A DNA stretch of 64,000 nt from Candidatus Poribacteria bacterium (GTDB taxonomy: Bacteria; Poribacteria; WGA-4E; WGA-3G). The DNA lies in contig OZ242029.1 in assembly GCA_965205015.1 (NCBI GenBank), positions 896,001 through 960,000 on the forward strand, written 5' to 3'. Below are positions 1-64,000 of the stretch, in pieces. How positions within the stretch are numbered: position 1 is the first letter of the stretch; every line of letters starts with the position of its first letter. The notes under the pieces were generated by a model. It was given only the letters and a program-made list of their open reading frames with translations. It did not search any database and was not told the DNA's origin. Made by a program: the position numbers and the translations under genes.

Positions 1-585
1 TTCGCCTTCGGAAGTCGTTAGGTAGTGTGTCGTGCCAACATCAACAGCGACCGCAGCCCTCGGTTCAACTTTCGCAGTATCGGGGAGTTCACAGGTAATA
101 TGAGCATACCAGCCACTTGCTTTTTTCACGAGTGTCACTTCTTTCGGATCGCCTTCAAGCGGGCGGTGCATGTATATCTTGACTTCACCCAGCTTTGGTA
201 CTTTCAAACGGTCGTGTTTCCATGGGGTTTCTCGGATAGGATTCTCGCGAACGCGTATCGTCTGTTTTTCAGCATCTTTGGTCTTTCGACGAACCACTTT
301 CGTATATTTGCGAAGACTCCACGTCAGAGAACGCACACGCTTTTTGTAGCGAGGATACCCTTTTTTCGCAGCGTTTTCTTTACAACGTTTGCGGAAGGCA
401 GTAAAGGCTTTATCGTTTCTTCGCAGGGCGTGGTTTTGGAAATCTTGTGGCACTTCTCGGAAGTCATCATATTTTTCACGAGCTTGCGTGAGAAGCGTCT
501 GCTGGTCAGAGAGCGAAACAAAGGTTTCCCCTTCCGTTCCAAGAGGGCGGTTTTTCCTCCCAAAGCTAAAGCATTGGGATTCCAA
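1..585 (-). mobile_element. tnpB: IS200/IS605-family TnpB (RNA-guided endonuclease); runs off the left edge and appears to lack its N-terminal ~45 aa
   Basis: Manual minus-strand translation (absent from the ORF track): ...SLSDQQTLLTQAREKYDDFREVPQDFQNHALRRNDKAFTAFRKR...GYPRYKKR...RLKVPKLGEVKIYMHRPLEGDPKEVTLVKKASGWYAHITCE...VAVDVGTTHYLTTSEGE (RuvC-I). In-frame TAA at 594-592; only a possible TTG start at 585. Confidence 0.85.
556..583 (-). repeat. IS200/IS605-type terminal hairpin
   Basis: Minus strand GGAATCCCAATGCTTTAGCTTTGGGAGG resembles the GAATCCC..GCTTTAG..GGGAG subterminal hairpin of IS605-family ends and sits at the 5' end of the tnpB frame. Confidence 0.6.
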
Positions 586-665
586 AACCGATTATTCCCT
601 TGAGATGTCCCCACGTTACCGCGAGTTTCCTTTTTATCCCCTTGCTACGGAGTAACGCTTGTCTT

Positions 666-715
666 TTGTAGGCACAATTTTGGCATTAGCGAAATGCCCT
701 AAACTCTGCCTACAA
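666..715. repeat. GTAG-type REP-like palindrome
   Basis: TTGTAGGCA...TGCCTACAA outer inverted repeat with inner GGCATT/AATGCC stem. Confidence 0.65.
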
Positions 716-724
716 CCGATGAGG

Positions 725-1438
725 TTATTCTGTCTTAATCTCTGCCCACGTTGTAGCAGCCTTCCCGTCCGGTTCAACAGCCATCGGGTCTTTGCCGCCG
801 TAAATCTCGATTTCATCAACGCGAGCCCCGCCATTCGTGCGAATATGAAGACGTAACCACCGCGCCTCTACATCCTTGAAGGTAAACTCAGTCGTTTCAC
901 TCACCGGATCACCCTTGTGCGTATAAACCTTCGTCCATGAGTTTGCATCGGAGTTTGGATCCGCTTTCGAGGTCGCGACCAGGATATCAAAGTCAGCAGT
1001 TGTCCTATCGAGAAACCCCTGCGAATGATCGCTACCGAAGTAGATGCGGTTCACATTGGCAACATCCCCTATATCGATCTGTGCCCAACCGGGTATCGCG
1101 CCGATGATCCAACTCCGGCAGTTGTTGTAAAAACCGTCGTTGAGGTATTCAACACAGTGTCTGCGCGGACACCATCCCTCGAGCTGCGAAGAGGCTTCCG
1201 GTTTCGCATCCTTGAGGAGTGCCAAATTGGGTTCCTTGTCCCGAACCGTCGGCACAAATTCAGGTCCCGGCTTGCCCCCAGCGTCACATTCATCTGTTGC
1301 TGCTTTTTGGTCCTGCTTCTTAAACTCGTAACGCCCGAACTTTTCAGGTCCTTGCGCTTCGTCATGCACTGCAAAGACAGTAAACGTGCTTATGAGCATC
1401 ACTGCTATCACAAGCCACCAATACTTCGTCCATCTCAT
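725..1438 (-). CDS. secreted discoidin/F5-8 type C-like carbohydrate-binding protein with conserved C-terminal TW-x-x-(I/L)K tail
   Basis: ATG 1438 with GGAGG RBS; signal peptide; WAQIDIG...RIYFG...EARWLRLHI...DEIEIYG; ends AVEPDGKAATTWAEIKTE. Confidence 0.7.
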   Translation of the reverse strand: MRWTKYWWLVIAVMLISTFTVFAVHDEAQGPEKFGRYEFKKQDQKAATDECDAGGKPGPEFVPTVRDKEPNLALLKDAKPEASSQLEGWCPRRHCVEYLNDGFYNNCRSWIIGAIPGWAQIDIGDVANVNRIYFGSDHSQGFLDRTTADFDILVATSKADPNSDANSWTKVYTHKGDPVSETTEFTFKDVEARWLRLHIRTNGGARVDEIEIYGGKDPMAVEPDGKAATTWAEIKTE

Positions 1439-1585
1439 TGTAGATTCCTCCGTTTTCAAGGTAGTCTTTAACATCATATTAGCACAAGTGAAAAATTGTT
1501 TCAAGAAAACGGTTATCTCTTGACTTTTTTTTTCTCTGTTGCTATCTTAAGATTGTATTCACCGTTTAGACATTTTCAATTTTTG

Positions 1586-1614
1586 TTGACACCTGTAAAG
1601 ATGTCGCTTATAAT
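1586..1614 (+). promoter_or_regulatory. sigma70 promoter
   Basis: Perfect TTGACA-17 bp-TATAAT upstream of the 1636 ORF. Confidence 0.75.
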
Positions 1615-1635
1615 TCTACCGTAAAGGATCGAAAT

Positions 1636-2385
1636 TTGAAACAGCATGCTATTTTTTGGTTATTCCCTCTCACTTTGATATACGTTTCAGCAGTTTGCGA
1701 TGCCCAAGAGTTGGTGCTGCATCTCTCTTTTGAGGCGTTAGATGGAAAGGTTGCAAAGGACCGTTCGGAATTTGGTAACGATGCAACCTTCAAAGGTTCT
1801 CCAAAACTCATTGAAGGTGTTTTCGGAAAAGCATTGGAGTTCGACGGAAAAACTTCCGGACAAATTCCCGATCATGCCAGCCTTGATATTGTCGATGGCA
1901 TCACCATCGAATTCTGGGCGATTGTCAAAGGGGGTGAGGCAATCCAGAGCGGTGTCGAAAAAGGCGTCGCTTGGGTTTCTGGCTTGTATAATCTCGCAGC
2001 GCTTTACAACGGCGGAACAATCCTTCAATTTTTTGACTTACCAGATGCCTGTAACGATGAGAACATCGGTCCCAGTATTCAGGATGACGAGTGGCATTTT
2101 CTCGCAGGAACATGGGACGGAAAAACAATTCTGCTCTACATCGACGGCGAACTGGAAGCGGAAATGGCGTGTAAAGGTGAACTAACGCCGAACAACGATC
2201 CCCTCTTCATCGGCGCACGTGGCGGAAGTGGACGCTTTCTCACCGGAGCCTTGGATGAAATCAAAATGTATAATTACGCCTTAACCCAAGAGGAACTGCT
2301 TAAGGATATGGAGGCACCTGTTACGTTGCCTGTCAACGTACAGGATCAATTGACTACCGTCTGGGCACGCCTCAAAACCGACTAA
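1636..2385 (+). CDS. secreted LamG/concanavalin A-like domain protein with conserved C-terminal tail
   Basis: Signal peptide; GKALEFDG, WHFLAGTWDG, LYIDG, GALDEIKMYNYALT; ends PVNVQDQLTTVWARLKTD. Confidence 0.85.
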   Translation: MKQHAIFWLFPLTLIYVSAVCDAQELVLHLSFEALDGKVAKDRSEFGNDATFKGSPKLIEGVFGKALEFDGKTSGQIPDHASLDIVDGITIEFWAIVKGGEAIQSGVEKGVAWVSGLYNLAALYNGGTILQFFDLPDACNDENIGPSIQDDEWHFLAGTWDGKTILLYIDGELEAEMACKGELTPNNDPLFIGARGGSGRFLTGALDEIKMYNYALTQEELLKDMEAPVTLPVNVQDQLTTVWARLKTD

Positions 2386-2404
2386 TCATCGCAACACAGG
2401 AGGT

Positions 2405-3013
2405 TTGATGAAAGCGACACGCTATTTTTTGGCACAATTTACAAGCCAAAATGTGCTTTATAAAAGTCCGACGTTTTTTCTTTTACTACTGACCCTCATC
2501 GGTTGCGCGCTTCCCTTCAGCCAGAACCTAACGCTTGAAGAACAGGTCGCAGTCGTCACAACCGACAAAGGTCTATTCGTGCTTGAGTTCTACCCCGATG
2601 CTGCCCCCGTGGCAGTGGACAACTTCATTAAGTTGATTAACCAGAAGTTTTACGACGGCTTAACATTTCATCGGAAAGTTGATACCCGCGGCTTGAATAT
2701 TATTCAGGGCGGGTGTCCAAAAGGCGATGGAACAGGTGGTCCCGGTTGGACGATCACCGACGAGTACACACATCCGAACCAGCGTCCACACGTCAGAGGG
2801 ACGTTGGCAATGGCTCGGACGTCCGAACCCAATTCATCCGGGAGCCAATTCTATATCTGCTTGAAACCCCAACCCCATCTTGACGGAGACTACACTACCT
2901 TCGGGGGTGTAATTCAAGGGATGGATATCGTCGATCAACTATCAATGGGCGATGTCATGACAAAAATCCAATTGGAGGCGAAGTCAAAATATGTTAAGGC
3001 AACAGCAGAATAA
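2405..3013 (+). CDS. cyclophilin-type peptidyl-prolyl cis-trans isomerase (probable lipoprotein)
   Basis: FYDGLTFHR, IIQGG, GTLAMAR, SGSQFYI, HLDGDYTTFG. Confidence 0.92.
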   Translation: MMKATRYFLAQFTSQNVLYKSPTFFLLLLTLIGCALPFSQNLTLEEQVAVVTTDKGLFVLEFYPDAAPVAVDNFIKLINQKFYDGLTFHRKVDTRGLNIIQGGCPKGDGTGGPGWTITDEYTHPNQRPHVRGTLAMARTSEPNSSGSQFYICLKPQPHLDGDYTTFGGVIQGMDIVDQLSMGDVMTKIQLEAKSKYVKATAE

Positions 3014-3593
3014 GCAACATCGGCAGCTCGCATCCGCAGCACTCTTTATCTTAGCGACTTTCTTCGCTACTTTTGTGCTGAGTTGCGCACAAGAAGATAA
3101 GCCAGCCCCCGTCCCACGTGCCCGCCGCGCTGGCACAGGCACCGCAACAACCACTGCAAAACCGCAGATCGACCCTGCAACGGTCATCGCAGTCGTTGAA
3201 ACGGCAAAGGGTACCATTGAATTTGAATTTCTCGCAGCCGAAGCACCCGAAACTTCTAAGAACTTCATCAAAAACGCCCGGGTGATGTATTATAAGGGTG
3301 AGAAGTTTAATCGCGCAGAAGAACTCCTCGTCCAAGCAGGCTCAAAACTTGCCGCTGGAGATACACTCCCGATTGAGAACGGTTCGCAAGAGATGTCGAG
3401 AGGCGTTGTCGCTATGGCAAAAGAGGAAGGGGCAAGCGTTTCCTACGCATCCGAATTCTTTATCTGCCGAGGGGACGCGATCCTCGACAGTGATTACACC
3501 ATTTTCGGAAAAGTCATCAGTGGAATGGACGTGGTTGACAGCATCGTCGTCGATGACATCATTACGAACATCACCATCCGAGACAAAGAATAG
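2991..3593 (+). CDS. second, divergent cyclophilin-type PPIase (lipoprotein)
   Basis: Lipobox VLSC; VETAKGTIEFE, APETSKNF, GVVAMAK, SEFFI, YTIFGKVISGMDVVD. Confidence 0.85.
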   Translation: MLRQQQNKQHRQLASAALFILATFFATFVLSCAQEDKPAPVPRARRAGTGTATTTAKPQIDPATVIAVVETAKGTIEFEFLAAEAPETSKNFIKNARVMYYKGEKFNRAEELLVQAGSKLAAGDTLPIENGSQEMSRGVVAMAKEEGASVSYASEFFICRGDAILDSDYTIFGKVISGMDVVDSIVVDDIITNITIRDKE

Positions 3594-3596
3594 CAA

Positions 3597-3643
3597 TCAG
3601 TAGTCGGCAATCGGCAGTCGGTTTCCGACTGCCGACTGCCAAT
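3597..3643. repeat. heptamer-repeat hairpin, possible terminator
   Basis: CAGTCGG/CAATCGG-like units facing CCGACTG units; core stem GGCAGTCGG-TTT-CCGACTGCC. Confidence 0.6.
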
Positions 3644-4027
3644 ATGGAGGCATCTATGGCATTAACAGTTATCCGCACGGCTCGCCCAAGTCCCGTTTGG
3701 CAGGAAAGTTACGTGCGCGTTGAAAAAGGGCAACGACTCATTATCGATGCGGAGGGCGCATGGTCTCCGGATTTGCAAAATCGGATCGGATGGTGCGGCG
3801 CTGACGGTGTTCCCAAGACACCGGGTTCCAGCGATTACCTGCTTCCCGGTACGAATATTGGGGCACTCATCGCTCAGATCGGAGATGTTACCTTCGCTGT
3901 CGGTTCACGCTACGACAATCCCGCCCCCGCTGACGGTGTTATTTTCCTCGCAATGAACGAAAGTCCAAACAACAATAACCAGGCAGGGAGCTTACTCGCA
4001 CAAATTATCATCTTTGATGACGAATAG
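3644..4027 (+). CDS. LecA/PA-IL-like lectin-fold protein
   Basis: IDAEGAW...GADG...GALIAQIG...IFLAMNE...NNQAGSL parallels LecA GALVMKIG...LIYND...NNSGSF; similar length. Confidence 0.55.
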   Translation: MEASMALTVIRTARPSPVWQESYVRVEKGQRLIIDAEGAWSPDLQNRIGWCGADGVPKTPGSSDYLLPGTNIGALIAQIGDVTFAVGSRYDNPAPADGVIFLAMNESPNNNNQAGSLLAQIIIFDDE

Positions 4028-4087
4028 GAAAATTTTCCTACAAATATTGACTGCCTCTACTGGGCGAATCGGAACCAGGAGCAATAT

Positions 4088-4453
4088 ATGGACAACACCA
4101 CGGTTCAGGAGGAAGCGCAACAAATTCCCCCTGTCGATTTTATCGGTTATCTTGCCAACCTTGTAGAAACAGGACGGCTCTACTTAGAGGGCATCCCGAA
4201 TCCCGAAACGGACGAGGTTGTTACAAACCTTCCGCTCGTGAAACATATTATTGATACGATTGAGATGCTTGAGGAAAAAACGAAGGGAAACCTTACTGCC
4301 CCAGAAGCCAACTTCTTGGCAAATACCCTCTATGAACTCAGAATGGGCTACGTCCGTGCCATCAATAGACAAGAAACCGCCACACAGGCAGAAACACCAA
4401 CTGAGGAAACCGAAGAAGAGGTCTCCACTGAAAAAACCGAGGATTCGTCTTAA
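4088..4453 (+). CDS. DUF1844 family protein
   Basis: LYLEGIPNP...KHIIDTIEMLEEKTKGNLT..E...L...LYELRM. Confidence 0.85.
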   Translation: MDNTTVQEEAQQIPPVDFIGYLANLVETGRLYLEGIPNPETDEVVTNLPLVKHIIDTIEMLEEKTKGNLTAPEANFLANTLYELRMGYVRAINRQETATQAETPTEETEEEVSTEKTEDSS

Positions 4454-4574
4454 CTGAAGACGCAACAATCACCGAGACAAACGATCCACCACATAAGTCC
4501 CAACACTGTTTATTTTCATGAATTGTCTGCCACAAATCGGGTTAACTCTGTTAAACCTTCGAGGAGAATCAATT

Positions 4575-5624
4575 ATGGAATTTTACCACGGTACAACCTT
4601 AAACAGTGCGAGAGGGATCGTTGAAAACGGGTTCCGTCCACGTGGCGGAGCCGTCTGGTTCACAAACAGCCAGGATTATGCGAAAAACCGCGCCGAACAA
4701 AAGGCGCGACGGAAAAATCGGCGTCCAATTGTAATTAAAACCGAGTTGGATGTCGACAAACTTCGAACGCTTCTCGGTCCGGGCAAAATTCATGTACGGG
4801 GCGGCATCATAGCCGCTAACGAACACCTGCCCGTTCAACTTTTACACTCCAACCTCTTTGAGTGGCTCGCGTGTCCAGTCGCACTCTCACAATGGATTAA
4901 CCGTCAATTGGGACTTTACGCCCACAACGGCGTGAGCCAAAACCACTGGGGGGTCGTGAGGTTGGCACACTGGATGAATAACCGAATGCAATCGGGAACC
5001 GGAAACCGTATTGACCGGAAAGAATTCTTTGCAAAAGGCGAACAATGGTTGCCCACGTTCTTTAGTAGAATTCCCTTTAGCCCAGAAGTTTTACCTATTC
5101 AGCACTTACAGAATGACACGATTGAAGTTAATGTGCTGTACCCAGACACACAGGAAAAACCAGACCAGCCAGTGAAAGTTGATGCACATTACACCAAAGC
5201 CATAGCCGACATTTCTGATCAGAATCCGAAACGACGGATACGTGGACTTCAATTCCTTGAAAAAATCGGAACTGAGGACCTATTCGATTGGTGTGTCCTG
5301 CATCTTGAAGACGAATCGGTGGACGTGGTATGCAACGCGCTACGAACTATGCAACGGTGTGACGACGGATACACCGCCCCTATTCTGGGGTATGCTGCAT
5401 CTAAGAACAAACGCATCCGGGCGAGCGCGCTCGCAGCACTCGCAAAGCACGATTCTCATGATGCTGAACGCTGGTTCGAGCGGGGCCTCAAAGACTCTGA
5501 GACGTGCGTCCGTATGGAAGTCGCAAGACTTTTACCAAGGCTCGATAGAATCGAATACCGCACGCTCTTCGACATCGCACGGCACGATCCGAATCCTGCC
5601 GTCAAACGTAGTGCGAAAAAATAG
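4575..5624 (+). CDS. ADP-ribosyltransferase/KptA-like N-terminal domain fused to C-terminal HEAT repeats
   Basis: FYHGT..SARGIVENGF...VWFT....YA; C-terminal HEAT-like units (RIRGLQFL, DVVCNAL, RIRASALAAL, CVRMEVA, DPNPAVKRSA); GAGGAG RBS before ATG 4575. Confidence 0.6.
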   Translation: MEFYHGTTLNSARGIVENGFRPRGGAVWFTNSQDYAKNRAEQKARRKNRRPIVIKTELDVDKLRTLLGPGKIHVRGGIIAANEHLPVQLLHSNLFEWLACPVALSQWINRQLGLYAHNGVSQNHWGVVRLAHWMNNRMQSGTGNRIDRKEFFAKGEQWLPTFFSRIPFSPEVLPIQHLQNDTIEVNVLYPDTQEKPDQPVKVDAHYTKAIADISDQNPKRRIRGLQFLEKIGTEDLFDWCVLHLEDESVDVVCNALRTMQRCDDGYTAPILGYAASKNKRIRASALAALAKHDSHDAERWFERGLKDSETCVRMEVARLLPRLDRIEYRTLFDIARHDPNPAVKRSAKK

Positions 5625-5650
5625 TATTAGCATTAAAACAAAAAGCGAGA

Positions 5651-6670
5651 ATGAATTATCAACGCAAGATTCTCTTTGCCATGGCACTGCTGATTGGCTT
5701 GCTCGGGACGGGGACGGTTGGCTATCTATTGCTCGAAGGGGATAATCCTCAAGGGGAGTGGCAACTTCTCGATGCAATTTACATGACCGTCATCACCCTA
5801 ACAACCGTCGGTTATGAGAACATGGGGATGAGCGATGCTGGACGAATTTTCACCCTATTTCTACTCATTGGCGGGTTCGGCGTGTTCACCTATAGTGTTA
5901 CGATCGCCACCGCATTCCTCATTGAAGGACAACTCCAAAGTTTTTTCCGACAACAAAAAATGGTTCGAACTGTCGATAAATTAGAAAACCACTATATTGT
6001 CTGTGGACTCGGTGATACCGGGGTCCATGTGCTTGACGAGATGCTGAAGTCAGAAGTAGATTTCGTCGGTATCGAATTCGAGGAAGAACGACTCCTCTAC
6101 CTCTCTGACACACGAAACTTTCTATACCTCCACGGCGACGCAACCGATGACGAATTGCTCATACGGGCGGGAATCGAACGCGCCAAAGGGCTCGTCACAT
6201 GCCTCAGCCGTGACCAAGATAATCTGTTCGTCGTGATCTCCGCGAGAAAATTGAACCCACGGTTAAGGATCGCCTCTAAAGCCGTCGAAGACAATTCACC
6301 CGGAAAACTCATGACCGCAGGCGCAGATGAGGTCGTCCTACCGGATCACATCGGCGGACTCCGCCTCGCCTCCGGCATCCTCCAACCACAACTCGTAGGG
6401 TTCTTAGAAAATATCACCCAAAACCAAGACGGTGCCCAGTTCACTGAATCCATTATTCAAGAAGGCTCCGCTCTGGACGGGATCTTACTCAAAGCCGCCA
6501 GCATCCACGAACAAACCGGTTTAGTTGTTATCGCAATCCATGATAACGACGGGACGTTCCTCTATAATCCTCCTGGAGATAAGAAAATTGCAGCCGGTGA
6601 CGCCCTGTTAGTCATAGCCAACCAGAAGCAGCTACAAACATTGCACAAACTTACCGGAGATTTAAGTTAG
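5651..6670 (+). CDS. two-TM potassium channel with TrkA-N/TrkA-C (RCK) domains
   Basis: DAIYMTVITLTTVGY pore helix; HYIVCGLGDTG; GDATD; RCK-C. Confidence 0.9.
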   Translation: MNYQRKILFAMALLIGLLGTGTVGYLLLEGDNPQGEWQLLDAIYMTVITLTTVGYENMGMSDAGRIFTLFLLIGGFGVFTYSVTIATAFLIEGQLQSFFRQQKMVRTVDKLENHYIVCGLGDTGVHVLDEMLKSEVDFVGIEFEEERLLYLSDTRNFLYLHGDATDDELLIRAGIERAKGLVTCLSRDQDNLFVVISARKLNPRLRIASKAVEDNSPGKLMTAGADEVVLPDHIGGLRLASGILQPQLVGFLENITQNQDGAQFTESIIQEGSALDGILLKAASIHEQTGLVVIAIHDNDGTFLYNPPGDKKIAAGDALLVIANQKQLQTLHKLTGDLS

Positions 6671-6680
6671 ACGAAAAGCG

Positions 6681-6709
6681 TTGACCTGTTATCTTCCGCG
6701 TGATATAAT
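6681..6709 (+). promoter_or_regulatory. sigma70 promoter
   Basis: TTGACC-17 bp-TATAAT upstream of comM. Confidence 0.65.
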
Positions 6710-6821
6710 AGAGTCAGACGTTACCGGACGAGATTGAATCTCACCGTTGTAAAATACACGCGCATAAAACACAATATTGCAATACATTCTTAAACTGTTG
6801 AAAATTGGAAGGAACACATAT

Positions 6822-8360
6822 ATGCTCGCAACCGTTCTAAGCAGTGCAATGCTCGGAATTGATGCTTACATCGTGAAAGTTGAGGTAGATGTTGCTGGTG
6901 GAATGCCGTCCTTCAGTACTGTCGGCTTACCCGACAACGCCATCAAAGAGAGTCGGGATCGGGTTACCGCTGCCATTAAAAACTCCGGTTTTTACTTTCC
7001 ACCCACCCGAATCACGGCGAACTTAGCACCTGCGGATATCCGAAAAGCGGGATCGGCGTTTGACCTTCCTATTGCAATCGGGGTGATGGCAGCCACCAAG
7101 CAAGTAAACCTCACGAGACTCGAAAACGCAATAATTTTAGGTGAACTCGCACTTGATGGAAGCGTTCGCGGCATACAAGGTGGACTCCCTATCGCTATTT
7201 CCGCAAAAGAGAACGGCATTCGAGACCTCATCTTGCCAGCTGAAAATGCAAAAGAGGCAGCGATTGTCGAAGATGTGAACGTCTATCCGGTCACAAGCTT
7301 AGCAGAGGCGGCTGCATTCCTCAATTCCGAGAAAGAAATCGTAGCAGAACCACACGCGCTTAGCACGCATGTACACAAGGAGCATCCTGACACACATCTT
7401 GACCTGCTCGATGTGAAAGGGCAGGAACACGTTAAACGCGCCATTGAAGTCGCCGCCGCAGGTGGGCATAATCTCATCATGATTGGACCGCCCGGCTCCG
7501 GAAAGACCATGATCGCGAAACGAATTCCGTCGATTCTGCCGAAACTGTCTATCAACGAATCGTTAGAAACGACGAAAATTCAAAGTGTCATCGGTATTTT
7601 GCCGAGCGATACACCTCTGGTCGTGACGCGCCCATACCGTTCACCACACCATACGATTTCAGACGCAGGTTTAATCGGCGGTGGAAGAGTACCGCGTCCC
7701 GGTGAAGTGAGTCTCGCACATAACGGTGTACTCTTTTTAGATGAACTCCCCGAATTCCGACGAAACGTTCTTGAAGTCATGCGGCAACCGCTCGAAGATC
7801 GGCAAGTAACCATCTCCCGCGCATCTGCATCCCTCACGTATCCCGCGAATTTCATGCTCGTCGCCGCCATGAACCCGTGTCCCTGCGGATTTTTTAGCGA
7901 TCCGACCCGGGATTGCAAGTGTTCGTCCACTCAGATTCAAAACTACGTCTCCCGGATCTCTGGACCGCTCTTAGATAGAATCGACATCCAAGTTGAAGTG
8001 CCAGCGGTGAAATATGCTGAACTTGCAAACGAAACAACCGGTGAACCCTCGGCACACGTCCAAGAACGGGTTGAAAAGGCACGGCACATCCAACAGCAAC
8101 GCTTCGCAGACACGGCAATACACGCCAACGCAAACATGGAATCTAAACAGATACGAGAGTACTGCACAATCGATTCCCAAGCACAGGATCTGCTACGGGT
8201 CGCGATTAACCAATTAGGACTCAGTGCACGTGCCTATGACCGAATTTTGAAGGTAGCACGCACCATCGCCGACTTAGACGAAAACCCGCATATAGAGGCA
8301 GTTCACGTCTCTGAAGCCATACAATATCGGAGTCTCGACCGAAGCTTCTGGAAACAGTAA
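6822..8360 (+). CDS. comM: YifB/ComM Mg-chelatase-like AAA+ ATPase
   Basis: VGLPDNAIKESRDRV, GPPGSGKT, PGEVSLAHNGVLFLDE, NPCPCG, SARAYDRILKVARTIADL. Confidence 0.95.
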   Translation: MLATVLSSAMLGIDAYIVKVEVDVAGGMPSFSTVGLPDNAIKESRDRVTAAIKNSGFYFPPTRITANLAPADIRKAGSAFDLPIAIGVMAATKQVNLTRLENAIILGELALDGSVRGIQGGLPIAISAKENGIRDLILPAENAKEAAIVEDVNVYPVTSLAEAAAFLNSEKEIVAEPHALSTHVHKEHPDTHLDLLDVKGQEHVKRAIEVAAAGGHNLIMIGPPGSGKTMIAKRIPSILPKLSINESLETTKIQSVIGILPSDTPLVVTRPYRSPHHTISDAGLIGGGRVPRPGEVSLAHNGVLFLDELPEFRRNVLEVMRQPLEDRQVTISRASASLTYPANFMLVAAMNPCPCGFFSDPTRDCKCSSTQIQNYVSRISGPLLDRIDIQVEVPAVKYAELANETTGEPSAHVQERVEKARHIQQQRFADTAIHANANMESKQIREYCTIDSQAQDLLRVAINQLGLSARAYDRILKVARTIADLDENPHIEAVHVSEAIQYRSLDRSFWKQ

Positions 8361-8499
8361 CCCTACAAAGAGAGGTTTTCTTAAAATTAGCAAAAGCAAG
8401 CAGCAAGTCGACAACGGAGGCTTGCGGATTTCAAGCAGGAATGGTGCAGGCACAAAGCCATTTCCGCTACGCTTGGCGACTAATTAAAAGAAAGGAAAA

Positions 8500-9852
8500 A
8501 TGCAACCGAATTTCATTATCTTCCTAACCGACGATCAAGGATACGGCGATCTGTCCTGCATGGGTGCCCCTGATTTTAAAACGCCACATCTCGACAGAAT
8601 GGCAGCAGAGGGAGTACGCTTCACAGACTGGTACTCAAATTCACCCGTCTGTTCCCCTTCGCGCGCAGCACTCCTGACAGGACGATACCCGTGTCATGCG
8701 GGGGTCCGTTCTATTTTAGCAGGACATCGCACCGCTACAGGGTTACCGCCTTCCGTGCCTTCACTCGCAACAGCCCTAAAAGAGCGAGGCTATTACACAG
8801 CGATGTCTGGAAAATGGCATCTCGGACTCGCAGAAGGTTCACGTCCGGAGCACCACGGCTTCGACGATTGGTTCGGATTCATGGCAGGGTGCATCGATTT
8901 CTTCTCACATATCTTCTACTGGGGCTTAGGACAGCCCGGCATTGACCAGACACATGATCTCTGGGAAAACGGTGAAGAAATCTATCGCAACGGTGAATAC
9001 TTCACAGAACTCATCACCGAATACGCCATCCGATATATCCGAAAGTCTGTTGAACTCGGCAAACCTTTTTTCCTCTACGTGCCTTACAACGCACCGCATT
9101 ATCCGATGCACGCACCAGAAAAATATGTAGATCGGTTCCCAAATTTGCCTTGGGACAGACAGATTATGGCAGCGATGCTCAGTGCCGTTGACGATAGCGT
9201 CGGCGAAATTTTTGCCGAACTTGAGAGACTCGGACTCGCAGAAAATACCTTCTCCTACTTCCAAAGCGACAACGGTCCCTCGCGTGAAACCCGAAACTGG
9301 TTAGATGGCACACAGGACCCGTATTACGGCGGCACTGCCGGTAAACTGAAAGGACATAAATTTAGCCTCTATGAAGGGGGTATCCGTTCACCCGGAATCA
9401 TGAACTGGCCCCAGCGAATTCCTGCAGGACAGGTCATTAATGAGATCGGCGCAGCAATGGATGTATTTCCGACCTTTCTCGCAGCGGCAGGTGGAGATCC
9501 CTCCGAGTACGAACTCGATGGCCTCGATGTCCTACCTATGGTGACAACCCATGAATCCACGCCACATCGTGAAATTTATTGGGAGATGGGTAAGCAGACC
9601 GCCGTGCGGCGTGGTAATTGGAAATTGGTTCTCAACGGTCAATTGGTAGAAGGCGCACCGCCAGAAGACGATGTACATCTCGCAAACCTTGATACCGACA
9701 TGGGGGAAACGAAAAACCTGAAAGATGAACACCCAGCAGTCACCACTGAATTGACGGAAGCCGCCCAAACATGGCGCGAAGGTATTGAAACGCATTGGGA
9801 GACCGAATGGGTCAATCCGAACGGGACAACCGGTTACGTCAAGGAGCAATAA
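8500..9852 (+). CDS. formylglycine-dependent sulfatase (arylsulfatase-like)
   Basis: [35 protein letters not shown]. Confidence 0.95.
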
Positions 9853-9853
9853 T

Positions 9854-10597
9854 ATGCTAACCGATACCCAAGATGCCTACGGGCACCTGCTTTCAGATTA
9901 TCATAATGGCAGAGAAAATGTCGAAATTGTGGAGAGAGAAGACGGGTTCATTGACGTAAGCCGTTTCGGACCTTTTAACTACTTTGCTGAATATAACGAC
10001 TGGGCTGAACACCAAAGAACGGGAATAGCACACGCCACAGGACGGGTTTTGGATATTGGATGTGGGGTAGGACGACATTCTATCTATCTTCAGGAACAAG
10101 GTCTTGAGGTCTTAGGCACGGATATCTCACCCTTAGCCATCCAGACGTGCCAAAGCCGTGGACTCAAAAATGCCCTCGTCACATCTGTCACACAGTTGAG
10201 TTCCAAAATCGGCATCTTTGACACGATTCTCATGATGGGACACAATTTTGGACTCATGGGAAGTTACAAAAGAGCAAAGTGGCTCTTGAGACGCTTTGCT
10301 GCCATGACAACAGATACCGCGAAAATTATCGCTGAAACAACGGATCCTTATCAAACAGAGGAACCCTGCCACTTAGCCTATCACCAATTCAACCGAGATA
10401 GAGGACGAATGAGCGGCCAGTTAAAATTACGAATTCGTTACCGACAATATACCACGCCGTGGTTTGATTATCTGTTTGTTTCAAAGTCGGAGCTTGAAGA
10501 CCTCCTTGACGGAACAGCGTGGCGGGTTGAACGCTACATTGACGCAGCCAATACACCGACCTATGTCGCAATTTTATCTAAACGTACGTATTCCTGA
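9854..10597 (+). CDS. class I SAM-dependent methyltransferase
   Basis: RVLDIGCGVGRH, GTDISP; ATG 9854 follows the sulfatase stop. Confidence 0.9.
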   Translation: MLTDTQDAYGHLLSDYHNGRENVEIVEREDGFIDVSRFGPFNYFAEYNDWAEHQRTGIAHATGRVLDIGCGVGRHSIYLQEQGLEVLGTDISPLAIQTCQSRGLKNALVTSVTQLSSKIGIFDTILMMGHNFGLMGSYKRAKWLLRRFAAMTTDTAKIIAETTDPYQTEEPCHLAYHQFNRDRGRMSGQLKLRIRYRQYTTPWFDYLFVSKSELEDLLDGTAWRVERYIDAANTPTYVAILSKRTYS

Positions 10598-10725
10598 TTA
10601 TAAGAGTCGCGGTCGGCGCGTCGCTGGTGAGTTGTTTTTGCTTGGGTATTTCCCCAAGAAATCTCACCCATCAAGAACATCCTTGTTAATGAAATTGAAA
10701 GCCTCGCCAAAAGACGAGATATGTC

Positions 10726-11610
10726 ATGATACTTTTTAAATTTGCCTTTATTACGGACACACATCTGTACCTAAATGCGCCAAAGAATTTCGCAAGCGGA
10801 CTCCAGCAACAAAAAAAGAGTCCACAACTTTACGAAAAGTTGGTTGAACAACTGAACGCGTTCGAGCCTGCCTTTGTGATTCATGGTGGGGACATCGTTT
10901 GCGGGGGTCAGAGCTTCGGCATGTCCGCAGAAGAATACGAAGCCACGCTTGATGGCGCGCAACAACTTGGGCACCGCATAAATGCGCCCTGCTATTATAT
11001 CCCCGGCAACCACGATTTGCATCCGGAAACGGGTTCCAAAGACGATTATTTGGCACGCTTCAGCACCAACGGCATGGGATCCCTCAGTTTTGTGCACGAA
11101 AATATCCGATTTATCCTTCTCGATTCGCAGGAGGTCCCTGAAGACCTCACACACGGATATATCAGCACGAACCAACTGGCATGGGCGGAACGCGAATTGA
11201 AAAGGGCGCGGGATTACAATCAAGAGGTTTTCATCTTCTCACATCAACTCCCGTTTCCAAGCGTCGAATTCCAAGGGATTGGTTCAAGAGTTGCTAACTC
11301 CGCAGAGGTGCTTGAAATTACCGCCCCCTTTGAGAGACAAATTTTGGCGTTTTTCTGTGGACATCTGCATCTCAATCGCGTCTTCAGAGAACAAGGCATG
11401 CTGTGTATCGTCTCCTCTGGGATTATCTGTTATCCGATGATGTGGCGACAGGTACTGGTATATCCGGACAGAGTTGACGTGAAGTCCGTGCCGGTCGACG
11501 TACCGGATGTTCTCGCTGAATCAGAGGCAGTCAGCCCAGACAACAACCTGTATCTACTCGGCAGAGATCGGGATCTAAACTTCAGTATTCAACGGGGAGA
11601 TTCCCTTTAG
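10726..11610 (+). CDS. calcineurin-like metallophosphoesterase
   Basis: DTH, GGD, GNHD, SH, GHLH motifs. Confidence 0.9.
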   Translation: MILFKFAFITDTHLYLNAPKNFASGLQQQKKSPQLYEKLVEQLNAFEPAFVIHGGDIVCGGQSFGMSAEEYEATLDGAQQLGHRINAPCYYIPGNHDLHPETGSKDDYLARFSTNGMGSLSFVHENIRFILLDSQEVPEDLTHGYISTNQLAWAERELKRARDYNQEVFIFSHQLPFPSVEFQGIGSRVANSAEVLEITAPFERQILAFFCGHLHLNRVFREQGMLCIVSSGIICYPMMWRQVLVYPDRVDVKSVPVDVPDVLAESEAVSPDNNLYLLGRDRDLNFSIQRGDSL

Positions 11611-11675
11611 AGGGATTGAAAAAACCGTGAATGCCACGTTTCACCTGATACCTCCCGTCAGGACCAAGTTAAAAG

Positions 11676-12650
11676 ATGATTGACGTTCAAAATATTACCA
11701 AAAACTACGGTCCTTTCCAAGCACTCAAGGACATCTCCTTCCAAGTAGACAAGGGGCAAATTGTCGGTTTCCTCGGTCCCAATGGCGCCGGAAAAACAAC
11801 GACAATGCGAATCCTCACCTGTTTTATGCCGGCAAGTAGCGGGCGCGTCACCGTCGCCGGATACGATGTTTTTAAAGAATCGCGAGAGGTTCGGAAACGC
11901 ATCGGTTACCTCCCCGAAAACGTTCCGCTCTATCCGGAAATGACGGTGACGAAGTACTTGACGTACATGGCAAAGATCCGTAGTGTACCGCGTAGCAACA
12001 TTAAAACGCAACTGGATACTGCCATTGAGGCATGCGGTCTCACCGAACGTCGACACCAGATTATCGGGCAACTCTCTCGCGGTTTCCGACAACGCGTCGG
12101 CTTAGCACAAGCCCTTATTCACGAACCTGACGTCTTAATTCTCGATGAACCCACCTCCGGATTAGATCCACGGCAGATCGTCGAAATTCGAGAATTAATC
12201 AAAGCACTCGGCAAGGAACGGACGATTCTGTTCAGCACCCACATCTTACCGGAAGCCAGTCTTACATGCGAACGGTTAATTATCATCAGCCGCGGTAAAA
12301 TTACGGGGGATGTTCTGTTGAAAGAGGGACGCGCTGTCCTCAGACAGAGCGATGAATCCACCAGGAATCCAGAGAATTTGCAAGTTGCCGCCTCCATTCT
12401 CGCGCTTGAGGTAGCAGGCGCATCAGCAGAGGATATATCAACAGCACTCCACGACATACCAAACGTGATTCAAGTCGAACAGATGGAGAGCGATACGGAT
12501 GACCCATCGACGTTCCACCTTTACTATACACTGGCGACTGACATCCGTTCAGAAGTGGCAGCAACCATCGTCAAACGCGGGTGGCACCTGCTTGAAATGC
12601 ACACGACTGAAATGTCACTTGAGGAACTGTTCCTGTCCCTGACGGTATAG
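11676..12650 (+). CDS. ABC-2 type transporter ATP-binding protein (GldA-like)
   Basis: GPNGAGKTT, LSRGFRQR, LILDEPT, STH. Confidence 0.93.
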   Translation: MIDVQNITKNYGPFQALKDISFQVDKGQIVGFLGPNGAGKTTTMRILTCFMPASSGRVTVAGYDVFKESREVRKRIGYLPENVPLYPEMTVTKYLTYMAKIRSVPRSNIKTQLDTAIEACGLTERRHQIIGQLSRGFRQRVGLAQALIHEPDVLILDEPTSGLDPRQIVEIRELIKALGKERTILFSTHILPEASLTCERLIIISRGKITGDVLLKEGRAVLRQSDESTRNPENLQVAASILALEVAGASAEDISTALHDIPNVIQVEQMESDTDDPSTFHLYYTLATDIRSEVAATIVKRGWHLLEMHTTEMSLEELFLSLTV

Positions 12651-12703
12651 CGCCTGCTATCTGCTACGACACCGGTTCATTGCGTCCATTGGAAACGTCA
12701 ATC

Positions 12704-13975
12704 ATGCGTCTAACAACCCTCTGGATTATATGCAACGTCGCTCTATTTCTCTTTGGGTGCGGTGAGGAAGGCATTGAGGAGATACAACCCGAATCTGAGC
12801 CGGAACACCTCACAGAGACGCTCAATCTCTTCACTGAGAGCGAATGGGCAGTGATTGAAAGTTTATCCCCGCTACCTGACAAACCCCCACCAAGTCCCAC
12901 AAACCGCGTCGCTGACAATCCAGATGCGGCGCAGTTAGGTCAGATGTTTTTCTTTGATGCTCGATTTTCAAAGGAAGGCACGATCGCCTGTGCAACATGT
13001 CATTCACCCTTCCACGGCTTCACCGATGTTGAAGCCACTTCATTGGGCAACAGACGCGGCACAAGAAATTCACCAACGCTACTCAACGCTGCTTATAACA
13101 AATGGCAATTTTGGGACGGACGCGCCGAGACGCTCTGGGCACAAGCACTCTTCGCACTTGAAGGTGAGGAAGAACAAGCAGGCACACGACTTCAGTACGC
13201 GCACCTCATCAAACAACATTATGAAGCAGAATATGAATCCGTTTTCGGCGCACTTCCTGAACTTGAAGATGCCACACGTTTCCCACCTAATGGTAAACCC
13301 GGCAATGTAGCATTCGATAACATGTCCGAAGTGGATCAGATCGCCGTGAATACCGTTTTCGCAAACATTGGTAAGGCAATTGAAGCCTACGAACGCCTTT
13401 TGATTACTCCGAACGCACCGTTTGATCGGTACGTGGCAGGCGACGAAGAGGCAATTACACTCGAAGCGAAACGCGGCTTAAAGATATTCATCGGAAAAGG
13501 CGTTTGTGTCCTCTGCCACGGCACCCCACATTTCAGAGATGACGATTTTCATAATCTTGGGATACCACAAGGACCCTTGCCGGAAGATACCGGACGTTTC
13601 CAAGGAATCGCGAAACTCTTAGCCGATCCGTTTAACAGTGCAGGCATTTATAGCGATTCAAGGGTGGATGCTGCAAACACGCTGAATCTCCTGGAGCCAA
13701 GACTGGAACACCAAGGTGAATTCAAAACGCCAACCCTCCGGAATGTTGCCCTCACGCCACCCTACTTCCACACTGGCGAATTTCCAACACTCGCCTCTGT
13801 CATTGAATTCAACGACGCAGGTGGCACCACAAACGAATTTGCAGGTAGGCGCGCAGCCCCAGTGGAACCCCTTCATCTCAGCGAACAGGAAAAAAGAGAC
13901 CTTGTCGAGTTTTTAGAGACATTGACAGGGGAACCGCCACCCGCCCATCTGCTCATAAAACCTAAACTCCCTTAG
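12704..13975 (+). CDS. di-heme cytochrome c peroxidase/MauG family lipoprotein
   Basis: Lipobox LFGC; CATCH and CVLCH; QFWDGR; FKTPTLRNVALTPPYFH. Confidence 0.9.
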   Translation: MRLTTLWIICNVALFLFGCGEEGIEEIQPESEPEHLTETLNLFTESEWAVIESLSPLPDKPPPSPTNRVADNPDAAQLGQMFFFDARFSKEGTIACATCHSPFHGFTDVEATSLGNRRGTRNSPTLLNAAYNKWQFWDGRAETLWAQALFALEGEEEQAGTRLQYAHLIKQHYEAEYESVFGALPELEDATRFPPNGKPGNVAFDNMSEVDQIAVNTVFANIGKAIEAYERLLITPNAPFDRYVAGDEEAITLEAKRGLKIFIGKGVCVLCHGTPHFRDDDFHNLGIPQGPLPEDTGRFQGIAKLLADPFNSAGIYSDSRVDAANTLNLLEPRLEHQGEFKTPTLRNVALTPPYFHTGEFPTLASVIEFNDAGGTTNEFAGRRAAPVEPLHLSEQEKRDLVEFLETLTGEPPPAHLLIKPKLP

Positions 13976-14730
13976 TTATTTTCCACATCAAGCGGGAGTT
14001 TCAACTGCTCGCGTACGGCTCGCCGGACCTCATCACAGATACGCATGGCGTGTGCCGTTTCGTCCGCGGTCGCGAATTTCCCGGGGTAACGGGGATCCAC
14101 CGCATGTTCCGACAGCTTTGAAAAATCTTCCCGCCACACATCCCAAGCAGGGAGAACCGGGACAATCAGATTCAATAACTCCTGTAAATCGTGTGTCCTC
14201 GGAAACGGAATATTCACCTCTTGAAGCCACGCCTTTAGATACTTTTCAACGCACTGCTGAGTAAGAAAGCAGATAACATCGTTTACTGGATTCTGCCCGT
14301 GCTGATTTTGCTGCGCCACAGTATAATCGCCTTCCGCTTTCTGTACCCATTCCTCTGTCAATGGATTTATCACGTGTTTTTCCTTCTTTACGGGTTTCAA
14401 GAAAAAATTGGGAGTTTCATAAAGCACCTCGCCTTTTTCAGTGATCTCTCGGAGAAACCAGTCGTTATACGCAAGGCGATATGCGAGGTCTTCAGGCGAA
14501 TGCACAAGCACGTGCAGGTGGAAAGGACGCGCGAGACGCTCCCGAATTTCTATCTCCTGTCGCCGTGTTTCCGATTTCGCTATCGGCATCACCACCAACA
14601 GATCAACATCCGATCTCTCCGTGGGCGTGCCGTAGACATAAGAGCCGAACAGCATCACTTGTAACGGCGCGAATTCACGCACGATGTCATCACAGATCGC
14701 TTGAATGTCTTCCCGAGTAACCATGTTCAT
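13972..14730 (-). CDS. fused minimal nucleotidyltransferase (MNT)-HEPN toxin-antitoxin protein
   Basis: FGSYVYG...SDVDLLVV then WVQKAEGDY...QQCVEKYLKA...RTHDL...RYP. Confidence 0.88.
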   Translation of the reverse strand: MNMVTREDIQAICDDIVREFAPLQVMLFGSYVYGTPTERSDVDLLVVMPIAKSETRRQEIEIRERLARPFHLHVLVHSPEDLAYRLAYNDWFLREITEKGEVLYETPNFFLKPVKKEKHVINPLTEEWVQKAEGDYTVAQQNQHGQNPVNDVICFLTQQCVEKYLKAWLQEVNIPFPRTHDLQELLNLIVPVLPAWDVWREDFSKLSEHAVDPRYPGKFATADETAHAMRICDEVRRAVREQLKLPLDVENN

Positions 14731-14872
14731 GCCCTCTTCCGTTTCAGCAGGTCTATCACAGCGTCAACCCTATCAACAGAAACACCCACAAAGTGGAAAA
14801 TGTATACAACGCATTATGCCACATCTCCGTCGTAGACGCAAGAAAAATCTCATCTAAATTTTCAAAAAACAC

Positions 14873-14901
14873 TTGATTTCTAAATGCATTCATCGTATAA
14901 T
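14873..14901 (+). promoter_or_regulatory. sigma70 promoter
   Basis: TTGATT-17 bp-TATAAT. Confidence 0.6.
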
Positions 14902-14956
14902 CTATGCTACGAAATCATTTGAACAGAGAGGCATAATCACCGAAAAAAGAACAATT

Positions 14957-15886
14957 ATGAAACTCGTTACCTTTCAAACCAAATCGACGAATACCCCACC
15001 AAAACTCGGCGCGTGGATTGACGGTGATCAGATCATTGACCTCACCGCAGTTGTCCCAGATATGTGCCAATTCTTTGAACAGAATTGCATCGCTGACGCT
15101 CACGGGTACATCGAACGCGCAGACGTGTCCGATGTTGTTTTCCCTGTTGCTGATGTACAGCTGCTCGCGCCGTTTCCGCGTCCTGCAAGCCTGCGGGATT
15201 TCGGCGTATTCAAAACCCACATGGACGCTGCAGCACGGATCACCGGCAAAGAGATCTCACCTGAATGGTTCAAATTGCCTAATTACTACCGCGGCAGCAC
15301 GAGTCCAGCCTCCATTGCTGGACACAAAACCGTTGTTACCTGGCCCAACTACACCGAAAAACTCGATTTTGAACTCGAATGGGGCGTCTATATCGGTAAA
15401 ACTGGGAAAAACATCTCCGTAGCAGAAGCCTCCGAGTACATCGCCGGCTACACGATTTACAATGACATCAGCGCTCGGGATATTCAATTCCGACACATGA
15501 CCATGGCACTCGGGCCCGCGAAAGGGAAAGACTTTGACAATAGCAACATTATGGGACCCTGTCTCGTTACACCCGATGAAATCGGCGATCCGTACAACCT
15601 CCGAATGATCGCCAGAGTCAACGACGAAGTCTGGGCAGACGGCAATACCTCGGATATGTATTACTCGTTTGAAGAAATGATTTCGTTCGTTTCACAATCA
15701 GAAACGCTCTATCCCGGTGAATTTTTAGGCTCCGGCACCGTCGGAAAAGGGTGCGGATGGGAACTCGACCGCTGGATTCAACCGGGGGATGTCATTGAAC
15801 TGGAGGTTGAAAATATCGGCGCGCTCAGAAACCAAATCGGGGAACCAGAAGTGAACCCCGCCGAATGGACGGAAAAAGGGCTATAA
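14957..15886 (+). CDS. fumarylacetoacetate hydrolase family protein
   Basis: DFELE, YNDISARD, KGKDF, GPCLVT, GSGT. Confidence 0.92.
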   Translation: MKLVTFQTKSTNTPPKLGAWIDGDQIIDLTAVVPDMCQFFEQNCIADAHGYIERADVSDVVFPVADVQLLAPFPRPASLRDFGVFKTHMDAAARITGKEISPEWFKLPNYYRGSTSPASIAGHKTVVTWPNYTEKLDFELEWGVYIGKTGKNISVAEASEYIAGYTIYNDISARDIQFRHMTMALGPAKGKDFDNSNIMGPCLVTPDEIGDPYNLRMIARVNDEVWADGNTSDMYYSFEEMISFVSQSETLYPGEFLGSGTVGKGCGWELDRWIQPGDVIELEVENIGALRNQIGEPEVNPAEWTEKGL

Positions 15887-15889
15887 AAA

Positions 15890-16639
15890 ATGCGACTCAA
15901 AGACAAGGTATCCATCGTTACAGGGGCCGCATCCGGCATCGGAAAAGCCACAGCGATCCTGTTCGCCGAACACGGGGCAAAGATAGTCATCGCTGACATT
16001 GATGAAGACCGTGCAAACCAAACTGTTGCCACTATCCGAGAGGCAGGCAACGAAGCCATCTATGTCCAAACCGATGTGACAATTTCAGATAACACCGAAC
16101 GGATGGTACAGGAGACCCTGAACACCTACGGAAAACTTGATATCTTGCTCAGCAGTGCTGGAATCGCAATGCGACTCCCCGTTGGCGATCTGCCCGAAGA
16201 AGACTGGCACCGTTGTTTAGATGTGAATCTCACCGGGGTCTATCTCTCTGCCAAAGCAGCGATCCCCGCAATGCTGAAAAATGGTGGGGGTTCCATCATC
16301 AACCTGTCCTCTATCTACGGACTGGTCGGCGCGGACGTTCGGGCAGCGTACGTCGCTTCCAAAGGTGGTGTGACGAACCTCACCCGCGGGATGGCACTCG
16401 ACTACGCTGAGGACAACATTCGGGTCAACTGCATCTGTCCCGGCTTCGTTGAAACGCCGTTAGTCGCGGGTGTCATCAAGACGCCAAAGGAATACAAGAC
16501 GCTTGCGGACAAGCACCCGATGCGTCGGCTCGCGCAGCCCGAAGAGATCGCCTACGGTGCACTCTACCTCGCCTCCGATGAGTCTGCCTTCGTTACAGGC
16601 ATCGCTTTACCGATTGATGGTGGCTATACTGCCGCATAA
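15890..16639 (+). CDS. short-chain dehydrogenase/reductase
   Basis: TGAASGIG, YVASK, IRVNCICPG. Confidence 0.95.
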   Translation: MRLKDKVSIVTGAASGIGKATAILFAEHGAKIVIADIDEDRANQTVATIREAGNEAIYVQTDVTISDNTERMVQETLNTYGKLDILLSSAGIAMRLPVGDLPEEDWHRCLDVNLTGVYLSAKAAIPAMLKNGGGSIINLSSIYGLVGADVRAAYVASKGGVTNLTRGMALDYAEDNIRVNCICPGFVETPLVAGVIKTPKEYKTLADKHPMRRLAQPEEIAYGALYLASDESAFVTGIALPIDGGYTAA

Positions 16640-16641
16640 AA

Positions 16642-19398
16642 ATGCGAAAAATTTTCTTCTCTGTCTTCCTCATTTTGCTCATAAACAGTGCGTATCTGTT
16701 CAGCTTCGGCGAACCGACGCTCTTTTACATCTCCAACGTCCTGTTCCACGTTGGGCTCGGTGTTGTTCTCATAATCCCATTCAGTATCTATGTCTATCGA
16801 CATTTAGGGCGTAGCTTGCAAGCCCATATTCAGCAGAAGCGCATCCCGATACTCGGACAAGCAGGGAGTATCGGAATAGCAGTTGGTATCATCAGTGGGG
16901 GTTATCTGATGGTGGTCGGAGCGACGACTCCCTATCGGTGGCTACTCATCACGCACATCGTCAGTGTAAGCGTAGGGAGTATTCTTCTTTGTGTTCACCT
17001 CTTAAGAGACAAAGAATTCCTCACACCACTGTTCAAAAAAATTAGCATCGGCGTGCTGACGGTTGTCGTCCTTTTCCCGATAGGCGCGAAACTCACACAA
17101 CACTACTTGCCGAATGAAACGTATCTCGTCGAGAACCCCGCGCTCCCCCCCACGAGCATGTACGAAGAGGGCGGTGGTACAACCGGGCACTTCTTTCCCG
17201 CATCCGTCGAAACAGAGACCGGCGCGCTGATCCCAACCGATTTCTTCCTTACATCGGAGACCTGCGCCACCAAGGGATGCCACCCAGATATCTATCAGCA
17301 ATGGAACGAATCCGCCCATCATTTCTCCTCTTTCAATAACCAGTGGTATCGCAAATCCATTATCTATATGCAGGAGGTCAACGGCATTCAACCCTCCAAA
17401 TGGTGCGGCGGATGCCACGACCCCGCAATCCTACTCAACGGGGTGATGGACAGACCGATTCGTGAAAACCTTCATACACCCGCCGCGCAAGCAGGACTCG
17501 CATGTACGGCGTGCCACTCCATCGAAAAAGTCAAAGATACGATGGGCAACAGTGGGTATGTGATTAAATACCCACCACTTCACGACATTGCTGCCAGCGA
17601 GAATTCGGTTATCCGCAATTTGCACAACTACCTTATTCGGCTGGATCCGGAGCCTCACAAAAAAAGTTTCCTCAAACCGTTCCACCGTGAAAACACCGCC
17701 GAATTCTGTTCAACCTGTCATAAAGTGCATCTCGACGAACCCGTCAACAATTTTCGATGGCTACGCGGTTTTAACGACTACGATCAGTGGCAGAAAAGCG
17801 GGGTCTCACATCAAGGCGCGCTGTCCTTCTACTACCCCGAAACGGCGAAGAAGTGTGTCGATTGTCACATGCCACTCGTTGACTCCACAGACGCTGGGAA
17901 TATCAACGGCAAGGTCCACAACCACCGATTCCCCGCCGCGAACACCGCACTGCCCTTTGTGAATCAGCATCCAGAACAACTCAAAATCGTAACAGATTTT
18001 TTGCAGGATGACGTGGTAACCCTCGATCTATTCGCAGACGGGGTACCGATCCCACGTGACGGTACCGAAGTCCCACGAGGCGAAAACACACGGGTTGATG
18101 TCGTCGTTCGCACACGGGGGGTCGGTCACCGTTTTCCCGCTGGCACGATTGACGCATTTGACATCTGGTTGGAGGTGAAAGCCACCGATGAAAACGGCAA
18201 AATCGTCTTCTGGAACGGCAGAATCGCCGCACCCGATGGAAATGGACCTGTCGATCCAAGCGCCCACTTTTACCGCGCCTATATGTTGGATGCCCACGGA
18301 AACCTGATTAATAAACGAAACGCTTGGGCAGCCCGAACGATTCTCTATTCAAACACGATCCCACCGGGTGCCGCCGATACTGCACGCTACCGACTCGAAA
18401 TCCCCGCCGATTGCGGAAATCTTCTCACAGTGGAGGCGAAACTCAATTACCGTAAATTCAATTGGTGGCATACACAGTGGGCTTACGCCGGTGTACGCGA
18501 CCCGGAAGACACGGATTTTCAGATAGATAAAGGCTACGATGACGGCAAGTGGGTCTGGACTGGCGACACCTCGGACGTCGCAGGAAAAATTAAGGCGATC
18601 CCAAACCTACCCACTGTCGTAATGGCATCCACCAAAGCAACCTTAAAAGTAGCAGGCACAGTCCCTGTGCCGTCAGCCGAAGTAGGCGAAACACCCTCTG
18701 CGTCGTTACAAAAAGCAGGAGATGTAGTCTCTATGTCCTCCCAACCTCAAAATGCTCGCGAACGGTGGAACGACTACGGCATCGGGCTACTCCTACAAGG
18801 CGATCTGAAAGCCGCAGAGACTGCGTTCTTAAAGGTAACCGAGATAGAGCCAACATACCTCGATGGATGGGTAAACGTGGCAAGAGTCAGAATCCAAGAG
18901 GGAGACATGCAAGGCGCAGAAGCGATGCTTGAAAAGGCATTTGAAATCCAGAAGACCTTGCCCCCTGAAAACCCACATCGCGCGAAGGTCCACTACTTTT
19001 ACGCCCTCATTCAGGAGACGTATGGCAATTACGACACAGCGATTGAGCATCTCCAGCGCGCCGTTTCGCAATTCCCGCGTGATACCCGGGTCCGAAATAA
19101 ACTCGGACGCATGCACTTCCTAAAACGCAACTACGAAACCGCTCTATCTGAATTCCAAAAGACGCTCACCGTCGACCCAGAAGACCTGGATGCACATTAC
19201 AACATGATGCGGTGTTACCGTGCCCTCAAGAACCCCTCGCTCGCCGCCAAATCGCAAAAACTCTACCTACGTTTCAAAGCAGACGAATCCGTTGACGCAA
19301 TCACCGGTATCCCTCGCCGCGCAGATCCCGATGTCAACCGTGAACGCCAACGGATCCACGAACACACCAACAGTTATGAACCCCTACCCAACCCCTGA
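16642..19398 (+). CDS. membrane-anchored multiheme cytochrome c with C-terminal TPR repeats
   Basis: N-terminal TM helices; CGGCH, CTACH, CSTCH, CVDCH plus CATKGCH; TPR repeats in the last ~200 aa. Confidence 0.85.
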   Translation: MRKIFFSVFLILLINSAYLFSFGEPTLFYISNVLFHVGLGVVLIIPFSIYVYRHLGRSLQAHIQQKRIPILGQAGSIGIAVGIISGGYLMVVGATTPYRWLLITHIVSVSVGSILLCVHLLRDKEFLTPLFKKISIGVLTVVVLFPIGAKLTQHYLPNETYLVENPALPPTSMYEEGGGTTGHFFPASVETETGALIPTDFFLTSETCATKGCHPDIYQQWNESAHHFSSFNNQWYRKSIIYMQEVNGIQPSKWCGGCHDPAILLNGVMDRPIRENLHTPAAQAGLACTACHSIEKVKDTMGNSGYVIKYPPLHDIAASENSVIRNLHNYLIRLDPEPHKKSFLKPFHRENTAEFCSTCHKVHLDEPVNNFRWLRGFNDYDQWQKSGVSHQGALSFYYPETAKKCVDCHMPLVDSTDAGNINGKVHNHRFPAANTALPFVNQHPEQLKIVTDFLQDDVVTLDLFADGVPIPRDGTEVPRGENTRVDVVVRTRGVGHRFPAGTIDAFDIWLEVKATDENGKIVFWNGRIAAPDGNGPVDPSAHFYRAYMLDAHGNLINKRNAWAARTILYSNTIPPGAADTARYRLEIPADCGNLLTVEAKLNYRKFNWWHTQWAYAGVRDPEDTDFQIDKGYDDGKWVWTGDTSDVAGKIKAIPNLPTVVMASTKATLKVAGTVPVPSAEVGETPSASLQKAGDVVSMSSQPQNARERWNDYGIGLLLQGDLKAAETAFLKVTEIEPTYLDGWVNVARVRIQEGDMQGAEAMLEKAFEIQKTLPPENPHRAKVHYFYALIQETYGNYDTAIEHLQRAVSQFPRDTRVRNKLGRMHFLKRNYETALSEFQKTLTVDPEDLDAHYNMMRCYRALKNPSLAAKSQKLYLRFKADESVDAITGIPRRADPDVNRERQRIHEHTNSYEPLPNP

Positions 19399-20152
19399 AC
19401 ACCAACACGCCGCTGAAGCGATTGTCGAGCTCTTTACCACAATCCCAGAAATTGAAACCGTCTGTTTAATTTGCTCATGTGCTCGCGGCAAGGCAACCCG
19501 AGACAGTTGTCTGGATATCCTCGTCCTCGGTAGACCTGAAGCCATGTCCACAGCACAAGCAGACCTTCAGAAAGTTTGGGACGAATTCTATACAACTGAC
19601 TCCATCTTTCAAAAGCTCGCTGCTGTCGGGAAATATGCACACGTTGATCTCGAATTCAGCGACGGACACTTCGTGCCGACGGAACACGCTTGGGTCGGTG
19701 GACCGGATGAGTTTGAACTCGTAATTGGCAACTACCTCGTCTATAACGTCCCGCTCCACCAGAAAGGCAATTACCTCAACGAACTCAAGGCAAAGTGGTT
19801 GCCCTACTACGATGAACCCCTACGCCACGATCGGTTATCAATGGTGCGGAAGTATTGTCTCAACAACCTCGACCATATTCCACCCTACGTTGAGCGCGGA
19901 CTCCACTTCCAGTGTTTCAACCGCTTTTACGATGCGTTCCGTGAGTTCCTACAAGCCCTCTTCATTGCTCGACGCACCTACCCCATCGCCTACGACAAGT
20001 GGATCCAAGAACAGATTGTAGATATCTTGGGATTACCAGAACTCTATGAGAAGCTGCCCCGCCTGTTTGAATTCCATAACTTTGAGAGCCGTGATATTCT
20101 TGACAAGACAAATATTTTGCGGGAGCTGCTTGACGAATATGCTCCTATTTAA
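19376..20152 (+). CDS. nucleotidyltransferase-fold protein with atypical motif
   Basis: CSCARG.....SCLDILV resembles GSxARG...SDxD; helical C-terminal domain. Confidence 0.6.
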   Translation: MNPYPTPEHQHAAEAIVELFTTIPEIETVCLICSCARGKATRDSCLDILVLGRPEAMSTAQADLQKVWDEFYTTDSIFQKLAAVGKYAHVDLEFSDGHFVPTEHAWVGGPDEFELVIGNYLVYNVPLHQKGNYLNELKAKWLPYYDEPLRHDRLSMVRKYCLNNLDHIPPYVERGLHFQCFNRFYDAFREFLQALFIARRTYPIAYDKWIQEQIVDILGLPELYEKLPRLFEFHNFESRDILDKTNILRELLDEYAPI

Positions 20153-20321
20153 CGTGAACTTGATAATAGTACAAGTATAGTTGCAGGCTCCGTGTAGTAG
20201 ACGTATTTGTAAGCACTCCGTTATTCGACACCCTTTTATCCCTGAATCCTGTAAATCCCGATTCTGACAATAGACAAAAACTCTACACACTCCCGCTGAT
20301 CCCTCCAACCTCCAAATGCAT

Positions 20322-20350
20322 TTGACAACCTTCCTACGATATGCTATACT
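20322..20350 (+). promoter_or_regulatory. sigma70 promoter
   Basis: TTGACA-17 bp-TATACT with extended -10 TG. Confidence 0.7.
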
Positions 20351-20414
20351 AATCCCGAAAATCCAGAGACCGAAAAAACATAACGCAACGACAAAGAAAT
20401 AGGAACTGATAAAA

Positions 20415-20864
20415 ATGGAACACACAACCCGAATTGAACTCGAAAATCTAAAAGATCTGTATGCCGTAGAATTAGGTGCTATCAACTCCGAAAATGTACG
20501 CAGAATCACCATCGAAAACGCCCTCGTCGATACCGGCGCAACAGGACTTTGTTTACCTACATCACTGATTCACCAACTCGAGCTCACGCCGATCCGAAAC
20601 ATTCGCGCACAGACCGCAAACGGTACCATAGAACGGACTGTTTATTCACAGGTAAAATATACGGTATTGGAACGAAGTGACTTCATCACAGTAACAGACC
20701 TTCCTGAAGATGCACCTGTTCTCGTCGGACACATGATCTTGGAAGCACTTGACCTCTGTGTTGACATAGAAAACGGATTGATTTACAATCCCGCTCATGA
20801 CGGTGAATGGATGATAAAAATCCTTCTGAATATCCCCACCTATATCAATGGAGACAGCGGTTGA
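20415..20864 (+). CDS. clan AA (retropepsin-like) aspartyl protease
   Basis: ALVDTGAT, TANG, VLVGHMILEALD. Confidence 0.88.
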   Translation: MEHTTRIELENLKDLYAVELGAINSENVRRITIENALVDTGATGLCLPTSLIHQLELTPIRNIRAQTANGTIERTVYSQVKYTVLERSDFITVTDLPEDAPVLVGHMILEALDLCVDIENGLIYNPAHDGEWMIKILLNIPTYINGDSG

Positions 20865-22273
20865 GCGTAAATACACATAAAAACCTTCTACGGCACCTGC
20901 CCGCCATCGAAAAACTCCTGAACACACAGGAAATGCTCGACTTGCAAGCCACCTACGCGCGTTCCCTCGTGACAGAGACACTGCGCGCCGTCGTTGCTGA
21001 TGTTCGAAACGACATTCTGAGCGGAAACCAGACACAATTACCAGCACACACGGAATATGCCCAACGAACGCGCCAGAAAATTGAGACAAAGATTGGGGCA
21101 CGCATGCGTCCCGTCGTCAACGCAACAGGCACGGTCACGCACACCAACTTAGGCAGATCGCTGCTCAGCACGACTGCCTGTGACGCTATCCAGCAAGCCG
21201 CACAAAACTACGTCAACCTCGAATACGACATCGCGACTGGCAACCGAGGACATCGAGATAGAATTACCGAACCTCTTTTACAGCAGTTGACCGGCTGCGA
21301 GGCATCTACAATCGTTAACAACAACGCCGCAGCGGTTCTACTCGCACTCCAGACGATGGCACGCGGTAAAGAAGTCATCGTCTCACGAGGCGAACTGATC
21401 GAAATCGGTGGCGCGTTCCGAATCCCCGACGTGATGGCAGCAAGCGGCGCGATCCTCCGCGAAGTCGGCACCACCAACCGAACCCATCTCCGCGATTACA
21501 CCGAGGCTATTAATGAGAACACAGGATTACTGCTCAAGGTGCATCCGAGCAACTACAAAATTCTCGGTTTCACGTCAACACCCACGATGGAAGAACTGAC
21601 GGAACTCGGTGCACAGCACGGGATCCCAACGATGGAAGACCTTGGGAGCGGTGCACTCATTGACATGACAACTTATGGACTCCCGCACGAACCGCTCGTT
21701 GGAGAACGAATCGCCAGCGGTGTTGACATTGTGACCTTTAGCGGGGATAAACTGCTCGGTGGACCCCAAGCCGGAATTATCGTCGGTAAAGCGGAATGGA
21801 TTGAACAGATGCGTAAAAATCCGATGATGCGGGCACTCCGGGTCGATAAACTCATCATCGCCGGTCTGTCAGCGACATTGCAACTCTATCTCACAGAGGA
21901 TACCACCCTAATTGAACGGTTTCCGATGCTCAATCGCTATACCCGACCAATAGAGACACTCCACACCCTCGCAACCGAACTCAAGGCACAGTTAGAACCC
22001 CTCTTCGGAAAAAAAGTGGATATTCAGGTCTCAGAAACCTACGGACAAATCGGAAGTGGTGCCCTCCCTGTCGAGACATTGCCGAGTATCGCCCTTGTCC
22101 TTGAACCGTCGGAAGTTTCCGCTGAGATGCTCGCCGCCCAATTTCGAAACGCTCCTATCCCGGTCATTGGTAGAATCAAAGAAGGTCTTTTTTGGTTGGA
22201 TCTACGGACAGTTTATGAAAGAGAACAGGCGTGGATAGTCGAAACCGCTACACAGGTTGCAGAAACCTTATGA
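20861..22273 (+). CDS. selA: L-seryl-tRNA(Sec) selenium transferase
   Basis: VNATGTVTHTNLGR, NNNAAA, SRGELIEIGG.FRIP, EVGTTNRTH, FSGDKLLGGPQ; TTG start with GGAG RBS. Confidence 0.96.
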   Translation: MSVNTHKNLLRHLPAIEKLLNTQEMLDLQATYARSLVTETLRAVVADVRNDILSGNQTQLPAHTEYAQRTRQKIETKIGARMRPVVNATGTVTHTNLGRSLLSTTACDAIQQAAQNYVNLEYDIATGNRGHRDRITEPLLQQLTGCEASTIVNNNAAAVLLALQTMARGKEVIVSRGELIEIGGAFRIPDVMAASGAILREVGTTNRTHLRDYTEAINENTGLLLKVHPSNYKILGFTSTPTMEELTELGAQHGIPTMEDLGSGALIDMTTYGLPHEPLVGERIASGVDIVTFSGDKLLGGPQAGIIVGKAEWIEQMRKNPMMRALRVDKLIIAGLSATLQLYLTEDTTLIERFPMLNRYTRPIETLHTLATELKAQLEPLFGKKVDIQVSETYGQIGSGALPVETLPSIALVLEPSEVSAEMLAAQFRNAPIPVIGRIKEGLFWLDLRTVYEREQAWIVETATQVAETL

Positions 22274-23079
22274 GCATTGCAGGAATCCTGCTTATCAGCA
22301 TTGTCAGTGTTGGTTTGTCCGCCTGCACGCAAAGCGAGAAGGGGTCCCCCATTGAATCAACCACAGAAATTGTCTCTGAAGTTGACGGTGCGACAATGGT
22401 CCTGATTCCGGCAGGCACGTTTCAGATGGGATCCACTACTGGTGATAGCGACGAACAACCCGTGCATACCGTCACTCTCGATGCCTTTTACATGGACATG
22501 CACGAGGTAACAAATGCCCGCTACCAGAAATTCGTCCAAAGCACAGGCTATCCTCAACCGCCGCTGTCGCATAACCCAAGATTCAATGCTCCCGATGCCC
22601 CTGTTGTTCGGATAAACTGGCGCGATGCGGCTGCGTACGCAGCGTGGGCAAATAAACGACTGCCGACCGAGGCAGAATGGGAATATGCCGCACGCGGGGG
22701 TCTGATTGGCAAACAATATCCGAATGGTGATATAATAACTTATGCAGATGCCAACCTCGGCAACATAGGGGGGGCAGATAAATGGAAGTGGACAGCACCC
22801 GTTGGCAGCTTCCCACCCAACGGCTATAATCTCTACGATATGGCAGGCAACGTGTGGGAATGGTGTTTTGATGAATACAACAGCGAATTCTATGGCATCA
22901 GCCCGGAAAATAACCCACGCTTCGGCAGAGAAATTGCGCCAGATACCGAAAACTTTCGTATCCTACGCGGCGGTGGTTGGGGCGGGAGCCCTGAAGACCT
23001 TCGCGTTGCAGATCGATGGTATCATCTCTCGTCTGGCAGCACGATCGGATTCCGATGCGTGAGAGATGTCACACCGTAG
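22270..23079 (+). CDS. FGE-sulfatase (SUMF1-like, C-type lectin fold) lipoprotein
   Basis: EVTNARY, RLPTEAEWEYAARGG, DMAGNVWEW, RGGGW, GFRC; no catalytic CxxxxC. Confidence 0.9.
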   Translation: MSIAGILLISIVSVGLSACTQSEKGSPIESTTEIVSEVDGATMVLIPAGTFQMGSTTGDSDEQPVHTVTLDAFYMDMHEVTNARYQKFVQSTGYPQPPLSHNPRFNAPDAPVVRINWRDAAAYAAWANKRLPTEAEWEYAARGGLIGKQYPNGDIITYADANLGNIGGADKWKWTAPVGSFPPNGYNLYDMAGNVWEWCFDEYNSEFYGISPENNPRFGREIAPDTENFRILRGGGWGGSPEDLRVADRWYHLSSGSTIGFRCVRDVTP

Positions 23080-23116
23080 GAAAATTGCTCTTGCCGTAAA
23101 AAATAGGAGGTAACTC

Positions 23117-23653
23117 ATGCAACGGCTTTTGCGCAAAGATTTTGTTATTTTCTTTTTACTCTTTCTGGTAATAGCTATATTTTGCGGCTTACTCAGTGAA
23201 CTCATGGGGGCTTCTTGGATCCGGACTGTTATCGGACTTATTCTTATGTATTTCCCTGTCTTATTGACATGGAGAATGGCACAGAAGCGGAAGCATAAAC
23301 GAGAAGCGGAACGGAAATCGTTAAAATCGCATAACCCCAGTACTCACACAACACAACCGGACACCGTGGGAAAAGTCCTCGTTGCCCAACAGAGAAGCGA
23401 CTTCTTTTTTAACCTGAGAATGTGGGGAATTGCCATTTTGTTCGGCGGTTTAGCGGGGTTAACTATCAGCGGTTTCTGGTCCGGAGTCCTGAATAGATGT
23501 TCTGCTTGTGGGCAATTTGATGCCGAAAAAGCCCACCGGAGGTCCGGGCCAAACCTGACTGTTTACTATAATTGTCCCGGCACAAAGGCACAGCGATTTC
23601 CGGTCCCCAAGCCACAGCAAGACACGCTTATCCGCCCGCTTGACGATAGATAG
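23117..23653 (+). CDS. hypothetical membrane protein
   Basis: AGGAGG RBS; three hydrophobic segments; CxxC near the C-terminus. Confidence 0.6.
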   Translation: MQRLLRKDFVIFFLLFLVIAIFCGLLSELMGASWIRTVIGLILMYFPVLLTWRMAQKRKHKREAERKSLKSHNPSTHTTQPDTVGKVLVAQQRSDFFFNLRMWGIAILFGGLAGLTISGFWSGVLNRCSACGQFDAEKAHRRSGPNLTVYYNCPGTKAQRFPVPKPQQDTLIRPLDDR

Positions 23654-23692
23654 CACACCGCGGGAAAACCATGTGAGGACAAAAAAGAAAAA

Positions 23693-24778
23693 ATGGCAGT
23701 TGCAGTTCACTTAAACCGTGTCACAAAAGCATTCGATACGACGCTTGCCGTCAACGACGTGAGCTTGGAGATTGAGAAGGGTGAATTCTTTTTCCTTCTC
23801 GGTCCCTCTGGATGCGGCAAATCGACCTTTCTTCGAATCGTCGCCGGATTCTACAAACCCGACACCGGTGAACTCCGATTCGACGATACCGTCATGAACG
23901 ATGTGCCGCCGCACCAACGCAATACAGGGATGGTATTCCAGAACTATGCCCTATGGCCCCACATGTCCGTCGCCGAAAACATCGAATACGGGTTAACGCT
24001 TCGGAAACTGGAAAAAGCGGAACGAAATGAAAAAATCGCGCGCGCCCTCGAAATGGTACAGATGGAAGACTTTCGTGACCGTGCCGTCAATACCCTCTCC
24101 GGTGGACAACAGCAGCGCATCGCCCTCGCCCGCGCCCTCGTTATCGAACCGAGTGTCCTACTCCTCGACGAACCGATCAGTAACCTCGATGCCGCACTCC
24201 GACAGCAAATGCGCGACGAAATAAAGCAGATCCACGACCGCACTAATATTACAATGTTCTATGTCACACACGATCAGGTGGATGCCCTCTCTATGGCGGA
24301 TCGGATGGCAATTATGAAGGACGGGGTCGTCATTCAAGTCGGTACGCCGCGCGAAGTATATCAGTTTCCAAAGAACGCTTTTGTCGCAAGTTTCGTCGGG
24401 GAAACCAATTTCATCTCAGGCAAGGTCGAGCAAGCATCAAACGGTAGGGCTATTATAGAAACACCCGCCGGAACGCTCCACTCTACAACCGTCTATCACG
24501 AACTCACACAAGGGACACCTGTGCAGTGTTCAATTCGACCAGAAGCACTCATTATTGACAACGACCAGAATGGCGGAACCTCCATTGAAAATAGAATAAC
24601 AGCGCAAGTTACTGCCGTCAACTATCTGGGCAGAATAGAGGAATATCAACTGATGGTTTCCGCAGACATTCCCCTTAAAGCCGTCCACTACAATCCCGGC
24701 ACAGAAACAAAAAAGCCCGGAGACACTGTCCAACTTGCAATATCAGCAGACGCAGTTATCCCACTTCCAGATTTTTAA
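23693..24778 (+). CDS. ABC transporter ATP-binding protein (PotA/FbpC-like, TOBE domain)
   Basis: GPSGCGKS, LSGGQQQR, LLLDEP, VTHDQ. Confidence 0.93.
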   Translation: MAVAVHLNRVTKAFDTTLAVNDVSLEIEKGEFFFLLGPSGCGKSTFLRIVAGFYKPDTGELRFDDTVMNDVPPHQRNTGMVFQNYALWPHMSVAENIEYGLTLRKLEKAERNEKIARALEMVQMEDFRDRAVNTLSGGQQQRIALARALVIEPSVLLLDEPISNLDAALRQQMRDEIKQIHDRTNITMFYVTHDQVDALSMADRMAIMKDGVVIQVGTPREVYQFPKNAFVASFVGETNFISGKVEQASNGRAIIETPAGTLHSTTVYHELTQGTPVQCSIRPEALIIDNDQNGGTSIENRITAQVTAVNYLGRIEEYQLMVSADIPLKAVHYNPGTETKKPGDTVQLAISADAVIPLPDF

Positions 24779-24835
24779 TGATACCCGGGCCGAGAAATAA
24801 AGTGGGTTAAAACTATCAAGTACATCTTTTAAATC

Positions 24836-24936
24836 CGCCCTGCACTACGTTACGGGTTCAAGCCTTAGAATTTTAAATGCCGTATCAGGTTGCTTTCTAT
24901 CAAGCAAAACCATAGCCCGTAATGTAATGGAGGGCG
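24836..24936. repeat. REP-like inverted pair
   Basis: CGCCCTGCACTACGTTACGGG ... CCCGTAATGTAATGGAGGGCG; related single arms near 58471 and 60462. Confidence 0.65.
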
Positions 24937-24999
24937 ACTCGATCGCGAAAACTTTCAATGTCCAAACCCCGTGATATACCCGCAAGGTAAAATTAAAAT

Positions 25000-27900
25000 A
25001 TGCGATTAACATCAAGTCAACGACAAGCCCTTAACATAGAAAAACACATCTGCGTAACCGCCGGCGCCGGATCCGGAAAAACCACCGTATTGGTCGAGCG
25101 GTATCTCAAAATTTTGCGTGAAGGTAACGCCACCCCCCAAGAGATTGTCGCCATCACTTTCACTGACAAAGCCGCCGCCGAGATGAAGGAGCGAATTGTT
25201 GAAGAACTGTCACTTCAAGAAGAATATGACGGTTCAGAACAGGACAATGCGCTACAAGGTTTTCGCGAAAAAATGAGCACGGCACACATCTCAACGATCC
25301 ATGCATTCTGCTCACGCATCCTACGAGAATTTCCATTCCAAGCGGGTGTCCCAGCCAACTTCAGTATCCTACAAGGCATTGATCAGAAACTCTTACTACA
25401 GGAAACCGTGAAGAAGACCCTCAAGGACATCGCTACAAACGAAGAAGATAAACACCGCGACGCGTTTACACGTTTGCTACAACGCTACGGGGGCCAGCAG
25501 AAACTGGTCGATCTCCTCTCCACGATGATAAATCAACGGGATGCCCTCGAACACCTAATGCAGGAAATTTATAGGCATCCAAACGATACAGAGATACGTG
25601 AAGCCTTACAAAAACGGATTCGCGAAAGACAACAGGAGATTCAGGAAAGATTGATGTCAACCATTGACCTCCCTGAATTCATCAGATGTTTAAACGCCGT
25701 TTTGCAGGTCGCGAGAGGTAAGAAAGCAGACGGAACTAAGAAACTAATATCCCAATTAGAAGGACAATATGAGGTGACCCTCAACTCTCCCGAAGTGCCG
25801 AACTTACTTAAGGAAATTGCGCAATTAATTACAACTGGAAAAAATGAGATTGCGACACAAAGCTTTCTGCCGAAAAGCATCGATAGAACAGGAATTACGG
25901 ATGAGATTGATTTTCTGGTAGCAACCTCGAAAAAGATCAAAAACATTCCAAGCCTTGAAAAAGAAAAAGATGATGAGAAAACAGACGACGTTGAAACCGA
26001 TGATGATTTCCTGCTTAGCACTATCCACGACCTACTCAAACTATACACCCGCATCTCAAAGGCGTACAGAACCGCCAAACTCTCTCAAGGTAAACTCGAT
26101 TTTACGGACCTGCAGCTGAAAACTCGCGATCTCGTTCGCAACAACGCAGAAATCCGACAGAAACTGGTGTCCCGGCACAAATACTACATGGTAGATGAAT
26201 ACCAGGATACAAACGAACTCCAGTACGAATTGGTGATGCTGCTTACCAACGAACTCACAGCAGCGAATCTCTTTATCGTCGGTGATCCAAAACAGAGTAT
26301 TTACGCATTCCGGGGCGCAGATGTCCGCGTATTTACAAAGACAAAGGAAAAAATCGTCGATAATGGAGGAGATGATATCCGTCTCACAGAGAACTTCCGA
26401 TCCTTACGTCATACCGTCGGGTTCGTCAATTACTTTTTCAATCACTTGATGGGAGATGGAAAAGAGTCCGAATTTGAAGTGGAGTATGAAGCCCTGACGC
26501 AAGCGCGACCCGTCAAATCAAACGGGACAGTTGAGATTCTACTTGGAAAACAGGATGATGACTTAGCAGATGAATACTCGCTGATCGCACATCACATCAA
26601 AAGCATGAAAGCAAACGCAGAAACCATCCACAAGCGCGGCGAGAATGGGCAGGAAGCGGAACACCCGATTGCGTATGATGACATCGCGATCCTCATTCAA
26701 ACCCGAACACATCTCCCCAATATTGAGAACGCACTCCTTGAAGCCGACATCCCTTATCTCACCACTGGCGGTGTCGGTTTTTACCAACGACAGGAAATCT
26801 ACGACATCTGGAACTATCTCAACTTCCTTAACGATCCAACAGAAAACCAAATATCTCTTGCTGCCGTCCTCCGCGGTCCCGCTTTCGGTATCTCCGACAC
26901 CGAACTCTACGAAATTTCACGCGAAAAAGAAAAAAGTTTCTGGGATAAAGTGCAGAACTATCCAGATTCGTCCCATAATCTCCGCACCGCGATCGCTACT
27001 TTAAAAAGGCATGGGCAATTCGCGCGCCGAATGCCTGTAAACCAACTCATCGTAACCATCGTTAATGAAACAGGAATGATCGGAACACTAAAAACCGGGA
27101 AGCAGGGACAACAACGCTGGGTAAACTATCAAAAACTCTTAGAACACGCCAGAAACTTTGATGGCGATGAAACCAAGCAAATTCTGCCAGACTTTATCGA
27201 ATTTCTGGATATTCTCATTGAGGAAGAGCGACGGGAGGGACAGGCACCCATTGAGGCAAGCAGTGGCGCAGTCCAAATTATGACCATTCATGCCTCCAAA
27301 GGGAAACAGTTTCCAGTCGTCATCCTCCCAAGGCTTGACCGGAAGGGACAAACAGACAGAGAGCCTTTCATTGATGAGGCACTCGGTATCGGTTTCAGCC
27401 CCCTTAATCCCGATAAAGACTACAGCAAAACTGAACCAGACATTGTTACACACATGAAAAACCGGACAAACGAGAAAGAAATCGCTGAAAAGAAACGACT
27501 GTTTTATGTCGGTACAACGCGGGCTTGTGATCGGCTCATCTTATCAGGCACACTCCCCGCAATGAACGTGCTGGGGTGGCTCTACACACACCTCAATATT
27601 GATGAAGAGGATCGCTTACTGGAATTGCCTGTCTCATTGGACGTATTCACAGGAAACAGCAGAAATTCTGAATTCTTCCAACTCCAAATTCCGATCCATC
27701 AGGCACTTACAGAGATTGCATCCACAGATGAGATTTCCGATGAAACAACACCTGTTGATTTTCCGGATCTACCACGCAAACTGGAACCAACCGGTACTTT
27801 CGCAGCGTTTTCTATCCCTGAACTCGCGAATTATGCGCGGTGTCCGCTACGCTATCAGTTACAAAACATTCTACAAATTCCAACGAACGGGCAAGAAGCA

Positions 27901-28530
27901 CTGGATTTGGATGAAGACGCGATGGACACTGCGCTCCGCTATACGCTCGCACGAATCAGACAGCAATCAGACGTAGAAAATCTTGACACCACGATTGACC
28001 AAGCTCTACAAACATATCACCCCGCTGGGGTTGAAGACGGAACGACTCAATTAACAAAAACACTTCGTAAGCACGTTAACAATTTCATCAACTCCGAACT
28101 CGGTGAAACGGTATTCTCTGCAGCCACGGTTCAGATGAATCAGCATGTTCACGCAGACATCAACGGACACATCGTTGACGGCAGGTTCGACAGACTCTTT
28201 AAAGATGAAACAGGAAATTGGCAGATAATCAATTATAAAACCGACGCGGCTCAAAATTTAGATACACCCGATCCAGAAATGGAACTTTATAGTCTACTTT
28301 TGCATAAGTTATATCCAACCCAATTGACCGTGACAATTAATACCTTTTTTACGGAGCACGCCCGATGGGAACAGATGCACTTCAGCACGGCACAATTGCA
28401 GGCAGTCCAAGAACAGTGGCAGGAAAAAATCTTAGCCCTGCAGCGCGGGGTTTACGAAAAGAATCTCGAACACTGCTGCGCCTGCCCCTATGCGGATCCA
28501 GATGGACAGTGCATAATCAAGGAGGCTTAA
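25000..28530 (+). CDS. AddA/UvrD-like SF1 helicase with C-terminal PD-(D/E)XK-like domain
   Basis: AGAGSGKT, DEYQD, GDPKQSIYAFRGA, NFRS, TIHASKG, LFYVGTTRA; C-terminal RCP...GRFD...NYKT...CCACPY. Confidence 0.9.
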   Translation: MRLTSSQRQALNIEKHICVTAGAGSGKTTVLVERYLKILREGNATPQEIVAITFTDKAAAEMKERIVEELSLQEEYDGSEQDNALQGFREKMSTAHISTIHAFCSRILREFPFQAGVPANFSILQGIDQKLLLQETVKKTLKDIATNEEDKHRDAFTRLLQRYGGQQKLVDLLSTMINQRDALEHLMQEIYRHPNDTEIREALQKRIRERQQEIQERLMSTIDLPEFIRCLNAVLQVARGKKADGTKKLISQLEGQYEVTLNSPEVPNLLKEIAQLITTGKNEIATQSFLPKSIDRTGITDEIDFLVATSKKIKNIPSLEKEKDDEKTDDVETDDDFLLSTIHDLLKLYTRISKAYRTAKLSQGKLDFTDLQLKTRDLVRNNAEIRQKLVSRHKYYMVDEYQDTNELQYELVMLLTNELTAANLFIVGDPKQSIYAFRGADVRVFTKTKEKIVDNGGDDIRLTENFRSLRHTVGFVNYFFNHLMGDGKESEFEVEYEALTQARPVKSNGTVEILLGKQDDDLADEYSLIAHHIKSMKANAETIHKRGENGQEAEHPIAYDDIAILIQTRTHLPNIENALLEADIPYLTTGGVGFYQRQEIYDIWNYLNFLNDPTENQISLAAVLRGPAFGISDTELYEISREKEKSFWDKVQNYPDSSHNLRTAIATLKRHGQFARRMPVNQLIVTIVNETGMIGTLKTGKQGQQRWVNYQKLLEHARNFDGDETKQILPDFIEFLDILIEEERREGQAPIEASSGAVQIMTIHASKGKQFPVVILPRLDRKGQTDREPFIDEALGIGFSPLNPDKDYSKTEPDIVTHMKNRTNEKEIAEKKRLFYVGTTRACDRLILSGTLPAMNVLGWLYTHLNIDEEDRLLELPVSLDVFTGNSRNSEFFQLQIPIHQALTEIASTDEISDETTPVDFPDLPRKLEPTGTFAAFSIPELANYARCPLRYQLQNILQIPTNGQEALDLDEDAMDTALRYTLARIRQQSDVENLDTTIDQALQTYHPAGVEDGTTQLTKTLRKHVNNFINSELGETVFSAATVQMNQHVHADINGHIVDGRFDRLFKDETGNWQIINYKTDAAQNLDTPDPEMELYSLLLHKLYPTQLTVTINTFFTEHARWEQMHFSTAQLQAVQEQWQEKILALQRGVYEKNLEHCCACPYADPDGQCIIKEA

Positions 28531-28531
28531 A

Positions 28532-29233
28532 ATGAGAAACCTAACACCCATACTCGCAATCACTACAATCATCTGTTTTTCAGTCCATGCCTGGCACCCC
28601 ACCTTTGCCGGGACGTGGCGCGACGACTTTGAAGACAAAGACACCCGTGAATGGGAAATCTTTAATATCGACCGACAGGTTGAAAAGTGGTGGGTCAGTA
28701 ACGGCGAAGCCGTTGGCGAAATCTTTTTGCCCGGTTTCATGAGTCTCTGGATCACCGGTGAACTCACGTGGAAGAACTACTCCCTTTCCTGTCGCGCAAA
28801 GTTAGTGGAAGACAAGAACGAACCCCCAAGTATCGGATTGACGCTCCACGATAGAGGTGAGGAAGATACCCGTTACCTCTTTTTTATAGACTACGTTTTC
28901 GGCACCGCCAGAATCGTCAAAGCACTCCGAGACGACTGGTTTCCCGTCATCTTTGCCTTTGATGCCGAAATCGATACATGGTATGACCTCACTGCGACTG
29001 TTCATGAAGACGGCAGACTTGAATTTCAAATCGATGACGAGATATTCACCGTCATTGACGATGAACCCTTGAAAGGCGGACAAGCCGGGCTCGTTGTCGC
29101 AGACGGGCAAGCCCACTTTGACGACGTCGAAATCACAGGTCCGAATATCAGCAATGGGGGTCCCGGAAAGGCACGTCCTGTCAATCCGAAAGTCAAGCTC
29201 GCAACCACATGGGGACATTTGAAAAGCAATTGA
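28532..29233 (+). CDS. secreted ConA-like (DUF1080-like) protein with conserved C-terminal tail
   Basis: Signal peptide; WRDDFED, WKNYSL, GQAGL...FDDVEITG; ends [18 protein letters not shown]. Confidence 0.7.
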
Positions 29234-29250
29234 CGAAGGATAAACGAAAA

Positions 29251-30420
29251 ATGGAGACCAAACCCACGGTTGGCATCGGCATTATCGGCATGGGGTGGAT
29301 GGGCATGACGCACGCCCGCGCATATCGTCAGATCCTGGATCGGTTCCACGACAGTCCGCGCCACCCCAGACTTGTCATCTGTGCAGATGATGTCCTCGAA
29401 CGCACAACCGAGGCGAAAACACGTTTCGGATTTGAACGCACAACTACCGATTTCCGACACGTTATTGAAGACGAAGACGTACAGGTCGTCAACATCGCCG
29501 CACCGAACAATATGCACCTTGAGATCGTCGAGGCAGCGACAGCCGCAGGAAAACACGTCTTCTGTGAGAAACCCGTCGGACGGACCCCAACTGAAACGAA
29601 AGCAATCTATGCCGCCGCACAGCGTGCAGGCGTATCCACCTGTGTCGGCTATAACTACAGATGGGCACCCGTCGTCCAATACGCACATCAGCTGATTTCA
29701 GAGGGAAAACTCGGTACCTTAACCCACTATCGGGGTAGATTTTTCGCGGGTTACGCCAGCCATCCACACGCAGTCCTCTCATGGCGGTTTCAGAAGGAGA
29801 TCGCTGGATTGGGAACGTTGGGCGATCTACTCTCTCACGTCATTGACATGGCACATTTCATCGTCGGCGGCATCGACAAGGTCGTCTCACAACAGGAGAC
29901 GTTTATCCCAGAACGCCCCGTAGCGACAGCAGGAACCGGCACACATTTCACTCTCAGTGCAGAGGGCGAAACAGATGCCGTCACCAATGAAGATTACGTC
30001 GGTGCATTGGTCCGATTTGAGAACGGCGTCAGAGGCACACTGGAAGCGTGCCGGGTTATCACCGGTCCCAAATGCGAAATGGCGTTTGAGGTACACGGCA
30101 CAAAGGGTGCCTTGCGCTGGAACTTCGAGCAGATGAACGAACTTGAGGTGTACCTCCCTGCCGAAGCGGGTTACCCTGACGGATACACCCGCGTATTAAG
30201 CGGTCCGAGCCACCCGTTTCACAGTTATTTTAATCCCGGTCCCGCTGTTGGATTAGGCTATGACGACCTAAAGACAATCGAGGCACATCAGTTTTTGCAA
30301 GCCATCCACACAGGCAAACAGGCAAACCCAAGTTTCCGAGAAGCCGCCGCAGTCGCCGACGTGCAAACTGCAATCCAAACCTCATGGAAGGAGGGTCGAT
30401 GGATTCCCATCCAAAAGTGA
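29251..30420 (+). CDS. Gfo/Idh/MocA family oxidoreductase
   Basis: [33 protein letters not shown]. Confidence 0.93.
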
Positions 30421-32174
30421 TGAATCAGATTCGCTCGTTCCTACAATTAGGAAAATGGAAGCCGCAGGAATGGAAGGTTGGGAGGCTGGAAGGTTGGAAG
30501 GTTGGGGTGCCTCCCCTGCCATTCTTCCTTTCTTCCACGCGGGTTTTTCTATTCTGTTGCTGCCTCCTCATCTCCCTTAACGCTGTTGCACAACCTTTAC
30601 CACAATTCACCGACATCACACACGAAGCCGGCATCGACTTCGTCCATAACACGGGCGCCTTCGGCAAGAAATACCTCCCCGAAACGATGGGCTCAGGATG
30701 CGCCTTCATCGACTATAACACTGACGGTTGGCAGGACCTCCTACTCGTCAACGGAAAAGATTGGGAAGGCGAGGCAACCCAGAAGCAGCAAACCATGGCA
30801 CTCTACCGCAACGACCAAGACGGCACCTTCACGGATGTCACCGAATCCGCGGGGCTCGCGACACCGCTTTATGGGATGGGGGTCGCCGTCGCCGATTACG
30901 ACAACGACGGGGATCCAGACATCTATATCAGCACCCTCGAAACCGATCGGCTCTTCCAAAACAACGGTGACGGCACTTATGTTGACGTTACAGAAACCGC
31001 CGGCATTCACAACCCGGGTTTCGGCACAAGCTGCGCATGGTTTGATTACAACAAGGACGGTCACCTCGATCTTTACGTCGCGAACTACGTTGAATGGAGT
31101 ATAGAAAACGATCTGTTCTGTACCCTCGACGGCATCAATAAATCCTACTGCACCCCTGAATCCTACACAGGTCAATCCAGCAAACTCTTCAGGAATCGCG
31201 GCGACGGCACATTCGCCGATGTCTCCCGTATCGCACGGATCGAGGACAACACGAGCAAATCACTCGGTGTTTGCATCTTCGATTACAATGCCGATGGCTT
31301 ACCCGACATCTTTGAGGCAAACGACACACAACCCAATAAACTCTATCAGAACAATGGAGACGGCACCTTCATCGAGACCGGAATGCTCGCAGGGATCGCC
31401 TATAACGAAAGCGGTGTCGCAACCGGCGCAATGGGTATCGATGCCGCAGACTACGATCGCATCGGTAAGGAAAGTCTCGTCATTGGGAACTTCTCCAACG
31501 AGATGCTCAACCTCTATCACAACGAGGGCGACTTTTTCATCGACGATGCCCCTGCCGCGCATATCGGAAATGCCACCTTACTGACGCTCACCTTCGCCTG
31601 TTTCTTCTTCGACTTCGATCTCGATGGCAACCTCGACATCTTCACCGCCAACGGGCATGTTGAAACCGACATCAACGCCATTCAGACACAAGTCACCTAC
31701 GCCCAACCCCCGCATCTATTTCACAACGACTCTCAAGGCAAATTCACCGACGCGATTCATCAAGTCGGGGTGGATTTGGCAAAGCCGATGGTCGGTAGAG
31801 GCGGCGCCTATGGCGATATCGACAACGACGGCGACTGGGATCTGCTCGTCACAACCTCCAACGGACCCGCATATCTCTTCCGAAACGACGGTGGCAACCG
31901 CAACGCGTGGCTTAAGATTCAACTCGCCGGACAAACAAGCAATCGCGACGGTATCGGCGCGCAGATCCGCATAACCTCCGCACTGGGGACACAGACACAC
32001 ACAGTTAAGAGCGGCTCCAGCTACTGCTCACAGAGCGAACTTACCGCCATTTTCGGCATAAATGACGATCCTATCATTGAGACAATCGAGGTAACGTGGC
32101 CCAGCGGTGCCATCAGCACACGCAAGAACGTCACACCCAACCAACACATTCGTATTAAGGAAGGCACACCGTAA
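30420..32174 (+). CDS. CRTAC1-family FG-GAP repeat / ASPIC-UnbV protein
   Basis: ETMGSG, repeated DYDNDGxxD loops, SNRDGIGA, GSSYCSQ, IEVTWPSG; exact start uncertain. Confidence 0.9.
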   Translation: MNQIRSFLQLGKWKPQEWKVGRLEGWKVGVPPLPFFLSSTRVFLFCCCLLISLNAVAQPLPQFTDITHEAGIDFVHNTGAFGKKYLPETMGSGCAFIDYNTDGWQDLLLVNGKDWEGEATQKQQTMALYRNDQDGTFTDVTESAGLATPLYGMGVAVADYDNDGDPDIYISTLETDRLFQNNGDGTYVDVTETAGIHNPGFGTSCAWFDYNKDGHLDLYVANYVEWSIENDLFCTLDGINKSYCTPESYTGQSSKLFRNRGDGTFADVSRIARIEDNTSKSLGVCIFDYNADGLPDIFEANDTQPNKLYQNNGDGTFIETGMLAGIAYNESGVATGAMGIDAADYDRIGKESLVIGNFSNEMLNLYHNEGDFFIDDAPAAHIGNATLLTLTFACFFFDFDLDGNLDIFTANGHVETDINAIQTQVTYAQPPHLFHNDSQGKFTDAIHQVGVDLAKPMVGRGGAYGDIDNDGDWDLLVTTSNGPAYLFRNDGGNRNAWLKIQLAGQTSNRDGIGAQIRITSALGTQTHTVKSGSSYCSQSELTAIFGINDDPIIETIEVTWPSGAISTRKNVTPNQHIRIKEGTP

Positions 32175-32268
32175 GTACGTTTCCTAAGGGAAATACGCAG
32201 AAACACCCAAGCAAAAACCCCAAGCAAAAACACTTGCTCTCTACAGAAGACGTTATGGAGGAAACATC

Positions 32269-33273
32269 ATGAAATGCTTATGTTACGCATTCAGCACGTT
32301 CCTTATCTTTGCGCCTGTCTCCACTGTTCTTGCAAAAGCTCCGAAAACTGCCAAAATCGTATTCAGATCCATGCGGGATGGCAACTCTGAGATTTATAGC
32401 ATGAACCCAGATGGTTCTGATCAGAAAAACTTAACCCAGCACCGTGCCCAGGATATTGCGCCTGTCTGGTCGCCGACAGGTAGGCAGATTCTTTTCCAAT
32501 CGGATCGAGACGGGATACCGGATCTCTACCTCATGGATCCAGATGGAACGAATGTGCGTCAGGTCTTCAAAAAATTAATAGGCAGAGAGTTCCCAACCTG
32601 GTCGCCTGACGGAAAAGCACTCGCTTATCACCGATTTCACACATTCTCTATCTACACCGCCTCAATTGACGGAGAAGATGAGGCAAAACTTGCGGAGGGC
32701 TTATGGCCTGAGTGGTCTCCCAACGGTGCTGAGATCGCCTTCGAGGCAGGTAAGTTTGTTTGGGGTGACAACGGCAATCTCAGATTTCTGGACGTCAGAA
32801 TCGAGATTATCAATCTACAAACGCATGTACAAGAGAAACTTCTTCCGAAGAGTATTTGGATGTATGATCCTGCTTGGACCCCCGATAGTGCGCAGATAGC
32901 CTTTACTTGGAACGGTAGGCAAGAGAACGGTTTTTTAGGGGGTAAGGTGGGGCTGCATACCACAGGTATCTATGTTGTGAACCGAGATGGGACCGGACTC
33001 AAGAAGGTTATTGATTCTGGAGAACACACTACAGTGTTTAACGCTACCTGGTCCCCGCTCGGGAATGAACTCATTTACAACGTTGACAATGATCAGGATC
33101 GTAGCCCCAGACAACTTTTCAAAGCCACTTTGGATGGTGGTGTTCCAGAGCAGCTCACACGCCGGGGTAATAACTCCAACGCCGATTGGTTCGATCCTGC
33201 GTTTGCGTTGCCGGTCTCGCCCCAACCGTCCCTTCTGACAACAACGTGGGGCAAACTCAAAACACAAGACTAA
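32269..33273 (+). CDS. secreted TolB-like (PD40) beta-propeller, paralog 1, with conserved C-terminal tail
   Basis: Repeated PxWSPDG, IYSMNPDG; ends LPVSPQPSLLTTTWGKLKTQD. Confidence 0.88.
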   Translation: MKCLCYAFSTFLIFAPVSTVLAKAPKTAKIVFRSMRDGNSEIYSMNPDGSDQKNLTQHRAQDIAPVWSPTGRQILFQSDRDGIPDLYLMDPDGTNVRQVFKKLIGREFPTWSPDGKALAYHRFHTFSIYTASIDGEDEAKLAEGLWPEWSPNGAEIAFEAGKFVWGDNGNLRFLDVRIEIINLQTHVQEKLLPKSIWMYDPAWTPDSAQIAFTWNGRQENGFLGGKVGLHTTGIYVVNRDGTGLKKVIDSGEHTTVFNATWSPLGNELIYNVDNDQDRSPRQLFKATLDGGVPEQLTRRGNNSNADWFDPAFALPVSPQPSLLTTTWGKLKTQD

Positions 33274-33326
33274 TGTCATACAGAAATCGTTTCCTTCTCT
33301 ACAGAAACCTCCATGGAGGAAGTATC

Positions 33327-34313
33327 ATGAAATGCTTATGTTATGCGCTTAGCACGTTCCTTATCTTTGCGCCCCTCTCCGCTGTTATCGCAAAAGCCCC
33401 AGAAACCGCCAAAATCGTATTTACATCAAGGCGAGATGGGAACTTTGAGATTTATACCATGAATCCGGATGGATCCGATCAGATAAACTTAACACACCAC
33501 CGTAGCAAGGATACCTCGCCTGTCTGGTCGCCGACAGGTGAACAGATTCTCTTCACCTCGGATCGAGGCGGGATAGAGGAGCTCTACCTTATGGATCCAG
33601 ATGGAACGAATGTGCGCCAAGTTTTCAAAAAATTAATAGGCAGAGAATTCCCAACGTGGTCGCCTGACGGAAAAGCACTTGCTTATCACCGATTTCACAC
33701 GCTTTCTATCTACACCGCCTCAAGTGATGGAGAAGATGAGGAAGAACTTGCGGATGGCTTATGGCCCGCGTGGTCTGCCGATGGTTCTGAGATCGCTTTC
33801 ATGGCAGCTAAGTTCGCTTGGGCTGAAAACGGAAATCTCGGACTACCGAAGGTCAGGATCCAAATTATCAATCTACAAACGCATGTAGAAGAGGCACTTC
33901 TTCCGGAGGGGATAGGGATGTTTAACCCTGCCTGGGCACCCGATAGTACGCAGATAGCCTTTTCTTGGAGAGGTGTGCAAGAGAAAGGTAGAGGGATAGG
34001 GGGCACTATGGGTATCTATGTTGTGAACCGAGATGGGAGCGAACTCAGGAGGATTATTGATGCTGAAGATGGCATGGCAGCGTTTAACCCTACCTGGTCA
34101 CCAGATGGGAATGAACTCATTTACAACCAAGGGGTGGGTGGCGTCAGAGACCTCTTCAAAGTCGCTTTGGACGATGGTGTCCCAGAACAACTCACACACC
34201 GGCAGGGAGATAACTTCCGAGCGGATTGGTTCGATCCTGCGTTTGCGTTGCCGGTCTCACCCCAATCGTCCCTCTTAACAACGATATGGGGAAAACTCAA
34301 AACACAAGACTGA
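33327..34313 (+). CDS. secreted TolB-like (PD40) beta-propeller, paralog 2, with conserved C-terminal tail
   Basis: Tandem duplicate of 32269-33273 including the upstream CTCTACAGAA...ATGGAG region; ends LPVSPQSSLLTTIWGKLKTQD. Confidence 0.88.
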   Translation: MKCLCYALSTFLIFAPLSAVIAKAPETAKIVFTSRRDGNFEIYTMNPDGSDQINLTHHRSKDTSPVWSPTGEQILFTSDRGGIEELYLMDPDGTNVRQVFKKLIGREFPTWSPDGKALAYHRFHTLSIYTASSDGEDEEELADGLWPAWSADGSEIAFMAAKFAWAENGNLGLPKVRIQIINLQTHVEEALLPEGIGMFNPAWAPDSTQIAFSWRGVQEKGRGIGGTMGIYVVNRDGSELRRIIDAEDGMAAFNPTWSPDGNELIYNQGVGGVRDLFKVALDDGVPEQLTHRQGDNFRADWFDPAFALPVSPQSSLLTTIWGKLKTQD

Positions 34314-34324
34314 TTCAAACAATT

Positions 34325-35197
34325 TCATTCCTTAAGCCGCCCCCATACCGTCGCGAGCTTTCCTTGCGCGTCAACTGCGAGCGTGCCATCGGTCTCTGCA
34401 CCATTTTTACCCACCAGATGGTGGGCATTGCCTGATGTATCTGAGAACTCGCGTGTTCCCCTCGTTTCATCAAAATGCCACAACGCAACCGTTCTTGCGT
34501 CGGTCTTGAACTTTTTACGCGGCGTGAAACCCCATTTAGTGATATCGTAACGCGCAACCCTTGAAACGCGGACCTCATCAATATAGCCCGCAAAATGACC
34601 CCAAAAATTACCGTTCCAAAACTCAATTTCTTCTCCAAACCCTCCGATTGTAAAATCCTGTGGATGTCCGGCGGGTGAGATATCAGGGGCGAGAGGTATT
34701 CCCTGCGGTAAGACGCGTACTAACTCGTTAACGATGAGTGTCGTCTGTTTCTCTTCTGTCTGAAAGGCGATGTGATGCCATTGATTCGGAGGAAACTCTA
34801 CTATCATGCCAAGCCCCATCATAGGTAACGCTATTACAGCGTTCGGAGCGTTCTCTCCGCCAATATCAAAGTAAGCTTCACCTGTTAGTTTTAAAAATCT
34901 GTCGTGAGGATGGTTCACGATGTTCATCTTCACCTGTTGGCTGAGAATCACCGCGTGTATATGCTGGTCAGGCGGCGTGGTTGGATATATCCATGCTTCA
35001 AAGGTCCACTCATCTGCGCCTTTTGGCAAGAGGAGACCGAAGGTTTCAAAGTCCAAAACTGCATGGTCATCCACCCCATCAAGGACTAAACAGTTCCCAC
35101 CCGCAGGGGAAGGCGGTGGCATCGCTTCAGCACGCAACGGAATTAAAACCAGCAGAAAAAGACAAGCAAAAATTGACAGATTTCGTAGATTTTTCAT
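34325..35197 (-). CDS. secreted LamG-like domain protein with conserved C-terminal tail
   Basis: LDGVDD, WTFEAWIYP, WHHIA, GYIDEVRVSRVARY, ALWHFDE; ends AVDAQGKLATVWGRLKE. Confidence 0.85.
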   Translation of the reverse strand: MKNLRNLSIFACLFLLVLIPLRAEAMPPPSPAGGNCLVLDGVDDHAVLDFETFGLLLPKGADEWTFEAWIYPTTPPDQHIHAVILSQQVKMNIVNHPHDRFLKLTGEAYFDIGGENAPNAVIALPMMGLGMIVEFPPNQWHHIAFQTEEKQTTLIVNELVRVLPQGIPLAPDISPAGHPQDFTIGGFGEEIEFWNGNFWGHFAGYIDEVRVSRVARYDITKWGFTPRKKFKTDARTVALWHFDETRGTREFSDTSGNAHHLVGKNGAETDGTLAVDAQGKLATVWGRLKE

Positions 35198-35244
35198 CCT
35201 CGTAACTCTCCTTGATTTTAATTTAATGCTATCCCTCATTTGAG

Positions 35245-37191
35245 TCAATGGTTCCTTTTTTTAATCGCTTTCCACGTTTGCATGAGTTTCCCCATTAGGT
35301 CGACGCTCCGAGGAACTTCGACTGTGCCGTATACATCAACTGTTGTAAGTGGCTTAAAAGCATCATTACTGCCCCCAAAGATATAGATATTCCCATTTAC
35401 TACCTCAGTCCTATGTCCTGATCTGCGAGTCGGCATGTCCGGCTTCCGGGTCCAACGGTCAGTTTCAGGATCGTAAATCTCAACCGTTGAGAGATATATG
35501 AACCGATCATTGTCCCAAAAACCACCCCCTATTACGTAAATCTTTCCATCAATTACACTTGCCGTGTGCAGTGCTTTTGAGGTAGGCATTTCAGCTATTT
35601 CTGTCCACCGATTGTTCTTTGGATCATACACTTCAACACTGGAAAGAGAGGGACCTGGATGATTTGGAATCTGGGGCCATCCCACTCCACCTATGACATA
35701 AATCTTTCCATCCACAACGCTTACTGCCGGAATACCACGGGCATGATTCATACTTTTAACTTCTGCCCATGTATCAGTCGCTGGATCATAGACATCCACG
35801 CTATCCAAGCGTCCCTGTTTTTTGTTGGCTGCTGAACCACCAACGATATAAATCTTTCCATCTACGACACAAGCCCTGCCACTCCGCGGCACAGGCATGT
35901 CCGCTTTCTGGATCCATGTGTCGGTGCCTGGATCGTACATTTCTATAGTCGGGAGAAGTTTACCACCGTACCCCCAACCGGGACCACGCTGAAATTTCTT
36001 TGATGCTCCGCCACCAATGGCATAGATTTTCCCATCTACAACCAAAGTAGCTACGCCAGTCCGCGCTGTCGGCATATCCGCCTTTCGTTCCCATGTATCG
36101 GTTTCCGGGTCGTACATTTCGACCGTTGCAACGGATATGTCACCAAACTTGTCAACGTCACCACCGATTGCGAATACTTTCCCGTCCACGACACACGTCC
36201 CAAAGTTAAATCGGGGGGTTGGCATGTCTGCTCTCGGCATCCACTGTTTGGTAGCATTTTCCGGTGCGACAGATACCGAGGTTACATTAGAAACTTGGGT
36301 GCCAGTACGGCTGATTTTACCGGGAGTGGCATCCCGTCCGACCTGATTTCGCACAGCAGGTTTCGCTTCTATATCAAGGATAATCGGCGTATCGATGATT
36401 TCAATCGTCGGTTCAGACCGCGCTTCGAAACTATACGGTCTCTGGAAACGGGTGAGGTATCGGTTGCTCGCGCCGATAAGTAAAGCGATCAAAACCGCAG
36501 CTGCCCCCAAAGCCATCCATGGGAGAAAAGGTTTAGGAGCCGGAGTCGGTGTGGGTTCCATCTCAGCGACTTGTCGCATGACGTTCTCACCTAAACTCGC
36601 CGGTATTTGCACGCCACCGAAAACTTCTTGGATCATCAGTTCTTCGTCCGCTTGCAAACGCTCTCGTCCGCGACGAAGTCTACTTTTAATAGTGCCCACC
36701 GACACGCCTAAGAATTTCCCGATCTCTTTGGTCGTCATTTCACCGAGATAGTAGAGTGTCATGACCGTGCGTTCGCTCTCCGGAAGCTTCGCGAGCAGCT
36801 TTTTGACGAGTTCACGGCGATGCTCGGTGAGTTCTATTTCTCGCGCTTCCGATACATGATGTATATAAGAGGCTCTTTCGACTTCTTCCACAGGTGTGTC
36901 CTCCAGCGATTGCGTTGGGAGTCCTCTCTTCCGACTCCAATCAATGCAAAGCCTATCTGCGATGACATACAGCCATCCAGCAAACTGATTGTGATTCTTG
37001 AGCGTTGAGAGTTTTTTGTATGCTTGAAGGAAGGTGTCTTGGGTAATATCTTCAGCAATGTGAAAATCCCCGATCTTCCGCCATACGAGCGCGTGGACGC
37101 TTTTCTGGTATCTTTGGAGCAAGACACCAAATGCTTCATCATCTCCCGATAAGGTTCTCTGAATCAGTTGAACATCGTCTTCTCTCTCCAC
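35245..37191 (-). CDS. ECF sigma-70 factor fused to a TM helix and a six-bladed Kelch propeller
   Basis: AEDITQDTFLQAY, FAGWLYVIA, EIGKFLGVSVGTIKSRLRR; TM LPWMALGAAAVLIALLIG; 6 x MPxxR...VDGKIYxIGG...YDP...W. Confidence 0.9.
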   Translation of the reverse strand: MEREDDVQLIQRTLSGDDEAFGVLLQRYQKSVHALVWRKIGDFHIAEDITQDTFLQAYKKLSTLKNHNQFAGWLYVIADRLCIDWSRKRGLPTQSLEDTPVEEVERASYIHHVSEAREIELTEHRRELVKKLLAKLPESERTVMTLYYLGEMTTKEIGKFLGVSVGTIKSRLRRGRERLQADEELMIQEVFGGVQIPASLGENVMRQVAEMEPTPTPAPKPFLPWMALGAAAVLIALLIGASNRYLTRFQRPYSFEARSEPTIEIIDTPIILDIEAKPAVRNQVGRDATPGKISRTGTQVSNVTSVSVAPENATKQWMPRADMPTPRFNFGTCVVDGKVFAIGGDVDKFGDISVATVEMYDPETDTWERKADMPTARTGVATLVVDGKIYAIGGGASKKFQRGPGWGYGGKLLPTIEMYDPGTDTWIQKADMPVPRSGRACVVDGKIYIVGGSAANKKQGRLDSVDVYDPATDTWAEVKSMNHARGIPAVSVVDGKIYVIGGVGWPQIPNHPGPSLSSVEVYDPKNNRWTEIAEMPTSKALHTASVIDGKIYVIGGGFWDNDRFIYLSTVEIYDPETDRWTRKPDMPTRRSGHRTEVVNGNIYIFGGSNDAFKPLTTVDVYGTVEVPRSVDLMGKLMQTWKAIKKRNH

Positions 37192-37266
37192 GAGATTCCC
37201 TCCTGACGAAAAGATGGCATTGTGTTCTATTCACTATGGTGAATTATCAAAATATGTAGACACCTT

Positions 37267-37292
37267 GTAGGGGTGTCCCTCGTGGGCACCCC
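37267..37292. repeat. GTAG-type REP-like palindrome
   Basis: GTAG-GGGTGTCC-CTCGT-GGGCACCC, inside a degenerate ~100 bp inverted repeat. Confidence 0.6.
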
Positions 37293-37603
37293 CAAACTCA
37301 CCGTTCATAATGTCTAAGTAATTCTAAAATCTACCTTAAAAGACTGAATCCGATGTCAAGTCTTGTAAAATTAAGCAATGCGACACGTTTACACTCTCTA
37401 TTATTAAAGACGAATTTTGAGTCAGAAAAGATGCATTATAGAAAAAAATCAAACAATCTCGTGAATACTTGTGAACATCTTTAGAAAAGACGCACCCTTC
37501 CTGGTGGTTTGTCCAGTCTAAAATTGGGAATAACTCCGTTCGTAGTAGGGCAATTCATTGCCCGTCTTTAACGCTTTAGTACCAAATCGTCAAAAACCAT
37601 CTT

Positions 37604-37632
37604 TTGACAATTGAGGTTTTTTGTGGTATACT
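37604..37632 (+). promoter_or_regulatory. sigma70 promoter of the IrrE-DUF4411 pair
   Basis: TTGACA-17 bp-TATACT with extended TG. Confidence 0.7.
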
Positions 37633-37789
37633 TTAATTCCCTTTTTGAGTAGGATACGTTAAGTATATTTCGCAGTCACTGCAATTTATTCGTTTGCAAA
37701 TTATCGGAGTTTAACATCGCGCAATTTGAAAACATTTCAATTGATGATTTTACGACGAACTGGTCAACCGGTTTGTGGGGATACACATC

Positions 37790-38962
37790 ATGGCTAAATC
37801 TGTAAAAGCACTCATTACGCCGGAAGTTCTCAAGTGGGCGCGTGAAAAACGCATCAGATTAGAAATTGACTACGCGGCAAAAAAATTAAAGATAGACCCG
37901 GTACGCCTTGAGGCATGGGAAAATGGTACAGAGCAACCCACTATCTCGCAGTTAAAGAAAATTGCGAAACTCTATAAAACCCACATTTCTGTTTTCTATC
38001 TGCCAGAACCACCTATAGGTTTCCAATCACTTATAGACTATCGGGTCTTGCCAGAACCATCTGCTATTAATGAAGAACAGACGTATAAATTGAACGCTAA
38101 TATTATTGAGGCATTCGAAAGACGGGAAATGCTCATTGAATTTTACGAATTGTTAGAGGAGCCGATTCCTCAAGTAACGCTGAAAGTCAATGAAGGAGAA
38201 GAACCGGCGCAAGAAGCAGAAAAAATAACTGAATTTCTTGAGCTTAATAGAGCACAACTACAGGAAGCGAATGATCCATACGCCGCACTGAAATTTTGGA
38301 AACAAACTGTCGAAGCAAAAGGTATTCTGGTCTGTCATACTTCTGTAAACACACATCTTTCTGTTGAATTGAAAACAGTACGTGGGTTTTGCATTGCCCA
38401 GAGACCTTTTCCAATGATCGTATTAAACCCTAAAGACAGACCCTATGGACGTATTTTCACAATTATTCACGAACTCGTCCACATCGCTCTTGGGAAAAGT
38501 ATTATCCAAAATACTGGATTTAGAGGAATAGAAAATCCAGCCCTGAACCAGACCGAAGTCTTTTGCAACCGAGTGGCTGCTGAGGTTTTAGTCCCTGAAA
38601 ATGAGTTGTTAGAAATGGTAAAACTGCAAACCCTTGAAAAAGAACTATCCAGAATTTCCAAGCACTTTCATGTAAGTCCTGAAGTTATTATGCGGCGACT
38701 ACTAACACTTGACAGAATATCGCAACGACACTACGAAACGTACAGAAAATCTCAGCAAGAAAAGTATAAGGGGAAATCCGATCAAGCCGGCGGTATCCGG
38801 CCGTACCACAATCGACTTCTTAATACTTCTGGTGAGCATTTCGCAAGAACTGCTTTTACCACTTACTATGAGGAAAAAATCACAATCTCTGAATTAGCTT
38901 CGGTTTTCTCTAACTGTGATACAAAGCACCTCTTTGAAATTGAAAGTCATATCTCCGTATGA
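37790..38962 (+). CDS. XRE HTH + ImmA/IrrE family zinc metallopeptidase
   Basis: LKWARE...WENG..QPTISQLKKIA; FTIIHELVH; EVFCNRVAAEVLVP. Confidence 0.92.
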   Translation: MAKSVKALITPEVLKWAREKRIRLEIDYAAKKLKIDPVRLEAWENGTEQPTISQLKKIAKLYKTHISVFYLPEPPIGFQSLIDYRVLPEPSAINEEQTYKLNANIIEAFERREMLIEFYELLEEPIPQVTLKVNEGEEPAQEAEKITEFLELNRAQLQEANDPYAALKFWKQTVEAKGILVCHTSVNTHLSVELKTVRGFCIAQRPFPMIVLNPKDRPYGRIFTIIHELVHIALGKSIIQNTGFRGIENPALNQTEVFCNRVAAEVLVPENELLEMVKLQTLEKELSRISKHFHVSPEVIMRRLLTLDRISQRHYETYRKSQQEKYKGKSDQAGGIRPYHNRLLNTSGEHFARTAFTTYYEEKITISELASVFSNCDTKHLFEIESHISV

Positions 38963-39459
38963 ATTCACTCTTTAACCAAAACCAGACAATTTATAGTCTG
39001 GATGCAAGTTCACTAATTGATGCGTATCGTTTTCTGTACCCAATGGAAAACTTTCCTGCCTTGTGGCAGGAGTTTGAGAGACTTATAAAGAGCGATCGAC
39101 TCAAAATGTCCGAGTTGGCCTTTGAAGAAGCCATGCGAGATAAAGTCTTAGATGAATGGTGTCGTGAAAAAAGTTTGAAACCATATCTTGAATTGAAAAT
39201 TGATGAGGCAGATCAGAAGACCGTCCGCAGTATATTGTCAAAGTATCCGGGGATGTTAAATGTAAGAAAAGGCATATCAGGGGCAGATCCGTGGGTAGTA
39301 GCTTTGGCAGTGAGATTTCAAAACGTAGTTGCAGTAACTGAAGAAAAATTAACTGGAAATCTACAATACCCAAGAATTCCTGATGTATGTAAGGCTTCTA
39401 ATATTGAATGTGTTACGATAGCTGGTGTTATAAAAAAAGAAAACTGGGTTTTCTCTTAA
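38959..39459 (+). CDS. DUF4411 family PIN-domain protein
   Basis: YSLDASSLI...YP...FPALW...ADPWVVALA...VTEE...IPDVC; ATGA overlap with the IrrE gene. Confidence 0.88.
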   Translation: MNSLFNQNQTIYSLDASSLIDAYRFLYPMENFPALWQEFERLIKSDRLKMSELAFEEAMRDKVLDEWCREKSLKPYLELKIDEADQKTVRSILSKYPGMLNVRKGISGADPWVVALAVRFQNVVAVTEEKLTGNLQYPRIPDVCKASNIECVTIAGVIKKENWVFS

Positions 39460-39617
39460 CCGTTATTCGTATAAAGAGAAAATACCTCCACCAAAAACTG
39501 AATATTCTATCGCCTTTCTGTCAATCCTGTCGATTACCATAGGAGCGAGTTAAAACTCGCGACTCGCCTCCAAAATCTACAGAAAACGGAACCCTCCTGA
39601 AGAATAGAATATCACAC

Positions 39618-39646
39618 TTGACCTAAAACTGAAAGTCTGTTATACT
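39618..39646 (+). promoter_or_regulatory. sigma70 promoter of DUF499-DUF1156
   Basis: TTGACC-17 bp-TATACT with extended TG. Confidence 0.65.
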
Positions 39647-39691
39647 TCTAAAGTAAGAGTAGGAAAATTCGTAAAATGGAGGCTTAAGTAC

Positions 39692-42600
39692 GTGAGTTCG
39701 CAAAAACGCCCCAACCAACACGAACTTTTTAAAGCAACCAACATTTACCTTGATGCTATGCGCCCCTTTATTTTCCGTAACATGAAGAGAGTACCAAGTA
39801 TAGCAGCAGAAGATCGTATTGAAGACCCAGACGATGTCGAGATCGGTGATTTTCCACATCTCTTCAGACGGTACTGGCGATATGCCTTTGCACAACACTT
39901 TGATCCTGAGTGGGATGCTCGAAGTAGAATTAGCCTAATAAAAGAGGCCCGAAATCGAGTCTCACACCCAAGGACAAAGGACCTCTCCTTGGATTATACT
40001 TTGGCGCGTCTGGAAGATATTACCGACGTATTAGGAGCAATAAATGCACCAGATCAAGAGAGCGCGGTGAGAGCCATCCGTGATAAACTGGTCAACGAAT
40101 CTTCTATTGTACCAACGAAGAAAGAGCCAAAACCTACTCTCCAAGAATCAAACAAGAAACCGCCTCGAAGAAAAATATCCGACCTTACTCCGTGGCGCGA
40201 AGTCATTAGTCCCAACAGTGATGTCATCGATGGCATCTTCCGAAAATCAGAATTCGCAGCAGATCTCCAAGAGGTCTACAACGGAACAGCCAAAACAGAG
40301 GCATACGGCGAAACAGATGTCTTCTTCAATCAGACCTATATTACACCCGGCCTCCGTGGATTGTTAGTTAACACGCTTAGACGACTCGGTGGCAAAGGTG
40401 GGGACCCGGTTATCCAAATGAAAACCGGGTTTGGCGGAGGGAAAACTCATAGTCTCATCGCCTTATACCACCTCGTAACCAGTGCAAAAACCCTGATGGA
40501 TTTACCATCCGATGGAGAGTACGGGCGGCTGCGCTCAGAGATTCATGACATCATGCAGGAGGCAGAATGGGATCCAACATCCGATCTTAATGCCAAGGTT
40601 TCTGTGCTTGACGGCCTCTACTTGTCGACTACCGAAGCAGATACTACTAAAAGCGGGGATCCACTTAATACGCTCTGGGGCAGAATGGCAGATCAACTTG
40701 GTGGGCAAGACGCATACGATATCGTCAGTGAAGCCGCCCGGCAAGGCATCTCCCCCGGTGGAAAACAACTGGACGAACTTTTTGAGCATGTCGGTCCCTC
40801 CGTCATCCTTATTGATGAATTGATCGCCTACGTGCGCAATGTGCAAAGAGTCACCCGAGATAGCATCTATACCTTTATCCAAGCACTTACGCAGTCGGTA
40901 CGCCGATGTGAACACGTCGCTCTCGTGGTTACCTTAACAGAAAGCCAGAATCAAGCAGGCGACGAAGCAGGGAACGAGGCATTCCAGACGCTTGAAGAAA
41001 TTTTTGAACGTATTGAGGATGTTTGGGAACCTCTGGAAATTCATGAAGCATTTGAAGTGGTACGTCGACGATTATTCGGGAGTGATATAGACGAAGCAGA
41101 ACGCGACCGGACTTGTGAAGCTTACAGCAAAATGTACCGAAACGCACGTCGCGAATATCCCGATGATGTTAACAATCAACGTTACCTCCAGCGGATGAAG
41201 GAGTGTTATCCGATTCACCCAGAGATATTTGACCGTTTGTACCACGATTGGTCTGCAATCCCAGCATTCCAGCGTACCCGTGGTGTGTTGCGCATAATGG
41301 CTAATTGCGTTAGCCGCCTTTACCAGAAACAGGACCCTTCTCCGTTAATAATGCCTGCAAATCTTACTTTGGATGATTCAGCACTCGCCGATGAATTTGC
41401 CAAATTACTTGGTAGACAGGGTGGACAGTGGAATCCAGTTCTGACAGAAGTAGACAGCGATGGCTCTCTCACAGACCAAATTGACATGAATTCCGGCACA
41501 TTTCTTGATGTCGGCGGTGCTGCGCGTCGAGTCGCTCGCACCATTTTCCTTGGTAGTGCAACAGGGCGTGCTGTCAAAGGTATTACAATTCGTCAAATTC
41601 ATCTCGGAGTTGTTGAACCCGGACAAGGCGTTTCCGTTTATAACGATGCCCTCAACAGAATGACTGATAAACTTCATTTTCTCTATAATCTTGACGATAG
41701 ATATTACTTCCACACCCAAGAGAACGTCAACAAAGCCGCTAACGACCGCGCACGGGAGTACACCAAAGAACATATTTATAGTGAGATTGTCTCACGGTTG
41801 GAAAGAGCCATCGGACGCGATCCGAGCGTGCAAGTCTGTCCAATCTCGCCAAGTGCCGTCAAGGACTCTGAAACGATTCAGTACGTTATCCTCCACCCAC
41901 AGGCATCCCTACCGAGCCGGGAAAAGGAAACGGATATAGCAAGCGATACAGCACGCAAAATTCTCACATACAGCGCGGACGATGAGCGGCAGCGCACCTT
42001 CAGAAATACGTTGCTCTTCATCGCAGCACGGCAAGCCGATATCCGGGAACTCAGCAATTTCGTCAAAAACTACCTCGCTTGGAATTCTATCATGAACGGA
42101 GATGTCCTACACAGCGCACTCACCGATCTCGAAGGCACGAGGTTAGATCAAACCACAGAAAACCTCGAATCCGCTGAAGATGCGGTAACAACTGCAATCT
42201 TTAAGGCATACCGCTGGACACTCGCCCCCACTCAAGCAAACCCACAAAAGAACGCCTACGACTTCTCTATCGCTGACACAAAAGTTGACGATCGCAGAAT
42301 CATCAGTCGGCTCCGCGAGAAATTCATTGAGGACGACGCAGTTATAACAAAAATAGCCCTTGAAATCTTCGCTGCACAATTGCAGCAATACATCTGGAGC
42401 AGCGATGCCTATCAAGAGCACATCGGCTTAGACACGTTCTGGGAACTCATGGCACAAAACGTCTACATGCCACGGATGAGAGACCGAAGTGTGTTAGCAG
42501 CTTGCATTAGAGAGGGTGTGCAGGCAGGCACCTTCGGATACGCCAGTGCTTATGAGGAGGACGACTACCGTAACTTCCACTTTGAGGAACAGGTCGGCGG

Positions 42601-43003
42601 GCTTCGAGTCGTTGAAGGTAGCTCGGCTGTCCTCATAAACCCCGAGATGGGAAAACTCCTCAAGGAGGAAAAGGAAAAACAGAAGAAACCGGACGCTCCC
42701 GAATCAGCACCAGACACAAAACAGCAAACGGGAGATGCGCCAACCCCAGTTGTAGTCGAACCATCACAAGCACAGGGACCTACCCATGTCGTTGTTACCA
42801 AAGCCTTGCAGTTAGAATTACCCTTCATGGACGAAATAGAAACCTTACAGGACGAAATCGCTCGCACCCTCCAAGCCGATGGCGGAAATGTGAAAATTGA
42901 AATCACCGTTACTGCCAACAAATCGGACGGCTTTTCCGAAAACACCACCCGTGCCGTCAAGCAAAACAGCGAACATCTCAACGCCGAATTCAAGAGTGAT
43001 TAG
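39692..43003 (+). CDS. DUF499 family AAA+ ATPase with N-terminal Swt1-like HEPN domain
   Basis: RNRVSH; PWREVISP, SEFAADL, FFNQTY, TGFGGGKTHSLIALYH, ILIDE, YPIHPE, FQRTRGVLR. Confidence 0.92.
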   Translation: MSSQKRPNQHELFKATNIYLDAMRPFIFRNMKRVPSIAAEDRIEDPDDVEIGDFPHLFRRYWRYAFAQHFDPEWDARSRISLIKEARNRVSHPRTKDLSLDYTLARLEDITDVLGAINAPDQESAVRAIRDKLVNESSIVPTKKEPKPTLQESNKKPPRRKISDLTPWREVISPNSDVIDGIFRKSEFAADLQEVYNGTAKTEAYGETDVFFNQTYITPGLRGLLVNTLRRLGGKGGDPVIQMKTGFGGGKTHSLIALYHLVTSAKTLMDLPSDGEYGRLRSEIHDIMQEAEWDPTSDLNAKVSVLDGLYLSTTEADTTKSGDPLNTLWGRMADQLGGQDAYDIVSEAARQGISPGGKQLDELFEHVGPSVILIDELIAYVRNVQRVTRDSIYTFIQALTQSVRRCEHVALVVTLTESQNQAGDEAGNEAFQTLEEIFERIEDVWEPLEIHEAFEVVRRRLFGSDIDEAERDRTCEAYSKMYRNARREYPDDVNNQRYLQRMKECYPIHPEIFDRLYHDWSAIPAFQRTRGVLRIMANCVSRLYQKQDPSPLIMPANLTLDDSALADEFAKLLGRQGGQWNPVLTEVDSDGSLTDQIDMNSGTFLDVGGAARRVARTIFLGSATGRAVKGITIRQIHLGVVEPGQGVSVYNDALNRMTDKLHFLYNLDDRYYFHTQENVNKAANDRAREYTKEHIYSEIVSRLERAIGRDPSVQVCPISPSAVKDSETIQYVILHPQASLPSREKETDIASDTARKILTYSADDERQRTFRNTLLFIAARQADIRELSNFVKNYLAWNSIMNGDVLHSALTDLEGTRLDQTTENLESAEDAVTTAIFKAYRWTLAPTQANPQKNAYDFSIADTKVDDRRIISRLREKFIEDDAVITKIALEIFAAQLQQYIWSSDAYQEHIGLDTFWELMAQNVYMPRMRDRSVLAACIREGVQAGTFGYASAYEEDDYRNFHFEEQVGGLRVVEGSSAVLINPEMGKLLKEEKEKQKKPDAPESAPDTKQQTGDAPTPVVVEPSQAQGPTHVVVTKALQLELPFMDEIETLQDEIARTLQADGGNVKIEITVTANKSDGFSENTTRAVKQNSEHLNAEFKSD

Positions 43004-43089
43004 CAATCTCTCAAAACAATACGATTGATACATATAAATTTTACATAAACGCGAAGCCCTCACGCAAAACTGGAGAATTTACTTAAAAA

Positions 43090-45879
43090 ATGACAACTTA
43101 CCGAAAAAAACTCATCGAGGTCAATATCCCCCTCCAAGCCATTAACATAGAGTCTGCAAAAGACCCTTCACTAACGACGGATGGACACCCTTCAACCCTC
43201 CACCGGTATTGGGCACGCCGTCCGCTTGCCGCATGCCGCTCAGTCATCTTCGCCAGTATGGTGGACGATCCCTCCGAGTGCCCCGACGAATTCCCAACCG
43301 AACCCGAACAGAACGCCGAACGCACCCGACTTCACAATATCATTAAGAGGTTTGTCGTCTGGCAAAATAGCAACGACGAAAACCTCTTGGCAGAGACACG
43401 CTATGAAATCGCATATTCTGTCGCACGGAATAATGGCGAAAACTTGACCGCCTTTCGCACGAAATTTCGGAACGATCCAGAGGGAGTTCTACAATATTTA
43501 CGCGACCACTGTCCCTCTGTCTACGATCCATTTTGTGGCGGCGGCTCCATTCCTCTTGAGGCACAACGTTTGGGATTACGCGCCCGTGGCTCAGATTTAA
43601 ATCCGTTGCCCGTGCTTCTCACCAAAGCGATGATTGAACTGCCCCCGAAATTTCACAACCAAAAACCCGTCAATCCTGATGCCGATCCAATGGGGATGTT
43701 CACCGGCACAGGTAGACGGAAGCAGCGCGCCCCGTGGAAAGGTACCGCAGGTTTGGCAGACGATATCCGCTACTACGGTGCCTGGATGCGCGAGGAGGCA
43801 TACAAACGCATTGGGCACCTCTATCCAAAAGCACAGTTGCCGGATGGCACCTCTGCCACAGTGGTAGCGTGGTTGTGGGCGCGTACCATTCCGTGTATTA
43901 ACCCCGCCTGTAGTCTCCACATGCCATTGATTAAGACTTTCCAGTTGTGTGATAAAAAAGGGAATGAGCATTGGATAAGACCACTTGTTAATCGCGAATC
44001 GAATACAATCTCATTCGTGGTTCAACCCCACAATGAGGGTGTACAAAAGAATGGCACTGTGAAAAATGGGGCCTCTTGTATTGCTTGTGGTACTGCTGTC
44101 AAATGGCCTTATATCCGGGAACAAGGTAAAGCAGGTAAGATGAAAGAAATAATGACAGCAATAGTCGTGGAGAATGGCCCTAGTAAACTGTTCTTATCTC
44201 CCACTAACGATCACATCCAAATGCCATACTCTGTTAAGCCCAATTGGAGGCCGAGAGGAAAACTGCCAAGACAAGCAATAGGGTTTAGTCCGCAACTTTA
44301 TGGATTCATAAATTGGCATCAACTTTTCACTAATCGGCAAACTAACACACTAAATACTTTTGGGGATCTGCTGACCGAAGTCCGCAGTCAGGTTAGGCGA
44401 GATGGAGCAGAGGACAGATATGCGGATGTTGTTTGTACTCACCTGGCCCTTGTTTTTGGAAGGATGGTCGAGACTAGTTGTAGCTTCGCATGGTGGCAAT
44501 ATCCAAGAGTCCGCACAATTTTTACGGATAAGAAAATTCAGATGACCTGGGCTTTTGCCGAAGTCAATCCATTTTCCACTTCAACGCAAAACTGGATGAG
44601 CCAGGTGGAATTCGTTGCAGAGGTAATTGAGAACTTACCGGTTTTTGCTAATGAGGGTATGGTATATCAAGCAGACGCCTCCACCACAAAGCATACTACC
44701 GACGGACCAATTATCATTACTGATCCACCTTATTACAAGAATGTTGGATATGCAGACCTCTCAGACTTTTTCTACGTCTGGTTGAGGCCCTTGCTACGTG
44801 ATACCTATCCAGAGTTATTTGGGGGCATGATGACTCCAAAGGACGAAGAGATAACAGCGAGTCCTCGATTTGAAGATCCCATGCGACACTTTGAAGTATC
44901 GTTGAGTAAGGCGCTGCTACGACTGCGACAACACTGTTCCAAAAAATTTCCTTCCTCTATTTTCTACGCATACAAGCAGCAAGAAAAGGAAAGCGATGGT
45001 ATAACCTCCACTGGCTGGGACACAATGCTCACAGCTATTGTGTCCGCTGGTTTTCAGATAGTTGCTACTTGGCCCATGCGCACAGAACAAGCCAAAGGAC
45101 AGAAAACAGGCAAAAACGCACTTACATCTTCTATTGTTCTTGTTTGCCGTCCCCGTTTTGAAGATGCGCCTGCCATAACCCGTACCGAATTCCTACAAGA
45201 ACTGAAAAAAGAAATGCCACCCGCGCTTGATAAACTCACGCGCATCGCGAACATCAGACCTGTTGATCTCGCACAAGCCGCCATCGGACCAGGGATGGAG
45301 GTCTACTCCCGCTACAGCAAAGTGACACGAATCAGCGGTGAGATTGTGCCGATACGCGAGGTTCTCAAGGAAATTAATAGGGAAATCACTGCTTACCATG
45401 AAAAGGAGTCCGGTGAACTAGATTCCGAGAGTCAATTCTGCTTGACATGGTTGAAGCAACACGGCTACATGGAAGGTAGTTTCGGCGACGCTTCGGTATT
45501 GGCAACGGCACAGGATGTAGACATCGACACTATGCACAACAAGGTATTGCTCAGAGACCGTGGCAAGGTTCGGCTACTAAGAGGCGAAGAATACGCTGAA
45601 CGTGAAAATAGTGAAGAGATGACAGCCTGGGAGGGGTGTTTGCGGATGGTGTGGCATCTATCGGGTGTAGAAAGAAGTGGGGGCATTTCGGGATGCACCA
45701 CCGTTGCCCGTTCCATGCGCGATTACGAATCTGCAAAGCGTTTAGCAGGGATATTGTATACTTACTACGAACGCCGTGGCGATGCAGAAAGCGCGGCACA
45801 CTATAACAACCTCGTAACCCAGTGGCAGTACATCTCGCAATCCATGGGATCACCAGAACAGTTGACAGCCGATATTTGA
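43090..45879 (+). CDS. DUF1156 family adenine-specific DNA methyltransferase
   Basis: KKLIEV.IPL, LHRYWARRPLAACR, DPFCGGGSIPLEA, CINPAC/CIAC, TDPPYY, SDFFYVW. Confidence 0.92.
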   Translation: MTTYRKKLIEVNIPLQAINIESAKDPSLTTDGHPSTLHRYWARRPLAACRSVIFASMVDDPSECPDEFPTEPEQNAERTRLHNIIKRFVVWQNSNDENLLAETRYEIAYSVARNNGENLTAFRTKFRNDPEGVLQYLRDHCPSVYDPFCGGGSIPLEAQRLGLRARGSDLNPLPVLLTKAMIELPPKFHNQKPVNPDADPMGMFTGTGRRKQRAPWKGTAGLADDIRYYGAWMREEAYKRIGHLYPKAQLPDGTSATVVAWLWARTIPCINPACSLHMPLIKTFQLCDKKGNEHWIRPLVNRESNTISFVVQPHNEGVQKNGTVKNGASCIACGTAVKWPYIREQGKAGKMKEIMTAIVVENGPSKLFLSPTNDHIQMPYSVKPNWRPRGKLPRQAIGFSPQLYGFINWHQLFTNRQTNTLNTFGDLLTEVRSQVRRDGAEDRYADVVCTHLALVFGRMVETSCSFAWWQYPRVRTIFTDKKIQMTWAFAEVNPFSTSTQNWMSQVEFVAEVIENLPVFANEGMVYQADASTTKHTTDGPIIITDPPYYKNVGYADLSDFFYVWLRPLLRDTYPELFGGMMTPKDEEITASPRFEDPMRHFEVSLSKALLRLRQHCSKKFPSSIFYAYKQQEKESDGITSTGWDTMLTAIVSAGFQIVATWPMRTEQAKGQKTGKNALTSSIVLVCRPRFEDAPAITRTEFLQELKKEMPPALDKLTRIANIRPVDLAQAAIGPGMEVYSRYSKVTRISGEIVPIREVLKEINREITAYHEKESGELDSESQFCLTWLKQHGYMEGSFGDASVLATAQDVDIDTMHNKVLLRDRGKVRLLRGEEYAERENSEEMTAWEGCLRMVWHLSGVERSGGISGCTTVARSMRDYESAKRLAGILYTYYERRGDAESAAHYNNLVTQWQYISQSMGSPEQLTADI

Positions 45880-46120
45880 CAGTAACGCAAGATGCCATCT
45901 TTGTAGCATAGGAAACCGTTGGTCTCCTGTGTCTTGTAGCATCATCTATTAGATTAGGTTTCCCGTGCGTGCGCAAACTAAAAGTTTACGCTACAAAACC
46001 CCGTGGATACTCAACTACTTTCAATGAAAAAGGGCCTCCTCAGGTTTCCCAAAATCTTGTCCGTAACAACTTGGACTTATCAAGTAGTGTTTTATTCGGT
46101 TTCAAATTGAAGGTAAGTCT

Positions 46121-46183
46121 GGTTTGTAGTAGCGCAATTCATTGCGCTATGTTGACGTGCGATGAATCGCACGACTACAAACC
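46121..46183. repeat. REP doublet (long hairpin)
   Basis: GGTTTGTAGT-AGCGCAAT-TC-ATTGCGCT...GTGCGAT-GA-ATCGCAC-GACTACAAACC; related arm GTAGTAGGGCAATTCATTGCCC near 37542. Confidence 0.75.
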
Positions 46184-46230
46184 TACCCTAAAATCCTGTA
46201 AATCCTGATCCAGGCAATAGGAAATATCTC

Positions 46231-46608
46231 ATGCATGACAGAGTCACCCCTTACGTCCTACAATATCAACTCAAGCGTAACTTGCGTCCCTTTACGCGCG
46301 AGGAGATCCTACAATTGCCAACTCGACGCAGCGGCGTATACGTGTTATGGCGGAAAACCGGCACCGAGGGACGAAACGAGTGCCTCTACGTCGGAGAATC
46401 CAGAACCTGTGTGCGGAGGCGGTTGTTACAACATCATTCAAACGCACAGAATGATGGGCTCCATTCACAACTCCGAATGTTCAGGTCAATCGTCCAATTT
46501 TCAGTAGAATTCACAGAGGACGCCGAGGAGACGGTGTTTTTAGAAACCGAACTCATCCGTGAATGGAAACCGAAAACTAATCTGAAAATGAACCCCGACA
46601 AATCTTAA
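46231..46608 (+). CDS. stand-alone GIY-YIG nuclease
   Basis: LP..SGVYVL...LYVGES...RRRLLQH...LETELI...PKTN. Confidence 0.85.
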   Translation: MHDRVTPYVLQYQLKRNLRPFTREEILQLPTRRSGVYVLWRKTGTEGRNECLYVGESRTCVRRRLLQHHSNAQNDGLHSQLRMFRSIVQFSVEFTEDAEETVFLETELIREWKPKTNLKMNPDKS

Positions 46609-46940
46609 CACGTCCCTTCCCAATTGTCCCATTGCCACCTCAAAGAATCTTTGCTTGTGAGAGTTTTTGAAGAGTTCACACGCGATTCTTCTTAACCTCA
46701 ATCCGATAAGCAATGTTGGGTGAGGTTCCCGTGTTCCCCTTTCCTCTACCAGTGCAGTTTTCCAATCCTGCCTTTTCTTTTTACTGTATATGTATTGTAT
46801 CTACAGTATTATATCTTTTCCCAATCACCATCCAACACTTGTAAGAGCAATTCCCAAAGGCATTATATGTCTATTAGTTAGACAACGGACATAAGCCGAA
46901 AAATAAAACGTAAGCGGACCGACTAAAAACCGATATTCCC

Positions 46941-46969
46941 TTGACTCCCCGTCTGATGCATGATATACT
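46941..46969 (+). promoter_or_regulatory. sigma70 promoter
   Basis: TTGACT-17 bp-TATACT with extended TG. Confidence 0.6.
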
Positions 46970-47030
46970 TAAAATATGTTATGTTTACAAAAAGAATCAA
47001 GCTAACGTTATCAGCCTATGGAGAATCGTA

Positions 47031-47834
47031 ATGCAAGCACTTGAAAATCGTAATGTTTCCGAACCACGAGTATTAACCCCCTGGGAGCGGGATATCTCAG
47101 ACGCGCTGAGGCGTAAAGAAACCGAAAAATACCCCCTGAGCCAGTGGTATCTCGGCGCGCTCTATGCGTTGGATAACCCTTACAATCCAGATCGTATCGC
47201 TCAGGCAGCCCATTCCCTACGCGAACTTATCGAAAAACTCCCGCGAGTTGTTCATGGAAGCGATGTTCAAACAGACACGACCGACTTCAAAGGAATGCGA
47301 CGTAGTATAAACAATCGTATTTTAAAAGACAAAGAACGTTACTCTGAAGGCTGGAAAAACAAAAAGATCGACGCGCGTTTGGGCAAAATACTCAGGAAAA
47401 TTGAGAACTATTTTGAGCGTAACCAGCTGCCAACTCGTGACGAACAAATGCAGCAAGCAGTAGCAACTGTTGACCCGATGGTTAACTCCTTGGATAGTGA
47501 GATTCGAGAAAGGAAGCGAAAGCAGTTACACCGTTTATGGAAAAGATCTGAGATTTTGAATGTCTGTGAGAGTGAGATAAAAGGTAGGCGGACTCGACTA
47601 GGAACACTTTGCGATATGCTTCCAGACCATGCACCAAAGGTGATTAAATGCTTCGCTAAAATAGCTGCCAATACCATCTACGTTCGGACAGAAGAAGTAA
47701 AAGCCATCCTGAAAGCAGGACGTGAAAGTATGGACGAAAGTGTCCGAAATGATTTGGAACACCTCAAACAGTTGTTAGTCACAGTCCCCGATATGCAAAG
47801 CCTTGAAACCTTCGCACAAATGCTGCACGAATAG
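47031..47834 (+). pseudogene. probable chimeric relic: HEPN-like N-terminus joined to the C-terminal tail of the Rpn-like family
   Basis: YLGAL..L..P.NPDRIAQAAHSLRELIEK N-terminus; the last ~30 nt are nearly identical to the end of 48765-49400 (ETFAQMLHE*). Confidence 0.5.
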
Positions 47835-47857
47835 CAACACGCTGTAGGTGAAAAGGC

Positions 47858-48148
47858 ATGTCCACCCTACGAAAAAAAGAGGAAACTGAGATGGAGCTAA
47901 CCATTAAACTGACAACCGAACAAATTATTGATTTTATTCAACAACTACCAGGGGAAGAGAAGTTAACTGTGGTCCGCGCCCTTGCAAAAGAATCTCTGCC
48001 TCGCCGCACGGAACGGATGAAGTATCTTGAATCAAAGGTTCGAGAGGTATGCACCGAACGCGGGTTGGATTGGGATACTCTGACAGACGAAGAACGCCAA
48101 GATTTCATCAATGACGTTGTCCATGAGGACCGTGAATGCGGCCGATAG
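47858..48148 (+). CDS. putative antitoxin-like small protein
   Basis: LTTEQIIDFIQQLP.EEK...RGLDWDTLTDEER; overlaps a PIN-like stub. Confidence 0.55.
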   Translation: MSTLRKKEETEMELTIKLTTEQIIDFIQQLPGEEKLTVVRALAKESLPRRTERMKYLESKVREVCTERGLDWDTLTDEERQDFINDVVHEDRECGR

Positions 48149-48210
48149 TTGTTTACGATACAAAAACAACTTTTGTTATAGCATCATCTGTGAGAATGTG
48201 GTATAATTGA
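48136..48210 (+). pseudogene. truncated PIN-toxin stub
   Basis: MRPIVVYDT matches the PIN first strand (VVxDTN), then the frame stops after 24 codons. Confidence 0.45.
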
Positions 48211-48291
48211 ATTATCCATTTTTGGGTGACACCGCGAAGCATGTCGGCACGTCCTGCCACCTGCTAAATCAAACTGGCACAGGAGCGTCTT

Positions 48292-48699
48292 ATGAAAACC
48301 GTGCTTGTTCTCTCAATACTTTTATGCACAATCGCGTCGCCTTTACGCGCCGAAACCTCTACGAGTACTATCGAAACCGATATTGCCGTGATGAAAACAG
48401 ATATCCAGAATCTAAACGGAAAAATTGAGAGCCTCGAAAAAAACTTCGATAAACGTTTCGAGAGCCTCGAAAAAAACTTTAACACACGCTTCGAGAGCCT
48501 CGAAAAAAACTTTGACAGACTCAACAACATCATCATTGCCTGCATCGGTATCCCTTTGGCGATTATAGCGATAGGTGCAACCGTATGGGGCATCTTAGCA
48601 CACAGGCGAAGCAGGAAAGAGCAAACACTCGAAAAGCAGATTGAAACCCTCACACAGGAAATCGAAACCCTCAAGCAACGGCAGATTGTCAGTCCCTAA
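48292..48699 (+). CDS. signal peptide + coiled-coil + TM membrane protein with 3 x 11-aa repeats
   Basis: (I/F)ESLEKNFxxR x3 encoded by 33-bp tandem repeats at ~48424-48522. Confidence 0.75.
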   Translation: MKTVLVLSILLCTIASPLRAETSTSTIETDIAVMKTDIQNLNGKIESLEKNFDKRFESLEKNFNTRFESLEKNFDRLNNIIIACIGIPLAIIAIGATVWGILAHRRSRKEQTLEKQIETLTQEIETLKQRQIVSP

Positions 48700-48764
48700 C
48701 GCCGTCCCTTTCTCCCTCCGCAAGCGAGCGAATAGAGAGATTCCGCGACAGCACACGCACACCG

Positions 48765-49400
48765 ATGTGGGCACGGAACGCCCAATATCAAGGATACCTC
48801 GTCGGTGAATACCAAATGCCGGTTTACTCACATGTCATCTACTTTCACCCGAACGCAGGCAGGAATGACCCAGGCGGATACACCTATAGTTGGAACAACT
48901 ACGAACACATCAATCGCTATAAGGTCATACGGCTCATTGAAATAGAAGGACAGGCGATTTTAGAGATGCAGGCACCCGGACTCCTGCCCTTCACGCCGCT
49001 CATGAAACCGCCCACAGACATGGACTCAGAGCAGTGGGTGCAAGCGTGTATTGATGCGACGCGTGCAACGCCTGTCGATCAGCAAACACAAGCGGATTTA
49101 CTCCACGGGATCTCCGTCTTTGGCGGAATAGTCTATAACGCCGAGTTGCTTGAGCGACTCATACCGGAGGAACTTATGCAAGAATCTAAAACTTACCAAC
49201 GCCAACTCGAAAGAATGCGTAGAGAGGCTACCATTGAGAATACTCTCGAATTGCTGGTAGATCAATTCCACCCAGAGGCGGTGCGTGCCTTAACGCCTAT
49301 ACTCCAAAACATTGAGGATTTGCAACGGCTGAAGGAACTCCATCTCGCAGCAGCTCGGGTGCCGAACATCGAAACCTTCGCACAAATGCTGCATGAATAG
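48765..49400 (+). pseudogene. N-terminally truncated Rpn/PD-(D/E)XK putative-transposase-like protein
   Basis: PVYSHVIYF, YKVIRL, GLLPFTPLM, MQESKTYQ, IEDLQRLKELH; the N-terminal nuclease core is absent. Confidence 0.65.
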
Positions 49401-49415
49401 CAGCACAGGATAGCG

Positions 49416-50153
49416 GTGGGAACAGGGACCGCCCCTATTAACACCATAATGATATCGGAGAACATCATGTTTGAACAAATGGAGATATTGGACAAAAACT
49501 TGCAAAAGGGAGTGGATCGGTGGTTTGAAAAAGACCTTCAACAACGGGGCAGGACGCAGGAAGAGATGCAGCAGATGACTCTCAACCGTCCGACAGAGCG
49601 GGAACCCGATTTTTTTATGATGATTATTGAAAGCTGTTTAAATCAAGGCTTTGACAAGTTGCTTGAGCGAACCTGTAAAGATCTCATTCAAAAATGGAAC
49701 CACGAAGGCGGGAAAAAAGACTTTGCTATTGGCGTTATCCTTGAAACGTTCAAAGGTCGAGGGCAACTTGATGACGATCACGTCCTAAAAACATATCTCC
49801 AAAATGTTGACGACTGGCAGGTCATTAAAAAGTTGATGTTACTTGCCGCCTTCATGGCGGATTGGATATTTACCTCATACACCGCACTCATTGAACGGGT
49901 TCTCAACAGTAAGGAACACACCAGAGAAGGCATCACCGGGGATATCCGCGCAGCAATCTACTTACAATTCGGTACTGATGCAGTAAAAAAGGTAGCCCCA
50001 GCCCTCGAAAGCATAGAGGATTTACAAGAACTTAAAGGGGTGTTCATCGCCGCCGCCAGAGCACCCAACCTTTTAACCTTCAGGCAAGCACATCCCGCCT
50101 TGCAAAACACTGAAAAAGTAGAAAAGTCTTCGCCTGCACAGCAGTCAGAATAG
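49416..50153 (+). CDS. hypothetical protein with two copies of an Rpn-like C-terminal helical module
   Basis: LQNVDDWQVIKKL and LESIEDLQELKGVFIAAARAPNL resemble the tail of 48765-49400; start uncertain. Confidence 0.5.
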   Translation: MGTGTAPINTIMISENIMFEQMEILDKNLQKGVDRWFEKDLQQRGRTQEEMQQMTLNRPTEREPDFFMMIIESCLNQGFDKLLERTCKDLIQKWNHEGGKKDFAIGVILETFKGRGQLDDDHVLKTYLQNVDDWQVIKKLMLLAAFMADWIFTSYTALIERVLNSKEHTREGITGDIRAAIYLQFGTDAVKKVAPALESIEDLQELKGVFIAAARAPNLLTFRQAHPALQNTEKVEKSSPAQQSE

Positions 50154-50160
50154 CGTAAAT

Positions 50161-50468
50161 ATGGACAACTACCGAAAAAACTCATTGAGGTCAATATCCC
50201 TCTCCAAGCCATTAACATAGAATCCGCAAAAGACGCTTCCCTCACACACGGGTATCCGTCTATGCTCGATCGCTATCGGGCACGCCGGCCCCTCACAGCG
50301 TGCCGCGCTGTCATCTTCGCCAGTATGGTAGACGATCCCTCCGAATGCAAAGACGAATTTCCAACCGAACCTGAACAGAACGCCGAGGAGACGATGTTTT
50401 TAGAAACCGAACTCATCCGTGAATGGAAACCGAAAACTAACCTGAAAATGAACCCTGATAAACCCTAA
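50161..50468 (+). pseudogene. frameshifted chimera of the DUF1156 5' end and the GIY-YIG 3' end
   Basis: 50161-50386 resembles 43090-43319; 50380-50468 resembles 46520-46608; A6 instead of A7 near the start. Confidence 0.9.
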
Positions 50469-50742
50469 CACAATACGCTAACCCGAAACCTGAAAATAAA
50501 GTGTGTAAAGTTTTCGGCATTCACGGTTCCCTGTTCTAAAAACACTGATACAATACGTTAATTACATTTTCACATTTGTTTTTTCACGGAGAGACGGCTT
50601 ATGGCCTCTTGGCAACCCACGTCACGTCTACGTCCGCAAAAACCTCCGTGAAGTCTCCGTGAAAGTCAGGAAGCCATCGGAGCATTTACACGAAGATATA
50701 CAATTATCCATCCAACATCAAGAAAATTTTAGGAGCCTTTCG

Positions 50743-51792
50743 ATGCATTTTCGACTTTTTGTCTTATTCATATTCATAACAGTGCTGCTTTCAGGTTGCG
50801 AGAAGGCGCGACAACTCGTTACGCCACAAAAGGTAACAGCCACGGGCACTTGTACAGACGGAACCCGCGTGTTGAAGGTCGGCTTTTATGCCCATTTCGC
50901 GCCCATTAGTTACAGTGCTAACGAAGACCCTGCTTCGGCTGCATTCAATACACATCTCGGTTACGAAGCCGATCTATTGACCGCACTTGAAGCGATGGAA
51001 GGGGCGGGTTTGACGTTTTCTCGAACGGCTATCGCCGAGTGGGAGGGTATTTGGCTAAAGTCTGCTGAATCCGCGTATGATATTATCGGAGGCGGCATTA
51101 CCATTCTCGAATCTCGGAGGCAAGACGCGACAGGTATGCCCCTCGTCACCTTTACATCTGGACATATCAAGTTTCGACAAACGCTTTTGGTTCGTGCTGA
51201 AGATGCGGAACGTCTCTCCACACATGTTGCCCTCAACAGTGAAGTCCGTGTTGGTGCCCTTCCCGGCACGACGGGGGAGGCGCGTTTACTTCAACTTACC
51301 GGGCTTGCTGATGCCGACGGTGTTCTGCTATCGGACACCCGGGTTGAGACTCGCGACGGGACTGTAATCGTCGACGGCACAGCGGCTTACACGATTACAG
51401 CCGCCGGTGCCTCTCCGAACTTGGCGGGTAGGCAACATCTCTATCCACCTACGGAAACCATGCCGCAGGTCATCTATCTCGGTGATGCCTTGGGGGAATC
51501 GGAGCTGCTTGAGGCGCTCGTCGCGGGTCGTATTGATGCGATTGCGAGGGGTGAGAGCGGTAATCAGGAGGCCGCGCACGCCTCACACGGTGAACTCGTC
51601 GTCACCGCCTTTGATGAGCAGGTAGAGTATGGCGGATTTACGCTCGCCCTCGAAGATGCCGATCTCGCCGCCTGCATTGATGAAAAACTTGACTATCTGA
51701 CAGATAACAAGAATATCGGTTACGGAGAATGGTTGCAGGATCCATTGGTATTCATGAAACGTGCCAAGCAGTGGAACGCCACAGTAGAATAG
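50743..51792 (+). CDS. ABC transporter substrate-binding lipoprotein (family 3-like)
   Basis: Lipobox LSGC; LKVGFYAHFAPISY, GYEADLL, GITILESR, GTTGE. Confidence 0.8.
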   Translation: MHFRLFVLFIFITVLLSGCEKARQLVTPQKVTATGTCTDGTRVLKVGFYAHFAPISYSANEDPASAAFNTHLGYEADLLTALEAMEGAGLTFSRTAIAEWEGIWLKSAESAYDIIGGGITILESRRQDATGMPLVTFTSGHIKFRQTLLVRAEDAERLSTHVALNSEVRVGALPGTTGEARLLQLTGLADADGVLLSDTRVETRDGTVIVDGTAAYTITAAGASPNLAGRQHLYPPTETMPQVIYLGDALGESELLEALVAGRIDAIARGESGNQEAAHASHGELVVTAFDEQVEYGGFTLALEDADLAACIDEKLDYLTDNKNIGYGEWLQDPLVFMKRAKQWNATVE

Positions 51793-51840
51793 GCGATTAT
51801 ACTATATGGTAAATCTGACGGTTGACCGCTTATAAAAAAC

Positions 51841-51869
51841 TTGACAGTAGAACCGAAATCGGTTAATAT
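51841..51869 (+). promoter_or_regulatory. sigma70 promoter
   Basis: TTGACA-17 bp-TAATAT. Confidence 0.55.
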
Positions 51870-51931
51870 TGCCACATTAATGTCAGAACGAGTCCGATTC
51901 ACCTGATCGAACCGCAAGGTAAAATTAAAAA

Positions 51932-53089
51932 ATGAAAACCTATCGCGTTGCCATATTAGGATGTCGGAGCCGCGGCACCTCGGCAGCAAAAGCGTATCAC
52001 GCGCACCCACGCACTGAAATCGTGGCACTCTGCGACCTCGTCCAAGAACGGTTAGAGACGCTCGGCGACATCGTGAACGTCTCCGCACACTTCACCGACT
52101 TAGACGAGATGATTCGGCAGACAACACCCGATATTGTCGCAATCCCCACAGCAACAGAGGCACACTATCCGCTCTGTATGCGGGTCCTTGAACACGGCGT
52201 GAACATCGAGGTAGAGAAACCACTCTGTATCGATCTCGTTCAAGCCGATGAGGTACTGGCGAAAGCGAAAGCGAAAAACGCCCGCGTCGCTGTGCATCAT
52301 CAACGCCGCACGAGTCCATCGATGCAGGCAGTCGCCAAAGCCTTAAACGCAGGAAAAATCGGCGACCTACGCTACATCTACGCCAGTGGAAAAGGCTACT
52401 ACGCCGGTTACGGACTAATGAACATCGGAACGCACGTCGTCAACAACATGATGCGTTTCGGTGGGCACTGCCGGAGCGTCATGGCACAAGCAACGACGGG
52501 CGGACGTGCCATCGAACACGACGATGTCCTTCCTTCACCCGCTGGCATGGGGACAGTCGCAGGCGAATACGCCACAGCGACGCTCCAATTCGACGGAAAC
52601 GTCACCGGTACGCTCCTTCAGCACCGATTTCCGAAGGTAGACACCGATGCCTACGTCATGGAACTCTACGGCACTGAAGGGCGACTCTTCTGGTCGGAAT
52701 TGAAAGGTTCGTGGTGGCTCCCTACACCGCATTTCGTCCCTGACGGCACCCACGACCAATGGGAGACACTCGCCTCTATCTATCCAGACCATTTTGACCC
52801 CGACAAGGGCGCAAATGCCGATGATTACTGCTTCGTTGACGAATATGTGAAAGCATTGGATGAAAACCGAGAACATGAATCCAACGGCGAAGAGGGTCGC
52901 CATGTCATTGAGATTCTCATGGCAATCTTTGAGTCCGCCATCTACGGCACACGTGTGGAATTGCCCCAGAAAAACCGAGAGCATCCACTATTGCGATGGC
53001 GTACTGAAGCCGGTCTGGGTGAAATCAGGGATATGCCTCGCGATTACGGCACTTGGCTATCATTAGAAGACGAACGCCTCTACAAATAG
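51932..53089 (+). CDS. Gfo/Idh/MocA family oxidoreductase
   Basis: VAILGC..RG, VEKP, HHQRR, GTH. Confidence 0.9.
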   Translation: MKTYRVAILGCRSRGTSAAKAYHAHPRTEIVALCDLVQERLETLGDIVNVSAHFTDLDEMIRQTTPDIVAIPTATEAHYPLCMRVLEHGVNIEVEKPLCIDLVQADEVLAKAKAKNARVAVHHQRRTSPSMQAVAKALNAGKIGDLRYIYASGKGYYAGYGLMNIGTHVVNNMMRFGGHCRSVMAQATTGGRAIEHDDVLPSPAGMGTVAGEYATATLQFDGNVTGTLLQHRFPKVDTDAYVMELYGTEGRLFWSELKGSWWLPTPHFVPDGTHDQWETLASIYPDHFDPDKGANADDYCFVDEYVKALDENREHESNGEEGRHVIEILMAIFESAIYGTRVELPQKNREHPLLRWRTEAGLGEIRDMPRDYGTWLSLEDERLYK

Positions 53090-53200
53090 CCGTCAGCCAT
53101 CAGCAATCAGCCGTCGGTAAAGCCGTTTTCAGTAAACTGAATGCCTCTTTCTGAGGGCTGAAAGCCGAAGGTTTCTGACAGCCACTTGAAGGACAAAACT

Positions 53201-54010
53201 ATGCCGAATCCTACGACGAATGCTGACAATCTATCACCGATCCCGCTCACAGAGGAACAACGTTTTCTCTTTGATACCCGCGGATGGCTCCTGTTTCCAG
53301 GTATACTCAGCGAAACCGAGATCAAAGAGATGCGCGAGTTCTGTTATCAACTCAAACAGGAACCCGAATCAATAATTCCCGAGCACCACCGCTCTCCCAT
53401 CGGCGGTCCTCTTGAGAGTCTAACCGATCATCCAGTTGTGCTCGGATTCATGAACGAATTCCTGACTTCAGGCTATGCCAATGAGGACTGCTACGGATTC
53501 CGATTGGAAGGCACGTTTCTAACAATCCGTCCGAATGGACACGACAACTTCAGTCCGCACGGTGGGCGCGGGATGCTCAACTTTCCCGGTAACTCACATA
53601 CCTATCACCTACACCACGACAGTGCACACAGTGGACTGACGCGCGTCGTCTGGGAACTCAACCCCGTTCAGAAAGGTGGGGGTGGAACGATGTTCCTCAC
53701 GGGGAGCCATAAAGGCGCATTTCCTGCTCCGAAGTCAACAGCAGATCGCAATTCCCCACTCTGGGAGGATTACACCTGTCCTGCCGGCTCCGTGCTTATC
53801 TTCACAGAGGCAATCACACATACCGGTGCAAGATGGACAGACGAAGAGATCGATCGCGTTGCGCTTTTCCACTGCTATAACACCGTTGGAAACAAATGGC
53901 ATAAATGGGAACCGCATCCGAAGCACGTCAAAGAGATGCCGTTCAAACGCCAAACGCTCTTCCGCCCAGTCCACTGTCAGGACAACACGCCAACCTTGGA
54001 TGCAGTGTAG
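53201..54010 (+). CDS. phytanoyl-CoA dioxygenase (PhyH) family Fe(II)/2-oxoglutarate enzyme
   Basis: EEQRFLFDTRGW, GGT..LTGSHK, PAGSVLIFTEAITH, R. Confidence 0.85.
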   Translation: MPNPTTNADNLSPIPLTEEQRFLFDTRGWLLFPGILSETEIKEMREFCYQLKQEPESIIPEHHRSPIGGPLESLTDHPVVLGFMNEFLTSGYANEDCYGFRLEGTFLTIRPNGHDNFSPHGGRGMLNFPGNSHTYHLHHDSAHSGLTRVVWELNPVQKGGGGTMFLTGSHKGAFPAPKSTADRNSPLWEDYTCPAGSVLIFTEAITHTGARWTDEEIDRVALFHCYNTVGNKWHKWEPHPKHVKEMPFKRQTLFRPVHCQDNTPTLDAV

Positions 54011-54036
54011 TAAATAGTGTAGCGAAAGGATAAAAT

Positions 54037-55173
54037 ATGAAAATTACGAATGTGAAATCGTTTGCTTCAGCAGACGGCTATTTTTTTGTGAAAGTCGAAA
54101 CCGATGCGGGTATCTACGGTGTTGGTGAGGGCGGTCTCCGTCGCCGCTCCCTTGCCTTAGCCGAAGTCGTTCGCTCATTTGAACCGTTCCTCATCGGCGC
54201 AGATCCGTTCCGAATCGAACACCTATGGCAAGTGATGTTCCGTGGCGGCTTTTTCCCCGGCGGTGTCGTCCAATCCGCCGCAGTCAGTGCCGTAGACATC
54301 GCACTCTGGGACATCAAAGGAAAGGCACTGAATGTTCCCGTCTACGAACTTCTGGGCGGACGCACAAGAGACAAAGTCGTCTGCTACCCGCATAACGGCG
54401 GCGGATCAATTGATGCAATCATTGAAAGTTGCAGGCAAACCTACGAAGCCGGTTGGAAATTCGTCCGCTGGAGTGTGGTTGATCATTCTGACAGTGGAGG
54501 GACGTTTGAACCCAGACGCGCCATCCGAAACACCCTCAAGCAGGTGGAAGCCGTGCGTCAGGCATTCGGCGATGATCTCGAAATACTGATCGACGTGCAT
54601 ACCCGCCTCGATCCAGCAGACAGCCTCGATTTCTGTAACAAGGTCGCACAGTACAATCCATTTTTCATTGAGGATCCACTTCGCGCCGAGAACCCAGCGA
54701 GTCTCAGACGGCTTCGGCAGCAGACCTCGGTGCCTCTTGCCATCGGCGAGCAATTCGACAGCAAATGGACGTTCCGAGAAGTCATCGAAGAAGACCTCAT
54801 GGATTATTGCCGTGTTGATCTCTGCATCGCTGGTGGGTTAACAGAGGCACGTAAAATCGCTGGATGGTGTGAAACGCATTACATCTATATAGCACCACAC
54901 AATCCGTTGGGACCTGTATCCGCTGCAGCAGGACTGCATCTCTGTTTGTCATCCTCACTCGTCGGCGTGCAGGAACTCCCACGTGCCCCGATGTCTGCTC
55001 TAACCGATGCCTTTCCAGTTCAGGTGCCGTGGGAATCAGGCTATCTCCTACCACCTGAACGTCCGGGACTCGGCATCGAATTTAACGAAGACGCCCTTAC
55101 CGACGTCTCAACGCAAGAATACGGACCGCCTCACGGCTACCAACGCGATGACGGTGCCTACACGAATTGGTAA
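54037..55173 (+). CDS. mandelate racemase/enolase-superfamily acid-sugar dehydratase (DgoD-like)
   Basis: DIALWDIKGK..PVYELLGG, IDVH, FIEDP, IGEQ, APHN. Confidence 0.9.
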   Translation: MKITNVKSFASADGYFFVKVETDAGIYGVGEGGLRRRSLALAEVVRSFEPFLIGADPFRIEHLWQVMFRGGFFPGGVVQSAAVSAVDIALWDIKGKALNVPVYELLGGRTRDKVVCYPHNGGGSIDAIIESCRQTYEAGWKFVRWSVVDHSDSGGTFEPRRAIRNTLKQVEAVRQAFGDDLEILIDVHTRLDPADSLDFCNKVAQYNPFFIEDPLRAENPASLRRLRQQTSVPLAIGEQFDSKWTFREVIEEDLMDYCRVDLCIAGGLTEARKIAGWCETHYIYIAPHNPLGPVSAAAGLHLCLSSSLVGVQELPRAPMSALTDAFPVQVPWESGYLLPPERPGLGIEFNEDALTDVSTQEYGPPHGYQRDDGAYTNW

Positions 55174-55187
55174 TACCAACCCCGGGA

Positions 55188-55335
55188 GGTGCGGTTAGAT
55201 GAAGTTTAAATAAATATTTCGGTAATCCTATCCCAAAAAAGACTTTGTAGGGGGTTTTTGCTTGGGTGTTTCCCCAGGTCTTGTGCCTGCCCACATATTA
55301 CCGAATTAAATTCTTAATCTTCATGAAACCGCACC
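55188..55335. mobile_element. MITE-like element with ~39-bp imperfect terminal inverted repeats
   Basis: GGTGCGGTTAGATGAAGTTTAA...TTCGGTAAT vs ATTACCGAA...TTAATCTTCATGAAACCGCACC; encloses GTAGGGGGTTTTTGCTTGGGTGTTTCCC. Confidence 0.65.
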
Positions 55336-55360
55336 ACACCCCACAACGAAGGAGAATTGA

Positions 55361-56587
55361 ATGACAACTGCTGAAATCAAAGAGATGGCGACGGAATATA
55401 TCATTAATACTTACGGTGACAGAAGTCTCGCGTTCGTTAAAGGCGAGGGTCCCTATCTCTGGGATGCCGATGGTAAGAAATACCTCGACTTCCTCGGGGG
55501 ACTCGCCGTCAACGGATTAGGGCACTGCCATCCGAAGGTTGTCGCCGCCATTCGTGAACAAGCAGGCGAACTGCTGCACACATCCAATCTCTACTATATC
55601 CAACCGCAAGCAGAACTCGCGAAATTGCTTATCGACAACTCCGATATGGATCAGTGCTTCTTCTGTAATAGCGGTGCTGAAGCAAACGAAGCAGCAATTA
55701 AGTTAGCACGGAAATATGCCAAAGACGTAGATATAAGATCGCTGCGGCTTGATATATTTGAAGACGATGGAACCGATCCCTACGAAATCATTACGATGGA
55801 GAACTCGTTCCATGGACGGACGATGGCGACCATCACCGCCACCGCACAAACGAAATACCATGTCGGATTTGAGCCGATGCTCGAAGGCTTCAAATACGTC
55901 CCATTCGACGATCTGGAAGCAACCGAAGCCGCCATCAGTTCCAAAACCTGTGCCATTTTAGTCGAGCCGATTCAGTCCGAAGGCGGCGTTAATATCCCCA
56001 GCGATGGGTATCTCCAAGGATTACGAGAACTGTGTGACAAATATGAGCTCTTACTCATCTTCGATGAAGTCCAGACAGCAATGGGCAGATTAGGCACATT
56101 TTTCGGATACCAAAGCTACGGCGTTGTGCCAGATGTGATTACGATGGCAAAGGCGCTCGGTAGCGGTGTACCAATCGGTGCGATGTTGGCGAAACGACAC
56201 ATCGCAGAGAGTTTCGTCCCCGGTACGCACGCCGCAACATTCGGCGGAAATCCGTTAGTTACGGCGGCGGCATCTGCAACCGTCAGCACCATTCTGGAAG
56301 AAAACCTCGCCGTGAACGCCGTTAAAATGGGGAATTACCTCGCCGGTGGACTCATGGAACTAAAGGACAAGTACCCGATTAAAGAGGTACGAGGCAAAGG
56401 CTTACTCCGCGGCTTAGTCATGGACGTCGATGCGAAACCGCTCGCTGCGCAGTGTATTGAGAACGGACTGGTCACCATCTGCACCAACGATTATGTGCTT
56501 CGGTTCTTACCACCGCTCAATATCAACGCCGGGCACGTTGAGGAAGCCGTTAACATCGTCGAAAAATCGATGTCTGAAGTTCTCTAA
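55361..56587 (+). CDS. argD: acetylornithine aminotransferase (class III PLP)
   Basis: YLDFLGGLAVN.LGH, NSGAEANE, SFHGRT, EPIQSEGG, DEVQT, AKALG, TFGGNPL. Confidence 0.9.
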   Translation: MTTAEIKEMATEYIINTYGDRSLAFVKGEGPYLWDADGKKYLDFLGGLAVNGLGHCHPKVVAAIREQAGELLHTSNLYYIQPQAELAKLLIDNSDMDQCFFCNSGAEANEAAIKLARKYAKDVDIRSLRLDIFEDDGTDPYEIITMENSFHGRTMATITATAQTKYHVGFEPMLEGFKYVPFDDLEATEAAISSKTCAILVEPIQSEGGVNIPSDGYLQGLRELCDKYELLLIFDEVQTAMGRLGTFFGYQSYGVVPDVITMAKALGSGVPIGAMLAKRHIAESFVPGTHAATFGGNPLVTAAASATVSTILEENLAVNAVKMGNYLAGGLMELKDKYPIKEVRGKGLLRGLVMDVDAKPLAAQCIENGLVTICTNDYVLRFLPPLNINAGHVEEAVNIVEKSMSEVL

Positions 56588-56588
56588 G

Positions 56589-57452
56589 ATGTCATATATC
56601 GAAAAGCGCAACGCCACCGCATGGACAACAACCTATGTGTTCTGTCTCCTTCTTGCAGTCGTCGGATGTACGGGTCGTACAACTACAATTGAATTGTCAC
56701 CCGCGACCCGTACGGAATTGGACGCTATCCTCAACACACTGCAAGCGAGATACGACCTGACCGGCTCCTTAAAGATCACCCGAATGATCGTAACGATTGA
56801 GGAGGATGACCGGCGTGAGGAACTTCGAGAACTATTGTGGTATAAAAAATCAGAGAACGGCGGGGAACTGCTCCACATCCAAGCACTCGGAGGAATGAAC
56901 GAAACACGCGGCATCGCAATTGCCAATCAGGATAAGAACCAATTCCTACTCCGTCTTGTAAACGAGCAGAAAGCCTACCTTGGACCATTATCGGACGGAG
57001 TTTTGCGCGAAATTTTCGGTGTCGATCTACGCGTGTCAGATGTATTGAGTGCGATTTTCGCCAATCCGTTCCTTGACGGACGCACTGCTGACTTCATATC
57101 TGTTGAAAGCTCAGGGGCAAAATTCACCATCAAGCGTGCCGGTGCGCAAACTGGATATGTGGAGACCATTACGCTCTTTATTCGCGACGGTGAACCACGA
57201 GTTACAGAATGGCATATCCACAATGAAAATGGCACGCTTGAACAACACGCCATTTTCGGCGATTACCGTGAGGTGAGCGGGATCCTCCGACCCCACAAGG
57301 TGGAAATCGAACGTCCAGTTGAACAAACGCGGGTCGCAGTGAAGATTGCCAAAGTCGAACTGAACGTCGAGATTAGTGACAGTAAGTTTGATCCCGAACC
57401 CTTTCTGGGCGAGGATGTTGAAATCATCCCCTTGTCAGAATTACGGGAGTAG
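56589..57452 (+). CDS. lipoprotein, DUF4292/LolB-like fold
   Basis: Lipobox VVGC; DYREVSGILRPHKVEI; occupies the lolB position upstream of ispE. Confidence 0.55.
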   Translation: MSYIEKRNATAWTTTYVFCLLLAVVGCTGRTTTIELSPATRTELDAILNTLQARYDLTGSLKITRMIVTIEEDDRREELRELLWYKKSENGGELLHIQALGGMNETRGIAIANQDKNQFLLRLVNEQKAYLGPLSDGVLREIFGVDLRVSDVLSAIFANPFLDGRTADFISVESSGAKFTIKRAGAQTGYVETITLFIRDGEPRVTEWHIHNENGTLEQHAIFGDYREVSGILRPHKVEIERPVEQTRVAVKIAKVELNVEISDSKFDPEPFLGEDVEIIPLSELRE

Positions 57453-57464
57453 TGGACAAAAATC

Positions 57465-58343
57465 GTGCAAAAGATACGGGTTCGTGCTCACGCGAAAATT
57501 AACCTCTATCTGGATGTCGTAGGCAAACGCGAGGATGGCTATCACAACCTCGAAACGATCTTTCACTCTATCGGACTCCACGATGATGTCACCATCGAGA
57601 AAAAAGAGACGAAGGACATAACGGTTCGCTGTGAACATCCGGGGGTCCCCTGCGATTCGCGGAATCTGGCATATCAAGCGGCGCAGCTTCTCAGTGATGC
57701 GGTAGGCGGTATCAGTGGGATTGCAATTGACCTCCACAAACGGATCCCGGTCGCAGCTGGGCTGGCAGGTGGAAGCGCGAACGCCGCTGCCGTCCTCTAC
57801 GGCATGAACGAACTGTTCGGGCTAAATTTTACACAGGAAACCCTGATGCGTTTTGGCGGACAGTTGGGGGCAGATGTCCCGTTTTGCCTACACGGTGGCG
57901 CAGCCTTAGGACTCGGCATCGGCGACCTGTTAACGCGTCTCCCTGTCCTCTCCGATGTACCTCTGCTCCTTCTAAACCCCGGCATCGAAATTCCGACAGC
58001 AACTGTCTTTAAGAAATTGAATTTTTCCTTGACAACAGAAGAAAAAAGCAGTATAATTATAAGGACCTGTTTGGAGAAGAGCGATATCGCCGGTATCGGG
58101 AAAAACCTATACAACCGCCTTGAGGTCCCAGTTTTTTCCGAATATCCCGAAATTGCCGCGCTAAAAACCGAGTTATCTACGCAGACTGGGTCTTGTGGCG
58201 CGCTGATGTCGGGGAGCGGTGCTACGGTGTTCGCCGTGATGCAAAACGGGGACACAGCACGTCGGTGTGAGTCATACTTCAAAGACAGGGTCAGTTTTTG
58301 TACAACCACGGTAACCAGCCCCGTCGGTGTATCTGTATATTAA
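57465..58343 (+). CDS. ispE: 4-diphosphocytidyl-2-C-methyl-D-erythritol kinase
   Basis: AKINLYL, DGYH, KRIPVAAGLAGGSANAA, GADVPF, MSGSG. Confidence 0.96.
   Translation: MQKIRVRAHAKINLYLDVVGKREDGYHNLETIFHSIGLHDDVTIEKKETKDITVRCEHPGVPCDSRNLAYQAAQLLSDAVGGISGIAIDLHKRIPVAAGLAGGSANAAAVLYGMNELFGLNFTQETLMRFGGQLGADVPFCLHGGAALGLGIGDLLTRLPVLSDVPLLLLNPGIEIPTATVFKKLNFSLTTEEKSSIIIRTCLEKSDIAGIGKNLYNRLEVPVFSEYPEIAALKTELSTQTGSCGALMSGSGATVFAVMQNGDTARRCESYFKDRVSFCTTTVTSPVGVSVY
58029..58057 (+). promoter_or_regulatory. consensus sigma70 promoter inside ispE
   Basis: TTGACA-17 bp-TATAAT about 300 bp upstream of tRNA-Gln. Confidence 0.65.
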
Positions 58344-58350
58344 TGATTAA

Positions 58351-58422
58351 AGGGCGGTGGCCAAGCGGTAAGGCACAGGTCTTTGGAACCTGCATGCGTA
58401 GGTTCGAATCCTACCCGCCCTG
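58351..58422 (+). tRNA. tRNA-Gln(TTG), CCA not encoded
   Basis: Acceptor AGGGCGG/CCGCCCT, anticodon arm CAGGT-CTTTGGA-ACCTG, T arm GTAGG-TTCGAAT-CCTAC. Confidence 0.96.
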
Positions 58423-58557
58423 TCCCCTTTTAGGCACGGTTACCGAATCGCAGTATAACATCAGAAACCTTAGCACGTAATGAAATGGAGTGCGGATTTA
58501 AGAAAGGCACATCAAAGTTCAAACCTACCTCATTTAACCGCAAGGTATAATTAAAAG

Positions 58558-59235
58558 ATGCAACAAGCAAAATTAGAAGCGCAACAACGCAACACCTTTG
58601 GAAAGCAGAGCGCTCGGGACCTTCGGAAAGAAGGCGGGGTCCCTGCTGTGCTCTACGGTCGCGCACAAGACACTCTGGCGATCCAACTCAACGCGCGAAC
58701 CTTCAAACAATTCCTACGCACCTATGGTGAAAACGTCATCATTAATATGGAAGTCGGTGTTGGCGACACTGAAACTGTTATTATCAAAGAAATTCAGCGT
58801 CATCCGGTAGATAAACAGACCTTACTCCATGCGGATTTCATCAGAATCTCTCTGGATGAACCCGTGACATCCGCCGTGCCGGTAGTTATCGTAGGCAATC
58901 CACCCGGTGTTCAAGAGGGTGGAGTCCTTGAGATCCCCCTCCGCCAAGTGACCCTTCACTGTCTACCGATGCAAATGCCGAACGATATCACCATTGATGT
59001 CAGCCACTTGGAAATCGGTGACTCCATCACTGTCAGCGAATTAACCTTCGGCGAGGAAATCGACATCTTAGATGAACCAGAACGGACTATTGCGATGGTG
59101 AGCCAACCGCGCATCCAACTTGAGGATGAATTAACAGAGGCTGAAGAGGGTGAAGGAGAAGAGGAAGAAGCCGCTGAAGAACCTACGGAACCAGAAATTA
59201 TTTCCCGTAGGCGCGATGACAACGACGACGAATAA
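58558..59235 (+). CDS. rplY: 50S ribosomal protein L25/Ctc
   Basis: LRKEGGVPAVLYG, IQRHPV, HADF, GVQEGG, acidic tail. Confidence 0.96.
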   Translation: MQQAKLEAQQRNTFGKQSARDLRKEGGVPAVLYGRAQDTLAIQLNARTFKQFLRTYGENVIINMEVGVGDTETVIIKEIQRHPVDKQTLLHADFIRISLDEPVTSAVPVVIVGNPPGVQEGGVLEIPLRQVTLHCLPMQMPNDITIDVSHLEIGDSITVSELTFGEEIDILDEPERTIAMVSQPRIQLEDELTEAEEGEGEEEEAAEEPTEPEIISRRRDDNDDE

Positions 59236-59257
59236 CGTTGTAAGGAACATTAGAAAA

Positions 59258-60394
59258 ATGGTTCGCGCGCTTTTTTTCAGCATCCTCACGTGGATTATCG
59301 CACTCAATGGGCATGCTCAAGAAAACGCCGTTCGCTTTATTGATGTCAATGGCGCAACCATCGCCGAAGTGCCTGCCCAACGCCAAGCGGAGCAGATTTA
59401 CCTCCCCGTTGACGCGGTCAGACAGGTTTTCGATCCTAACATGACGGATCAATACAATCATCCACGAAAACGACTTACCCTGAAAACCAAAGACACGCAA
59501 ATCCGTTTACACATCGGACACCCGATCGTCGGTATCGATCCGAGTGGACTGACACATACCCTTCCGGCTCCCCCAATAATCATCGCGCAACAGCCGATGT
59601 TGCCTATCGCTTTTTTTACCCAAATTCTACCAGATTTCTACAATCTCGAAGCCCTTTACAACTCCAACTTGAAAAGGGTCCAGCTGAGACCCAAGGGAAC
59701 ATGGACTTTCCTCGCCGGATCAGGTAATCCCGTGAATTGGGCAATTATCATTGACCCAGGACACGGGGGGGCAGATGACCGTGGATGCGAAAGTAGTACA
59801 GGTCTCCTTGAGAAAGACATTGTACTTGCACTCGCAAAACAACTTTCTTCGATCAGCAAAGCACAAGGCATACAGGTCTACCTCACACGCCAGACAGATA
59901 TGAAAAAGACGCACTTTGAGCGCATTCAGGTTGCAAAACGGAACCAAGGACAACTCTTTCTCAGTCTACACTGCAACGCATCTTTTTCACCACATGAAAA
60001 GGGAATTAAGATTTACCTCAACAGTCCCAAAGGGCAACTTCGATTCCCAAGTAACGTTCAGTCAGCACTTACAGGACAACGGTTAAATATCCTTGCGCAA
60101 GCCAATTTCCTAAAGCAGAGCCAAGACTTCGCACACGTACTGCAAACGGAATTGAATTTTCTAACGGAAACACCCGTCGAAATTACCGAACTCCCACTGG
60201 CAGTGTTATCCGAAACCTATATGCCAGCGGTCCTTTTGGAAGTCGGCTATCTCTCCAACGTGGAGGATTTAGAGAAACTCTCTAATTCTGAATACATTGC
60301 AGATCTTGCCAGAGCAATTGTCCGCGCTTTCCAACGATACATTTCTTCTATTAACCCACCTGTCCGATCAACAGCATTAGAACAAGAACAGTGA
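59258..60394 (+). CDS. N-acetylmuramoyl-L-alanine amidase (Amidase_3)
   Basis: IDPGHGG, EK, YLTR, SLHCN, PAVLLEVGYLSN. Confidence 0.92.
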   Translation: MVRALFFSILTWIIALNGHAQENAVRFIDVNGATIAEVPAQRQAEQIYLPVDAVRQVFDPNMTDQYNHPRKRLTLKTKDTQIRLHIGHPIVGIDPSGLTHTLPAPPIIIAQQPMLPIAFFTQILPDFYNLEALYNSNLKRVQLRPKGTWTFLAGSGNPVNWAIIIDPGHGGADDRGCESSTGLLEKDIVLALAKQLSSISKAQGIQVYLTRQTDMKKTHFERIQVAKRNQGQLFLSLHCNASFSPHEKGIKIYLNSPKGQLRFPSNVQSALTGQRLNILAQANFLKQSQDFAHVLQTELNFLTETPVEITELPLAVLSETYMPAVLLEVGYLSNVEDLEKLSNSEYIADLARAIVRAFQRYISSINPPVRSTALEQEQ

Positions 60395-60571
60395 CACATC
60401 AATCGGTTCAGGACCGACCCCTACTCGCAGCCGACAGCCGATAGCCATTAAAACAAAAAACGCAGCCCGTAACGAAGTGGAGGGGTTTTTGATTGGGCAT
60501 TTCTTCAACTCGAACACAAAAACGCTCAAAGTCCGAAACATCGAAACTTATCCGCAAGGAAAATTAAAAAA

Positions 60572-61165
60572 GTGAAATATAACAGCAATGCAGGGTTTTC
60601 AAGACTTTTAGTGATATGGGGAATCACCTCGGTCCTCATCGCAGTTGGTCTCGGTGCGACGTTATTTCTGATTGAACGATCGAAGCAATCGGCGATTCCA
60701 ACAGCCCCGCCACCATTGCCTATCGCCGCGAATCCGTCAGACATACCACCACCACCACAAGAGATCAATCTCTTTCTTCTCGATACTTCTGCCCTGACGC
60801 TTGTCCCAGTTAAAACCGAACGACGACTCCATGCCGAATTTGCCAAACGCTTGAGCCAGATAGTTACAGCACTCATTCAGGAAACACCACCCAACTTTAG
60901 AAACACGATCCCGCGCGGAACAGTCCTCAACGAAGCCTACATTGATAGTCAACAAACCGCATACTTGGATTTTTCAAATCATCTCACCGATGGACATATC
61001 GGCGGGACGACAGCCGAACTTTTGACCATTACAGCAATTCTTAAAACCGTATTCGACGCATTTCCCGATGAAATTGAACAGGTTCAGATTTTAATTGATG
61101 GCGAGGAAGTGAAAACCCTCGCGGGACACCTGAATCTTTCACAGCCTTTACATCTGTTTCAATAA
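60572..61165 (+). CDS. GerMN domain membrane protein
   Basis: IPRGT, AYLDFS, GG..AE, VQILIDG...TLAGH. Confidence 0.88.
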   Translation: MKYNSNAGFSRLLVIWGITSVLIAVGLGATLFLIERSKQSAIPTAPPPLPIAANPSDIPPPPQEINLFLLDTSALTLVPVKTERRLHAEFAKRLSQIVTALIQETPPNFRNTIPRGTVLNEAYIDSQQTAYLDFSNHLTDGHIGGTTAELLTITAILKTVFDAFPDEIEQVQILIDGEEVKTLAGHLNLSQPLHLFQ

Positions 61166-61276
61166 GTGTCAAAAAAGTCTGAACTATGATTTATGTGATT
61201 ATCCGATAGGCATTGAAGGGCCCATCACCATAAGAATCAAACAAATCATAAAGACCCTGGGACTGAGGGCTATTCT

Positions 61277-61858
61277 ATGAACAAGAAACTAAAACTCATT
61301 GTTGGACTCGGCAATCCAGGAATACGCTACGAACGGACGAAACATAACGTCGGTTTTCGCGTGATTGACGCGCTCTACGAGAAATGCAGTAAAGGAGAGG
61401 TCCCCGCGCCGCATACATCAATTTGTAAATCACTCGTTAGACAGGCGACATGGCACGATCTATCAATTCTCCTTGCAAAACCGATGACCTATATGAACAA
61501 CAGTGGCACTGCTGTCGCGGCACTCATCAGACAGTTCGAGATTTCACACTCGGAATTGTGCGTCGTCTATGATGACATTCACTTAGACCTCGGTGTGCTT
61601 CGGATGCGGCAGAAAGGGAGCGATGGCGGTCAGAAGGGAATGAAGTCTATTATTCATCATTTGGGTACTACCGCATTTCCGCGCTTGCGTATCGGCATCG
61701 GCGCCCCCATCGGTGACTTAACGGATTATGTCCTTACGGATTTTACACAAGACGAAGAAATTGAGATAGCACATACCATCGACCGTGCTGTTGATGCCGT
61801 TGAAACCTTCGTCAAAGATGATATTCTTACAGCAATGAACCAATTCAACAGACGCTGA
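61277..61858 (+). CDS. pth: peptidyl-tRNA hydrolase
   Basis: GLGNPG, HNVGF, KPMTYMNNSG, YDD, RLRIGIG, DYVL. Confidence 0.96.
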   Translation: MNKKLKLIVGLGNPGIRYERTKHNVGFRVIDALYEKCSKGEVPAPHTSICKSLVRQATWHDLSILLAKPMTYMNNSGTAVAALIRQFEISHSELCVVYDDIHLDLGVLRMRQKGSDGGQKGMKSIIHHLGTTAFPRLRIGIGAPIGDLTDYVLTDFTQDEEIEIAHTIDRAVDAVETFVKDDILTAMNQFNRR

Positions 61859-61865
61859 ATGGGGG

Positions 61866-61957
61866 TCAGTTTCAGTTATCGGTTATCGGTTACAAGAGGT
61901 TTCTGTTAAACGAAACTTCTTAACTGAAAACCGAAGACCGACAACCGACAACTATTA
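61866..61957. repeat. heptamer-repeat inverted element
   Basis: (TTATCGG/TTTCAGT)n-TTACAAGAGGTTTC...GAAACTTCTTAACTG-(ACCGACA)n; relatives at 53089-53186 and 62958-63085. Confidence 0.65.
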
Positions 61958-61977
61958 TCAAACCAAACAGGAAACTG

Positions 61978-62991
61978 ATGACACATCAAACATCCGCTTT
62001 GCCGACGGAAACCGATAAAACCAAAGTACAAACCGCCATTGACGCTGTGATAAAAGCCATGCAACTCTGCGAACAAGTGCAAGTTGAAATGGTGCCAACA
62101 GATGCCATCCAAAAGACAGACCGGAGTCCCGTAACTGTTGCCGATTTCGGATCGCAGGCACTGATATGCCAAGCAATCGGCGACGCTTTTCCCGACGATG
62201 TTATTGTCGCTGAGGAAAGCGCGCAGGCACTGAAAGAGAACGTAGCACTCTTAGAACGTGTCACAGGCTACGTGAACCGATTTTGCAGAGACACACCCCA
62301 CTCGACAGCGTCCGTCTGTGAATGGATTGATCTCGGAAGTGGTGAGGTTGGACCGAACTTCTGGACCCTTGACCCGATTGACGGCACGAAAGGTTTTCTC
62401 CGCCGCGATCAGTACGCAATCGCCTTGGCTTATATCGTCGATGGCACTGTTCAACTCGGCGTTTTAGGCTGCCCAAACTTGCCATACCGATTGAACGATG
62501 GAAGCGCAGAACATGGATGCCTCTTTGTCGCCATCCGCGGTGAAGGCACGCGGCTCTACACGAAAACTGGGGACTTCATCGAGCCAGTACACGTATCGGA
62601 AACGACCCATCGCTTCGCAGAAAGCGTCGAGTCCACGCACGGGGATAGTGATGCTCACAGTCGCATCGCGAATGCCCTCGGAATTACAGAATCACCTGTT
62701 CGCATGGACAGTCAAGCGAAGTACGGCATCGTTTCCCGTGGCGAAGCGTCGCTCTACATCCGTCTCCCAAACCCGGATTATCCGGATTACCGTGAATGCA
62801 TCTGGGACCACGCTGCAGGACTTATCGTCGTCGAAGAAGCAGGAGGGACGGTAACAGACGCGAACGGGAGTCCTCTCAACTTTTTGACAGGAAAACGGAT
62901 GCATGAGAATCGAGGTATCATCGCAACCAACGGAAAACTCCATCAACAGGTTTTAATGGCAGTCAGCCGTCAGCAGTCGGCAGTCGGTTAA
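61978..62991 (+). CDS. 3'(2'),5'-bisphosphate nucleotidase (HAL2/SAL-like)
   Basis: SPVTVADFGSQA, AEE, WTLDPIDGTKGFLR, DSQAKY, WDHAAG. Confidence 0.92.
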   Translation: MTHQTSALPTETDKTKVQTAIDAVIKAMQLCEQVQVEMVPTDAIQKTDRSPVTVADFGSQALICQAIGDAFPDDVIVAEESAQALKENVALLERVTGYVNRFCRDTPHSTASVCEWIDLGSGEVGPNFWTLDPIDGTKGFLRRDQYAIALAYIVDGTVQLGVLGCPNLPYRLNDGSAEHGCLFVAIRGEGTRLYTKTGDFIEPVHVSETTHRFAESVESTHGDSDAHSRIANALGITESPVRMDSQAKYGIVSRGEASLYIRLPNPDYPDYRECIWDHAAGLIVVEEAGGTVTDANGSPLNFLTGKRMHENRGIIATNGKLHQQVLMAVSRQQSAVG

Positions 62992-63214
62992 GAGGGGCTG
63001 GTGAACCAAAGTTTCCTTCGGGAATCCGAATTCCCCTACACTGAAAGTCGATGGTTTCCGCTAACCAATACACCGAAAACTATTATCGTAAAGTGAACAC
63101 TTTCTAAAACACAAAACCCCGTGCTACCGCTGGCGAGGTTTCTAACCTCGCCAACTCCTATGTGTTCATTTAATTGTAGGATCTACCATATAACAGGAGG
63201 CTAAAAATAAAAAC

Positions 63215-64000
63215 ATGAAAGCTGGGCAAATTGTTGCACCCCGTCAGATCGAAATTGTTGACATAGAACAACCCAACCTCGCCGATTATCCTGATGGCAC
63301 AGTGATGATAAAAACCGTCCATAGCGCCATCTGTGGGACCGATATGCCGTCGTTCGTCCTTGAACATCCAGCGGAGAGTTATCCGCTTGGACCGGGACTT
63401 TCAATTCACGAGGCAATCGGCATCGTTATAGAAAGCACATCCGACAAATTCAAGGCAGGAGACGAGGTCCTCGCGCTTCCCCGCTACGTCGGCGGACTTT
63501 CAGAGTACTTCCTATCGGATGAAAGTGTCACGTTGCCGTTGACAGATTTCCCGCGAAAGGACTGCATCCTGATGTCCCAACCGCTTGGAACCGTTGTTTG
63601 GGCATGCCGGAAACTGCCGAACCTCCTGAATCTCGACACCGTCGTTGTCGGACAGGGACCGATGGGACTCCTTTTTACACACATGCTGAGCAATCTTGGC
63701 GCGAAGACAGTAATTACGACAGATATCGTCGATTTCCGACTCGCAGTTTCCAAGAAGATGCATGCGACACACACAATTAACGCTGCTCAGGAAGATCCCG
63801 CCGCTGTCATTGAGGAAATTACGGAGGGCAGAATGGCGGATCTGGTGATTGAGGTCGTTGGGCACCAAACGGAAACCATCAACGAGTGTCTTCAACTCCT
63901 GAAGCGGGACGGAACACTCCTCGCCTTCGGCGTACCGGATGACCAAATTTACGATTTCCATTTCGCAGACTTCTTCCGGAAAAATATTAGATTCATCGGC
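63215..64000 (+). CDS. zinc-binding (MDR) dehydrogenase; runs off the right edge
   Basis: Manual translation MKAGQIVAPRQIEIVD...AICGTD...HEAIG...VVGQGPMG; absent from the ORF track because it has no stop in the window. Confidence 0.88.
   Translation, partial: MKAGQIVAPRQIEIVDIEQPNLADYPDGTVMIKTVHSAICGTDMPSFVLEHPAESYPLGPGLSIHEAIGIVIESTSDKFKAGDEVLALPRYVGGLSEYFLSDESVTLPLTDFPRKDCILMSQPLGTVVWACRKLPNLLNLDTVVVGQGPMGLLFTHMLSNLGAKTVITTDIVDFRLAVSKKMHATHTINAAQEDPAAVIEEITEGRMADLVIEVVGHQTETINECLQLLKRDGTLLAFGVPDDQIYDFHFADFFRKNIRFIG

Follow-up and report, generated by a model that had tools for sequence, protein, structure and literature searches.

The locus studied here raises the question of why seven exported proteins of unrelated folds should share nearly the same last residues. 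The window, i.e. the whole stretch of 64,000 nucleotides of Candidatus Poribacteria DNA that was analysed, had been read in an initial annotation as encoding seven such proteins, and all seven ORFs were indeed found to end as quoted there, with the consensus L-A-V-E/D-P-x-G/D-K-L-A/T-T-T-W-G/A-x-L/I-K followed by 1-4 residues. Their assignment to several unrelated folds was borne out by Pfam, which gave F5/8 type C, Laminin_G_3 (twice), PD40 (twice) and an ECF sigma factor joined to Kelch; the protein starting at 28532 has no Pfam match itself, but its orthologues have PF06439, a ConA-like fold. The genes and their tails, together with an eighth copy, are:

~566-640, minus strand: eighth copy, relic KLAVTWGHLK, in a 23-residue open frame in the spacer below the discoidin gene
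725..1504, minus strand: exported F5/8 type C (discoidin-like) protein, tail AVEPDGKAATTWAEIKTE encoded at 728-781
1636..2385, plus strand: exported Laminin_G_3 protein, tail PVNVQDQLTTVWARLKTD encoded at 2329-2382
28532..29233, plus strand: exported ConA-like protein (PF06439 in orthologues), 18-residue tail encoded at 29177-29230
32269..33273, plus strand: exported PD40 propeller, tail PVSPQPSLLTTTWGKLKTQD encoded at 33211-33270
33327..34313, plus strand: exported PD40 propeller, paralogue of 32269..33273, tail encoded at 34251-34310
34325..35248, minus strand: exported Laminin_G_3 protein, tail AVDAQGKLATVWGRLKE encoded at 34328-34378
35245..37191, minus strand: ECF sigma factor, one transmembrane helix and Kelch propeller, degenerate relic tail SVDLMGKLMQTWKAIKKRNH encoded at 35248-35307

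For the second PD40 gene, a start at 33327 is likely, rather than at 33186, where the longest ORF begins. The first 4 bases of the Laminin_G_3 gene 34325..35248 are shared with the end of the sigma-Kelch gene, and a single operon is therefore probable for the two. Two cyclophilin lipoprotein genes were observed directly after the Laminin_G_3 gene 1636..2385.

When the whole window was scanned in six frames, eight matches to [TVQI][TVQI]W[AGK]x[LI]K were obtained, seven of which sit 1-4 residues ahead of a stop in ORFs of 230-650 aa. The chance expectation, estimated from 200 first-order Markov simulations of the window, was a mean of 0.05 matches anywhere and 0.005 beside a stop. The motif was absent from all other ORFs of the window, including the cytoplasmic enzymes, which had been claimed to lack the tail. 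Synonymous codons vary between the window tails, which places the conservation at the peptide level and not at the DNA level; a DNA-level element was rejected on this ground.

Loci were gathered with a degenerate DNA pattern of the tail, and 119 of the 133 pattern loci carry Poribacteria record titles. The tail is restricted to the phylum Poribacteria and abundant there: it was present in all 150 sampled Poribacteria genomes versus none of 121 cyanobacterial genomes, and between 96 and at least 150 copies per genome were counted in five genomes. As these genomes measure 4.6-6.8 Mb, a few percent of Poribacteria genes are estimated to carry the tag. A literature search returned nothing on the tail.

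The conserved part of the tail amounts to about 17 residues, in which W and K are invariant. In 62 tails lying outside the search pattern, V (87%) at position -10, K (81%) at -5 and L (77%) at -4 were still observed, with T-T ahead of W and G/A behind it. The tail was spread over 33 sequence clusters, and the proteins which carry it are mostly small, non-catalytic binding modules with a median length of 270 aa (LamG and ConA-like lectin folds, discoidin, CBM9 and PD40/Kelch/BNR propellers). By a crude hydrophobicity rule applied to self-called ORFs, an N-terminal hydrophobic signal was detected in 131 of 135 tail ORFs versus 314 of 754 neighbouring ORFs (Fisher p = 1.5e-38), in line with the earlier claim that the tail goes with export signals; a lipobox-like motif was present in only 10 of the 135.

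The position of the tail is equally strict. All 135 matches to a DNA pattern that ignores stop codons lay within 12 codons of a stop, as had been proposed for a strictly C-terminal element. When 1.84 billion representative proteins were searched with a profile, 122 of the 133 matches were C-terminal tails (116 within 8 residues of the end, four at 9-10, two cut or variant), the others being seven false positives on repeat proteins and four internal read-throughs. The invariant Lys is followed by 1-8 residues, with a mode of 3 (96/184) and 86% of cases at 2-4, and is never terminal (0/184); the trailing residues, mainly R, S, Q, T, A, N and K, are polar and otherwise unconstrained. Since the spacing from Lys to the end is constrained and every pattern match lies near a stop, recognition seems to sense a nearby C-terminus.

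To account for these observations, we propose that the tail is a Poribacteria-specific short linear localisation or docking tag recognised by a conserved envelope partner, a reading to which we give about even chances. The tail proteins would carry a Sec signal peptide when synthesised and be set free in the cell envelope, where the unstructured last ~20 residues would be recognised by a conserved partner protein; this partner would sort or dock the cargo, with the outer membrane or cell surface as the most plausible site. The tail would thereby probably tell the cell where to place its small exported binding proteins, of which each genome encodes about 100 or more. Reading in trans by a protein, the destination of the cargo and any cutting of the residues after the invariant Lys are the conjectural parts of this scheme.

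The same spacing data bear on two alternatives. The tail may be a processing or turnover signal, by which a periplasmic protease sensing the C-terminus, or a transpeptidase cutting behind the invariant Lys, would mature, attach or degrade the cargo. The constrained distance from Lys to the C-terminus fits such a signal, as do the residues after Lys, which resemble a short leaving group; however, classic PDZ-type recognition reads terminal residues, which are variable here, and no candidate enzyme was found among the genes near the tail genes, so that we consider this reading quite unlikely. The second alternative, a translational role in which the nascent tail at the end of the ORF slows termination and so aids export, has the tail adjoining the stop codon in every case on its side. 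It is nevertheless highly improbable, given that known arrest peptides need exact spacing whereas the distance from tail to stop varies from 1 to 8 codons, and that the tail decays in sigma-Kelch fusions, although their large periplasmic domain is exported too.

In addition, AlphaFold2 models of two tail proteins were examined. For the ConA-like protein, the tail was predicted as a disordered coil (pLDDT <50) outside the sandwich domain; for a free Kelch propeller protein, it formed a detached helix at residues 345-358 (pLDDT 59-69). In these predicted structures the tail is independent of fold, left outside two unrelated ones, and does not behave as an integral strand of either. The Kelch helix fits partner-free membrane binding: if the tail folded into a short amphipathic helix of cationic character, L, W and L/I would share one face, flanked by Lys, and the helix could hold released periplasmic proteins directly on the membrane or lipopolysaccharide without a protein receptor. 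PBP5/DacA and MinD are anchored at the membrane in this direct way by helices at the extreme C-terminus; these are disordered when free, amphipathic and basic, and what is conserved in them is their character, not their sequence. The tail resembles them in its extreme C-terminal position and basic residues, and a direct anchor would agree with the invariance of W and K, the R/K-rich trailing residues, the lack of a dedicated partner gene near the tail genes and the tail's decay in proteins that have gained a transmembrane helix by fusion, where it would be redundant. However, the helix is predicted with a pLDDT of only 59-69 and is replaced by coil in the ConA-like protein, just three residues are hydrophobic, and a near-invariant Gly stands in mid-tail. 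Moreover, the tail is conserved residue by residue across the 33 protein clusters, in contrast to those helices, and its 17 conserved positions, including V-E-P and G/D-K, appear tighter than generic amphipathic anchors would need. Direct anchoring is therefore judged unlikely.

The models also bear on the idea that the tails of different lectin-like proteins associate with each other into multivalent complexes. Small single-domain binding modules, which dominate the cargo, would gain avidity by multimerisation, but the tail is unstructured in the monomer models and its place next to the C-terminus would be left unexplained; such an assembly tag seems very unlikely to us.

A further argument for the docking tag came from the sigma-Kelch protein. 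The initial annotation had treated the seven tails as alike, which held for six canonical ones; the sigma-Kelch tail KLMQTWKAIKKRNH differs from the canonical core in having K instead of G/A behind W, and the orthologue group of this protein shows decay of the tail. The canonical core was retained in 66 of 72 free secreted Kelch homologues versus 1 of 39 membrane-tethered sigma-TM-Kelch fusions, a new observation of this work, and a canonical tail was found in 0 of 29 other sigma-TM fusions from two genomes. The seventh window example is hence a decaying relic and not a working copy. Since the tail is kept in free Kelch proteins and lost in tethered fusions, selection appears to act on it only in released proteins, which supports the view that the tag matters only for these and narrows the site where the reader must act. 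The fusions form one orthologue group, and some of the substitutions in their tails, notably G to E/K, may go back to one event that was then inherited, and need not mean that decay set in repeatedly. At the end of four Kelch homologues that are more distant (33-45% identity; JGI/ENA records without taxon), a domain of the type IX secretion system (T9SS) type takes the place of the tail.

We then compared the tail with known C-terminal signals. It had been said to match none of them, and no match to it was found in Pfam, NCBIfam or PDB sequences. The T9SS C-terminal domain (Por_Secre_tail, PF18962/TIGR04183) is likewise a C-terminal address on many folds of Sec-exported cargo, which numbers dozens to hundreds of proteins in a genome; however, it is a folded domain of about 75 profile positions, whereas the tail has about 17 residues and is unstructured, and neither the seven proteins nor their 45-residue C-termini matched PF18962/TIGR04183 (E up to 10). 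Poribacteria genomes hold 11-40 separate PF18962 ORFs, mostly of 500-3800 aa, beside the small tail cargo. A search for SprA- and PorV-type T9SS components gave, in each genome, one ORF of ~2200 aa, which matched SprA_N at 30.2 bits (cut-off 27) and, in colinear stretches below threshold, TIGR04189, as well as 1-2 PorV-family ORFs above cut-off. T9SS-type domains on WD40 proteins are mentioned in PMC3909097.

The systems PEP-CTERM/exosortase, LPXTG/sortase and GlyGly-CTERM/rhombosortase also place a short C-terminal tag on unrelated exported proteins within one lineage. Their tripartite signals (LPXTG, PEP-CTERM, GlyGly-CTERM) combine a motif with a hydrophobic transmembrane stretch behind it and a basic cluster at the end; the tail, in contrast, has no hydrophobic stretch, only 1-8 polar or basic residues follow the Lys, and no NCBIfam model of the tripartite class matches it. 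The outer-membrane beta-signal, a terminal aromatic residue of a beta-barrel, was ruled out by the trailing R/S/Q/T/A/N/K and by the soluble lectin and propeller cargo, and attachment of the Braun lipoprotein type via a terminal Lys by the fact that the invariant Lys is terminal in 0/184. As an analogy only, PTS1, the C-terminal three-residue signal of a eukaryotic cytosolic system, is read by PEX5, a soluble receptor that senses the C-terminus; like the tail, it is short, has no membrane segment and sits on folded proteins of many families, but it is eukaryotic, cytosolic and three residues long, and the two are not homologous.

A reader of the tag was sought among neighbouring genes. ORFs were called and clustered in 126 merged regions, with flanks from the first 80 loci, and no neighbouring gene stood out as a partner. 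The recurrent neighbours without a tail were PhyH (18 regions), GFO/IDH/MocA (15), ECF sigma (14), FG-GAP/ASPIC (14), SpoIIE (10), TPR (9), WD40 with a T9SS domain (8) and DUF6785 (8). Genomes carry 20-33 copies of DUF6785, 22-44 of sigma factors and 7-19 of ASPIC; by copy-number arithmetic, DUF6785 and sigma factors lie near tail genes at about the background rate and were rejected, while ASPIC, at about 3 times background, was rejected as confounded by orthologous synteny. PhyH, GFO/IDH/MocA, SpoIIE, TPR and WD40 were likewise rejected as specific partners. The neighbourhood of the SprA-like gene was not conserved between two genomes. Complex prediction of a Poribacteria PorV-family protein (336 aa, 60-row alignment) with a 36-residue tail alignment scored 0.00 in both runs; having no controls, it counts neither way. 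Furthermore, as the tail occurs in all 150 sampled genomes, presence/absence profiling inside the phylum cannot single out a partner.

Thus, of the initial reading of the tail as a lineage-specific export, surface-anchoring or assembly tag, the lineage specificity held, and the tail proved to be neither a feature of cytoplasmic proteins or internal positions, nor a strand of one fold, nor a known sorting domain; its role can be proposed at this step, and the cognate machinery did not emerge from our searches. In a more specific form, which we regard as possible but hold tentatively, Poribacteria would possess a sorting system not described before, in which a signal of about 17 C-terminal residues without a membrane segment would send lectin-like proteins, at least 100 of them per genome and exported by Sec, to the surface via a reader; this reader could be a transpeptidase that cuts behind the invariant Lys or an adaptor to the divergent SprA/PorV-type apparatus encoded in the same genomes.

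Poribacteria, which are still uncultivated, rank among the dominant symbionts of marine sponges, and the products of nearly all tagged genes are binding modules of a type that would be expected to come into contact with glycans, either of the host or dissolved. Should the tag serve sorting or docking, a large share of the exported proteome would pass through an undescribed machine. The tag provides a simple sequence rule by which the tagged exported set can be listed in any Poribacteria genome, and the conserved tail peptide is a ready bait for finding the reader. Finally, a signal-peptide LTD protein with the tail was found to be encoded on one viral contig.

The initial annotation had described a common C-terminal tail on seven exported window proteins of unrelated folds, and our translations of the seven ORFs agreed with it. 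When the window was scanned in six frames for [TVQI][TVQI]W[AGK]x[LI]K, eight matches were obtained, seven of them 1-4 residues ahead of a stop codon in ORFs of 230-650 aa. Chance would provide a mean of 0.05 matches anywhere and 0.005 adjoining a stop (first-order Markov simulation of the window, 200 replicates). As the Leu, Lys and Thr codons differ synonymously among these tails, the peptide is conserved, and a DNA or RNA element as the conserved unit was ruled out. The Pfam domains identified on the window tail proteins were F5/8 type C, Laminin_G_3 (two proteins), PD40 (two proteins), and ECF sigma regions 2 and 4 with Kelch (the sigma-Kelch protein, 35245..37191, minus strand). The ConA-like protein at 28532..29233 (plus strand) had no Pfam match itself, and its orthologues matched PF06439, of ConA-like fold. 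The eighth match was located in a spacer:

~566-640, minus strand: eighth tail copy, KLAVTWGHLK, in a short open frame with only 23 residues open upstream

This copy appears to be a leftover from a gene that has been lost. Other Poribacteria genomes likewise had tail matches in open frames of only 25-79 aa, and such relic-like copies, in the window and elsewhere, suggest that tail genes are frequently lost.

A degenerate DNA pattern encoding K-L-[AT]-T-T-W-G-x-[LI]-K was used to scan one genome per prokaryote species. A consensus unbiased by this pattern was derived from 62 tails in loci that do not match it; they were chosen on a W-x-x-[LIVM]-K core, which by itself makes W and the K of that core invariant. 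With W as position 0, the upstream consensus is L at -12 (52%), A/S/P at -11, V at -10 (87%), E/D at -9, P/A at -8, G/D at -6, K at -5 (81%), L at -4 (77%), A/T at -3, T at -2 (61%) and T at -1 (71%). The W is followed by G/A at +1 (96%), L/I at +3 (90%), K at +4 and then polar or basic residues. One to eight residues follow the K at +4, exactly three in 96 of 184 tails and two to four in 159, and this K was terminal in none of the 184. Although a stop codon was not required by the DNA pattern, a stop was found within 12 codons in all 135 unique matches, and within 8 in 134. The motif is thus bound to the neighbourhood of the C-terminus but stops short of it, and the strictly C-terminal position expected from the window was confirmed.

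Furthermore, a profile of the seven window tails gave 133 matches among 1.84 billion representative proteins (E up to 0.001; counted regardless of organism). The core was at most 8 residues from the protein end in 116 of them and 9-10 residues in four; two were cut or variant tails and seven were repeat-protein false positives. The last four carry 23-87 further residues, which look like read-through or merged gene calls; in one of these (P0079), a PD40 tail is continuous with the beginning of an ECF sigma factor.

The named homologues came from Candidatus Poribacteria. The DNA pattern matched at least 134 stretches; among the matches listed (133 loci), 119 were titled Poribacteria and 10 "uncultured bacterium", two belonged to one contig of a Pseudomonadota bin, one to a Deltaproteobacteria bin and one to Synechococcus. 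Three of the "uncultured" genomes were searched and contained 96 to at least 150 tail matches each, and the Pseudomonadota bin contained five. The Synechococcus genome gave no tail match, so its pattern match is attributed to chance. A profile of 136 tails (A2) matched 150 of 150 sampled genomes of the Poribacteria phylum (E up to 0.001), with 33-368 first-pass candidates per genome of which up to 57 were scored, versus none of 121 genomes of the cyanobacteria, the negative control phylum. At E 0.01, 96 to at least 150 A2 matches were counted in each of five genomes of 4.6-6.8 Mb. The suspicion that the tag is lineage-specific was thereby borne out. The tag is real, confined to the phylum, abundant and independent of fold. 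A literature search found nothing on this tail.

To characterize the cargo, complete ORFs of at least 150 aa were called by us in the loci. An N-terminal hydrophobic stretch (first 70 residues) was present in 131 of 135 tail ORFs versus 314 of 754 tail-less ones (Fisher p = 1.5e-38), which upholds the proposed link with export signals; the four exceptions comprised two sigma fusions and two ORFs that are probably truncated. Since a lipobox-like motif was found in only 10 of the 135, most tail proteins would, by this crude rule, be ordinary signal-peptidase I substrates. Their median size is 270 aa (5th-95th percentile, 224-380) and they form 33 sequence clusters. Laminin_G_3 is by far the largest Pfam group (91 members); the others include PF06439, F5/8 type C, CBM9, PD40, Kelch, BNR/Sortilin, LTD with He_PIG, ankyrin, DUF4960 and DUF3108-like, and about a dozen clusters had no Pfam match. 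Sulfatases are abundant in the tail-gene loci, and none of those seen carried the tail. In large lamin-tail-domain proteins (last ~130 aa; L045, L077, L017 and L067), a W-x-T-E-S-E-L-N-N-A-G-F stretch without Pfam match (E up to 0.01) is conserved ahead of the tail. One IMG/VR viral contig has the tail pattern, in a gene for a 355-aa protein with signal peptide, lamin-tail domain and tail; this gene adjoins a 1913-aa coiled-coil ORF, by its sequence a putative tape measure gene.

A search with the Kelch part of the window sigma-Kelch protein as query yielded two sets, sigma-transmembrane-Kelch fusions of ~648 aa and free Kelch proteins of ~360 aa with signal peptides. By a loose core rule, the tail was present in 69 of 72 free proteins versus 14 of 39 fusions; by a strict rule (W, G/A, L/I/V/M and K all present), in 66 of 72 versus 1 of 39. 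In the 30 fusions with an alignable tail, W was replaced by S in five and by R in two, the G/A position was E in 20 and K in nine, and the L/I position was T in nine, though some of these changes, notably G to E/K, may have been inherited once rather than repeated, as the fusions form one orthologue group. Nine further fusions had no recognisable tail. Over the Kelch part, identity to the query is 57-97% for the fusions and 47-74% for the free proteins; tail decay in the fusions is therefore accompanied by good conservation of the domain itself. Judged from its sequence, the tail of the window sigma-Kelch protein is a relic.

In addition, 40 long sigma-domain ORFs were collected from two closed genomes (G001 and G002; L135-L174), 29 of which are predicted to contain a transmembrane helix (residues 208-251). 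In these 29, the sigma factor is joined through a single transmembrane helix to a large outer domain. The canonical tail is missing from all of them; a tail-like variant, trailed by 13 residues, is present in one. In our reading, selection would act on the tail only in proteins released from the inner membrane. Such a restriction would fit a localisation tag and would argue against a role in domain folding, stability or ligand binding.

One sigma-fusion paralogue group of G001 has a common K-M-R-K-E-N-G-x-W-R-I-Y-like end. In locus L075, which comes from another Poribacteria genome and is syntenic with window 28532-37191, the FG-GAP/ASPIC gene is retained together with the ConA-like and LamG tail genes; the sigma fusion there has a tail-less BNR/Sortilin propeller in place of Kelch.

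AlphaFold2 predicted a confident ConA-like sandwich for the 28532 protein (34 sequences; residues 27-203, block pLDDT mostly 82-98), the last 18 residues being coil with pLDDT below 50. For a free Kelch homologue (67 sequences), a confident propeller was obtained, with the tail as a detached helix (residues 345-358, block pLDDT 69 and 59). The tail thus lies outside both folds in these models and is not an integral strand of one fold. NCBIfam and Pfam gave no sorting-signal match with whole proteins or 45-residue C-termini (E up to 10), in line with the initial statement that the tail matches none of LPXTG, PEP-CTERM and the T9SS CTD, and the tail profile found nothing meaningful among PDB sequences (best E-value 0.32). 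C-terminal addresses on exported proteins are a known kind, to which the tag belongs; compared with those described, it alone is short, unstructured and without membrane segment. The proposal of an export, anchoring or assembly tag is partly supported: the tag is linked to export signals, occurs on many folds at the C-terminus and matches no Pfam or NCBIfam model; its mechanism is inferred.

As to a partner that would recognise the tail, none of the ORFs clustered around tail genes recurs beyond the copy-number prediction (background-rate arithmetic). Components resembling the T9SS were present in Poribacteria genomes, for example in closed ones:

L175:9257-15829, plus strand: divergent SprA-like ORF
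L178:1351-2361, plus strand: PorV/PorQ-family protein

The SprA-like ORF occurs once per genome (~2200 aa), with colinear SprA matches below the TIGR04189 cut-off and SprA_N at 30.2 bits versus a cut-off of 27. PorV-family ORFs, named PorV/PorQ by NCBI in Poribacteria, number 1-2 per genome, and the Por_Secre_tail domain is found in 11-40 ORFs per genome, mostly of 500-3800 aa. The relevant passage of a 2014 single-cell study (PMC3909097) reports such domains on WD40 proteins and no structural Por genes. With this T9SS-like set beside the tail, two C-terminal tags therefore coexist, Por_Secre_tail being a folded domain on large proteins, unlike the short tail on small ones. The polytopic membrane family DUF6785/DUF6784 numbers 20-33 members in each Poribacteria genome (G001-G004; e.g. 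L072:7829-9913, minus strand) and was found neither in 14 control genomes nor in one Synechococcus.

Other genes of the window were the following:

2405-3593, plus strand: two cyclophilin-type isomerase genes with lipoprotein-like signals, downstream of a LamG tail gene
13972-14730, minus strand: nucleotidyltransferase-HEPN gene (Pfam)
37775-39459, plus strand: HTH plus Peptidase_M78 gene with overlapping DUF4411 gene (Pfam)

The cyclophilin genes follow the LamG tail gene after a 20-base gap and overlap each other; this pairing did not recur in the other loci examined. By their domains, the M78/DUF4411 and nucleotidyltransferase-HEPN genes are typical small mobile or defence-type modules. Two large ORFs are located at window 39692-45879.
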